A DNA stretch of 64,000 nucleotides from Cetorhinus maximus (taxonomy: Eukaryota): NCBI RefSeq assembly GCF_964194155.1, contig NC_135896.1, positions 97,526,001 through 97,590,000 on the forward strand. Direction: 5' to 3'. The notes beneath the pieces are model-generated. The model did no database searches and was not told the DNA's origin. It saw nothing but the letters and a program-made list of their open reading frames with translations. Made by a program: the position numbers and the translations under genes. Shown piece after piece: positions 1-64,000 of the stretch (positions are counted from its first letter, which is position 1; each line of letters begins with the position of its first letter).

Positions 1-397
1 CACTCCCTCCACCACCGATGAACAGTGGCAGTGTGTGTGCCATCTACAAAATGCACTGCAGAAACTCACCAAGGGTCCTTAGGCAGCACCTTCCAAACCC
101 ACGACCACTACCATCTAGAAGGGCAAGGGCAACAGATACATGGGAACACCACCACCTGGAAGTTCCCCTCCAAGCCACTCACAATCATGACTTGGAAATA
201 TATCACTGTTCCTTCACTGTCACTGGGTCAAAATTCTGGAACTCCCTCCCCAACAGCACTGTGGGTGTGCCTGCACCACATGCACTCCAGTGGTTCAAGA
301 AGGCAGCTCACCACCACCTCCTCAAGGGCAACTAGGGATGGGCAATAAATGCTGGCCCTGATGGCAAAGCCCTCATCCTGTGAATGAATAGAAAAAG
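1..397 (+). mobile_element. 3' end of the tRNA-headed CR1-group LINE family (same family as 47585-50781)
   Basis: Closely matches 50388-50780; ORF 18..335 ends HHHLEVPLQ...SFTVTGSKFWNSLP...AAHHHLLKGN; AATAAA in the tail. Confidence 0.9.
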
Positions 398-824
398 GTC
401 ACATGTTAAAGCAACTTCTGGCAATTCAACAGTGGAAGCCACCACAGCTGCAGAAACAACTCTTAATACCTCAAGACCTTAACTTCAGACAATGCAATAC
501 CTCAACTTCAAAACATATCAGGCCTGCACTCAATGTGGACTAATATTGATTTATGTTTATGAGCATCATTTTATCTTCATTTTAAACTAATTTTTATGTG
601 TGTATGTGGTAGCAGCTTTACCTTTCCTTAGGTAACCTCCAGAGCGATAGAGTGAAATAAACTTACTGTTTCTTTTTCAAATAAAAAGGGTTTGCTGCTG
701 GGTGGGCTAATATTAAATTGAATGACCTACCCCGAGGGTAAAATGTACATCACACCCACACACATTGTTCACAGGGGACTTTGAGGAAACAACTCTTAAA
801 GCGTCTGTGACACATCTCGAATAT

Positions 825-925
825 TTTCTAGTTTTGAAGGAACATCATGGACCTGAAACGATAACTCCCTTTCTCATCCCACGGATGCCGTCTGGCCTGC
901 TAAACTTTCCCAACATTTTCAAGTT
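825..925 (+). mobile_element. Degenerate Penelope-like element tail fragment
   Basis: GGACCTGAAACGATAAC...GGATGCCGTCTGGCCTGCT resembles the tails at 7260-7400 and 28285-28380. Confidence 0.4.
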
Positions 926-1657
926 TAATATATGAAGTGCAGATGTGGTTTATAATGCATTGGTATCGCTGCATTGTGATCAATCCCAATAAGGTTGTGA
1001 GAAACATTTTCCTACTGTCATAGCTACGGTATAGGGAATTGGCAGAATCTCAGGAAGAACAACAAGGGAAGGAAACCAACAGAGGGCCAATAATATACCC
1101 CTCGCTTGTGAGAACATGCAAGCGCATTTTGCAGCAGTCTGGGATTGATTATCAAATTTTTAAGAAAATAAAGTCACCTGCTCCCCCTCCCAAAAAAGAC
1201 CATCGCTATTTTATTAAAAGCTCAGCGTCTAAAAGGGGAAGAGTTTAATATCGATGACCAAAATGTGTATTTGGAACAGAATGGATAATATGATTAATGG
1301 GCATGTTGCTGAAATCACTTGCACTTCAACGTCTATATTGCTAATGTCAAAAGTGTCACACTGTTTGTACTGTTTAGCACAGAAATATAGCAAAGTTCAG
1401 AAAAAGCAAGGTCTGTTCAAATGTTTACACTTTTCAAAAGCCATTTTCTTGGTTCCTATCCATTGCTTGCTTCCATTCAATCTCAGTCCTCTTACAAAGA
1501 CATAATTCATGGGCTTGTCATAAGCAGAAAATAATGCTGATAAATCTAAAACTGGACTTCGTATGAATATCTTCCAATTACTGGTTCTTACTAATAGCGA
1601 CAAAGACAGATATTGTCCCCTTCAACAGTGCAATTTTAAAACGCTAGCAGACAAGTC

Positions 1658-1785
1658 GGGCGGAATTTTATGGGATCCTCCCACTGGTGGGATTTTCCGG
1701 TCCCGCCAAAGTCAATGGACTTTTGAACGGCTCGCTGCATTTTACAGCCCCACCCCCGCCGCAACGGGGCTGTAAAATTCTGCCT
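1658..1785. mobile_element. Small PIF/Harbinger-type MITE (~128 bp)
   Basis: TIRs GGGCGGAATTTTA / TAAAATTCTGCCT; flanks GTC/GTA; a related copy in opposite orientation at 34819-34949. Confidence 0.7.
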
Positions 1786-2384
1786 GTAGTTCAATAGTTT
1801 TGACCAGGAAGCTATAAATTCCAGACCTCAATAACTAGGAAATTTTATTTTCAAACATAGTTGTTCTGAAATATTTGTTCCATTTGAAAATCATCTTCAG
1901 GACTGGTTCGATTAGCCTGCTAAAATAGCAAGCCTTCCATAACTTTCTCATTAAATGTGAGGAGTAAAATGAGCTTACTGATGAGACTCAACTGCTGGCC
2001 TTCCATCTCAGTTTAGATGTGGGGATATTGTCAGAAGCAAGACTCCGTTGGTTTTATTGGAAGAGATTTTCAATCTCAAGCAGCTCTTTATAACACAGAG
2101 GATCAGGGAGATGGACTCCAGCATTGATTTGTAAGAATTCAGTTAGTACACAGCAGTAAGTCCTGAGACATACATTTTGTAGTAATTCACTGCTATCGAC
2201 TTACTTTTACGCTGGGATTTTATTCCCTTAAATGAATGAAAGAAAAATGTACATGTTATAATGCCATTGTTTTAGTTCCCTCATACAAAACATAAAATAA
2301 TATTTGTTATTTTGTTAAACAAAAATATATCTTTTATTATTGCTCTATTGTCTTTTTCTTACCTCCACCTCTCCTTCCAATCTT

Positions 2385-2770
2385 GGGGAGGTGATGGTGT
2401 AATGGTATTGTCACTGGACTGGTAATCCAGAGAACCAGGGTGATGCTCTGGGGACCTGGGTTCCAATCCCACCATGGTGGATGGTGGAATTTGAATTCAA
2501 TAAGAACCTGGAATTAAAAGTCTAATGATGACCATGAAACCACTGCCGATTGTCATTAAAAAAAACCCTCACTACTGTCCTTTAAGGAAGGAAATCTGAC
2601 GTCCTTACCTGGTCTGGTCTGGCCTACATGTAACTCCAGACCCACAGCAATGTGGTTGACTCTTAAATACCTGCTGAAATAGCCTAGCAAGTCACTGAGA
2701 GTTCAAGGGCAATTAGGGATGGGTAATAAATGCAGGTCTAGCCAGTGACGTCCACATCCCATGAACAAAT
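2385..2770 (+). mobile_element. tRNA-derived SINE, non-autonomous partner of the 47585 LINE
   Basis: A box TGGTGTAATGG, B box GGTTCCAATCC; body matches 47585-47867, tail matches 50707-50775. Confidence 0.9.
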
Positions 2771-4990
2771 CATCTCTCTTGAAGCTGGCATTCATGCTAA
2801 GTAGTTCTCTCCAGACCCTGAGCAAAGAGGCCATGCTTCAAGTATGAGCCTACACAATGAGTATTGACAATGAGTATTGGCAGGCTGTTCAGTTGTGCAC
2901 ATTACTTCAGTCAAAGCCTAGCCCAAACTTCGTCCAGTGTCTAAACAAGTGTTCCTGTTTCATCATAGGTCACTGAATAATTACCATGAATAAGAGCTAT
3001 GGGGAAACCATTTTTCTACATAGCCTGCGAGAGAAGAGAGGACAATTGTAGTTCCTTCAAAACTAACCAAGCAGAGATCAGCAGCCTCAGTTCAGAACCG
3101 GGCAGATAACTGGGCATTCACGATTTGTGTGTTAATCACATATCTGCACCACAAATGGTGCATCTGCCATTAAGTCAACCACTCTCTGTACATTCAAATA
3201 AAAAACGCATACACAATGGCCGGAGTTTTCCGGCCCCATGGGGTGGGCCAATATGGCGAGAAGGCCAAAAATCAGTTTCACGCCAGCTTGAAAGCACAGC
3301 GGGATTATCCGATGGTGTCCGCCATGGTGGAACGCCAATCCCACTGGAGGCCGGCGTGAACCCCATTGGCATCCCGGTAACGGGATGCAAAGTAAGGCCC
3401 GGCCTGAATCAACCCCCCCCGCCAACGCCTGATTTACCATTACACTGGCGGGAAAACACCCCGGCCCAGATCACGTCTGGACAAGTGAGACATGCAGAAG
3501 TCAGGACTTAGCGTCAGGGCCTTGCTCACAATGCGGACATCAGAGGAGAAGATGATGCTGGAGCCCTACAGCTACCGGACCCTGGAGGAACACGTGCATC
3601 GCGCGCCGGGTGGATCCTCATAGACACGGCTCTGCCGCGTAGCAGCTTACGGAAAGTAGGAGGTCTCAGTTGATGCTTTGGGCCTGCATTGGAACATCAT
3701 GGCCATGGCCAGGGGCTGCTACAGATGATCGGCGAGGGGGGAGGGGAGGAAGGTCCAGCTGTGAGTGGGAGAGGAAGGGGTACTGTGGGAGAGGGGGGGG
3801 TGTAAGGTTGGAAAGGGGGGAAATAAAGGTGTCGGGGGTGGGTGCAGGTGGTGGGGGGAGGGAGGGTGAAAGTGTCAGGGGGTGGTGAGGTTGGAAGGGG
3901 GAGGAAGGAGTATGGGGAAGGGAGAGTGTAGCCAGGGAGAATACAGCAAGTGAGGAGGTAGGTGTAAGGGGGGAGGTAGGTGTAACGAAGGGAGCTCAGG
4001 GGGGAGGTGTTTAGGGGGAGGTGGGAGTTTGGAGAGGGGTAGATGTCTGGGGGGAGTATAGAGTTCGGATGGGGAAAGGTGTCTCGGGAAAGGAGGAGAA
4101 AGGGTGGAGGAGGGAGTAAGGGGATGGGGGATGTCCAGGTGAATGTGCAAGGGACGGGTCTGTGGAGTCAATGACTGCCTCCTGGGGACCAAACTGAGGG
4201 TGGACGTGGGAGGCATTGGTGAGTGTGAGAGGGGGCAGAAGGAGCTGGAGGATGGGAGGGTGAGGGTGTGACGGTAGCGGCAGAAGGGATGGTAAAGGTG
4301 GTTGTTGGGGACTCGGAGGCAGACACGGACCCTGGGGATGTGGTGGAGGAGGTTGGGGAGGTCAATGTTAAAGGGGGTGGGATTCTCAGGAAGGTGGGAA
4401 CGTGCACACTCACCTGGACACCCTGGGAAGAAAGGGTTCGGGTTGGTAGGTGACAGTGGGGAGGTGGAAGGTGATACCAGGGGGGTCGACAGTCATGGGG
4501 GAAAGGACATGGGTATCTGGGTGAGGGGAAAGGATGGGGGAACTGATCAAAAATTGGTAACGACCATTGCTGTCAAAATCAAAAGTGAGCAGAATTCATG
4601 TTGGATGGGCACAGGTGCTGCCTGGGAGTGAGGTCAGTGGCTGGGCGGAGATGCAGATTGGCTCAAATGGACAACTGAAACAGAGCTCCAGCAGGCAGCA
4701 TTGAAAATGCTCAGGACAGTGAGATGAGTGTGATGGATGAAGGCTCCATGTGTTTGGGAAAGTGCTTGCACGAGGCTCCGATAGGCCCTGTCACACCCAC
4801 ACATCTCCCTCCAGAATCACTTGTGGTCCAGCTGTGTGCAGCTGAACTGCTAGTGGGGTGAATGCAGGGGGAGGACTCGCGAAGCCTGACAATGAGGCTG
4901 AAAGAAAACATTACACATTATTCAGTGAAAGTGAATATATTTTCAGATTATAAATTGACAAAATGTGTTCACCTGTGCAACCACTTGTGA

Positions 4991-6724
4991 TCAAATTTAT
5001 TAACTTTTCTAGGCCTACCACTTCTTCTAGGTGCTGCCCTGACATCCGCAGCAGGGGTGGAGACAGCCTGTGCGATGGTTGGCCCTGTTGCCTCTGATGG
5101 TCTCTGCGTGCATCCTCTGGAGAGCTGAGGCCTTGAGGTCCTCGGCATCCTTTGGCTGTCTTCCTGTGGGCCAGCTGCTCCCTCTGTGGTGACAGAGGAT
5201 AAGGTTAAAGGGGGTCACAGGAAAATGGGGCCTTGGAGGGAGAGGACAGCCCATGAGATTCCTGACCCAGGGGTGTCCAGCTGCCAATCCTCCTCCCTTC
5301 AGGTGCTCAAGGGCCCCGGCCTGAATTCTTTGATGGGAAGAAGCACTTGGACGGACATCAAGGTGCCTTGTTTCCCTCTCAGTTTGCCACTGCAGAAACT
5401 CATCCATGGCTACTGCGATGGAGTGCAGTTCTGTATGCATCTCTGAGTATTACTGGAACAGGGTTTCCATGGCATCCGCCATCTTCCCCATGGATGTCTC
5501 CATGTGTGCACATGTGGGCACCAGTTTATCAAAGAGCAGGCAGACGCACACCTGCAACGTGTCTGCCGCTCTGTTGAGGGCTCCCAACAGCTCTGCACGA
5601 TGTTCTCCCGCCTTCTGCTGACTCTCCAGGATGAGTTGGAAGGCCGAATCCAGAGGCTCGTCATCTGGCTCGGGCCTCACAGATGCCTCTTACCCAGCAT
5701 CCTCCGAGTGCTGGGGAGCTCGGCTGAACCTGCCTCCTCCTGCTGTGGACACATGTCTGTAAAGTGACCACCAGATTGTGAACCCGAGCCTGCTCTAGAT
5801 CTAGGTCCCACCGAGGTGTATGTCTCTGCGCTGGTGGAGGATGTGGGTAAGTGATGTGATGGGTCTTCCTGGCTGCTTATTTCCAGCTCTTCAATGGACG
5901 AGGTGAACTCTTGGCTGGAGGTGAGGTCTTGGATGGAGCTGAGGGACTGGCTGGCTGAGGATGTGGGTCACTTGGTAGAGCTCCCTGTGAACCAAAGTAG
6001 AGGGAATTAACGAATGGCAGCAGAGTCAAAAGCAGGAGAGAGAGCACTCACAGTTGTGTTGAGAGAGGGATGATGTGGTACAGGATCCTCACGTGGGTGT
6101 TCACCGTCAACCTCACCATCGCCACAGGCAGGGTCCACAACCTCACCAGCTAAACACAATGGCACGTTCCTCAAAGTGAGTGAGGGGCCTAATGTGGGTC
6201 ACTCCACCCCTGGTCTGGGATCTCTTCCTGCTGTTGTGAGTCAGCTTCTCCTGCATGAAAACAGATGGAGAGAGTGTGAGCAGGACACATGGCTCTGTGT
6301 GGAATGTTTGTGTGGTGAGCGGAGCCATGGACAGGATGAGGACGTGAGTTCCAGAGGACATGAGCCTGATGGAGATGTGAGGGTGTGTGTGAGAGTTAGT
6401 GGGGTTGTCCCTTGAGGTGTGAGATCCCTGTGGGTGTGTGATGGGTTTGTGAGTGTGTGAGTTGAGAGCGATTGACTTACTCTGGCAGAACAGATGAGAT
6501 CGTTTATCCTCTTCCTGCACTGGATGGCTGACCTCCTCTGTGCTATGGTGTGGCTCTGACCACCACTGTTGCCGCCTCCCAGGCCAGATTGGTGGCTCTG
6601 GTGGACCCCCTGCAGCCAGAGCAGGGGTAGAGGACATCGTGGCACCTTCCACTGTGTCCAGCAGGCACCCCGGGGAGGCATCACTAAATTTGGGGGCTGC
6701 CGTCTTCTTTGCTTTCGGGGCCAT
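4991..6724 (-). pseudogene. Harbinger Myb/SANT-like DNA-binding protein gene, three exons (approx. 6724-6481, 6250-6052, 5984-4991), frameshifted
   Basis: MAPKAKKTAAPKFSDAS..LLDTVE; RRSAIQCRKRINDLICSAR followed by a GTAAGT donor; EKLTHNSRKRSQTRGG; C-terminal RRSGRPRK. Confidence 0.8.
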
Positions 6725-6774
6725 CTATTGCCTGGAGCAGTCCCGGTCTGAAGACGTGAAGCAGTCTGTGCTCT

Positions 6775-6800
6775 GGTGCGCTTTAAATATGGCGCCGGGA
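6775..6800 (-). promoter_or_regulatory. Putative TATA-like core promoter of the Myb/SANT gene
   Basis: Minus strand GCGCCATATTTAAAG; a similar motif lies just upstream of the gene in the other copies (~21985, ~54768). Confidence 0.45.
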
Positions 6801-6998
6801 GTGAGGAAGCGCTGAGGTTACAGTATGGCGGGAAAATCTGAGCCTGTCCGCCAGCGGTCCGGAGTGTTTCCCGCCAATGCATTATTAATGAGGCTGGGAC
6901 GTGCCGGGAATGGGGCGAAACAGCGCCAAAACCTGCCAGTGCGGCCGGCGGGTAAAACAATTTATTTTCCCGCCCACTACCCCACTTTGTGCAAATCT

Positions 6999-7401
6999 AA
7001 ATTGTTTCATCTCTACCTTTTAGCCTATTTTGATCCCTTCCCTTCACCCCACCCCCACTAGGGCTATCTGTACCTTGCTTGTCCTGCTTTCTACCCTTAA
7101 TTAGCACATTCCTTAGATAATATCACCACCTTCAACACCTCTTTGTCCTTTTGTCTGTGACATCTTTTGGTTATCTCCACCTATCACTGACCCTCTATCC
7201 AGCTCTACCTGTCCCCCCCCACCCTTAAACCAGCTTATATTTCACCTCTTTTCTATTTTTACTTAGTTCTGTTGAAGAGTCATACGGACTCTAAACATTA
7301 ACTGTGTTCCTCTCCGCAGATGCTGCCAGACCTGCTGAGTTTTTCCAGGTATTTTTATTTTTGTTTTGGATTTCCAGCATCCGCAGTTTTTTTGCTTTTA
7401 T
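6999..7401 (+). mobile_element. Penelope-like element 3'/pLTR fragment with a hammerhead-like motif, inserted in the Harbinger right end
   Basis: 14-bp TSD CTTTGTGCAAATCT (6985-6998, 7402-7415); matches the reverse complement of 60639-61000. Confidence 0.85.
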
Positions 7402-7694
7402 CTTTGTGCAAATCTGGGGTGATTCCACCCAATGCACCAAAGTGATTTAACAAATAAGTTTACCGTTCCGTGGCTGAGATTCTAACACAAACCAACATTT
7501 TTCTGTTTAAAGATGGGCTGAGGCACAACAATTGACATATGCTCCCAATTTAGAGTTTAGCCTTTGATGATCAGGATTGAATTTGACTGATGAGGATGTT
7601 TCATACAGTTTACAAAAGAAATTAAAGCCTGGCCCTAGTTCTGTTTAAATGTCACAACATCGCAAATATTTACTAATCTAGGAAAGCTAACTTC

Positions 7695-8090
7695 AGGTAT
7701 GAAGGTAGATTGGAGAAGTTCGGACTGTTTTCCTTGGAGAAAAGGCAGCCGAGAGGAGATTTGATAGAGGTATTCAAAATCATGAGGCGTCTGGATAAGC
7801 AGATAGGGAGAAACTGTTCCCACTCGTGGGAAAGGGTCGAGAACCAGAGGGCACGGATTGAAAGTATTTGGCAAGAGGAGCAAAAGCGATATGACAAAAA
7901 AACTTTTTCACTCAGCCAGTGGTTAGGGCCTGGAATGCACTGCCTGTGAGTGTGGTGGAGGCAGATTCAATCAATGCATTTAAATTAGAATTAGACTCTT
8001 ATCTGAAAAGGAAGAATATACAGGAATACGGGGAGAAGGTGGGAGAATGGCACTAAACAGTCGCTCGTTTGGAGAGCTGGTGATTCTGTG
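7695..8090 (+). mobile_element. CR1 LINE 3' fragment
   Basis: LEKFGLFSLEKRQPRGDLIEVFKIMR. Confidence 0.85.
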
Positions 8091-8479
8091 AATGGAAAGG
8101 AAATGATTGGCTAATACAAGTATAATACATGAAAATAGTAAGAACAATTCACTTTAAAAGCCAAAAGGAACAGGGTAAATTTAATATGGTAGAAACAGAG
8201 GCTTATTGACATTCTACTGGCGAGGATAAAAATATCCACAGCACATTTAAGATATCTCTAAATGATTTGGCCAGTAAGATAAATCCTGCTTGAGCTCTAG
8301 GATGCATTTATTATCACACTACAAATTGTTAAACTGTGAATTAAATTTTTGACCACGCAACGTCTCTTCCTGACCCACGTTAGCTGATACCGTCATTAGT
8401 ATCCCCTCCTCTGGGACTGTCCCTCACCTTTCTGATGTCATCATGCTCTCCTCAAAAAACACCTTCTTGACCCCCCCCC

Positions 8480-8980
8480 CCACCATTCAATATGGTCAGG
8501 GCTGATCTTCAGCGTCACTCCCCATGTCCCTTAGTTCCCTGAGAGACCAAAAATCCGTCTATCCCAAACTTAAGTGTATTCGATGACGGAGCATCTACAA
8601 CCCTGTGGGGTAGAGAAATCCAAAGATTCACAACCCTTTGAGTGAAATAATTTCTCCTCATCTCAGTCCTAAATGATCGTCCCCTTATCCTGAGACTGTG
8701 CCCCCGTGTTTTAGATTCGCCAACCAGCGGAAACAAATCTCTCAGTGTCTATTCTGTCAAGCCATTCAGAATCTTGTATGTGTAAATGAGATCACCTCTC
8801 ATTCTTTTCACCTCCAGGGAATATGGGCCCAACTCAACCTCTGATCACAGGACAACTCTCTCACCCCAGGGATCAATCTAGTGAACCTTGGTCCAAAGCA
8901 AGTATACCCTTCCTTAAATATGGAAGCCAAAACTGCACACAGTATTCCAAGTGTGATCTCATCAAAGCCATGTCCTATTG
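8480..8980 (-). mobile_element. CR1 LINE 3' fragment
   Basis: FPLVGESKTRGHSLRIRGRSFRTEMRRNYFTQRVVNLW. Confidence 0.85.
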
Positions 8981-10749
8981 TGGCACGACGTCTATATTCC
9001 CACCCCCTCATCTGCCTGCCTGAAATGGAGACCAGAATATTAAGCAGTAGGCGACTGTTGGCAGGAACCAAAGGAGCCAGTGCCCAGGTAAATGGTAGGG
9101 ATGAGGTTTTGGGAGGGTCTTGCAAATGGATAAGAGGGGAAGCGCCGCTCAGGAGAACTCTAAATTCTCAGGACTACTCCTCTGGGCCCCTGTAAGTATA
9201 TTTCTTTTAAAAAACTACTTGTTTGGGCCACTTCTGCCCCCCGGCAACTCTTTACATTGTTCTCACCCAGTAGGAAAGCTGGGATTGCTTCTCCATATAG
9301 GCCAAGGTTCAAAATGCAACTGGGCCCTGTTTATGATGTTGGATCTGCTCGTTTAATGGGCTACTGCGGCCTGCTCAGGGGAGCAGGTTAAAATTCCAAA
9401 CAGCAAGAATCAGTGCAGGTTGTTAGCAAATAAGCCACTCAGCCAATTTTGACTGCATCCGTCCAGTTCCTGCCAAGCTGGTAGGGATGAAAATCGCCCT
9501 GTTGGTTCTTGTTGGCATGGTGATGCAGAATTGTTTTGTTGCCCACATAATGGGGTTGTTTTTTGTTGCTGAAACGTAAATTGAACTGAACAGAGTGAAA
9601 TTTGCAAGGAATCCCCAAGTTGGTTAAGTTTGGGTTACAAGTTCATCCCTAAACATTCACAGCATCGCCAATGGTGAAACACAACACAGTTCATAATTGT
9701 CAATTTGTCTGAAAATGTTGGGCTAGGGATCACAGCAGTTTGTTAACTCTGCTCACAGCCTGTTTATCTAAACCTCTGAAAAACCAGCAAAATTTCCTCT
9801 TTTATATTTAAAGTGATTACTGACTCATATCTGTAGTTCTTGCAAGCCAAAGAGACATTATGTCATGCATTTTTCATAGCCTTGTTCCTCCAAAGCTTAT
9901 TATGTGTAAGGGTTAGGTTCTATGTGACTGTTTCAGGGAGAGGAAACTGTGGCTTCTCGCTCACATCCTCAGCTTAAAGGGTCTCAGCTTTTAAAAAAAA
10001 ATGAAGTAATTGTATGGAGCTGTGTCACAATGACATTGCAATATGCCTCCTTCCCTATCTTTTACCTTGTGTGCAAGTGGACAAATGGCTTTAGCAGAAT
10101 TTGGGGGTTTGGGGCTATGATCCTGATGTGGGGGGTCAAATGGGGGTCCCCACCCCCCCCACACAGCTTGGGGAAACGGGCAGCCGGCCGTGGTTTTTCC
10201 CTGAACTGGTTCAGTTAGTGGCCAGAGGGGGTGCCACTCTCAGCGGGTGGGTTATCAAAGCTGGAGGGCCAATTATTGTGCCTGCCTACTTCCACATGGG
10301 GGCAAAACATTCTCCATTTTGTGTTACAATTAGAGTGGGAAGAGGTTGAAGGATGTTATTAGAGGAACGGAACACTTGGTAATTCCAAAACGAAAACTGA
10401 ACTGTTATAAATGGGCGGTCAGTGTCGAGAATTCCCGGATTGATTATACCCGGTCCAGATTCTGGTAAGGCTCTCTCTGTGCTGGCCTTTTGGGCCTTAG
10501 CTACAACCTCAGAAGTTCACTTATCAGTCTGGCATTGCAGTGATATTATATATTAACTCCTCCCAACAATCCAACCGCACATCATGGAAGGAAAACATCT
10601 CCGGACCATTGTACTCTACAGAAGGAAGATGAACATTTATGCTTTCCCAGATTTAACATGACTTGTGTGTCATTTCTTTTTCTTTTGGTTTCGCATTTTT
10701 AACTGTTAAACAATCACAAGAAAACAGATTATTTGGTTACACCCACGTT

Positions 10750-10860
10750 GTTCTTTGTGGGATCTTGCTGTGCGCACATCGGATGCCACGTTCCTACATT
10801 ACAGCAGGATCAACCGAAGTGTTTTGGGATGCTCTGACATCATGAACGGTGCTATATAAA
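10750..10860 (+). mobile_element. Deu-type (SacSINE1-like) SINE 3' fragment
   Basis: TTTGTGGGATCTTGCTGTG...CCTACATTACA...GCTATATAAA; reverse-complement match to 28765-28925. Confidence 0.55.
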
Positions 10861-11694
10861 CTCAGAACTTTATTTTGTAAACTCTTTCGCTCGGTCATCA
10901 TCCATAAAGTCTTTTCACTTGATTGTTGAAGACAGGCTTAAGCACAGCTTGAGTCCTTGGCTTTCATTCATTCATCCATTTATTTATGAATTAATTATCC
11001 ATCTAGCTATCCAGCCTCTACAGCATGTCTTATTTGCTACTTTAGTTTAACACCTGCTGAAGCAGCAAGATGACATTTTCATTTCCATGAACAGCTAAAC
11101 TGCCGGCCTCCAGGAAAGAGATTGAACAAACACACCATGAAAATAATATGTGGCAGCAATGGCAATTGACGTTCACTGACACAGTGCAGGTAAGACCGTC
11201 ACTCATCGATCTGTTTACACAAATTATTTACTTTCCACGGGTGGCTGTTAGCAGCTATGAGTAGATAATAAACAGAAATATACATTAGTGTCTGGCCGAA
11301 AAAAAAAACTAATTGATTGTCTTGCCAGCTTGTTTGCTCCAAACCCTTATTTACTCTGCACCCCTGTACATGCTGGATGTATTTTTTCTTAAACAGAGTT
11401 TAAAATCAACTTTTAGCTTTGTCTCATATATTCTGATGGAGATCCAGTGTGAGGTTATTGAATGATGTAATGTGAAGAAATCTACACCAGGAAAGATATT
11501 AAAGTGAATTTAACCTCCCCAAAAATATTTTCTTTAATGACACACATTAAATTAAACAGGACAGAAACTGGGAGTGGGCGGTTTATGATATATTAAAACT
11601 ATTTCCAGTTAATGTTGACTTGTGATAGACGCCTTAATTTCACAAGTCTGAAGAGCAAGCAGTAATGTGGCCCTTTGAGTTTTTAAATACTCAC

Positions 11695-11753
11695 CGTGCA
11701 TCCATGTTTAACCACAAGCCATTGCAGACTCAGCAACTTGGTCCAGTAATCTC
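11695..11753 (-). other. Candidate 59-nt exon of an unidentified minus-strand transcript
   Basis: Acceptor TTTTGTCTACAG, donor ACG|GTGAGT; open frame DYWTKLLSLQWLVVKHGCT, or a Kozak-like AAACATGG start. Confidence 0.3.
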
Positions 11754-12056
11754 CTGTAGACAAAATAAATCATTCAGAATTTCAGCTCTACATGCGGCCT
11801 AACCAATCCTTAAAAAAATATACTGACTTGGAGCTGAGAAATGCAGGAGTCCTTCTCCTGGCTCTACTACAGTGCAGAAAACCATTACATGCCCTTGCTA
11901 AGCTCCCTCACGCACACCCCTATCACCACCCCACCCTTTCCTTTTCCCAATTGCAGCCTCCTCTATCCCGGTTACTTTTCTCCCACCTGATCATTCCATG
12001 CCCTCCCTCCCAGAACCTGTCCATTTAACCATTAGTGTAAAGAATAAAATATAAAA

Positions 12057-12648
12057 TGTGACTGTGGTACGTGGAAATCATTTTAAGGAAGGGTTCCAAT
12101 CTGGGAGGTCAGTTTTTAAGATTGTCCTGGACGGCTGCTGGTGCCGCAGCAACCCACGATTGAAATCCTCTTTGCCAGCGAGCTGCCTGTGGGTGTCCAG
12201 CAGGCACCTCCAGCCCATCAGTCCTAGTGTCAACAAGGATTGAGGCAGGATAATGGGTGTGCGCCAGGTCAACCCGTTCTGCTGCAGGGGTCAGTTTCTG
12301 CACCCGGTTTGTACTGTACCAGCACTGAACCAGCTTTGATCCAATGGGTTTCTGAAAACGTTCCTTCCATTGTGAAGGTAGAAGTGTTGAGAGAAACCCT
12401 GAATCATAACAATGACTTCAAATTGGAAGGTACAGTCTTAAAATTTGACCTCCCAGATTGGAATCCTTCCTTAAGGGACTGCGTACATTGTGTACAATAG
12501 TCTAGTAGAAGCCAGCATGGAGATAGTACCTATTCAGGGCTATACCTTGGAGATGTATACAGTTATGCATTACCAATAAACCATTTAATGTTCAACCATA
12601 CAAGCCTCCATGCCTCTTCATGAGAAACAAAACAAACCCTTACAACAG
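12057..12648 (+). mobile_element. Possible solo LTR interrupted by the TTAA MITE
   Basis: TGT...ACA ends, AATAAA near 12575; no clear TSD. Confidence 0.3.
12087..12470. mobile_element. MITE with ~40-bp TIRs and TTAA flanks (Kolobok-like)
   Basis: TTAA|GGAAGGGTTCCAATCTGGGAGGTCA ... TGACCTCCCAGATTGGAATCCTTCC|TTAA. Confidence 0.8.
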
Positions 12649-12741
12649 ATATATTCTTCAGTGTATTTTAATCACGTATTTATCAAGTTTATCGCATGAC
12701 CATTTTTACTTAAATCAAACACAGCCAGTCCGTAAGATGTA

Positions 12742-14185
12742 CAGCTTTGGTCCAAACATGGGCAAAAGAGCTGAACTCCATAGGTGAGGTGAGAGTGGTT
12801 GCCCTTGACATCAAGGCAGCATTTGACCAAGTGTGGCATCAAGGAGCCCTAGCAAAACTGGAGTCAATAGGAATTGGGGGGAAACTCTCCGCTGGTTGGA
12901 GTCATACCTAGCACAAAGGAAGATGGTTCTGGTTGTTGGGGGTCAGTCATCTCAGCTCCAGGACATCACTGCAGGAGTTCCTCAGGGTAGTGTCCTCGGC
13001 CCAACCATCTTCAGCTGCTTCATCAATGACCTTCCTTCCATCATAAGGTCAGAAGTGGGGATGTTCGCTGATGATTGCACAATGTTCAGCACCATTCGCG
13101 ACTCCTCAGATACTGAAGCAGTCCATGTCCAATTGCAGCAATTGTCCAGGTTGGACAATATTCAGGCTTGGGCTGATAAGTAACATTCACCGACCATTTC
13201 GCCTCATGGTCAAAGATACAAAGTCACACTCCCCCGGGTGGTCTCTAGAGTGGGAACTTTTTAAAAAGGATACATTTCCCTTTCACAGAAAGTTAAGTAA
13301 CATTTCAGGAATGTGTCTCCTCAATTTGGCTTTAAGAGAAACGATAAAGTTAAACATGATAAAAAAAGATTTTTTTTTTTGCCTATAAAAACAGAAGCTC
13401 CCCAGCTGAACTCTCTCAGTAGACAGGTGCATTTTAAATGACCATCTCCAGCAAGAGAGAATCTAACCATTGCCCCTTGACATTCAATGGCATTACCATC
13501 ACTGAATCTCCCACTATCAACATCCTGGGGGGGTAACCATTGATCAGAAACTGAACTGGACTAGCCATATAAATACCGTGGCTACAGGAGCAGGTCAGAG
13601 GCAAGGAATCGTGCAGTGAGTAATTCACCTCCTGACTCCCCATAGCCTGTCCACCATCTACAAGGCACAAGTCAGGAGTGTGATGGAATACTCCCCACTT
13701 GCCTTGATGAGTACAGCTCCCACAGCATTCGAGAAGCTTGACACCAACCAGGACAAAGCAGCCCGCTTGAATGGCACCTCATCCACCACCTTCAACATTC
13801 ACTCCCTCCACCACCGACGCACAGTGATAGCATGTGTACCATCTACAAGATGCACTGCAGGAACTCGCCAAGGGTCCTTAGGTAGTACCTTCTAAACCCA
13901 CGACCACTACCATCTAGAAGGACAAGGGCAGCAGATAGATGGGAACACCACCACCTGGAAGTTCCCCTCCAAACCACTCACCATCCTGACTTGGAAATAT
14001 ATTGCTGTTCCTTCACTGTCACTGGGTCAAAATCCTGGAACTCCCTTCCTAACAGCACTGTGGGTGTACCTACACCTCAGGGCCTCCAGCGGTTCAATAA
14101 GGCAGCTCACCAACACCTTCTCAACTAGGAAAGGGCAATAAACGCTAGCCTAGCCAGCAACGCCCACACCCTGTAAATGAATTTT
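12742..14185 (+). mobile_element. 5'-truncated copy of the tRNA-headed LINE (RT to 3' end) with a foreign insert at ~13192-13436
   Basis: GVPQGSVLGPTIFSCFINDLP, FADD; matches 49583-50775. Confidence 0.9.
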
Positions 14186-14649
14186 AAACAAATTATTAAA
14201 GTGAATCATTAATAGACCAATGTGTTTGTTCAGCTGGTTTTCCTATCCTGAAGTCTTTAACTGAATTATTAAAATACTTTATAAAGAATCACAAAATACA
14301 TAAATCCAATAGGTACATGTGTACCTGAAGAAAACCAAAAAAATCATATATGATACATAAATGAGGCATAAAACTTTGCAACACAACACTGGTATTGGTT
14401 CACAGGTGTGAGCTTGTTATCAGTGTCAGTAAGTGATAGGTTTTGGTCACCTTCAATGATGGGCCTTTGTTCAGTGTTGGGGGTGGAAATGGAAAAAAAG
14501 AATCAAGAGGGAGTTGATCCCTTATGCGGTTTTATGTACTGGTTACCACTTAATGCTCAGCTCAGAGCAGGATTGACAGATGTGCTGCATTACCAGGGAG
14601 ATGACCAAGATAGCTGCTACAAAAATTTCAAAGGAACATGACAGAGGGC

Positions 14650-15180
14650 ATAAGAACATAATAAATGGGAGGAGTTGGCCCCTTGAGCCTGCTCCACCAT
14701 TCAATTAGGTCATGGCTGATCTGACTTTGCCCTTAACTTCCCTTTCTTGCCTGCTCCCCATACCCCTCGACTCCCCTGTGGATCGATAATCTATCTAATT
14801 TAGCCTTGAATATATTCAATGACCCAGCCTTCACTGCTCTCTGGGGGAAGAGAATTCCAAAGAGTAAGAGCCCTCTAAGTGAAGAAATTCCTCCTCATGG
14901 AGGAAATGGGAAACTTCTTATTTCGAAACTGTTCCTCCTAGTTCTAGATGCTTTATGCCTGATTTATGTATATCATTTTGTTTTGCCTTTTCAACTACAC
15001 CAGTACCATTAGACTGATGTATTTTGTGATTTGTTATAAACTATTTTAATAATTCACAGGGGGAAACAGCCACTCAGGATGTACCCTGTCAAACCCCCTC
15101 AGAATCTTAAGGTCAGCTCTCAATCTTCTAAACCCCAATCGGTATAGGCCCAACCAGCTCAATATTTCCTCATAAAACAT
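14650..15180 (-). mobile_element. CR1 (HER1-like) 3' end
   Basis: CATAAGAACATA tail and 3'UTR shared with 17700-17820, 28926 and 62045. Confidence 0.8.
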
Positions 15181-16029
15181 TCCTTCATTCCAGGGGTAGT
15201 AGAGCAAAGAATCATTGTACTTATTTGCATGACCACATTGAAAGAGTGGATCAAGAATAGGTCTAGCAGATTAAAATGTGGCAGTGCGATGAAAAATTTT
15301 ATAAAACTATGGTACGCCAAAAAAATGCAGCTGAGTGAACTCATCCGACAAATAATTCTCGCATCCAGACAGGAATCGCTGTTGTATGACAGGTCGTTAC
15401 TGAGAGAATGGTGAGAACGTTGAACTCGTCACCGCATGGAGTGATTCAGACCAAATACCTTTGAAGCATTTCAGAGGAAGCTGGGTAAATGTGAGAAAAG
15501 AATAGGAGGATATGATGGTAGCATCCGATGAAGTAAGAAGAGAGGATGCTTGTGTGGATCACAAAGACGGGTACAGGCCAATTGTCCCAAATGGCCTGTT
15601 TATAAATTGCACTTAACTCAATTTTATGTCATCCTGCTCTCCGACAGCATATCCACGTCTTACAATGACCAGTCAGAGGGCTTCAGCCAAGAACAAAGGA
15701 GCCCTGTGCACAGATGCTTAAACATATGCAGAGCTCTGCTCCCTGAGCAGGTCATTTTTAATGCTACAGAAGTGTGGGTGGGAGCAATGCCTCACTCAGA
15801 ACATTGACAAATGTAAAAAGCAAATTTGGAAAATTCTCATTAGGCCCAGGGGACCATTAAGAACTCAACAACAGGGTTGGAATGATCCTGCATTAAGCAC
15901 AAACCCCAAAAAGCGTGGAACTAGGGCAATAAAGGTGCTCTCAGTTTTTGGTTTAGGGTGATCAGATGGTAGATCACTTGCTTGATTCCTGATGTAAACT
16001 GCCTCGGCACAAAAATCCGTTTGGCGACT

Positions 16030-17820
16030 CAGTTTGGACATATTGCAGCAGGGTTCCTTTTCATGTTGGAAAGACATAGCTAGTGGAGTGCCACAAGGAT
16101 CAGTCTCAGGACCTCAATTATCTCCTATCTATACTAATGACTTGGAGGAGGTGGCAGAGTGTAATTTATCCAAATTTGCTGGCGATATAAAAATAGGTGG
16201 GAGGGCATGTTGTGATGAGGACATAAGGAATCTGCAAGAGGATATAGACAGGTTGAGTGAGTGGGCAAGAACTTGGCAGATGGAGCTTAATGTAGGAAAA
16301 AGTGTGAGGCCATGCACTTTGATAGGAAGAATCAATAGGTAGACTATTATTTAAATGGAGAGAGGCTCAAAGAAGTGCAGCACAGAGGGATCTGGGGGCC
16401 GAATTTTCTCCCCGTTTGTGGGGGGGGGGGGAGAGAGTTCAAGAGTGGGTGCATGGAGGCGCGCCTCTGATCGGCGCCCCCGTTTGGGGGGTGTGCCGCC
16501 ATTTTACGTGGGTGGGCAAATTAAGGCCTGCCCAATGTGACATCTGCAAGGAAGCGCTATGCGCTCCCTGTGCAGGTGGGGGAGGATTCCCTGAGCCGGG
16601 AGTGCGCCCTTGCGCACATGCGCACGAAGGAGTGCATTGATCTCCCTGAGGCTAAGTGCTGCCTCAGGGAGATCGGCTCCATATTAAAAAAACGTTAAAA
16701 ACAGGAAAATAAAATTTCCCTGACATGTCCCCTCATGTAACACTGTCACATGAGTTGGGACATGTCCATCACTTTGAGTTACATTTTTATTAAAAATTTA
16801 TGAACATACATGAAACCTAATCCCGCCCATGGATGAGGTTTCCCGCATTTTCCAACCTTAAGGTTGGACGGGCAGGTCCACTAATTATGTTAATTACTCT
16901 GCCAATGGCCTCAATTGGCCATTGACAGGTCAAGGGGCACACAGCTGATTCGGCTGAGCCCCAGCCCACCTGAAAATTGAAATGAGACGCGGTGACGTCG
17001 GGAGTTCCGCCCAGTGTCATCCCGCGTCACTTAACGCTTCGGCGAGCAGACCCCGCCCCCTCTCGCCGACCAGGAAACCCTGGCCTGGGTGTTCTTGTGG
17101 CACAAAAAGTTAGCATGCAGATGCAACAACCAATTAAGAAGGCAAATGGAACTTTGGTCTGTATTGCTAGGGGGTTGAAGCTTAAAAGTAGGGAAGTCTT
17201 GTTACAACTGTACAGGGTGTTGGTGAGGCCGCACCTGGAGTACTGTGTACAGCTTTGGTCCCTGTATTTAAGAAAGGATACACTGGCATTGGAGGCAGTT
17301 CAAAAGAGATTCACTGGGCTGATTCCTGGGATGAAGGGGTTGACTTATCAAGAACGGCTAAACAGGTTAGACCTTTATTCATTAGAGTTTAGAAGAATGA
17401 GGGGTGATCTCATTGAAACGTACAAGATTCTGAGGGGGCTTGACAGGATGGATGTTGAGAAGATGTTTCCACTAGTGGGGGAGTCTCAAACTAGGGGACA
17501 GAGTTACAGAATAAGGGGACACTCATTTAAAACTGAGATGCAAAGGAATTTCTTCTCTCAGAGGGTAGTGAATGCTGGAATTCTCTAACCTCGAGAGTTG
17601 TGGAGGCTAGATCACTGAAAGTATTTAAAGAGGATTTTTCTTTGAGCACTCTCATTTATTAGCTATGAAGATATTGGAGATGATGGATGGATTGAGGGCT
17701 ATGAAGAGCTGGTGCGCAAAAGGAATTGAGGCCTGGGGCAGATCAGCCATGATCTTATTGAATGGCGGGGCAGGCTTGAGAGGCCGAATGGCCTACTCCT
17801 GCTCCTATTTCTTATGTTCA
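16030..17820 (+). mobile_element. CR1 LINE RT to 3'UTR, split by the MITE at 16396-17085
   Basis: SGVPQGSVSGP; LYRVLVRPHLEYCVQLWS...RRMRGDLIETYKIL. Confidence 0.92.
16396..17085. mobile_element. Harbinger-type MITE with an internal hairpin array, copy A
   Basis: Ends GGGCCGAATTTTC / GAAACCCTGGCC; TSD TGG, and removal restores the CR1 sequence. Confidence 0.85.
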
Positions 17821-17844
17821 TCACCAGCTTCTTTTGCCAGTTTA

Positions 17845-18239
17845 GGGGAAGATGATAGCATAGTGGTAATATCGCTGGACTAGTAACCCAGATGCCCAGG
17901 CTAATGCTCTGGGGACATGGGTTCAAATCCCACCATAGCAGCTGGTGGTATTTAAATTTGATCAATAAAATCTGAATTGAAAACTAGTTGTAGTGATGGT
18001 GACCATGAAAATATCATCGATTGTTGTTAAAACCCATCTGGTTCACTAATTCCCTTTAGGGAAGGAAATCTGCTGCCCTTTCCTGGTCTGGCCTACATGT
18101 GACTCCAGATCCACAGTCACGTGGTTGAGTCTTAACTACCCTCCAAAATGGCCGAGCAAGCCATTCAGTTCAAGGGCAATTAGGGATGGGCAGCAAATGC
18201 TGGCCTTGCCAGCGACACCCACACCCATGAAAGAAAAAA
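17845..18239 (+). mobile_element. tRNA-derived SINE, partner of the 47585 LINE
   Basis: A box TAGCATAGTGG, B box GGTTCAAATCC; junction CAGTT|CAAGGG at 18170/18171. Confidence 0.9.
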
Positions 18240-18393
18240 GTGTTGGAAAGACTCTTCTTTCCCGGAATGGATCATTCTTGGCTGCCAGTCAGAGAAGCTT
18301 TGTTGTCATTTCCAATATCTTCATGACTATTAAATGAGAGTGATCAAAGAAAATGAAAGGACTTTTTTCTAACGCCCCTACAATTTTCTCCAG

Positions 18394-21300
18394 GGCTGGA
18401 ATCGTCTGGCTCTGTTGGTGTCCGATGTCATGGCGGGCGGGGGTGGGGGCGGGGGGGTGGGGGCGGGCGGGGGTGCGGGTGGGGGTGGGGGCAGGGACAA
18501 TACAGGGGAGAAGGCCAAAGTTGGTTTCACACCGGTGTGAAAGCACAGAGGGACCACCCGATGGTGTCCACCATGGCAGAGCGCGAATCCCACTGGAGGA
18601 TGGCGTCAACCCACTTTGCATCCCGGTAATGGGATGCGGAGTAAGGCCCGATCAGGATTATCCCAGCCCCCACCCCCACACACACACCAGATTTACCGTT
18701 ACGCTGGTGGGAAAACATGTCGGCCCAGAACATGTTTCGACAAGTCAGGACTTACTGTTAGGGCCTTGCTCAGATCGTCAGATCGTGGACATCTGAGGGG
18801 GCAGGGAGAGCCGGAGGGAGGGGGGGGATGGGCAGAGAGGGATGTCCATTAGGACGTTGCTCAGATCGCGGACATCCGAGGAGAAGATGATGCTGGAGCC
18901 TTATAGCTACTCAACCCAGAGGAACACCTGCAGCGTGTGCTGGGTGGGCTCTTATGGACAGGGCTCCACCGCGAAGCAGCTGACGGAGGGTGGGAGGTCC
19001 CCATAGATGCTTCAGGCCAGCATTGGAACATCACAGTCTTGGCCATGGACCACTAGGGATGATCGGGGTGGGGGGTGGGTGGTGGGTGGGTGGAGAGGGA
19101 AGTACAGCTATGAGTGGGAGAGGAAGTTGCACTGGAGGGTGGGTGAGGTTGATAGGGGGAGGACAAAGGTGTCGGTGGGGGCGGTTAGGTTGGGGAATGA
19201 AGGTGACGGTGGGGGGTGATGTTAGGAGGGTAAGGGAGGAGGGAATGCAGCAAGTGGGGAGGTAGGCATATGGGGGAAGGAAGGTGTAAGGGAGGGAGTT
19301 CAGAAGGGGGAAGGAGTTTGGGGGGAGGAAGTAATGGTGGAGTAGGGAGTAAGGTGGGGGTGGTGGTGGGGAATGTCCAGCTGAACATGATAGAGAGGGG
19401 TGTGTGGACTCAATGACTGCCACCTGGGAGCACATGGAGGGGGGCATGGTAGGACGGAATAGTGAGTATGAGGGGGTGGGGAGGGTGTGGGCTGAGGGAG
19501 CCGGAAGTTTGGGAGGGTGAGGGTACGACAGTAGCAGTAGAAGGAACAGTGAGGGTGGTTGTTGGGGACTCGGAGGCAGACACGGACCCTGGGGGTGTGA
19601 AGGAGGAGGTCGGGGAGGTCAATGTGGATGGGGGTGGGATTCCCAGGAAGGTGGGAATGTGCACACTCACCTGGACATCCCGGAAAGAAAGGGTTCGGAC
19701 TGGTAGGTGAGGGTGGGGAGGTGGAAGGTGATGTCAGGGATGGGGGAAAGGACATGAGGTGAAAGGATGGGGGAGCTAACAATATAATTCACTACTACCT
19801 TGTTTGTCGAAATTGAAAGTGAGCGGAGCCTCATGTTGGACGGGCACAGGTGCTGCCTGGGAGTGAGGTCAGTGGGTGGGCGGAGATGCAGCTCAGCTCA
19901 TATAGACAACTGAAACAGAGCCCCAGCAGGCAGCATTGAAAATGCTCGGGACAGTGGGATGAGTGTGATGGATGAAGGCTCTGTGTGCGTGGGAGTGTGC
20001 TTACATAGGCTCTGAATGTCTCTGCCACACACATACTTCTCCCTCCAGGATCACTCGTGGGGGGAGGGTGCAGTGGGTGGACTCGCAAAGCCTGTCAATG
20101 AAGCTGAGAAACAACATTACACATTGTTCAGTGAGAGTGAATATATTTTCAGATTATAAAGTGGCAAAATGTGTTCACCTGTGCAACCAATTGTGATGAT
20201 AAATTCTTAACTTTTCTAGGTCTACCACTTCTTCTAGTTGCTGCCCTGACATCTGCAGCAGGGGTGGAGACAGCCTGTGCAATGGTTGGCCCTGTTGCCT
20301 CTGATTACTTTGATGTGTGTCCTCTGGAGGGCCGAGGCCTTGAGGGCCCTGGGCTTGCTTTGGCTGTCCTCCTGTGGGCCAGCTGCTCCCTCTGTGGTGA
20401 CAGAGGACGAGGTCGAGAGGGTCACAGGAAAAGTGGACTTGGAGGGAGGGGACAGCCTCTGAGATTCCTGATTGGATGACCCAGGGGTGTCCAGCTGCCA
20501 CTCCTCCTCCCTTCAGGTTCCCAAGGGCCCCGGCCTGACTCCTTGGGGGGGAAGGAGCGCCTGGAGGGACATCAAGGTGCCCCATTTCCCTCTCATGTTG
20601 CCACTGCAGGAACTCACCCGTGGCTCCCGCGACGGAGTGCAGGTCTGTGCGCATCTCCACGTTCTGCTGGACCAGGGTCTCCATGGTGTCTGCCATACTT
20701 CAAACAGAGACCTCCATACACGCACATGTGGGCACCACTTCACCAGAGAGCAGGCTGACACACTCGTCCGATTCACGTGCCACTCTGTTGAGGGCTTCCA
20801 ACAGCTCTGTGTGATGTTCCCCCGCCTTCTGCTGACTCCCCAGGATGAGTTGGAAGGCCAAATCCACAGGCTCATCATCTGGCTCGGGCCTCACAGATGC
20901 CTCTTCCCCAGCAGCCCTCCGAGTGCCGGGGAGCTCGGCTGAACCTGCCTCCTCCTGCTGCGGACACGTGTCCGTGTGGTGACCACCAGATTGTGAACCC
21001 GAGCCTGCTCTAGATCTAGGTCCCACCAAGGTGTGTGTCTCTGCGCTGGTGGAGGGTGTGGGTAAGCGCTGTGTCGGGTCCTCCAGGCTGCTTATTTTTA
21101 GCTCTTCAATGGAGGAGGTGAACTCTTGGCTGGAGGTGAGGTCCTGGATGGAGCTGAGGGACTGGCTGGCTGAGGGTGTGGGTCACTTGGCAGAGCTCCC
21201 TGTGAACCAAAGTAGAGAGAATTAGTGAATGGCAGCAGAGTCAAAAGCAGGAGAGAGAGACACTCACAGTTCCGTTGAGAGAGGGATGGTGTGGCGCAGG

Positions 21301-22193
21301 ATCCTCGCGTGGGTGTTCACCGCCGACCTCACCATCGCCACAGGCAGGGTCCACATCCCCACCAGTCAGCACGATGGCACACTCCTCAAAGTGAATGAGG
21401 GGCCTAATGTGGGCCACTCCACCCCTGGTCTGGGACCTCTCCCTGCTGTTGTGAGTCAGCTTCCCCTGCATGAAAACAGGTGGAGAGAGTGTGAGCAGGA
21501 CACATGGCACTGAGTGGAATGTTTGTGTGGTCGGGATGAGGATTCGAGCTCCAGAGGGCATGAGCCTGATGGAGATGTGAGGGTGTGTGAGAGAGTTAGT
21601 GGGGTTGTCCCTGGAGGTGTGAGATCCCTATGGATGTATGATGGATTTGGGAGTGTGTGTGTTGAGAGTGATGAAGTGGTTGACTTACTCTGGCAGAACA
21701 GATGAGATCATTCATCCTCTTCCTGCACTGGATGGCTGACCTCCTCTGCGCTCTGGTGGCTCTGACCACCACTGCCTCCCAGGCCAGATTAGTGACTCTG
21801 GTGGACCCCCTGCGGCCAGAGTGGGGGGTAGGGGACATCACAGTGCCCTTCCACTGTGTCCAGCAGGCATCCCAGAGAGACGTCATTAAATTTGGTGCTG
21901 CCGAATTTGGTTCTTTGCTTTCTGTTTGCTGTCACCTGGAGCGCTCCTGGTCTGAAGACGTGAAGTAGTCCGCGCTCTGAGGAGCTTCTAATATGGCGCC
22001 CGGAGCGAGGAAACGCTGAGGTTATGGCAAATCCGAGCCCGTCAGCCAGTGATCCGGAATGTTCCTCTTGAATACTCGGGCGCACTGAGAAGGGGACGAT
22101 ATGGCGCGAAAACCTGCCATTGCAGCCGGTGGGTAAAGCGACTTATTTCACACCCGCTAACGCACTTTGTGCACATCTGGGAGAATTCCACCC
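18394..22193. mobile_element. Non-autonomous Harbinger carrying a Myb/SANT gene, copy 2
   Basis: Ends GGCTGGAAT / ATTCCACCC; flanks CAG/CAA; colinear with 3218-7430. Confidence 0.85.
20195..21940 (-). pseudogene. Harbinger Myb/SANT-like gene, disrupted
   Basis: KFNDVSLGCLLDTVEG; AQRRSAIQCRKRMNDLICSAR; GKLTHNSRERSQTRGG. Confidence 0.8.
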
Positions 22194-23789
22194 CAAATCT
22201 CTTTGCAAGTGTCCGGTAGATTAATCTGTAATTCCTGGAAACTCCAGGACAATTTTGGAGGATTGGGAACTCTACGCAAATGTGGTAGTGTAATAGCAGC
22301 CTTATGTGGAGCCATTAATACCTGGCCTTTACTGTCCAATTTAAAAACTTTCAACCACGTTACTTGCTATGTCCTGAGGAAAGGAACCAGTTACCTTTTC
22401 AAAAGTGAATCTCTAGCACCAACATGTGGTCATATTAGAAAATACACTGACATTTAAATAATAAATCTTGTACAACATAATTAAAGCAGAAGCACTTAAA
22501 ACAAGATTGTTTTCATAAATTTAATATGCGATAAGGAACTTTTGAAAAAATTGTGAAACCTGTCACTGAAAGTTATAGCTATCAAAAAAGTACTTTTGTA
22601 ACAGACCAGGAGTATTGGCTGACTTACATATTGAATTTTAAGAATTGATATTATTTGCCGTGCATTTTTAATTCAATATTTCTAATCAAAGGTAAGAGTT
22701 TTTCGATTAGCATTAGGTATTGCACATACTTTATCTTAGTACAGTACAACTGCATGATATAAAACCGGGAAAAATCATGGAGAAAAGGATGAATATTTAA
22801 ACAAGAGATGGATTTTTGCTTGGTTCCAAATAAGGACCGATATTCATTCAGAGCTGTACCACAGGGGATTCAATATGTGGGATATAGTTGAAAATAAGAT
22901 AAACCCTATGTGCTCTTCAAATATGGTGCTGGGAGCTTATGGAACATTACTGACACAGTGGGATGGATGAAAAGTTTGGATCCAGGGTGAGCCTTTACTT
23001 CAGACAGGTTAACTTTATCTACTGCCCTGTTTTTTTTTTTAAGCACTTCACTGGACAAATCCTGCAAGGGGACTTAATTCATCAATGACACAGGCAGGAA
23101 ACAAAAGGGTGGAAACAACCAGTTGCTTCTGGCTACTGGACCCTTGTGGCACACCCAGTGTACCATGTGCTATGTGGTGTGAACACCTGAAAGGTCATTG
23201 CAATGTGCGAGTACAGCTCACCTGGCTCAGAAGCAGACAGCACTCCCAATCCCATTGAACCGGGGCTGTGTTGTCACTCCCCAGTGTCTCTTGTCCAGTG
23301 ACTTGTCTTGTAAAATGGAAGCATTGCACATTTAGTCAATAAGTCGTTGAGCATTCATATCAGATGGTGGTATAGTTGGCAGCAGGACATCACTGGTCTG
23401 TGTCAACTACCTATCCAATTATTCCCTTTCTTGTCAGATTTGCACACAATTTATAACCAATTAAAAACCAGGAACACTTTCAGGAATTTGTCTATATACT
23501 TTTTGAAATCTCTTAAAGGCCCAACCTGAATGAAAAAGCAGGGGGGGGTGGTGGGGGTGTAGGGGCGGGGTGGAAGAGGGAATTGCCTGAGCAAAACCCA
23601 GGAGTGAAATTAACGGGTCAGATTCTCTGATTTCAACTTGATTGTATCATTAAACTTTTGCGTTTTGCGCCTCTGGGTTGTGTAGCCGGCGTGTGCATGC
23701 TGGGATCAGTACCCTGCTGTTTAAAGGACCAGTGCAGAAACGGAATTTGGAGGAACCAGCATATATTTAACAATGAGACACGATGATCA

Positions 23790-24000
23790 AGGGCAATGCC
23801 CGGCTCTAATGATACGTGGTTGGAATTACAGCTGGACACTCTCCAGAGATGGAAGGACCATAGCTTCCCCATCAACAGGAGGAGGAAACGTGCAACTGTC
23901 ACTAAGAAGGGATGGTTGGAAATGACCGAGGAGATGAACAGGAGGTTGTGCCACTGTCTTGCACAAAGAAGTTTAACAACCTGACCAGGTCAGGAAAAGT
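23790..24000 (+). pseudogene. Old Myb/SANT exon-1 remnant from another Harbinger family
   Basis: DTWLELQLDTLQ...FPINRRRKRATVTKKGWLEMTEEMN, then KKFNNLTRSGK followed by GTAAG. Confidence 0.6.
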
Positions 24001-24393
24001 AAGCACATCACTGATCCACCTACATCTTATGATGTAATCCACAGCAACCCCCTCCCCCCACCCCAACTCATTATCATGTCCTAATGATCAACGCACTCTG
24101 GCAAGCAGATTACTCGCTATGTAGCCAAATGAGCCCCCACTAAAGCCAAAAAAAAAGGCCTGTTGAAGGTGGGCTGCGGTCATGCTGACATTTCTATAAT
24201 TTTTTACTTTCTACTCTACTCCAACCCACCCGCTTTTTGGGGGGTTAAAAGTCCCCTCAAAGTGATCAAGCATCCGTACTGTTAATCTGTTCCATTCATT
24301 GATCAATCTTATGGTCAAATGAAAATTACAAGTGCCCATTTACTCCTGTTTTCCTGGTTTGGGATTGTGTATATAAGCAGAAGAAAGACTTAC

Positions 24394-24450
24394 CTGTTTT
24401 CAGCTGTAAAATCCTCTTGCTAATTTAAAGATTTGCATCAATTGTCCACC
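24394..24450 (-). other. Candidate 57-nt non-coding exon, possibly CR1-derived
   Basis: Acceptor TTCTGTTCAG, donor CAG|GTAAGT; stops in all three frames; GGQLMQIFKLARGF resembles CR1 RGDLIEVFKIMRG. Confidence 0.25.
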
Positions 24451-24885
24451 CTGAACAGAATAGTTCCTGCAAGGGACAGCCATTTGGTTTTCAAGGGAGC
24501 TGATTGTAAACCTAGGAGCAGACAGACAGTTCAGGAAATCACATTTCTGTTCCATTACAGAATAGTAAAGGGGAAAGGCATTTGCTTTGCAATAGCTATG
24601 CTAAAAGGATCCACTTCACCATGAAGGAAATTAAAAACTTCAAAAGAATTTGTTCTAGTTCTAGAATTACAGCTTCAGTTGCACATAATAAAAGATTCCT
24701 AATAGTTACTACTTCCAACAAACTGAAGATATACAGGTAATGTATAACAGAACCCCTCCTGCCCAAGTTAGAACCATGGATGTTTGAGGCGTAGTAATAG
24801 GTCATTAGCTCGTTGTATCAAATCAATACTAACTCTCCCACCCTGCTGTCTCCCCAGAGCCTACCTTTCTCTACTTTTCCAAAAA

Positions 24886-25245
24886 TTTGTTCATGGGATG
24901 TGGGTGTCACTGGCTGAGCCACCATTTATTGCCCATCCCTAAATGCCCTTGAGAACTGAGTGGCTTGCTAGGCTATTTCAGAGTCAACCACATTGCTGTG
25001 GGTCTGGATGTGAATATCTGTTGTGATTGGGATTCAGCTATCTGCATAGCTTTTACTCCAGAGTAGGACATTAGTGAACTAGATGGGTTCATGGTCATCA
25101 TTAGACTTTTAATTCCAGATTTTTTACTGAATTCAAGTTTCACCATCTGCCGTGGTGGGTGGGATTCAAACCTGGGTCCCCTGGGCATTACCCTGGGTGT
25201 CAGGGGTACTAGCCCAGTGAAAATACCACTACACCACCATCTCCC
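24886..25245 (-). mobile_element. tRNA-derived SINE, partner of the 47585 LINE, with an internal replacement
   Basis: Reverse-complement match to 2385-2770. Confidence 0.88.
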
Positions 25246-25429
25246 TGTCCAATTTTTCCTTAAAGTAGGAAATGATCTCTACTTCAGCCACGTTCCTGTG
25301 GTTACACATTCCAATGTTCCAACAACCTGTGTAAAGACATTTCTCCTAACTGTTCTTCTTGATCTCTTAGTGATTTGTTAAATTAATGCCCTCCCCTCCG
25401 CCATCGTTGATTTTGAAGCCGAGGAAATA

Positions 25430-25750
25430 ATCTTTGCCTACTTACTGTCAAAACTCTCAATGTTACAAAAAAAAAGCTCTATTCAATCTCCTCTCAGCCT
25501 TCATTCTCAAAATAGCCTCAATACCTTCATATGACCATCATCACAACTGTAATTCTCATCTCTGGTGTGACCCTGGTGAATACTCTCTATGGCTTTAATA
25601 TCCTTCCTATAATGGGGCACCCAAAACTGCACATAGTCCTCTAACTGTGGTGTAAACAATGTTTTGTATGAGTTCATCATTGCTTCATTATTCTTGTCCC
25701 TATTTAGAATACCAAAACTCGACTGGCATTTTTTATGGATTTATCTACCC
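25430..25750 (-). mobile_element. Degenerate CR1 fragment
   Basis: GGGGCACCCAAAACTGCACATAGTCCTCTAACTGTGG is the reverse complement of a P.LE.YVQFW.P motif. Confidence 0.55.
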
Positions 25751-26914
25751 ACACTGGATTTTAAGCATTTATCTACATGTCTTCCTCAGTGTGATGAATA
25801 AATTCTACTCCTTTAACCATGTACCATGGTAAAGGGTCATTGACCTAGTCGGAAAGCTAGCAAAACGGTGCCATTTACACCAGTCTGCATATTGTCAATC
25901 AGTTTAATGCAGGCATGTCATTTCATCCGAAATGACACAAAGGAGTCATCCAAGCATGCATAGCTTGCAAGGACGAGAAAGTCAGATTAGCCTGTTAAAC
26001 ACAGCTCAACCTCCCCTCAGGATGATTGTAGTTTACTGATTTTCCATTAGGGCACTTCCTACAATCGCACAGTAACACTGCTCTGCACAACAGATGTGTC
26101 ACTTGTGATTCAATCACACTTGCTGGCGCCAGCCTTTGAAGAAGTGAATTACAACATTTGTATTCTGAGATTCTCCACACCAGGAATTCGACATATTTAA
26201 AAATTGGGTCTTGAAGAGGAGCTTTGTAACTACAAATCGATAACGCACCCAAAGTGTCAATCTGTAGTTGTGATTGGAATTCAGCTATCTGCATAGCTTT
26301 TACCCTGCTCCTGGAACAACATTTGAAATGGGACTAAATCCCTTTCCAAAGCACTGAAATGTCAATTTGGGAGGTGATTAAGATTTAGCCCGGGTGGGAT
26401 CATTTGCGGGCATTTAGGACCTGGATCAGCCCTCTTCATGGAGGAGTGAAGAAATGGAAAAATATCAAATATTTTAACTCATTTACTTCATTAAAAAGTC
26501 AATTTTATTTGAATGACACTGAAAATTGAATAAGAAACTCTTTAAATAAAAAAAGGTAACCAATTAAAGGGAATTGGTTGAGAGACAACCGTTTGTGTTA
26601 TGATACTGTTTTCTGCATCAAATTTAAAGTTTTCAGCATTATTCCATATCACTGAGCACAAATAATTTGTGATTCGAACTTTCCACTGGAATCTTATTTC
26701 GTTGAAAGAAACAAAACAAAAGAGGACTTAAAAATGCATAGACTGTGATTCCCAGCAATTATACTCAATTTACCAGCTTGCTATCTCCACCATTCACCCT
26801 ACCAGTGGATGCAGGCTCAAGAGGAGATCCCATCAGTTAAAGACAGATGATGGACCTCTTTGGTGCCCGCATTTCCTACAGGCTGGTAAATTAATTGGTG
26901 TGCAGATATTTTAG

Positions 26915-27960
26915 AGGATGGTGAGGATGCAGGAGATTACAGAGGTAGAGGGGAGGCGAGGCCAGGGAGGGATTTGAAAAAAAAGGATGATAGTTTTAAC
27001 ATCGAGGGTTTGCTTAACCAGGAGTCAATGTAAGAGCAGCAAGCACAGGGGTGATTGGTGAACAGGATTTGCTACGAGTTAAGACACAAGCGGAGTTTTG
27101 GATGACAAGTTTACAGAGGGTTGAAAGTGGGAAGCCAGCCAGGAGTGTATTACAACAATCAAGTCCCGAGGTAACAAAGGCATGAAGGAGGTTTTCAGGA
27201 GATGAGCCAAGGCAGGGACAGAGTTGGGTGATGATATAGAGGTGGAAATAGGTGGTCTTGGTGACAGTGCAGATACATGATTGAAAGCCTCAGACTGTTG
27301 CCAGGAAAAGGAATGGAGTCGGTGCTTAGGGTGAAGATCTTGGAACAGGGACCGAAGACAATGGCTTCAGTCTTCCCAATATTGAATTGTAGAGAATTTC
27401 GGTTCACCCAGTAGTGGATGCCTAACAAGCACTCTGACAATGTAGAGATGAAAGGGCTTAGAAAGGCAGTGGTGAAACAGAGCTGGGTGCCATCAGCATA
27501 CACATGGAAACTGACATGATTTTTGATGATGTTGCCAAGGGGCAGCATGTAGATGATAAATAGGAGGAGGCCACGGGTAAATCCTTGGAGACACCAGTGG
27601 TAACTTTGCAGCATGGAAAGAGAATCCATTGCAGGTGATCTTCTGGCTGAAATTGTGTACCTAAGAATGGAAACAGGCAGGTGCAGTCTCACCTAGCTGG
27701 ACAATTAAGATGTTTCAGGAGAAAGGTGTGATCAACCATTTGAAAGACTGTAGACAGGTCAAGAAGCTTGAGAAGGGAAAGTTTACCTGTATCACAGTCA
27801 TATAGAATGTCATGTGCACTTTGATAAGAACTGCTTCCATACTGTAGTAGAGCAGCACCTGATTGGATGGATTCAAACATGGAGTTTTGGAAAAGATGGG
27901 CACGAGAGCTGACATCATGTTCAAGGACTTTAGTGAGGAAAGGGGGTGTTGGAGATGGGT
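26915..27960 (-). mobile_element. L2-clade LINE RT fragment
   Basis: LLDLSTVFQMVDHTFLL; LLFIIYMLPLGNII..FHVYADGTQL; NIGKTEAIVFG. Confidence 0.85.
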
Positions 27961-28221
27961 TAGTGAAATCTCTTCAGATAGTTTGCTTCCTTAATGAACA
28001 ATATCTGTGCTGCCATGTCACTAGTCAGATATGGCACTGACATAATAGGGCATTTGACCCAACTTCCCAATCCCAAAAGTCACTCCCACCAATATCTTCT
28101 CATATGCTGCTCTGAAATTATATTTACTCCACCTTTGAGTTCACAATATTTCCTATTTAGACATTTCACCCAGCAGAAAAACACACATATTTCACGTCAA
28201 AAATTATTAACAAGGTCTTAG

Positions 28222-28383
28222 CAAAAAAGCAAAATGCTGCAGATGCCAAAAATCTGAGATAAAACCAGAAAATGCTGGAAGAACGTTCCGGTGAAAGGTC
28301 ACAGACCTGAAAGGTCAACTCTGTTTCTCTCCACAGATGCTGCTAGACCTGCTGAGTATTTTCACAATTTTCTGTTTTTATTA
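28222..28383. mobile_element. Fold-back mini Penelope-like fragment with a hammerhead-like motif
   Basis: Inverted tail copy, then CCGGTGAAAGGTCACAGACCTGAAAGGTCAAC and a forward tail. Confidence 0.65.
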
Positions 28384-28764
28384 CTTAGCAAACAAATGTT
28401 TACTTAAATCGAGATTATTTTGTTAATGTCCCCATTCATTGTTTGAATCCAAAATAGCTTTAAATGTGGACAGGAGTTGCTGTTACTATATATTGCCTAG
28501 ATTTCCTTTCCCACCAACACCCCAATCTGTGATTGTTATCTTGAAATAGCCAGCAGAAATTGCATCAATCAGTTTAAAAATATATCTCAATTAATACAAA
28601 CTGAGCACATGCTGTGCACATCACTTCCCTAAATTTAACTGGTATATGTAAAAATAGAAAGCAACCAAGTAGTGAATCAAGATTATGAGGTTCAGAAGAT
28701 TACTACACGGTGCAATCCTCATGCTTTACAATAAACGAAAGAGGGAAAGAACAAAAGGATAGAA

Positions 28765-28925
28765 GAAAGATTTGCATTGATGTGGCGCCTTTCACAACCA
28801 CAAGACGTCGTAAAGCACCCCACAGCCAATGACATACCTTTGAAATGTAGTCATGTTGTAATGTAGGAAACGCAATAATCAATTTGCACAGGTCAAGATC
28901 CCACAAACAGCAATGAGATAAATGT
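28765..28925 (-). mobile_element. Deu-type SINE 3' fragment
   Basis: TGTAATGTAGGAAACG...CAAGATCCCACAAACAGC. Confidence 0.6.
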
Positions 28926-29825
28926 GAACATACGAATTAGGAGCAGGAGTAAACCACTCGGCCCCTCGAGCCTGCTCTGCCATCCAATAAGATCATGGCT
29001 GATCTGATTGTAACCTCAGCCCCACATTCCCGCCTGCCCCCAGCAACTTTTCACCCCCTTGCTTATCAAGAATCTATCTACCTCTGCTTTAAAAATATTC
29101 AAAGATTCATTCTGCCTCCATCACCTTTTGTGGAAGAGAGTTCCAAAGACTCACGACCCTCTGAGAGAAACATTTTTTCCTCATTTCTGTCTTAAATGGG
29201 TGACCCCTTATTTTTAAATAGTGACCCCTAGTTCTAGATTCTCCCACAAGGGGAAACATCCCCTCTACATCCACTCTGTCAAGACCCCTCAGGATCTTGC
29301 ATGTTTCAATCAAGTTGCCCCTTATTTTTCTAAACTCCAGCGGAAACAAGCCTAGCCTGTCCAACCTTTCCTCATAAGACAACCCATCCATTCCTGGTAT
29401 TAGTCTGGTAAACCTTCTCTGAACCGCTTCTAATGCATTGACATCCTTCCTTAAATGAGGAGGCCAGTACTGTACACAGTACTCCAAATGTGGTCTCACC
29501 AGTGGCCTGTATAACTGAAGCATAACCTCCCTACTCCTGCATTAAATTCCCCTTGCAATAAATGATAACATTCTATTAGTTTTCCTAATTACTTGCTGTT
29601 TCTGCATACTAATCTTTTGCGATTCATGCATTGGACACCTAGATACCTCTGAATCTCAGAGCTCTGCAATCTCCCACTATTTAGATAATATGCTTCTTTT
29701 TCATTCTTCCAGCCCAAATAGACAATTTCACATTTTCCCTGTATTATACTCCATTTCCTAGATTTTTGCCCACTCATCAAACCTATCCACATCCTTTTGT
29801 AGCCTCCTTATGTCCTCCTCACAGC
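28926..29825 (-). mobile_element. CR1 LINE RT C-terminus and 3'UTR
   Basis: LQLYRPLVRPHLEYCVQYWPPHLRKDV...QRVVSLWNSLP. Confidence 0.92.
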
Positions 29826-29849
29826 TTATGAACAAAACATCTGTGTTTC

Positions 29850-30145
29850 TCAAAAAATGATGTTGGTTGAGAGATAAATATTGGCTGGGAAACCAGGAAA
29901 AGTCCCTAGCTCTTTTTTGTATAGTACCATGGAGTCTGTTACAGCCACCTGACGGCTGTTGATGCCTTGGTTTTAACATCTTATTCAAAGGATGTGCCCC
30001 CAGCCACAACCACCCCACGCACCTCTGACAGTGCAGCACTCACTTAGTGCTTCACTGGACTATGTGGTCAGGTCACTGGCAGTGGAACTTTAAGACCTGT
30101 CCTTCTGATTCAGTGGTGAGCATGCTGCGGCTGAGCCACAACTGA
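29850..30145 (-). mobile_element. Deu-type SINE 5' part, probably continuous with 28765-28925 before the CR1 insertion
   Basis: tRNA-like head CAGTTGTGGCTCAG on the minus strand; GAGTGCTGCACTGTCAGAGGTGC core. Confidence 0.6.
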
Positions 30146-31939
30146 TATTGGCAGAGACACCGATAATATGCTATCTGTACCATAGTCCTGAAAACCAACT
30201 GTTCGTTACTGTCTTTTCTACATCTTCCCTCGGCGTCTAATAGAGTGGAGTTAATTCTAATCTAAGTGGTTGACAATACTTACAGAAGCGTCAGCAGCTA
30301 AGTGGGACCATCTTTCATGATCTGAATACGTTAAAGGTGGTGACACATGCAACTTTTACCTCCACCGTGCTGCTTTGGAATAATTCTGAAGAGCAAAAGT
30401 GTTAATGATGCCAGGCGTGACTGCTCTGAAAAGCTGGCTTTCAGCTAACATAACAATATATCTCCCAAAAACCTGAGACAAGCCTTTATTCACTAATCTT
30501 TGCATTACTCATGCAATCTTTTTGATGTAAAATGACTGAAATATGAGTAATCCTCAGACAGACACCTGAAGGATTACTATCCACAGGAAAGTATCAGCAT
30601 TTTAACAGAATTGAGGGGATAATCATTCTCTCATAAGAAGGCCTTCTGACCTCTTTGAAGCAGTCAATTAAACAATAACAGAGTAATTTGATCATCAAAG
30701 ACATGAAGGTGGTATAGATTCACCTACATGATGATGGAAATAGATCTGGATAATATGGTAGCTTTAATATTTAATGTTTTTTGTTAGAAGGTACATCCAA
30801 GCGATTCAATAGAGATAGTCAAAGGGTTGTGTCTAATTACATCGGGTTTCTTTAAATTTTAATACTTGGCTACCTTACACACAGGTACTGAAAATATACT
30901 GCATGAGCTTTTGCAACAGAAACACATATTTAATCACAAGCCCATGAATAATTCTGCAATTCTCACGTCACACCACAATTAAGGCATGCTGCAGGGCTTG
31001 TCAGGGCTTTGCTTTTGATCTGAAGCAAATTGAAATTTTGGAAGCTGTACCGCGGAACAGTGGTCTGGGAGTTTCCAGAGTAAAGCGTTTCAAAGGCATC
31101 GCTTTTAATCGGAATTGTTTACCCCACTGCCACCTCATCTTCTAAAAGTTGTCCGAGGGCAAGAATTCGGACATCATCAAACGATGTCCAGAAGATTCAG
31201 CAGAGTCAATCAGAATCCTTTGGCTGTGTCGCACCTCACCTGGACTCTGAGCCATCCTTCACTCACATTCCTTCCATTTCTCATATTCATATAAGAGAAA
31301 AATACAGAAAAAAGATTGCATTTATGTATCGCCTTTCGTGGTCTCAGAATGTCCGAAAGTGTTTTACAACCAACGAGTGTTTTTTGGACTGTAGTTGCTG
31401 TAGGGAAACACTGACACAGTTACTCCTAGGTCTTTACTCCAGGCATCAATCGAGTGGGCAGTGCCCAGAGCACCCAACTATTCCTGCCAGCGGGAGGCCC
31501 AGCCAATTTCCAGGGCCACCTTCATTACCATGTTGCTGGCCAGCAACACACACCCTGAACTGGAGACCCGCTGTAGCTCGCCAGCTCTAGGCCATCACAT
31601 TGTCAGGTGGCATCAAGGCTGACCCACCCAGCAGGTAAACGTGTCCGGGCAGTGGGGCCAGTACAGGGGATGGGAACTGAGTCCAGGGGGAACAGAGGGC
31701 CCATATTATCTATGCAGAGCCCAGAGGTGTACTCAAGCTCCTCCTGGTCTCATGATGGGGTCTGTTCCTCTCCACCGCCAGGCGGAGCATGCATATCGCA
31801 CAAGATTGTTAAATGGATCCCAAGCCAAATGGTGAAGTATGAAACTAGACACAGATCCTTTTATTGACAATAGGTTTGTTGATAGAATGCAGGATTACAT
31901 ATCTCTGCCTCCTATCTAACAACAGCCCAATATCCCAAG

Positions 31940-32190
31940 AGTCTCTTTTTATATTCTTTTGAGTAATAACCAATTAACGAAAAGGGATAAATCAACAAAT
32001 TAACAAAATAAATTAAACAATTTAAGGGACCAGCTTCTTAAAGGGACACTGCAACAAAAAATACAAAAAGCTTAAAGGAAACTTAACCAACTAAATCAAA
32101 ATGGTGTTTTGGGCGTCAACGATGCACCCCAGCCCCCTCAGTGCTCCCCAATCACAGAAGGCCTCCGCGTGCCTCCTCTCACAGAATTTT
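31940..32190 (-). mobile_element. Tx1/L1-clade LINE 3' end
   Basis: Minus-strand translation EAFCDWGALRGLGCIVDAQNTILI* followed by a T-rich UTR. Confidence 0.5.
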
Positions 32191-32379
32191 ATAGCAAAGA
32201 AGGCTATTCAACCCATTGCACCTGTGCCAGCTCTCTAAAAGAGGTAGCCCCTGCTCTTGCCATCTTTCCAAAACCTTTAAAACACTTAAAAAAAATGTAT
32301 CCACTGCCCTTTTAAAACCTATTTATGAGCCCTGCCTCCAACCCTCAACAACTCGTAACATAGAAAAGCTCTTAACTAT

Positions 32380-33091
32380 GGGCAGAATCTTGCCTTTGGA
32401 TGGTGTGTGGGCCCCACCGGCTCAGTGGTGGGCGGGCAGCCGACCACCGCCACCGAAACGGGGCCTGCTGCCATTTTAAGTGGGCGGGGCCAATTAAGGC
32501 CCTTCCAGCGGCATCCCCGACGGGAAGCGCTATACGATTCCTGTGCAGGGTGGGAGGGAATCCCCAGCTGTCAATGTGAGCTCTTTCACGCATGCGCACG
32601 ACAGAGCGCACTGCTCCCTGAGGCAAAGTCCTGTCTCAGGGAGAATACTGATAGTGTCAAAAACATTAAAAATAGAAACATTAAAAAATTATTCACATGT
32701 CCCCCTCACGTGACAATGTCACACGAGATGGGACATGTTAATAAAGAACACATGCACTTTATTAATTTTTTACAAGACGGACATGAAACTTCATCCGGCC
32801 AGTGGATGAGGTTTCATGAATAATCAGGAGTCCACTGGGGCTCTTGGCCTGCCCACCAGCCATAAGGTTGGACGGGCAGGTCTTTAATTACTTTAAATAG
32901 CCTGTCAATGGCCTCAATTGGCCATTGACAGGTCGGCGGGCGGGCAGCTGATTTCGCTGTCCACCCCCACCTTCCTAAAAATTTAAATGGACCGGGATGA
33001 CATTGGGGATTCCTCCCAACATCATCCCGTGTCATTTTCCCCTCGGCAACCGGGCCCCACCCCCAAATCGCCGAGGGGGAAAATCCTGGCC
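32380..33091. mobile_element. Harbinger-type hairpin-array MITE, copy B
   Basis: Ends GGGCAGAATCT / AAATCCTGGCC; TSD TAT. Confidence 0.85.
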
Positions 33092-33254
33092 TATGTCTAT
33101 GACAAGCTTAAATCTGTTCCTCTCGTTATTTTAACTGCAAGTTGCAAGGTTCCATCCACTTTCCCCAACTTGCCTCATCGAAATCACTCAGCTTAAAATA
33201 ACCCTATTTTCATAACGTCCTTTATTTTAATGAAAAGAGTTTCAGTTTTTTTGT

Positions 33255-33670
33255 AACACTCAGCCAGTCAGGCAGCACCTGCGGAGAGAGAAACGCAGCT
33301 AATGCCTCAAACCGATGACCTTTTAACAGGACTGGAAGAAGTTAGAAATGGAGCACATTTTAAACAATTCTAGAGACAGGGAAAGGAGGGAGTTAAGAAA
33401 TGGAACACAATGGGAAGGTCTGTGAGAGAGGGGAGGGCAAGAGACATGAAAACGAGATGATTGTGCAAGGCACAAGGGGAGGGGGATGGTAATGGTAAAT
33501 AAAGAAACAAATTATGTGTCTAAGGAAGAACTAATGGGGAAATGCAATGACCAACAGCTGCCGCCCAAATAAGAATGAGCAGTGGTTATAACCTGAAATT
33601 GTTGAACTCAATGTTGAGTCCAGAAGGCTGTAAATTGCCTAATGGAAAGATGAGGTGATGTTCCTTAAAC
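33255..33670 (-). mobile_element. Old Penelope-like element 3' fragment
   Basis: GIY-YIG C-terminus EHHLIFPLGNLQPSGLNIEFNNFR plus a degenerate tail. Confidence 0.7.
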
Positions 33671-34818
33671 ATACATTGTGCTCAGCTTCTGTCGACTTTC
33701 CTCATAACCAAAGCATCTCATCCCTGATATATTCTTAGTGAATCTCACCCGCATCCTCTCAATTGCTTGAACAATCTTTGAAAGTAAGATGCCCAAAATT
33801 GGACTGAATCTCCAGAACAAAAACCGCAAACTAAAACAAGGAAGGGACACCACCATCGTCTTGAAAGTGGATCTGAACTTGGTTTACCCAGCAGGGAAGG
33901 AGTGGCCCTAAAATCACAGGGCTGTATTTACTGCTCCCTCTCTGCCTGCTCCCAATGTGCCTCGGGACATTTCAATCTGTTGGGAAAGGGGCGTTTTTAC
34001 TTAGAAGTTTATAACTCACTCCGCAAAATAATAGGACTCCAATCATTTCTTGACACTCATAGGAATTAATCATCCATGAATAACTATTACTGACAATAAT
34101 TGAACACGCTCTTAACAGCACTTAAGGCGAAACTTTGCAAAGTTGTTGAAGAATTGAAACGTGTTAGGGCCAGTTCGTGGTGCTTAATAATGTGAACCGC
34201 GTGGGTATCAGCTGAGGCAGCTCTTGGAACCTGCCTCTTCTACTAGCCCCATTATGGCATCACTGAGCCATGATTAGCAACCCTCCGACAAATAGGGCGG
34301 TATATGAAGAGAAAGGGAATTCTGAGGTATCTCTCCCTAACACCCACACTCTTTTGTACCTTTTCCTCAATTCTGTGAGAATTTACACGTTTCATAGCGT
34401 TATTGCATTCAGTTAGCTTCTTCCCTTGCTCCTCATCAATAACAAGCACGACTCCCTAGACTTTGTTTTACCTTGAGAACTGTCAATCAACCAGTCAAAC
34501 TGGAGACAGTTAGAGAGCGAGATTAATAAAGGAAGGTTGCCTTTAGCAGAGTTGCTTATTCAGGTGTGCCCTTGGAGAAATTAACAGTTCCTAGAAAATA
34601 TTTCTATCCCATGGTTGAATCTTAATTGTGCGCTGCTGAGCCTCCTATCAGCTAAAGGTTTTCCCTGTCAAATAATTAAGCCTATTGCCAAAACTGAAAT
34701 ATTGCTATGTGCATTAAATCGCATTTATCCAAAACAAAATGCACCTGCCACCCTTCCAATAGAAACCGACTTAAAAGGCAAAAGCTTTAAGTTCATATTA
34801 CGACGCTGTTCGGAGACA

Positions 34819-34949
34819 GGGTGGGATTTTCCGGCCCCACCATGGTGGGACCCGCCATGGTGCAGGATGCAGCGGGCCAGACAAAAGACCCTTGACTTTC
34901 GGCGGGACCGGAAGACCCCAGTGGTGGGTGGGGCCAGAAAGTCCCACCC
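34819..34949. mobile_element. Small Harbinger-type MITE
   Basis: TIRs GGGTGGGATTTTC / GAAAGTCCCACCC; related to 1658-1785. Confidence 0.7.
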
Positions 34950-35759
34950 TTGAAGGCAGCTTAATTGACTCTTTCCCACCCAACTCATGGGTGGGCACTA
35001 ATTCCCCACCTGAAATCAGGATGCAACTCCATTACTTGTGACGTGTGTTAGGTCTCGAGGCAATTACAAGGGCCAACTGGTCGGATCATTTACCGTGCAC
35101 ACTTTGCCCAGTTGTACCAGGCAGCAAAGAGGAAAGGGGCCCCTCGGAAAAAAAAATAAGTTCAGAATTACTTCCATGGGTCCAGGAGGAGCGGGAGCAG
35201 TCCTCCAAGCGCTACATGAATACTGAGCCCACTGTTAACCCCAGCTCTGCACACCCCCCTCACCCACCAACCTCCTGGGCTGGCCTCAAAGCTGCCCAAT
35301 AACACTGGGTGCAGTAGGCCCGGCTGGCTTGACGTGTGTGACTGGCTGGTGGCATAATAACAAGACAAGGCCCTCAAGATCGCTAAGGTTCCATCTACTG
35401 CCTCGGTTCCATTCCTGGAGTTAAAAGCTACCCCAAAGTGAATTTCTAGATATTTCCTGAACCAGCTATTTTCATGCAAATACACTGCATATAAATTTTC
35501 GCCATCAAGGCCTTGCAAAAATTGGGCTTGACTATATCAGAACTGTCTGTCCATAATATTTACATTAAAATGATGTAAAGTTAAAACCTTATTGAAATCC
35601 ATACTATTTTGAAACATAGCAACGATTATTACTGCAAGATGTGAGTGAGGCATATATTACTCAAATACATAGATGGCTACAAATTTTATAAATTCAATTT
35701 AAGAAAGAAATCAACAATTCCCCAGCAGAAGGAAACACGGACACAATAAATCATCCTAT

Positions 35760-36411
35760 GGGCTAAATATTCCCCCTGTCGGGGAGGAAGTGCAGGAGTG
35801 GGTGTGGGGGGGCAGCTCTTCGATTGGCGCCCGCGATTGGGGACGCGCCGCCATTTTTCGTGGGCGGGCCAATGAAGGCCCGCCCAGAGTGACATCCGTA
35901 CGGAAGCTGTGTGTGTGCACTCCCTGTGTGGGCGAAGGAGTGCTCCGATCTCCCTGAGGCTAAGTGCTGCCTCAGGGAGATCGGTTCCCAAAAGGAAAAA
36001 GTTGCTGTGTCAACAATTTCATTCACCATCCATGTCCGCTCATGTGACAATGTCACATGAGTTGGGGCATGGACATAACTTTAAGTAAAAGTGAATCTTA
36101 ATTTTTTAGTTCAGTCATGAAGCCTCATCCCGCCCATGGATGAGGTTTGATGCTTTTTCAGGCGGCCGCCAGTGCTCCCGACCTGCCCACCAACCTTAAG
36201 GCTGGACGGGCAGGTCCACTAATTGCTTTAATTGATTTTTCGATGGCCTCAATAGGCCGTTGACAGGCTGGCGGGTGCACAGCTGACTTGGCTGTGCCCC
36301 CGCTGACCTGAAAATGCAAATGACACAGGATGGCGTCAGGAGTTCCCCCTTACGTCATCCCGCGTCGGCGAGTGGGCCCCGCCCCCGCTCGCTTACCGGA
36401 AAATTCTTACC
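35760..36411. mobile_element. Harbinger-type hairpin-array MITE, copy C
   Basis: TSD TAT; colinear with copies A and B. Confidence 0.85.
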
Positions 36412-36954
36412 TATGTTTCTCAGAAGTTTGGATGAATGATGATTTGGGAATACCCACTTTGCCTTCATCACGTTACATGTCACTTGTACAGTCTTTAGTG
36501 GGCTGGCTTTTAAACAATGAATCACAGGCATCTCAACTTGACCAGTGTGACCTTCGTTGACATCAAGTGCTTATTGCCCTCCTCCAAAACAGCAACTGTA
36601 GTGAGAGCTCTGTCCTGCAGTGTTAAATTATAACATAAATTCTTTGGTTTTTGCACTCAGACAAATTGTTTTCCATATATTAGTGAGAGTTTTGGTTGGT
36701 ATTATTTAATGTAAACAAAAAAAAAATAGATAACATTTGTAAAGAAACATGAACCAGCTCCCTAGGTAGCAGTTGGCTATTGCAGATTCCTTGGTTTGTA
36801 CCTCAAATACATAATTAAACTGATTGTGATGCAGAGTTACAGAGGGCTCCTGTTAAACTATCAGTGTGTTACAATGTGTTGGAGGAAAATAGATAGATCC
36901 CATCCCATAATATCCTAATGATTAGTCAAAGCACCTCCTCAAATTACAGGTTCA

Positions 36955-37235
36955 TTTTTATTTTTGTTCTTGGGCTGTGGGCAATACTGACAAGGAAATG
37001 TTTATCGATTAAGTAAGTCACTGGTTAGTCAATTAATCGTCATCCACCTCATCTGGGACTGGAGTCACATGAGGCCCAGGGCAGATTTCGTCCCTAAAGG
37101 ACATTAGTGAACCTGTCAAGTTATTACACCAAACCTGCATCTTTTAATGCTAGCCAACAAACTATTACATTTATTAAATTCAAGCTCATAAATTGTTGTT
37201 TTAGGATTTGAACTTATCATTCCTAGATCACTAGT
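36955..37235 (-). mobile_element. Older degenerate copy of the tRNA-derived SINE
   Basis: GGAGTCACATG...CCCTAAAGGACATTAGTGAACC...GGATTTGAAC. Confidence 0.6.
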
Positions 37236-37244
37236 GGAGTTTTG

Positions 37245-37598
37245 TTTCATTCTTTCATGGGATGTGGGTGTCACAGGTGAGGCCAGCATTTGTTGCCCAT
37301 CCCTAATTGCCCTTGAACTGAGTGGCTTGCTAGGGCATTTCGGGGTCAGTTAAGAGTCAACCACATTGGAGTCACATGTAGGCCAGACCAGACCAAGGAT
37401 GGCAGATTTCCTTCCCTAAAAGGACACTAGTGAACCAGATGGGTTTTTACAACAATCAACAATGGTTTCATGGTCATCATTACTGAGACTAGCTTTTATT
37501 AATTGAGTTTAAATTACACTGTTGCTATGGTGGGATTTGAACCCATATCTCCAGAGCATTAGTCTGGTCCTCTGACATAATCACTACGCCACCATCTG
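37245..37598 (-). mobile_element. tRNA-derived SINE, partner of the 47585 LINE
   Basis: Reverse-complement match to 17845-18239, same CAGTT|CAAGGG junction. Confidence 0.88.
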
Positions 37599-39459
37599 CC
37601 AAAGTGCCAGAACCATTAGGCTATTGTACCTACTACATTGCCTTGGTCATGTACATTACATGTCATTTTAAGAAACTGCTTTCATGTCAATAACAGTACA
37701 GTTTGTCCCACTTTCTCGTGTCACACCAGAGGAGATACTAAATAGGACAACAGCAGCATTTTCCGAAATATTATCTCATGAGGATTCAGATAGATGGAGG
37801 CCTGAATATTTATCGAGAAGTCTAGGTTGGTGTCAATTCTCCAATTTCTCTCTAATCAAAATACACACATTGTTTAAAAAGTTGAATAATTTCTGTTCAC
37901 TTGGCTAATTTGCAAATAAGTGAGATACTATATAGTAATAAACCCAACAAGCAAAATACACCAATAACACATGACCATTACAGGTGCTAGAGAGTTAAAC
38001 ATTTTTCAGGCAAGTAACATCACTAACATTCAATTATCTTTGTTCCATGTCTAGTCATTAAGCCCTTTTAAGCACATCTTCTACAATATTCACTGCATGA
38101 CCTATGTATGTATTTAAACTAAATTCCTCAATACAGACAGGCCAATAACCGGACCAGAACTACTTTCTTCACAGCAGTTCACAAATTTAGAAAAAATTAA
38201 GAAGTGCACCTCACTAATCTCACCAGTGGTATCCCCTGGGTGTAACCATGGCAACTCCATTTCCATGACCACCAAGTATTCTGTATCAGCGTATGTTCCA
38301 CCTCATATTCAACCCCCAAACTTATATAAATGCCACCTAAATAAAACGGAATTAAAAAATTCAACCTCAAAACTGGCCATGTTCCTCGAACCCGGGGACA
38401 CATAATTGTGAAGAGATTTTCCATGCTGTCGCAAATGGCGATTTAAATTTAAAAGGACATGGTCTTTATCTTAGAAGTTGGTGTTGTCTCCATTTTGCTG
38501 TTTTGTTTTCTTTCAATCTCCTCCTCTGTTGTACTTGCCTCTCCTTTTCCCATCTTTCTGGTGAGAGGTGGAGGCAGCATATGTCAGGGAAAGGAGATGC
38601 TACTGGATGCAGACTATATTTTTAGTAGGGGTTGAGGGGTTAAAAAAAAGGCTTTTAGGGGCTCCCTTCCAATCCCCTCAGGCTCTGTGCACCCCTAAAT
38701 ATTAACATGTGCTGAACCCCTCCTCCTACCCACTAAATCCCATCACTACCCCTAGCTCTCTTTGAACTATGCAGTCACCACTGTATCTACTCAGGCTTCT
38801 CACACTGCCGACATTTGTCTCATCCTCCACCCTCTAGTTACTATTCCTCACTTACTGCTTCCCAAGAACAGGTGGCAAAATGTCAGGGGTCCCTTAACCC
38901 TGTTGCCCTCCTACCCACTCCCTTTATCCTTTTCTGTCAAAACTTTCAAAACTCAATTTACAAATCTTTTAAAAAATAAATCAAATTAGAATGAGGAAAG
39001 ATCTTGATGAGTTGCATAGCATGCAGAATTTTTTCGCCAGGATCCCTGCCTGAAAGTCAGTCTGATTGACAAGCTTATCTTCCAGTTAGGTGGGGAGCAC
39101 TCCAGAGTAAGTCGCAGCCCCAGGCGTGTGGGTGTCTGCTCCCCACCCCTGGGAGGGATAAAGGGGCACTCCTGTCCCTCCTGGTTCACAGCAGTGCACT
39201 AAAGGCACTTACTTTTTCCCTGAAGCTACCCTGACCTCCCTTCAGCTGCCAGGGTTCCTGAGGCCTGGGGAATATAGACAAACAGGGTTTAAGCTGAAGC
39301 TGTCAGCCTCATTAAAATATTTAAATGGCCAAACAGACCCCTGGGAGCAGGCTGGCTGCCTGCTCCTTGTTTCATTACCATTAAACCTGGAAGTAGGCTT
39401 TTGAAGCAGATTGGGATGGGATTTAAGATTTTTAAAGTTCTAACTCCTCACCTGACCCC

Positions 39460-40330
39460 ATGTTGTGGCAGCCTTCTGTCATGTAAGATGGTTGTTTGTG
39501 CCGTGGTGGTGAACTCTGTGTTAAGCACTGCCTGGTGTAGCTCAGGAGCACCACTCTGGCATGGCACTCTCTGCATTTGCTGCAGAGGAAGGTGGAGAAG
39601 GTGTGCGATTTGCTGGCCTCTGTTTTCTCTGGGCCCTCCTCTCGGCCAGCCGAGCTTTTTGTTTCTGCTCGCCTCTTCCAATGCCCTTCCAAGCAGTCAG
39701 CCTCCAGAGGCCACGGCCGTCAGCGACTGTCTCCCAGTTGTCCGTGTCAAAATTGTTCAGCCTTTTCTCCTGCCTAGCATATGTTGTCTAGGTCTCGCCA
39801 TTGTAGAGGAGTGCACTAAGGTGTAGGCTTGGTAGACTCACAGCTTGATATTCTCAATCAGGTTGCTGCTGTTCCACTCTTTTACTCAGCTCGGACACAA
39901 CAGCTGCAGCTTTTGCAATGCGTGTGTTGATTTCAGCATGAAGTGACAGATTGCTGGTGATTGTGGAGCCTGGATACGTGAAGCTAGAAACAACCCCCAG
40001 CATCACACTGTCAGTGTTGATAGATGGCAGCACGATAACATCCTGGACTGTGACATGTGTTTTTCTGAAGCTGATGGTCAAACCATGCTTGATGGGTTCA
40101 GGCGGTATAGCATCAGCACCTGGAGCTTTTCTGATGGCAAGTGAGCCAATTGCTTTGCTAAGCTCCTCCACTGTGGGTTCAATATTCAGCTCTGCCATGA
40201 TGGGTAAGCTTTCTATGGTGCCTAGAGCTTCCTCGGTAGTACAACTCAAGGTGGTATTGCACCCATCTCTCCAACTGTTTATTGTAGTCAGTGATGACTT
40301 CCCCTAACTTTGTTTTCAATGGAGCCATTT
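39460..40330 (-). mobile_element. RTE-clade LINE fragment with internal deletions
   Basis: EPTVEELSKAI...KAPGADAIPPE; GLTISFRKTHV; EINTRIAKAAA. Confidence 0.8.
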
Positions 40331-40425
40331 TCTTAGCTGATGGACTTGTTGGTTTTTGACCCCTTCATACATATCCGACAAGAGCCAGGCTCGCTGAGAG
40401 TCAATCACTCAGAGAGAACCACTAT

Positions 40426-41173
40426 GGCCCAGATCTTCGGTTCTCCGGAGGGTCGTACCCCAGAGGTATTCCGGAAGATGCACTGGGGAACCCCTCGGAA
40501 CCCCCATGCACTGAATATGTGGGAATTGCTTGGGAAATTTCAACTTCCGATGGGCAATTCCCTTGTGTCTGGAGACTTCGGGTGGTTCCAACTCTCTTAA
40601 CAGAATAGTTACCCAGGGAAAGCTAGAAGGATTAAAACCACTCTTAACTCCTGGATAACTATGGTACTGACCACCTCGAACCCCCACTGGAACTTCACCC
40701 CACCCCCAACTACACCCTCTCCCCCCAACTCCCCAGCCACCCCTGGATCTGCTGACTGCCTGACTAAGCCCCCACCCCGACTACCACCCTCTCCACAACT
40801 AACCCCTCCAACCCCAAACCCCTGCACCACCCTGACCGACCACCCAACTATTCTCCTGATTCCCTGACTACCCCTGACCATCTGACTAGCTACCCCTCAC
40901 CCCGACCAATCTTAACCCCTCACCTCACCTTATGCACTTACCTTCTCTCCTGGAAAAGTGGCTGGGACATTTCATCTTTCCAGTTTATGGCAGATGGTGC
41001 AGTAAAAAGGGGCATGGCGTCACTAATCCTGATGATTCTGCACTGCACCGAGGAGCAGCTATGCTGTACGTTTCTCAGCAGGCCTAGGTTAGGGGTCTAA
41101 GTGAGAAGTGTACAGATCCAGACAAAGGTAAGGAAAAAGGGGCGGAGTGGCAATCGACTCCGAAAATTCAGCC
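40426..41173. mobile_element. Probable Harbinger-type MITE with a C-rich low-complexity core
   Basis: Ends GGCCCAGATCTTCGG / CCGAAAATTCAGCCC; TSD unclear. Confidence 0.45.
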
Positions 41174-41985
41174 CTGGACAATACTCATGCTTGTGTTGAT
41201 AAGTGGCAAATAACATTCACCACACAAGCGCCCGGCAATGACCATCACCAACAAGTGAAAATCTAACCGTCTCCCCGTGACATTCAATGGCATTACCATC
41301 ACTGAATCCCCCACTATCAACATCCTGGGGGTTACCAAAGACCAGAAACTGAACTGGACTAGCCATATAAATACTGTGGCTACAAGAGCAGGTCAGAGGC
41401 TGGGGATTCTATGGTGAATAACTCACCTCCTGATTTCCAAAGCCTGTCCATTATCTACAAGTAACAAGCCAGGAGTGTGATGAAATACTCTTCATTTGCC
41501 TGGATGAGTGCAGCTCCAACAACACTCAAGATGCTCAACACCACCCAGGACAAAGCAGCCACTTGATTGGCACCCCATCCACAAACATTCATTCCCTTTA
41601 CCTCCACTGCATAGTGCAGCAGTGTGTGTACCATCTAGAAGATGCACTGCAGCAACTCACCAAGGTTCCTTAGACAGCACCTTCCAAGCCTGTGACCTCC
41701 ACTATCTAGAAGGACAAAGGCAGCAGACACATGGGAACACCATCACCTGGAATTTCCCCTCCAAGTCACTCACCATCCTGACTTGGAAATATATCGGCCG
41801 TTCCTTCACTGCCTCTGGGTGAAAATCCTAGAACTCCCTCCCTGACAGCACTGTGGGTGTATCTACACCACATGGGCTGCAGCGGTTCAAGAAGGCAGCT
41901 CACCACCTTCTCAAGGGGCAATTAGAGATGGGCAATAAATGCTGGCCTAGCCAGCGACACCCACATCCCGTGAATAAAATGAAAA
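41174..41985 (+). mobile_element. 5'-truncated copy of the tRNA-headed LINE
   Basis: Matches 49987-50775. Confidence 0.9.
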
Positions 41986-42084
41986 ACCATGTTGCTCTCG
42001 CAGGGGAAATTTCGGAGGAAACGTGTGAGCAAGGTCTAGGCTTTGCTGCAAGGAACTCGCTATATGACAGAACACCAATAAATG

Positions 42085-42780
42085 GTTCAGAATATGCTCT
42101 CTCCATCCACTTCTCGATTCAAGCAGGACCAGTTAACCTCATGCTCCAGCCCTGTGCTCCACTACAAAGATGAAATGCCAGTTCAATGAGAAGCTTGACA
42201 TGGCCATCAGCAAAATTCCCAAGTCAGGAAAATCTTTACATCCTGGAGGATTTCGAGGGGAGAGTGTGCGTGGACCATGAGGCATGGCCGTGCTGCTTCA
42301 GACATCACAGCCTGGAAAAGATAAATGAGAATGGGCAGAAACTACTTGAGCTTTGCTGCCACCATAAGCTTTGAGTAACTAACACCTTCTTTCAGAACAA
42401 ACCAGGCTGCAAGGAGTCCTGGAGACATCCACCATCAGGGCATTGCCACCCGCTGGATCTGACCATCACTGGACGTGACTCTCTGAGCAACATTCTCAAT
42501 GCACACAGCTACCACAGTGCGGGCTGTGATACAGATCACTCCCTGCACCAGAGTTAACACATAACCCTTGAAGCTTTTTCATTCAAAGCAGAAATACTGT
42601 CCTTGTATCGATGTCAGCCATACTGCCTACCCAGCTAAAGACCACCAGTTCCTCAACTCGATTCAACGGGTGCTCTCCGGCGTTCCCACGCAGAGTGCAG
42701 GAGTGAATATGGAACATACTTCGAAGCACCATTTACAATACTGCACTCTCAACAAATGGGAAGCAAGAGCCGGAAGATGC
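42085..42780 (+). mobile_element. RTE-clade LINE endonuclease fragment
   Basis: LYILEDFEGRV...INENGQKLLELCCHHKL, TNTFFQNK. Confidence 0.8.
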
Positions 42781-43049
42781 TAAAATACAAGCAAAAAATA
42801 CTGCAGATGCTGGAAATCTGGAATAAAAACAGACTCTGCTGGAAAAACCCATCAGGTCGATTCGTGGCTGAACGAGAAGGCTGCTCACAAGCTGCCCCGC
42901 CCCAGAATTGGGGCAGAGGCAGGGAGGTGGTGGGGTCCGCAACTGGTACTCTCCTGCTTGGTGAAATGCTCTCCCGCCACGAGACTTGCCATCTGGGAGG
43001 GGCATTAAATTCCACCCAATGTATCATTGTTTAAAAAAAGGAGAACGTG

Positions 43050-43598
43050 ACGGGTTAAGTATTCATAGGGCATTCAGCCTAATCTCAGTGATGGGCAAAT
43101 TATTGGAAAAAATCCTGAGGCACAGTACTGATTGTCATGTAGAAAGATGGGGATTAACCAACAACAGTCAACATGGATTTCAGGTAAGGTCATGTTTCAC
43201 TAATTTGATTACATTTTTTGAGGAGTGAACAAGGGGATGACAATGAGGGCAACATGTTTGATATAGTCGACGTGGATTTTAGCAAGGCTTTTGACAATGT
43301 GCAACATAGCAAACTGGCCAGAAAGATAAGAGCCCATGGGATTCAAGGAAAAGTAGAAAGTTGGATCTAAAATTGGAGGATTGGCAGGAAGCTAAGGATA
43401 ATGGCCTATTAGTGTTTTTGTAACTTGGTGGCTGTTTCCAATGGAGTTCTATGCAAATCAATACTGGGTCTCTTGCTTTTTGTGGTATATATCAATGATT
43501 TAGATTTAAATGGAGCAGAGATAATTAAAAAGTTTGTTGATGATATAAATAGTGGACGTATTGTTGATAGTGAGGAAGAATGCTGTAGACTGCAGGAA
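43050..43598 (+). mobile_element. CR1 RT fragment
   Basis: SLISVMGKLLEKIL; SQHGF; LLFVVYINDLD; KFVDD. Confidence 0.8.
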
Positions 43599-44765
43599 GC
43601 TGAACAACACTTAGGACATAGCAGCCAACATGCTTAGCACCCCATCTGCCATCTTAAACATTCACTCCCTCTGTGTTGTTAGGGCTGCACTCACCCAGGC
43701 AAGTGGAGAGTATTCCATCACATTCCTGACTTGTGCCTTGTAGATGGTGGACAGGTTTTGGGGAGACCGGAGATGAGTTATTGAGAATTTCCAGCCTCTG
43801 ACCTGCTCTTGTAACCACAGTATTTATATGGTTAGTCCAGTTCAGTTTCTGATTAATACTAACTGCCACCACCACCCACCCCTCCCACCCCACAAGGATA
43901 TTGATGGTGGGGGATTCAGTGCTGGTAATGTCAAGAGGCGATAGTTAGATTCCCCCCTGTTGGACATGGTCATTGCCTGACACTTGTGTGCCTTGAATGT
44001 TACTGGCCACTTACTAGCCCGAGCCTGAATATTGTCCAGGTCTTGCTGCATGTGATAATGGCCTGCTTCAGTAGCTGAGGAGTCACGAATGGTACTGAAG
44101 ACAATGCAATCATCAGCAAACATCCTCACATTTAACCTCATGATGGAGGGAAGGTCATTGATGAAGCAGCTGAAAGTAGTGGGGTCTGGGACACTGCCCT
44201 GAGGAACTCCTGCAGTGATATCCAAGGGCTGAGATGTTTGGCTTCCAACAACCACAACCATCTTCCTTTGTGCTAGGTATGACTCCAACCAGTGGAGACA
44301 TTTTCACTGATTCCCATTGTATTCAATTTTGCCAAGACTCCTTGATGCCACAGTCAAATGCTGCCATGAAGTCAAGGACAGTCACTCTTAGCTCATCCCT
44401 AGAGTTCAACTCCTTTGTTTATATTTGGATGAAGGCTTCGATGAGATCAAATGCTGACTGGTCCTTGCGGAACCCAGACTGAGCATTGGTGTGCAGGTTA
44501 TTGCTAAGTAAGTGCAACTTGATAGCGCTATCAGTAACACCTTCCATCGCTTTGCTGTTAATTTGATGGCAGACTGATGGGGTGATAACTGGGCGGATTG
44601 GATTTGTCCTGCTTTTTGGGGGATAAGTTATACCCGGGCAATTTTCCACATTGTGTGGAACAGCTTGACTTAGGTACTTGCTAGTTCTGGAACATAAGTC
44701 TTCAGTATACAGCTGGGATGCAATCAGGTATCCAGTGCCTTCAGCCATTCCTTGATGTCATGTGA
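43596..44765 (-). mobile_element. Fragment of the tRNA-headed LINE; the segment 43596-43670 is inverted
   Basis: ESYLAQRKMVVVVG...GVPQGSV...FADDC on the minus strand. Confidence 0.85.
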
Positions 44766-46654
44766 ATAAGGCCGAGAGTGTATAAAATTCAAGTAGAATT
44801 CACATTTGAAGCTAAATGTAATTTTTATTTCATTTCAAGGCTATTGATTTGCTTTTGGAACTGAAAATACAAACATCGTATTTAACAATGTCACACTGAA
44901 TATGCTTTACCTATCATGCGAATAATGAATGGCCCAGGTGTATCATTCTACCTTTTATTTCCTTTCAGTTTGTTCAGCCAACTTTCATAAAACATTTCTA
45001 GGATGATCTTTAGGCAAATAAAATTAAATTTTGATGGATCTATTCAGCATAGCTAGTGGACTTGGTTCTACATAGGGGAATATTATCAGCTTTAATACCC
45101 ACTATCAACCAATCAGGTTTCAACCTTATATTATTTATCAGGTAAAGAAGTCAGTGAAATAATTTTTTTAAATCCTTCCAGCAAAGGCATATTTACTGAC
45201 CCATGAAGTGGAGCACAGTGAAGATATCAACCATCACAATAAGTAATAACATTCCATTCTGACTGCTAAATGTGATTGAATTAAATATCTCCACACCATT
45301 GATTCAGACCACAAATCATAAAAGAAATGAAATAGAAGATTAACTGTTTAAACTCGTATCCCATGGTGAAGTTATTTAATGTAGCACCGGTCTCTCATTA
45401 TAATACCAATGCAATGATGAGGTCACCTTGTTGAGTTTACTCTATCTCCTCGATGACATTCATTCATTCATAAATTACTAAAATGCACCTGGAGTTACAT
45501 TATATCATGCTGTCTGTCATAATGCATTGCTAATTAAAGTATTATTTCACTGGTTTGTATAATATGCTGGCACTGTTTATAAATGTAATCAGTTCTATCT
45601 ACTTTCTCTGTAGCATTCAATTATTAGAGATCACTTAATATGAATCCATTCACTGCCACAGACAATGAACAAATAGACTTAAATCATCATCTTAGCTGAG
45701 TTCCAATGTAATGCACTTTGTTTTGAGACATATCTAAAGCTTGAAGTCTGGAGAAAACCTGGAAGCATTCTCCTTACATGACCTAAAGAGTTTCCTTTTT
45801 TTTCCTTTGTGCTTTTACATTCTTAAGCAAGGAAGTAGGAAAACAGTTTAAGATATTTTGACAAAGATTAAGAAATGAAAATTGTTCTAATCGGGCTGAG
45901 GCAAGTGTTAGCATTCACTTTAAAGTTGCATTTCTGAAATGGATTATAAATTGACCATTCTGATTCCTGCTTTGATCTCCATATTGCTTTTTAATTGAAG
46001 GTATTGGCAGCTGGTCTGTTACTGCAGGGTTTGCATCTCCAGTTATAATGCAGTTGGGCTGAACATTAGGGCCCAAGATAGGATGAGGGGCCTTGGAGTT
46101 CCACAAATTTACACCAACAGCATATCAGTTGTGCCCATTGATGGCCTGGAGAGGTACTTATACCAGGATTTTGTGGGTTAGCTAATTTTATTATCCATTA
46201 CAACAATGATGGATTTAAAATTGGAATCACATGATAGGCTGCATGGAGAATGGAGCACAGCCTCTAACACAACAGTTATAGCTGAAGATTGCAACAGCAG
46301 CTTTGGGAGTTTGGCAAATAAGTAAGGAACAGTGTTAACTATCATAACAGAATGTCTTATTATTGTTACTGTAACACACTCTGCAAGCATGTCAGACACA
46401 AGAGAATGTAATGGTTGCAGAAAGGCATGACACAGAGGGAAACAGTTCAGTCTTGACCTTCAGAAGATGCTAAATGAAATTGTCTTGCCTGTGAACTCAG
46501 TGATGTATGTCCAACATGCAAACTCTTGTCAAAATGGTCATGTACAAGGAGATGGCACTGGCGCAAAGTGCCAACTGCCTTATCCCCAGGTCTGCAGACC
46601 ACTGTTAGAAAAGGTTTAATGAGCTGACCAGGGCAGGCATGGTAACATATACAC

Positions 46655-46995
46655 AAGAACATGAGAAATAGGAGCATGGAGCGGACCATATGTCCTATCA
46701 GGCTTGCTCAGCCATTAAATATGATCATGGCTGATCTTGGGCTTCAACTCCACATCCCATGATTCCCTGAGAGATCAGAAGTGTGTCTGTCCCAACCTTA
46801 AATACATTCAATGATGGAGCCTCTGTGACCCTGGAGAGCTCCCAAGGTTCACAACCCATTGAGTGAAGAAATTTCTCCTCATCACAGTCCTATATGGTCA
46901 TTCCCTTATCCTGAGGCTGTACCTCCGTGTTCTAGATTCTTCAGCCAAGGGAAACAATGTCTCAGTGTCTACCCTGTCGAACCCTTCAGAATCTT
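46655..46995 (-). mobile_element. CR1 3' end
   Basis: 3'UTR shared with the other CR1 copies. Confidence 0.75.
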
Positions 46996-46999
46996 ATCG

Positions 47000-47584
47000 C
47001 GGTAATGAACATGGAGATGAAGTCAGAATCAAGCCAACCCAAGGGCTCCTGATGAGACCTCCTGGCCCACGTTCCACTGCTCTAACCTCTATAAACTCAG
47101 TCCCTTTATCCTTCCATCACTTTCTCAGATGCTTCAGCTGGGCGAAATAGATAGCGAGGAAATTGCAGTAAGTGACTTATAGAGCTTCAGGAAACTGGGT
47201 GAGTGAGGAACAGATGAGGATGCTCCAGCTTCTCATCAGAGGTTGAGGAGAAGCCTGCTCAGGCCTTTCACAGCTGTGTGACCCAGGACTCATAAATATT
47301 CATCGGAAAAGGAGGATGTTTGAGGTACATTGTACTTATGTAAGGCTCTGAGGCAAGTCACTGGTGATCTATGGCAAATGACTGATGTCAAGTCCATAGC
47401 TCTTGATTATGGTAACACCATTGAAGCCCTTTCATTGTGACAGGCGCTAATGGAGTGCTTCAGCTTAATGGAATCATCCACACGCCCCAAACAAGATGCA
47501 GCTGGGGACAAGTCGATGCCTTCAATTCCACGGAAGCAGTTCTGGTGGCAGCATGAGAGAGAATAGACAACACCTCATGTTCCC
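47000..47584 (-). mobile_element. Possible decayed RNase H-bearing LINE (I/Nimb/Ingi-like), continuing at 50782-51238
   Basis: Minus strand 47292-47252 reads *VLGHTAVKG.EQA, resembling RNase H WVPGHxGIxGNExAD. Confidence 0.35.
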
Positions 47585-47668
47585 GGGGAGGCGATGGCGT
47601 AGTGGTATTACCGCTGGACTAGTAATCCAGAGTCCTGCTCTGGGGACCCGGGATCGAATCCCGCCATG
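47585..47668 (+). promoter_or_regulatory. tRNA-like Pol III internal promoter (A and B boxes)
   Basis: A box TGGCGTAGTGG 47595-47605; arm CTGGA-CTAGTAA-TCCAG; B box GGATCGAATCC 47651-47661. Confidence 0.8.
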
Positions 47669-47952
47669 GCCGATAGTGGAATTTGAATTCAATAAAAAAA
47701 TCTGGAATTAAAAGTCTAATGATGACTGTGAAACTATTGTAGATTGTTGTAAAAACTCATCTGGGCAGGAAGGAAATCTGTCATCCTTACCTGGTTCTGG
47801 CCCACATGTGACTCCAGACTCACAGCAATGTGGTTGATTCTGAAATGGTCTAGCAAGCCACTCAGTTGTACCAAACCGCTACAAAGACACAAAAAAGGAA
47901 CGAAACCGGACGGACCACCCAGCATTGACCAACCTAGGCACTGGAAACAACA

Positions 47953-50719
47953 ATGGCAATCGCAGCCTGTCGACCCTGTAAAGTCCTCCTTACTAACATC
48001 TGGGGGCTAGTGCCAAAATTTGGAGAGCTGTCTCGCAGACTAGTCAAGCAACAGCCTGACATAGTCATCCTCACAGAATCATATCGGACAGATAATGTCC
48101 CAGACATCACCATCCCTGGATATGTCCTATCTCACTGGCAGGGCAGAGGTGGCGGTACAGTGGTGTACAGTCAGGAGGGGGTTGCCCTGGGAGTCCTCAA
48201 CATCGACTCCAGACCCAATGAAGTCTCATGGCATCAGCTCAAACATGGGTGAGGAAGCCTCCTGCTGATTACTACCTACCGCCCTCCCTCAGCTGATGAC
48301 TCAGTGCTCCTCCATGTGGAACATCTCTTGGAGGATGCACTGAGGGTGGCAAGGGCACAGCATATACTCTGGATGGGGGATTTCAATGACCATCACCAAG
48401 GGTGGCTGGGTATCACCACTACTGACCGAGTCCTATAGGACATAGCTGCTAGACTGGGTCTGCGGCAGGTGGTGAGGGAACCAACAAGAGGGAAAAACAT
48501 ACTTGACCTCATCCTCACCAACCTGCCTGCCGCAGATACATCTGTCCATGACAGTATTGGTAGGAGTGGCCATCGCACAGTCATTGTGGAGACAAAGTCC
48601 CACCTTCACATTGAGGATACCCTCCATCGTGTTGGGTGGCACTACCACCGTGCTAAATGGGATAGATTTCAAATAGATCTAGCAACCCAAGACTGGGCAT
48701 CCATGAGGTGCTGTGGGCCATCAGCAGCAGCAGAATTGTACTCGAACACAATCTATAACCTCATGGCCCGGCATATCTACCACTACCATCAAGCCAGGCG
48801 ATTAACCCTGGTTCAATGAAGAGTGCAGGAGGGCATGCCAGGAGCAGCACCGGGCATACCTAAAAATGAGGTGTCAACCTGGTGAGACTATAAAACAGGA
48901 TTACTTGCATGCTCAGCAACATAAGCAGCAAGTGATAGACAGGGCTAAGCGATCCCACAGCCAACGGATCAGATCTAAGCTCTGCAGTCCTGCCACATCC
49001 ATTTGTGAATGGTGGTGGACAATTAAACAGCTCACTGGAGGAGGAGGCTCCACAAATATCCCCATCCTCAATGATGGAGGAGCCCTGCACATCAGTGCAA
49101 AAGGTAAGGCTGATGCATTTGCAACAATCTTCTGCCAGAAGTGCTGAGTGGATGATCCATCTCAACCTCCTCCGGAGGTCCCCAGCGTCACAGATGCCAG
49201 TCTTCAGCCAATTAGATTCACTCCACTTGATATCAAGAAATGGCTGAAGGCACTAGATACTGCAAAGGTTATGGGCCCTGACAATATTCTGGCAATAGTA
49301 CTGAAGACTTGTGCTCCAGAACTTGCTGCGCCCCTAGTCAAGCTGTTCCAGCACAGCTACAACACTGGCATCTACCCGGCTATGTGGAAAATTGCCCAGG
49401 TATGTCCTGTACACAAAAAGCAGGACAAATACAACCCGGCCAATTACCACCCCATCAGTCTACTCTTGATCATCAGTGAAGTAATGGAAGGGTGCTATCA
49501 AGTGGCACTTGCTTAGCATATAACCTGCTCACTGATGCCCAGTTTGGGTTCTGCCAGGGTCACTCAGCTCCTGACCTCATTACAGCCTTGGTTCAAACAT
49601 GGACAAAAGAGCTGACCTCCCGAGGTGAGGTGAGAGTGACTGCCCTTGATGTCAAGGCAGCATTTGACCGAGTGTGGCATCAAAGAGCCCTAGCAAAACT
49701 AGAGTCATTGGGAATCAGGGGGGAAACTCTCTGCTGGTTGGAGTATTACCTAGCACAAAGGAAGATGGTTGTGGTTGTTGGAGGTCAATCATCTTAGCTC
49801 CAGGCCATCACTGCAGGAGTTCCTCAGGGTAGTGTCCTTGGCCCAACCATCTTCAGCTGCTTCATCAATGACCTTCCTTCCATCATAAGGTCAGAAATGG
49901 GGATGTTTGCTGATGATTGCACAATGTTCAGCAGCATTTGCGACTCCTCAGACACTGAAGCAGTCCATGGACAAATGCAGCAAGACCTGGACAATATCCA
50001 AGCTTGGGCTGACAAGTGACAAGTAACATTTGCGCCACACAAGTGTCAGACGATGACCATCTCCAACAAGAGAGAATCCAACCATCGCCCCTTGATGTTC
50101 AATGGCAGTACCATCACTGAATCCCCCACTATCAACATTGACCAGAAACTGATCTGGACTAGCCATTAAATACTGTGGCTACAAGAGCAAGTCAGGGGCT
50201 AGGAATCGTGCGACACGTAACTCACCTCCTGACTCCCCAAAGCCTGTCCACCATCTACAAGGCACAAGTCAGGAGTGTGATGGAATACTCACCACTTGCC
50301 TGGATGAGTGCAGCTCCTACACTGAAGAAGCTTGACACCGTCCAGGACAAAGCAGTCCGCTTGATTGGCACCACATCCACAAACATTCACTCCCTCCACC
50401 ACTGACACACAGTAGCAGCAGTGTGTTCCATCCACAAGATGCACTGCAGGAATTCACCAAGGCTCCTTCAACAGCACCTTCCAAACCCAGACCACTACCA
50501 CCTCGAAGGACAAGGGCAGCAGATACATGGGAACACCACCACCTGGAAGTTCCCCTCCAAGTCACTCACCATCCGGACTTGGAAATATATCGCCGTTCCT
50601 TCACTGTCGCTGGGTCAAAATCCTGGAGCTCCCTTCCTAACAGCACTGTGGGTATAACTACACCACAGGGACTGCAGCGGTTCAGGAAGGCAGCTCACCA
50701 CCTTTTCAAGGGCAACTAG
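47953..50719 (+). pseudogene. APE endonuclease-reverse transcriptase ORF with stops and frameshifts
   Basis: LTNIWGL, DIVILTES, GDFN, PTRGKNILDLILTN, GPDNI, NYHPISLL, QFGF, LDVKAAFDRVWH, GVPQGSVLGP, FADD. Confidence 0.92.
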
Positions 50720-52619
50720 GGATGGGCAATAAATGCTGGCCTAGACAATGAAGCCCACATCCTGTGAATAAATAAAAAAAATACTCCAGAGCAGTTTTAA
50801 TGCCTGAAGACGTCAGGGGCTTTCAGGATTTGTTAGCCACATTAGAACATTCATCTTGTTAAGCAGCAGGATTGCAACTCTGGCGTCCATTCGGATGATT
50901 GCGGCTGGAATGAACCTCCCTGAACTATACATCTCTCAGGGCAGCAGTACATGTCTTCTCTGGCTTTCCCCGCTCAGAGGACTACGCTGCTGCCATGTGG
51001 GAGATATCATTTAGCTGTCCAGCAACAAGGTCCACAGGTTCATCCAGCAGCAGCGGCCTGCCAGCCAGCAATTCTGTAAATGCAGCATTCAGATGTATTA
51101 CTAGTTAATAGAGCTGTTCTACCATGGTTGGTCTGAGGCACATCTTACGTTTATAAAAGGCCAGTTTCTTATGCTTTTTAATGGCAGTTGAAAGTATGAG
51201 GATGACATGGAGGATGTTGGGGCAAGGAGTATTGCAAGGGCCAGAGTTTTCTCCTCTCACCAGTGACGCAGTTCGTGGTGGGGGGGTGCGGAGAACACGA
51301 GGGGAGGAAAACAGTTGGTTTCCCGACGGCGAGAAATGACAGTGGCAACTTGCGGTCTGGACTGTCACCGTGGGTTAATGGCGGGCTGCCCTTCCTGCTG
51401 AAGGCTGACGGGAAGCAGGTTAGCATATCTTTAATGGTATTGAAATTAACATCAGACCCCCCCACCTCCTAACCCACCACATCCTCGGCACCGCCAGCAG
51501 GGATTCATGCCGGTCTGACTCATGACTGGGCTGTCGTGGTGTTCGTATGGCGAGACAGCGCTTGCCTTAAGAGCCGCGGTCTGGATCACTGGAGGATCAC
51601 AGGGAGGTAAGGTGCAGGAGGACCAAAGGGGCAGGGGAGGGTGCTGGGAGACAAAGATTGGGGGCAGGGGGTGGGGATGTCAGAAGACAAAGGTGGGAGG
51701 GGAAGAAACCAGGAAGCCTTGAAGAGGGGCGGGGGAATATTCAGAGGGAGGGGCCTGCGTTGTCATTGCTGGAATGTTGGGGGGGACAAACCGAGGGTAC
51801 TGATGGTGGGAGGGCACTGTAACTGTGAGAGGGGGCAGTGCGCTGCAGCAGGGTCCATCTATGGCAGGTGTAGGTCTGGTCTGGGTCGTTGGACGGGACA
51901 AGAAGTTTATCATGGATCTTGGGAGTGGGCAGGATCAGGGTGGGCATGGGCACAGTGACAGGTGTGGGTTCAGCAGAGAGGGGAAGGCATTTGAAGGGTG
52001 ATGGTAATGGTCTCTAGTGAGATGGGGGGAGGTTCAAAGGTGACAGATGGAAGGGTGAAAGTAACACTGACAAGGGGGTGGGTGGGGGCTCGATGGTGAT
52101 GGGAGTGGAGGGGATGGGTTCCAGGAGGAGGGTAGAAGGTGTTGGGGACAGTTTGGAATGTGATGTGTATTATCCTCATGCGAAATCAGATCAGGATGTC
52201 GACACCCTCGATGCACAATAAAAAATGTCCGGTGGGAGGAGGATCAATGGGCGGGTGGAGCTGAAGGTCAGCTCAACTGGACAACTGAAGGAGAACCCTG
52301 ATACTCTACCCTGACAAGGCAAAGGACTCTCCATCGACTCCAAAGGGCAGTGGAAGGAAGGGGAATAGTGTGAGTGGGAGGTTTCTCGCACATGGCTCAC
52401 GTGAACCTTGGCAAAGAGCGATGCCTCGATTCACAGGCATAATTCTGGGGGACATGTACCCAACCTGGGCCCCCTTGGAAGGGAGGGGAGTGCAGACAGG
52501 CAATAACACAAGCAGGAGCAAGAAAAACCCAGGAGACATCTGCAAAGTGCAAGGTTTCATATATTTACAAAGGTGCAATAACTATTTACAATACATCTGT
52601 GCCACCAGATTGAACTTAA

Positions 52620-54743
52620 TACTTCATAATTTTACTTACCCTACCACTAGGTCTAGGTGCTTCCCCGCCATCCAACAGGTGGAGGCAGCCTGTTGACTAC
52701 TATGCCTTCTTGTCTCTGATGACTATGGCGGGCAATCTCTGGAGGGCCGAGGCCTGGAAGGCCCTGGCCTTCTCTGTATCCTTTGATCTGGGGCAGGTGC
52801 ACCCTCAGTGGTCTCAGAGGCTGGAGCTGATGGGGTCACAGGCAGGAGGGGACTCAGAACGCATGGACACCCATGGAGAGTACTGGATGTCAGCCCTAGG
52901 GGTGTCTGCCTGATGCCCCTCCTCCCTTTGGGTTCCCAATGGCCCCTCCCTGACTCCTTGAAGAGAAGGGGCACCTGGAGGGCTTTTGAATTGTCCCGTC
53001 CCCCTCTTGCTTAGCCCTTGCAAAAGCTCACCAATGGTTACAGCAATGGAGTGCAGGTCTGAGCCCATCTCTGGCAGAAACTGGACGTACTGCTGGACCA
53101 GGTTCTCCATGGTGTCCGCCATCCTCCCCATGGAGACTTTGATCCTCACATGTCAGAGCCACTACATCAGAGAGCACATGGACGCAATCCTCCACCTCAC
53201 ATGCCACTCTGTTGAGGGCCTCTGACACCTCTGCCTAATGCGTCCCTGCATCTCACCGAATCTCCAGCATCTTCTCCGTGACCACTCCCTGATGCTCATC
53301 AACTGACTCAGGCTTAGCAGGGGCCTCTTCTCTAGGAGTTCTCCGAGTGCCAGAGACCTTGGCTGTCACTGCCTCCTCCTGCTGTGGACCTGTCTTTTTG
53401 AGGTGTGATCCTGAGCCTAAACTAGATCTACGAGCCACCGAGGTGTGTGCCTCTGGGCTGGTGGAGGATGCAGGTGAACGCTGTGATGGCTCCACAGGTG
53501 AGCAGTCGTCCTCCTCCACTTCTGGGGCCTCCTGTGGGCTGGGCCTGACTTCAGGTGTGGGGGCTGGCCTCACCCTCTTCCTGCTGGCACCTTGAATGGA
53601 GAGAGGAGAGAATGAGTGACTGAGTGGCCTGCCTCCTACAAAGCACAGAACCTGACCCTCAGGCTCCGACTGGCAGAGGTTAAATATGCTTCCTCACTGG
53701 ATGCCTGGGGGAGACCAACCTCGCCATCGGCACGTGCACAGTCCCCGTCCTCCCCTGTCAGCTCAGCAGCTCACTTAAATTGTGTGAGGAGCAGGATGTG
53801 GGGCATTCCCCCTCCAGTCTCCTCCCTCTCTCGCCTGCATAAAGATAGACAGATGGATTGTGAGCACTGCTGATGCAGCAGCAGGTCACATGCTGCTAAT
53901 TCTGTGCCTTCTAAGTGACCTCCTGACTCCCGAAAGCCCGTCCACTATCTGCAAGGCACAAGTTTGAGAGAATACTGTCCAGTTACTGGGCAAGTGTAGC
54001 TCCGACAGCGCTCAGGAAGCTGGACACCATCCAGGATGCAGCAGCCTGCTTGACTGACACTCCATCCAGCACCCTTAACATTCAGTCCCTCCACCACTGA
54101 CCCATTGGCAGCTGTGTGTGCTCTGTGAACGATGAGCTGCTGCTAGTCCCCAAGGTGACCCCGGCAGCCCCCTCCAGGCCCACAAGCTCTCACAGCTAGA
54201 AGGACAAGGGCAGCAGAGGCATGAGGTCAACAGCATCTACAAGCTGCCCTCTGCTCTAACCACCCTTCCCCCTCCACAACCACAACCAACCCCCCCACCC
54301 ACATGAATGGCTGTGTCCTCAGTGTGGCTGGGTCAGCAACTCGCAGTTGCCTCCCTACCAGCAGACCACATGGGCTGCAGTGGGGCGATGAGGCAGCACC
54401 CCAGCACCTTCTTCAGGGCTTTTAGGGATGGGCAGCACAGACGCTGGTCTTGCCATTGACACCCAGGTCCCATGACAGATGCAGAAAATGGTGAGGTGAG
54501 TAAAGAGAGTAGAAGATTCATTAACCCTGGCAGCACGGATTAAATCATTCATACGTTTTCTGCAAGGAGGGGCCCTCCTCTGCACCCCTGTGGCACTGAC
54601 CACCCTGGAAACCTCCTCCCAGGCCACTGTGGTGAGTCAGGTTGGCCTCCTGCTCCAATTCCTGCCAAAGCAGACATTATCCTGTCCTCCGCGACCTATC
54701 CATGAACTGTGGGGCCGGATACTTGCTGCTTTCTGGAAGCCAT
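52620..54743 (-). pseudogene. Harbinger Myb/SANT-like gene, disrupted
   Basis: AWEEVSRVVSATGVQRRAPPCRKRMNDLIRAAR; MGRMADTMENLVQ..LHSIAV. Confidence 0.75.
53905..54478 (+). mobile_element. Diverged 3' fragment of the tRNA-headed LINE inside the Myb-gene intron
   Basis: Colinear with 50220-50770. Confidence 0.75.
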
Positions 54744-55921
54744 TGCCCTGGACTCCTTTAATTACCTTTTAAATATGGCATCTGGGCATGATGGTGGGCA
54801 TGACTTACTGCTCGAGTTGCAATGCGATGCAACCTAATCCTCCTGGCTGCAGAATTAACTGGATAAGCAACGCACGGTTCGATGTGCTGACCCACTCTTC
54901 TCTCCAACTGAAGCCCCTCCAACTTCCCGCTCCCACCACAGGACTTAGGCCCAGGGCAGGAAACCCTGGCCAAGATGTCTATACTCCACCCAGCAGGTGA
55001 TATTCCTTAGTACATCTCATCAACACAGACAAGTACCCAAGAGGAGTAGGGAGCATAGATCAATTCAATGACTGCATTTAATTTCCAGGAACTTTAATAT
55101 TGGAAACCATAGTTGTGATCGTAATTTGGGAATTATCTGTTATCAAGGAGCTGGATTTGTATTGTGTAATGTATGAGGTCTTAATAATCAGACTATTTTT
55201 GCCAATATACTTTAAGGTATTGAAATTTATTGGACAACAAGCAATAAAGGGCAATTCTATTTTAAAATTTTGAGGCCTAAGAGCAGGAAGGATCGAGGAG
55301 ATGATTTATTGTATTTAAAACATGAAGGGAAGATAGATTAGTGACTATTTCCCATAACCAGGTGGTTAAATCAGTGATGAGAAAACCAGCTAGAACCTAA
55401 CAAAGACAGGTGGACCCTTATTTCGGTATAGGACAAGTGTTACAATACCATCATACATCAGGGAGATTCTGAAAGTAATAGTGTGGTTATTTTGAGATTA
55501 CGTCAAGTTTGGAGCATTGACATTGAGGATTATCCAAAAGGATCGAGGGAAGGTGAGGTCTGAATGTAGAGGAATGACAGATGCAATTTAAGACAGAGAA
55601 GTTTAAAGTTTATGAGATTTGACAAAGAGAAGGCCAATGTGGATCATCTCCTAAATGGAAATGTGCTTGAAGCGTGACAACAGGAAAAAGACATCTTGGG
55701 AGTTTGGTAAATAAGTCATTGAAACTGTTGTTAGAGTATTCAAAGGCTGTTAGAAAAGCAAACTGAGAGAACATAAGAAATAGGAGCAGATATTTCAACA
55801 CCTCAAGCCTGCTCTACCATTCAATAAGGTCATGGCTGATCTGACTGTGGCCTTAACTTCACTTTCCTGCCTGCCCGTCTGTAACCCTTAATTTCATTTT
55901 AGATCAAAAATCTATCTAACT

Positions 55922-57101
55922 TATAATATTCTTTATCTCGTTGTGCTAACACAGAATATTCACAGAGTCTGCGGAGGTAAAGAGAACGTTAGCTTTATTG
56001 GGACATCTCTAACAGTGACTATGCTGTTCAATCACGAGATTGTATAAGAGAGAGCAAGATCATAAGACATTGCATCAATTCCTGTGCTGATGTATACTGT
56101 GTCTCATTAGCATATCACACAGTATTAACCCCTTATACTACATCTCCCCCAAAGTCTCTGATTCTCCCCTTGATACTACATCTCCCCCAGGTCTCTGACC
56201 TCATTTCTTTATACAGGATCAATCGGTGTGGTGTTTCATTAGTCCACCCTGCTTTTGTACGGTCACCTTTCTGCTTCTAAACTTAACATACTCCTCTGAG
56301 TCAGTCTTTTTTGGGACATGGTTCTCCTTGCCTCCCTGAATCATCGATCGATTTTGCTTCCTGACCTCAGCTCGTCTGCTCAGTTGAATTGACTTTGTTA
56401 AGGTTAAATCATGCATCAACTGCAAATGGTCAGATAATGCTTCATCCAAGACTCCGACAACAATTCTGTCCCTGGCTGGTTCATCTTTTAAGCTGCCATA
56501 TTCATAGTTCTCTGCAAGTCTATACAAATCAGTGATAAAGGTATCAATACTTGCCCCTTGTCCTTGGATATGCTTGCTAAATTTATCCTGCTCAACAATG
56601 GTGTTCTTTTGCAGATTGAAGTAAACATCAAGAGCTTTTATTGCTTCATCGTACATAGCATTTTCATCGATCCCTTGCCTGACTAGGATTTTGTCTGCAC
56701 AGCCACTCATCGCATACAATAATGTACTGACCTTCACACTGCTCTCCTCCACAGCAAGGCCCGGTGTGGTGCAATATGTGGTAAATCTTCGGTGCCAGTT
56801 CAGCTACGCTTCTGCTTAACTGGGGCCTACAAACTTGTCGAAGCTTTCCTGTAATGGTAGAGAATTTTCCAAACTTGTTCTTTCACTTGTTGCCACCATA
56901 TAACATTCTTGGTCTTGTTGCCAGAATATTTATAGGTTCTTCAGAGGTAAGGCAAATGTTAACTTTATTGTAACATTTGTAAGGGTGACTGCACTTAAAC
57001 ACGAGATTGTACAAGAGAGAGCAAGATTATGACAGTTGCATCATTTTCTGTGATGATGTATACTGTGTCTCATTAGCATATCACACAATTAAAATTAACC
57101 C
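55922..57101 (-). mobile_element. Gypsy-type gag-only LTR element
   Basis: LTRs 55922-56142 and 56899-57101; TSD AACT; PBS TGGTGGCAAC; PPT GGGGGAGA. Confidence 0.85.
56219..56870 (-). pseudogene. Gypsy (Mag-like) Gag; open from 56752 to 56219, 5' part disrupted
   Basis: VSTLLYAM..AD; SIDTFITDLYRLAENYEYGSLKDEPARDRIVVGVLD. Confidence 0.85.
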
Positions 57102-58439
57102 AACTCAACCTTGAATGTATTCAATGACCCAGCCTACATTGCTCTCTGGGAAAGAGAATTCCACAGACTAATGACCCTCTGAGAGAGGAAATTCCTCCTC
57201 GTCTCCATTTTAAATGGGGGATCCCTTATTCTGAAGCTGTGTGCTCTTGATCTAGGTTCCCCAACTGCTCTTAGCATCTAGCTGTCAGACCCCCTCAGAG
57301 AGTCAATTCTATGATGATACCTGCCTTTAATAAGACTCTGGCGAAAAGCTGCAGTTTTGACCTCCTTGTTTTAAAAAGGGGCACAGTCGGAAGACAAAGT
57401 TGGCTACCTTGCGCTTTTTCCTTTAAAGAATGCTTGAGGGATGATTCAATAAAAGGCTTAGGATTATGAAGGGTTTTGAGAACTTGGATCCAGATAAGTA
57501 TTTCTGCCATGTATGAAATTCAAATAGTTTCAAATTAAGCATGAATAAAATCAAATGGAAAATTCGGAAACTTTTTTTTTTCAGTTAAAGTGCGATAAGT
57601 CTGTTGGACAGATGATGAAACAAGAAGCTATGAAGGTGATCAAGAAGTGGGGAGACAAGTTGCTGCCAGCACAGGCGATTCAGGATTATTAGATTTCCGA
57701 ATGCATCAAAGGTAATCTTGTGTGAAGTTGGATCAACCAATGATCTACATCTGCTGAAAAACGTTCCTGGGTTACATAAGTCTGAAGTAACGAGAGGATT
57801 CAGCCACTGAACTGGAAAGTTAATTTTTCACAGACATTTCAGTCAAGTGAAAGCGGGCACAATTTATTCCTTAAGTTGCAAACCAAAGCTAAATATCTGA
57901 TTTTCCCTCCAATTTTGCTCGTCATAAACGAGCCGCCAAATTCAGCTTATCCAGATATTTGAGACCGTTTCTTTGGTTCCTTTCTGTTCAATAAGTTACG
58001 TGAGAACACAAAGTTCTGATTGAAGCATTGATATGGCAGATAAAACATTTTCTGTACATGTTTGTATCAACTTGATATTAATTTGTGAAGGGATTTCAAA
58101 GTTTAACAAAGGAAACCGTTTTTCTGGTCAATAGCAACAAGGAAATGTCTTGGCAATTTCCAAGTAATATAGGCATTCTGAACACAATGTTGAATAAAAG
58201 ATGGGTCTGGGATATTCTTCTGACACAGATAAAGAATTTAGACATCCTACTATTCTAATTAAGACTCTATTGCTAGCTTTCACTAGGCCTGGCCAACAGA
58301 CTGAGGTGAGCCCTTGATTAGATAAGATTAATAATAATCAGTACCAGAAACCTATCTCCTTATAATGATTTAGATGCCAGCAAAGTGAAATGGAATTAAA
58401 CCTCTAATGAGAAGTCTGAGTTCTATTAAACTAATTGTA

Positions 58440-58605
58440 TGTCAGCTGTGGCTCAATTGTTAGCACACTCACTGCTGCCTCAGAAAGTTGTGGGTTCAAG
58501 TCCCACTCTAGGACTTAAGCACAATAGTCAAGGCTGATACAGTGTAGCATTTAGGGAGTGCTGAACTGTTGGAGATGCCATCTTTCAAATGAGATGCTAA
58601 ACTGT
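58440..58605 (+). mobile_element. Deu-type SINE head
   Basis: TGGCTCAATTGTT A box, GGTTCAAGTCC B box, GGGAGTGCTGAACTGTTGGAGATGCC. Confidence 0.7.
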
Positions 58606-58649
58606 CCTTTATTTGTAGGTAAAATACTTAAACCAATAATTTCTTAACA

Positions 58650-59480
58650 TTTTGAAGATCAGACGAGAATTATGAGCCTTCCCAAAACTAGAAAGAAATT
58701 AGCATACCTCATTTCATAGCTTATCAACACAACCACATAAACCATTCTTTGAAACCTTCATTAAACGTAAGAATGGTCAAACCAAACAACACTCCAAGTG
58801 TGATATCATTAATGCTTCATAAATTGGAAGGTAAAACCTCCTTGGAATTATATTTAATATAGTTTTGCATTTAGTTTTCTTTAGTAATTGCAATTACATG
58901 CCATATACAAATTGTTTTGCTGTCAGGTTATTGAATAACTCTTTGTGTGATCTTTGTTGCTCAATATCATCATATTTTATCACTTAAACCACTATAGATG
59001 CCAATTAACAACATTCATTTATTAGAAGCATCCTGATTTCTTTTCAATATTCAAGTTGTGTACTATCCAACAACTAAAAAATGTTGCTTTCCCTACCTTA
59101 GTCAAGTCATTAATGAATATTGTAAACAGCAGGGATCTCAGGACTGATCCCTGGGAGACTTCACTGGTTACAGTTACCCAATTAGAACAATTACTATTGA
59201 TAGCTAATCTGTTTCCTATTATCTAACCAATTAGGAATCCAATTTACAACTTTACCATAGATCTCGTTATGTCTCACTCTAGTTGCAAGCCTTCAGTGAA
59301 GGGTCTTATCCAATGCTTTTCCACCACTTAAGCTTCATTTACCAATTGCAGGACATCCTCACAGAATTCGATTAGGTTTGTTAGGAATCTATTTTGCATA
59401 AATCCACTTGAATTGAATATATTTATTTTATTACTGCCAGTTGTTCTTAAGTTACTTTTATTAATCTCCCTGTAACTTCC
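58650..59480 (-). mobile_element. Ancient degenerate CR1-like RT fragment
   Basis: CAGGACTGATCCCTGGGAGAC is the reverse complement of V(S)QGSVL. Confidence 0.55.
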
Positions 59481-60217
59481 TTGATATGTAGTTCCGTCAA
59501 TCTATCCTCTAAGAAGGATCAATCCCGTTGAATATTTCCCTAACAGGAATATGTTGACATCACATGGCTCCTGCAATGTGGAAAGATCTGTGACAGAATA
59601 AATAGAAGTGAGAAGACATGAATGAGGCATGGAGAACCAGAATACCAACTTGTTTTCTGACTCTACCTTTTATTTCTTAATTTGACTGTGCGCCCATCCT
59701 TCCGGAGGCAAATATCCTCTGATACCTGGGATTAAATGGAATAGCTAAAGTCGGTCCACCTAAAGAATACAAGTTTTATTAACATTTCATCAATCAACTT
59801 CATTCCCTTATTTCTACATTTGTCATTGTTGTGTATTTACCACAATATACTATTTTCCGAACATTTTATAATGTATCTGTTCCTTAATGTTGCTAACCTG
59901 CTTTATGTTGGACCATGAGAGTTCAAAGGATCATGCCATCCATACCTGATAAATGTATTATCTTAAATGAAAGTCATGGTCTATTTCACACATATTGACA
60001 ATGTTGTGCAGGGCACAATATGCTAGTTATATGCTGAAGATTTTATTTTCTTTGTGTTTAACTGCTCTTGCTGAAGAACCCAAAACTGAAACCCCATTTC
60101 TTCCTCATTCTTTCAAAATTCCTCGAGCAGCCTTTCAATATCCAACTTCCATTTGAATTCCTTCAGTCTGGTTTCCATTCTGCTCACTGCACTAAAACTG
60201 ATTAAATTCATTAAAAG

Positions 60218-60638
60218 CATAAGAAATAGGAGCAGGAGTAGGCCATACAGCCTCATAAGCCTGCTCTGCCACTCAATAACATCATTGTTGATCTTTTACA
60301 TCAACTCCACTTTCCCTGTATATCCTCCAAATCTCTTGATAATCTTAGTGCCTAAAAGTCTATTGACCTCAATATTGAGTATACTAATGGACAGAGAATC
60401 CAGACCACTGTGGGATAGTGAATTCCAAAGATTCACAACCCTCTGAATGAAGACATTTCTCCTCGTCTTAGTCCAAATTTGCTATCCCTGAGACTATGCT
60501 ACCTAGTTCTAGACTCATCAGCCAGGGTGAAACGGCCTTTCAACATTTACCCTGTCAAACCCTCTAAGAATTTTATGTATTTCAATGAGATCAATTTTCA
60601 TTATTCTAAACTCCAGTAAATGTGGGCCCATTCTTCTC
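60218..60638 (-). mobile_element. CR1 3' end
   Basis: CATAAGAAATAGGAGCAGGAGTAGGCC tail. Confidence 0.8.
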
Positions 60639-61203
60639 AAACAAAAACAAAAACACCTGGAAAAACTCAGCAGGTCTGACAGCATCTGCGGAGAGAGATA
60701 CAGTTAACATTTCGAGTCCGTATGACTCTTCAACAGAACTAAGGAAAAATAGAAAAGAGGTGAAATATAAGCTGGTTTAAGGGGGGGAGGGGTAGAGCTG
60801 GATAGAGGGCCAGTGATAGATGGAGATAGCCAAAAGATGTCATAGACAAAAGGACAAAGAAGTGTTGAAGGTGGTGATATTATCTAAGGAATGTGCTAAT
60901 TAAGGGTAGAAAGCAGGACAAGAAAGGTACAGATAGCCCTAGTGGGGGTGGGGTGGGGGGAAGGGAAGGGATCGAAATAGGTTAAAAGGTAGGGATAAAA
61001 CAATGGATGGAAATACATTTAAAAATAATGGAAATAGGTGGGAAAAAAAAAATCTATATAAATTATTGGGGAAAAAAAAGGGGGATCGGAAAGGGGGTGA
61101 GGATGGAGGAGAGAGTTCATGATCTAAAATTGTTGAACTCAATATTCAGTCTGGAAGGCTGTTAAGTGCCTAGTCAGAAGATGAGGTGCTGTTCCTCCAA
61201 CTG
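60639..61203 (-). mobile_element. Penelope-like element 3' part: GIY-YIG C-terminus and pLTR with a hammerhead-like motif
   Basis: LEEQHLIF*LGT*QPSRLNIEFNNFRS*; same family as 6999-7401. Confidence 0.85.
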
Positions 61204-61367
61204 GAGGACATTTTTTCCATTCGTCTTAACATCTCTTTGAATGGCTTCTCCAACTGTATCTGTTGCAATATGGCACATGACTTCAGCCGTTGTATCTTAT
61301 TTGCCATTGACCTGTTCTGTCTTGGCAGTGCCATTCACATCATTGAATCAGCTTTTATAAAACATTT

Positions 61368-61456
61368 TTTTTTTCAATAATTTATACAGATTTTTCTTTT
61401 CCCACCTATTTCCATTATTTTTAAATGTATTTCCATCCGTTGTTTTATCTCTACCT
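61368..61456 (+). repeat. Inverted copy of 60988-61078
   Basis: Direct reverse-complement match. Confidence 0.8.
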
Positions 61457-62044
61457 GCTCCTAACTTGTATATTCACATGTATTTATATGTTTATGCTCC
61501 TCCTCTTACTCAAATTTTTCTTTCATTCCAAACAATGAAGGAAAGTGACTCCCATGATAACCTGTGACAGCTTAATCAGAGTAACGCAGAGAAAAAGCAA
61601 CAATCTCCACATTCAACAATCCCTTAAGAATCCACTAAGGGCAATAGTACATGGATCCCTGTAACCTGATTGGCCAGAGAAGAATGCTCCTTTAAATAGT
61701 GCTTCCAGTCAGTCAATCAGTGTCTTAACTGAATTCTGTGAGGGTCCACTCAGCAGGTTGGCTGCTGGGCTGGGCAAGCATTCTGATAGTTAAGATTGCA
61801 TGGGACTGCCATTTTTCAATCATCAAACCCAAATTTACATGTATTCTGAGGTACCTGTATGTTTCCAGCAGGCAATACAGGCACCTCAATGCAGTCAGAG
61901 GGTAAAATGGTGCACAGGACAGCAACAGCTGGAATGGGACAGTAAGTCAACCATATATTTTAATAATTTTTCCTAAATACAGTGAAGCAAGAAACTGGTC
62001 TGCTATGGTCAAAGTTTCTTAATTTAAGTGATCTAATAATTCAA

Positions 62045-64000
62045 TGAACATATGAATTAGGAGCAGGAGTAGGCCACTCAGCCCTTTGAGGCCTGCTCTG
62101 CCATTCACTAAGTTCATGGCTGATCTGATTTCTCCACATTCCAGCCTACCCCCTATAACCTTTCACCCTCTTACTTATCAGGAATCTATCTACCTCTGCA
62201 TTAAAAAGACTCCAAGACACTGCTTCCACCGTCTTTTGAGGAAGAGAGTTCTAAAGACTCACTACCCTCATTCTCCTCATTTCTGTCTTACATGGGTGAC
62301 CCCTTATTTTGAATCAGTGACCCCTAGTTCTAGATTCTCCAGCAAGAGGAAATATGCTTTTCACATCCACCCTATCAAGACCCTCCAGGATCTTATATGT
62401 TTCAATCAAGTTGCCTCTTCCTCTTCAAAACTCCAGCAAATACAAGCCTAGCCTGTCCAACCTTTCCTCATAAGACAACCCACCCATTCCAGGTATTAGT
62501 CTACTAAACCTTCTCTGGGCTGCTTCCAATGCATTTGCATCCTTCCTTAAATAAGGAGACCAATACTGTACACGATACTCCAGATGTGGTCTCACCAATG
62601 CCCTGTATAACTGAAGTATAAGCTCCCTATCTTTGTATTCAAATCCCCTTTGTAATAAATGATAACATTCTATTAGCCTTCTTGAACACTTGCTATACCT
62701 GCATAACAACATTTTGTGAATCATGCACTAAGACACCCAGATCCCTCTGCATCTCAGAGCTCTGCAATCTCTCACCATTTAGATAATATGCTTCTTTTTT
62801 ATTCTTCAAGCCAAAATGGACAATTTCACATTTTCCCACATTATACTCCATTTGCCAGGTCTTTGTCCACTCAGTGACCCTATCTATAAACCTATGTAGC
62901 CTCCTTTTGTCTTCTTCACAACTTATGTTCCTACCTATCTTTGTGTCATCACCAAATTTAGCAACCATACCATTGGTTCCTTCATCCAAATCATTTATAT
63001 AAATTGTAAAAAGTTGAGGCCACAGGACTGATCCCCGTGGCACACCACTTGTTACATCTTGCCAACCAGAAAATGATCCATTTATGCTTACACTCTGTTT
63101 TGTTAGTTAGCCAATCTTGTATCCATGCCAATGTGTTACCCCTACACCATGAGATTTCATTTTCAGCACTAACCTTTGATGTGGCACCTTATCAAATGCC
63201 TTCTGGAAATCTAAGTACAGCACATCAAACAGTTCCGCTTTATCCACAGCACAAGTTGCTTCCTTAAAAAACTCCAATAAATTGGTTAAACACGATTTCC
63301 CTTCATAAGACCATGTTGACTCTGCCTGATTACCTTAAAATTTTCTAAGCGCCCTGCTATAACATCTTTAATAATAACTTCTAACATTTTCCCTATGACA
63401 GATGTTAAGCTAACTGGCCTGTAGTTTCCTGCTTTCTGTCTCCCTCCCTTTTTGAATAATGGAGTTAAATTTGCTATTTTCCAATCCAATGGAATCTTCC
63501 CCGAATATAGGGAATTTTGGAAAATTAAAACCAATGCATCAACTATCCCCCTCATCACTTCGATTAAGATCCTAGGATAAAATCCATCAGGACCTAGGGA
63601 TTTGTCAGTCCGCAGCTCCAACAATTTGCTCAGTACTACTTCCCTGGTGATTGTAATTTTCTCGAGTTCCTCCCTCCCTTCTATTTACAGCTATTTATGG
63701 GATGTTACTTTTATCCTCTATAGTGGAGACTGATGCAAAATATCAGTTCAATTAATCTGCCATCTCCTTATTTTCCATTATTAATTCCCCAGACTCACTT
63801 TCTATAGGACCATTCTCACTTTGTTAACTCTTTTCTTTCTTGCACTCAAATTTTTCCTTCCTTGTTAATCCTTTAGTCATTCTTTGCTGTTTTTTTTATA
63901 TTCTGTCTAATCTTCTGACCTGCCACCTGTCTTTGCACAATTATATGCTTTTGCTTTATGTTTGACACTACCTCTAACTTCTTTAGTTAACCATGGATGG
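62045..64000 (-). mobile_element. CR1 (HER1-like) LINE ORF2 and 3'UTR, running off the window
   Basis: GPDGFYPRIL, GNYRPVSLTSVIGK, KFGDDTK, LVRPHLEY. Confidence 0.93.

Follow-up and report, generated by a model that had tools for sequence, protein, structure and literature searches.

A 64,000-nt stretch of the Cetorhinus maximus genome (GCF_964194155.1, NC_135896.1, positions 97,526,001 to 97,590,000; hereafter the window) carries SINEs that resemble the two ends of a neighbouring LINE, raising the question of whether the SINEs are internal deletions of the LINE or whether the LINE captured a SINE head. Using self-BLAST and alignment, we confirmed the preliminary description that the SINEs at 2385, 17845, 24886 and 37245 follow the LINE leader to 47867 and resume at 50707. 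Judged by eye from its first 400 nt against published rows, the 3.3-kb LINE family is elasmobranch Zenon (CR1 group). Its pieces in the window are given below, with three age grades of head and ORF designated V, O and Y (Y is the youngest).

47585..50782, plus strand: headed Zenon LINE, full-length but decayed copy with a head of grade Y (the youngest); 91.5% against the family's majority sequence
47585..47680, plus strand: tRNA-Thr-like head of the LINE, with A and B boxes
47595-47605, plus strand: A box of the LINE head, TGGCGTAGTGG
~47651-47662, plus strand: B box of the LINE head, one mismatch in the window copy
47681..47867, plus strand: LINE body common to the SINEs, terminating in CCACTCAGTT; AATAAA at 47691
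47872..50719, plus strand: single LINE frame, APE endonuclease and reverse transcriptase, without ORF1
50707..50782, plus strand: 3′ end of the LINE, also present in the SINEs: final codons of the ORF, an AATAAA (50728) and an A-rich tail
2385-2770, plus strand: SINE, Y-grade head, junction CACTGAGAGTTCAAGGG
17845-18235, plus strand: SINE, junction type A (CAGTT/CAAGGG), older O-grade head
24885-25248, minus strand: SINE, junction type A′ (CAGTT/CTCAAGGG), Y-grade head, body partly replaced
37240-37598, minus strand: SINE, junction type A (CAGTT/CAAGGG), older head
36955-37184, minus strand: degenerate older body fragment, possible tail remnant
1..396, plus strand: 3′ fragment of the Zenon LINE family, running off the edge of the window
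12740..14182, plus strand: 5′-truncated Zenon LINE family copy, in two pieces
41170..41986, plus strand: 5′-truncated Zenon LINE family copy
43673..44764, minus strand: older internal Zenon LINE fragment, 73% to 49224-50319

The four SINEs matched the LINE leader (47585-47867) with E values of 1e-25 to 1e-60 at 69-78% identity, and identity to the LINE end (50705-50782) was 81-84%, in agreement with the claim that head, body and tail are all shared. In the window LINE, 47867 is the final T of CCACTCAGTT and 50707 the start of CAAGGGCAA; the shared head and body span 283 nt in the window LINE, a copy with deletions, versus 315 nt in the family majority. The SINEs are 355-390 nt long, and exact matches to their junctions number in the thousands across the genome. 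As first described, the SINEs at 17845 and 37245 have an identical junction and the other two carry extra bases. The junction of the SINE at 2385 looks like a private change, and the extra CT in the minus-strand A′ copy agrees with the LINE's own TTCTCAAGGG. The head of the SINE at 37240-37598 is O grade by tree and ambiguous between V and O by score (346 vs 336). Only part of the degenerate SINE described at 36955 stood: its body is real (local score 117 vs a shuffled maximum of 35 in 200 shuffles), and its tail match is not above chance (28 vs a shuffled maximum of 30).

Stops and four or more frame changes interrupt the frame of the window LINE, and the TAG that ends it (50717-50719) falls within what is 'tail' in the SINEs. 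The majority sequence of 20 full-length copies is 3,291 nt long with one 969-codon frame starting at nt 320. Unaltered LINE copies gave Pfam Exo_endo_phos_2 and RVT_1 matches above cut-off, and the nearest proteins to the ORF are APE-RT proteins of 930-1000 aa (33-44% identity). No intact LINE copy was found, the longest open stretch being 573 of 969 residues. The family occupies ∼9% of sampled bases in this 4-Gb genome. The ends of the 20 full-length copies are A-rich and not microsatellite, and target-site duplications were not evident in 11 full-length copies (longest flank match, mean 5.5 nt vs 4.8 nt in mismatched pairs); the copies checked are old.

The tRNA-like head of the LINE

When copies were chosen by LINE-only sequence, 26/29 continued into the head and 19/29 came within 30 nt of where it starts, and the head was present in 6/8 random-sample copies that reached the ORF start. 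LINE copies begin sharply at the tRNA head, and exact 24-mers spanning the head-to-LINE junction occur 3,210 times in the genome (control, 0). The head also opens the published elasmobranch Zenon consensuses CarCar_Zenon-1, ScyCan_Zenon-1, RhiTyp_Zenon-1, HypSab_Zenon-1 and SquAca_Zenon-1/2/3 (Stuart et al. 2026, PMC13343379; first 400 letters in the supplement). By eye, the head, body, joint and leader can all be recognised in these letters, indicating the same family, and those elements are likewise 2.9-3.3 kb, A-tailed and without ORF1. The head-to-LINE joint is a single fixed sequence in all grades and in five shark/ray species. Thus, the headed LINE is the normal full-length form of the family, contrary to the possibility that LINE-borne heads are rare, independent insertions. 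The main text of PMC13343379 contains neither 'tRNA' nor 'polymerase III', has its sole 'SINE' in the references, and does not describe the head, T-run avoidance or derived SINEs of Zenon.

ARAGORN identified the sister head at 2391-2479, in the SINE at 2385, as tRNA-Thr. Among 93 heads, it called a tRNA in 6 at default and in 34 at a 90% threshold (0/93 when shuffled), mostly Thr(AGT), and A and B boxes were found in heads of all three grades. Rfam returned no tRNA match and no meaningful hit in 3 full-length loci, and a consensus fold of 43 LINE heads gave no structure. The Zenon consensuses of hagfish and coelacanth start without the head (first 400 letters, by eye), so the head was probably taken up once, early, by the LINE ancestor. 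Capture of the head by the LINE, one of the two origins first proposed, is therefore favoured for an earlier time. No head-profile match was found in 80 metagenome loci, which lie far from the shark family (24-40%) and do not include its closest homologues; relaxed ARAGORN calls at these loci were scattered and resembled noise.

LINE and SINE heads fell within every grade of the head tree (93 rows), with 97/100 support for the Y clade (36 LINE and 9 SINE), in a tree that is weak overall (7/90 branches starred, bootstrap not settled). An ORF-leader tree (51 rows) tracked head grade with 4 changes, against a minimum of 2 and a mean of 16.3 after shuffling, showing that the LINE head has been inherited along with the ORF through the three grades. 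AATAAA lies at leader position 115 in all grades. By eye, from the first 400 letters of the consensuses, SquAca Zenon has a V-grade head and CarCar and ScyCan are Y grade.

T-run depletion and transcription of the LINE

The shortest sequences that still serve as Pol III terminators are TTTT and TVTTT (PMC8466645), and the LINE sense strand lacks both. In the 3,291-nt majority, TTTT is absent and TTT occurs 5 times, compared with 47 AAA, 49 CCC and 41 GGG; the O- and V-grade majorities (first 1.8 kb) likewise have 0 TTTT, as does the sense strand of the fragment at 43673..44764. Within the ORF, TTT occurred 3 times versus 11.6 ± 2.5 expected (0/3,000 synonymous permutations; CpG-aware null, 9.4, P 0.0003) and A, C and G runs were normal. 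Five-mers with four or more T were also scarce (1 vs 8.1 expected; CpG-aware P just 0.024), and pyrimidine runs were not depleted (7 vs 4.5 expected). The depletion is T-specific, confined to the sense strand and present in all three grades. The significant depletion signal is that of TTT, itself not a Pol III terminator.

LINE copies contain 0.27 TTTT/kb, close to the 0.29 expected from a TTTT-free source after 8% neutral decay, versus 3.9 in 30 other RT segments of the genome and 3.2-5.4 in 6 control majorities. Part of this gap is due to the lower T content of the family (20-22% vs 23-25% in controls). None of 62 outside LINE ORFs was free of TTTT. Within the open-access literature searched, the T-run avoidance of the headed LINE is new here. 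It also goes beyond the preliminary description, as do the several junction families of the SINEs.

With a tRNA-type promoter at its 5′ end and a coding strand without TTTT, the Zenon LINE is probably an autonomous element whose full-length RNA is made by RNA polymerase III, with the tRNA-Thr-like head as promoter. We propose that a headless ancestral Zenon acquired the tRNA-derived head once, before the shark/ray split. The A and B boxes would then have become the LINE promoter and selection would have cleared the 2.9-kb ORF of Pol III terminators, a step we favour over its alternatives. A more doubtful reading is that the LINE captured the head as a 5′ UTR and is still transcribed by Pol II or by read-through from host genes, the boxes mattering just for the SINEs or RNA structure, and T-runs being avoided for another cause (e.g. 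RNA stability, or slippage of the RT on U-runs). LINEs in general are regarded as Pol II transcripts (PMC5786205), a capped RNA would settle translation, and the AATAAA 45-55 nt 5′ of the A-tail also suits Pol II. In addition, TT is depleted too (77 vs 94.8 expected), which could reflect a general bias, and the lack of TTTT in the ORF is not significant by itself (expected 1.8, P 0.13; CpG-aware 0.96, P 0.35) given the ORF's own low-T codon usage. However, such a bias would have to be specific to T and to the sense strand, spare pyrimidine runs and persist through three grades, and no such depletion is seen in other LINEs with similar enzymes, in the same genome or elsewhere. The sharp start of LINE copies at the tRNA head and the constant AATAAA of the leader also argue against Pol II transcription.

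Under Pol III transcription, the transcript would terminate at a T-run at or beyond the 3′ end, 3′ of AATAAA, as in the T+ SINEs. A 3′ T-run (T4+) is present in 6/20 full-length copies and 6/27 sampled ends, and AATAAA is present in the 3′ end of the family majority (type A SINEs have AACAAA instead). The T+ SINEs B2, Dip and Ves share the order AATAAA, T-run (in some copies) and A-tail, but are short and non-coding with a terminator in most copies, compared with ∼1/4 to 1/3 of copies in the shark family; 3′ T-runs can lengthen after insertion (PMC8466645).

The majority ORF has no in-frame ATG before the one at residue 285. As Pol III RNA is uncapped, translation of the LINE ORF is hard to explain, and it would have to proceed without an in-frame AUG by an unspecified route. 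We give roughly even chances to the account as a whole: an autonomous, coding LINE that captured a tRNA promoter, has relied on Pol III for its transcription since before sharks and rays diverged, has cleared its ORF of terminators, is translated with neither a cap nor an in-frame AUG, and forms complete SINEs directly by losing its middle, in a single step. LINEs are usually classed as Pol II-transcribed and coding, and SINEs as Pol III-transcribed and non-coding. If true, a Pol III promoter joined to a terminator-free 969-codon ORF would break this division and provide a natural example of a long Pol III RNA undergoing translation.

SINE junctions and origin

The SINE families have at least four different joints, with 4,402 (type B), 2,917 (A), 377 (A′) and 89 (C) exact matches when the junctions were mapped over the genome. 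Typing by regex misassigned several copies, and 12 labels were assigned by eye before the head tree was built. Each junction was associated mainly with one head grade (e.g. V in 23/25 type C copies and Y in 11/15 type A′ copies). The SINEs consist of the LINE's two ends and nothing else, and type C retains the GTA(T) of the LINE leader and ∼25 further coding bases. With several junctions, each mainly with its own head grade, the present SINEs are most likely repeated internal-deletion products of the headed LINE, supporting the other origin first proposed. Deletion of the LINE middle (by a template jump with 0-2 nt microhomology) would, very probably and several times, have made a ready SINE, since the promoter and the RT-recognition tail both lie at the termini.

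The common junction C is GTA-T-TCAAG, with a microhomology of 1 nt relative to the C. maximus LINE leader; the ScyCan Zenon leader reads GTATTCAAC and would make this 5 nt. A 4-nt TCAA microhomology was rejected for this junction, having just 5 exact matches.

Alternatively, the SINE could be an older independent element whose heads the LINE repeatedly re-acquired or homogenised by template switching or gene conversion, the grades reflecting exchange. We consider this unlikely, since the LINE joint is fixed in all grades and five species but the SINE joints differ on both sides, the SINE tails begin inside the LINE ORF, and head grade follows ORF grade. Furthermore, type B SINEs lack 23 nt retained in the Y LINE and so could not have donated the Y head. 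Template switching does make RNA-LINE chimeras, and SINE heads are slightly farther than LINE heads from the class majorities (Y, 0.86 vs 0.91; O, 0.85 vs 0.89; V, 0.85 vs 0.88), although the LINE sets are search-enriched and define these majorities. The known tRNA/LINE-1 and promoter-swap chimeras also join a small RNA to a LINE 5′ end, but these are 21 human loci, mostly with antisense tRNA halves, and the shark element is an amplified family (PMC13174262). Type A SINEs have private tail changes absent from the 6 LINE tails read from the O search, and may thus descend from an older SINE rather than directly from the LINE. Site-specific LINE insertion into or beside existing SINE copies, which are abundant (23/39 head matches in 770 kb), is refuted by the lack of residual SINE tail 3′ of the LINE end in 20 full-length copies, the pairing of head and ORF grades, and 5′-truncated copies that break within the head, which therefore belonged to the copied RNA.

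The HE1 SINE of sharks is also a tRNA-derived elasmobranch SINE with a tail common to a CR1-group LINE, HER1 (PMC3747384). HE1 is a V-SINE and probably a different family from the Zenon-derived SINEs. A MetaSINE identity, prompted by the tRNA-Thr head, was rejected, as no Meta-, Deu- or UCON3-domain body was found by eye against the supplement alignments of PMC7245038, where five body motifs were absent. The family and joint types A, B and C also occur in assembled contigs, presumed to derive from RNA, of four organisms, which show no more than this presence.

On its sequence, the shark element is a SIDE by origin and a SINE by anatomy. The lepidopteran Persaeus, a SIDE of Zenon that arose at least four times, is likewise built from both termini of a 3.3-kb Zenon with one ORF, and includes the end of that ORF; in contrast to the shark deletion product, a complete tRNA-headed SINE, it is without tRNA homology or a Pol III promoter (PMC6740152). 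Bipartite RTE/Vingi SINEs (Bov-tA, SINE2_Gav) also contain 5′ and 3′ LINE parts, but there the LINE is headless and the tRNA head was added after deletion (Kojima 2018, PMC5786205). In the shark, where the LINE itself is headed, SINE birth would take one step, the order opposite to the usual model, and repeated births with graded heads would make the process datable.

The tRNA-like head and its LINE

The majority sequence of 20 full-length copies of the headed LINE, a probable Zenon family, is 3,291 nt long and contains a single 969-codon frame, free of stops, that starts at nt 320; it has an A-tail at the 3′ end and no ORF1. Copies average 91.7% identity to this majority; none of those found was intact, and unaltered copies match Exo_endo_phos_2 and RVT_1. 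By eye, the head, the body that follows it and the joint with the LINE proper match the first 400 letters of the CarCar, ScyCan, RhiTyp, HypSab and SquAca Zenon consensuses, whereas the hagfish and coelacanth rows start differently; the text of that paper mentions neither tRNA nor Pol III (PMC13343379). Among protein matches P0001–P0120, many APE-RT homologues of 930–1000 residues lie on 3.2–3.7-kb contigs from marine data sets.

ARAGORN identified the head at 2391–2479 as tRNA-Thr. Across 93 heads it called tRNAs, mostly Thr(AGT), in 6 with default settings, in 34 once the threshold was set to 90%, and in none of 93 shuffled heads. A and B boxes were found across all head classes.

The head is part of the LINE family itself. 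Querying with the joint gave 5,889 candidate matches in the genome, 40 of which were scored. Full-length sequence was then retrieved for 20 loci: in window coordinates, 11 of them begin ≤11 nt from where the head starts, and 19 extend to the 3′ tail. The preliminary description would have been undermined had LINE-borne heads been rare, and they are not: a 24-mer spanning the joint between head and LINE has 3,210 exact matches genome-wide (control, 0), and a LINE-only query, used to avoid selection for heads, extended into the head at 26 of 29 non-self loci (19 to ≤30 nt from its start; the other 3 end at 343–349). In a random sample of 77 evenly spaced 10-kb stretches (80 requested, 3 absent), family BLAST matches total 8.8% of bases. 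Typing of 39 sampled head matches gave 23 SINEs, 6 copies that run on into the ORF and 10 unclassified, and the head is present in 6/8 copies reaching the ORF start; a rough extrapolation from 6 counts gives ∼30,000 headed LINEs genome-wide. No second SINE tail followed the LINE end in the 20 full-length copies, and no target-site duplications were found above control.

LINE 5′ truncations seem clustered at an A-run shortly beyond the joint (majority 342–349; loci L094, L300, L305 and L311), with a second apparent cluster mid-body (178–197; L295, L306, L312 and L317). Possible causes are pausing of the RT, cleavage of the RNA or microhomology with target sites rich in A. Since the flanks upstream of L094 and L097 are unrelated, there is no alternative 5′ end.

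Origin of the SINEs

Self-BLAST of the window and alignment gave the following copies:

2385–2770, + strand, SINE
17845–18235, + strand, SINE
24885–25248, − strand, SINE
37240–37598, − strand, SINE
47585–50782, + strand, LINE, whose leader and end the SINEs match

As initially described, the four SINEs track the LINE leader up to CCACTCAGTT (47867) and then the LINE end from ∼50707. For a degenerate fifth copy (36955–37184), the body held up (score 117; shuffled maximum 35) and the proposed tail was no better than chance.

The LINE joint is constant; the SINE joints, mapped genome-wide, are variable.

SINE joint types (slash, junction) and exact genomic matches
B: CTGAA/CAAGGG; 4,402
A: CAGTT/CAAGGG; 2,917
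A′: CAGTT/CTCAAGGG; 377
C: CAGTTGTA/TTCAAGAAGG pattern; 89

Three head grades were distinguished, V (oldest), O and Y. V heads occur in 23/25 C copies and Y heads in 11/15 A′ copies, and in the random sample B is paired with Y heads and A with O heads. Every SINE tail begins within the ORF, and type C retains LINE-leader bases past the supposedly shared end, plus more ORF. Four variable SINE joints and one LINE joint fit repeated internal deletion of the LINE, one of the two origins first proposed, the other being capture of a SINE head by the LINE. In a head tree of 93 classified rows (from 145 profile matches, 100 near full length), which is weakly resolved, with unsettled bootstrap and LINE rows enriched by the searches, LINE-borne and SINE-borne heads occur in each grade. 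The Y clade (97/100) holds 36 LINE and 9 SINE heads, and the LINE label requires 17 changes, 5 of them forced by starred branches. In a tree built for 51/57 LINEs from the 900 nt that follow, the grouping tracks head grade (4 changes, against a minimum of 2 and 16.3 when shuffled; V, 99), indicating that head and ORF were inherited together. We conclude that the SINEs were very probably born by internal deletion of the headed LINE. Persaeus, from a lepidopteran Zenon, likewise fits repeated internal deletion, but here, unlike in Persaeus, the product bears a tRNA head (PMC6740152, in part).

One complication is that type A tails carry private changes (AACAAA, CCTTG) absent from the 6 LINE tails read from the O search; type A may therefore stem from an older SINE via a second deletion. 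Headed copies joined singly to other internal LINE positions (L066:9580–9815, L077, L117, L160, L162, L168 and L055) represent deletions without obvious amplification, a breakpoint spectrum.

T-run depletion and proposed Pol III transcription

The majority contains no TVTTT, 5 TTT runs (vs 47 AAA, 49 CCC and 41 GGG) and no TTTT, the last alone not being significant given the ORF's own codon usage (P 0.13–0.35). The family is T-poor (20–22% T vs 23–25%). Within the ORF, 3 TTT runs compare with 11.6 ± 2.5 expected under synonymous permutation (0/3,000), or 9.4 under a CpG-aware null (P 0.0003); A, C and G runs are normal. T was chosen over C at 3/38 third positions where TTT would form and at 153/328 where T stands alone. 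Pyrimidine runs as such show no depletion (7 vs 4.5), evidence against avoidance of splice acceptors as the cause.

The O and V majorities also lack TTTT (first 1.8 kb), and genomic copies of at least 85% carry 0.27 TTTT/kb, in line with a source that lacked TTTT and then decayed neutrally (0.29 at 8%). Controls gave 3.9/kb in 30 other RT segments and 3.2–5.4/kb in 6 majorities, some maybe one family. Frames of 400+ codons were present in 62 of the 80 outside loci; not one of these ORFs lacked TTTT, and their lowest TTT z-score was −3.0 (family, −3.5). The lowest outside ORF, L256, has 0.68 TTTT/kb.

The shortest functional Pol III terminators are TTTT and TVTTT (PMC8466645, in part). On sequence features, we lean towards transcription of the full element by Pol III from its internal A and B boxes; SINE birth by internal deletion of the headed LINE is very probable. 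Translation is a difficulty for Pol III transcription: the first in-frame ATG comes only at residue 285, and the nearest ATG upstream, at nt 348 and replaced by ATA in most V copies, opens an out-of-frame 35-codon frame overlapping the endonuclease start. Non-AUG and cap-independent starts are known in some LINEs. ORF1 loss is no evidence for Pol III, because it is typical of all Zenons (PMC13343379, in part); in the L1 system, Pol III RNAs do not require ORF1p (PMC2666806, in part). AATAAA lies ∼45 nt upstream of the tail. A T4+ run directly precedes the A-run in 6/20 full-length copies and 6/27 sampled ends, as in T+ SINEs but only in some copies here; this is weak evidence, since T-runs may lengthen after insertion (PMC8466645, in part).

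Searches of an open-access library turned up no account of the head, of the avoidance of T-runs, of the SINEs of the headed LINE or of any autonomous LINE transcribed by Pol III.

Other repeats in the window

A 3.5-kb G-rich repeat family occurs at 3245–6998 and 18494–22178 (79% alike) and at 52594–53493, with no Pfam match in its long frames. A 366-nt pair (7001–7366 and 60639–61004; 91% identity) is younger than the SINEs derived from the headed LINE. MITE-like short elements lie at 12083–12474 and 60987–61456, with inverted termini of 43 nt at 91% and 92 nt at 92%, and other RT-coding LINE fragments at 27195–27692 (−) and 62494–63666 (−).
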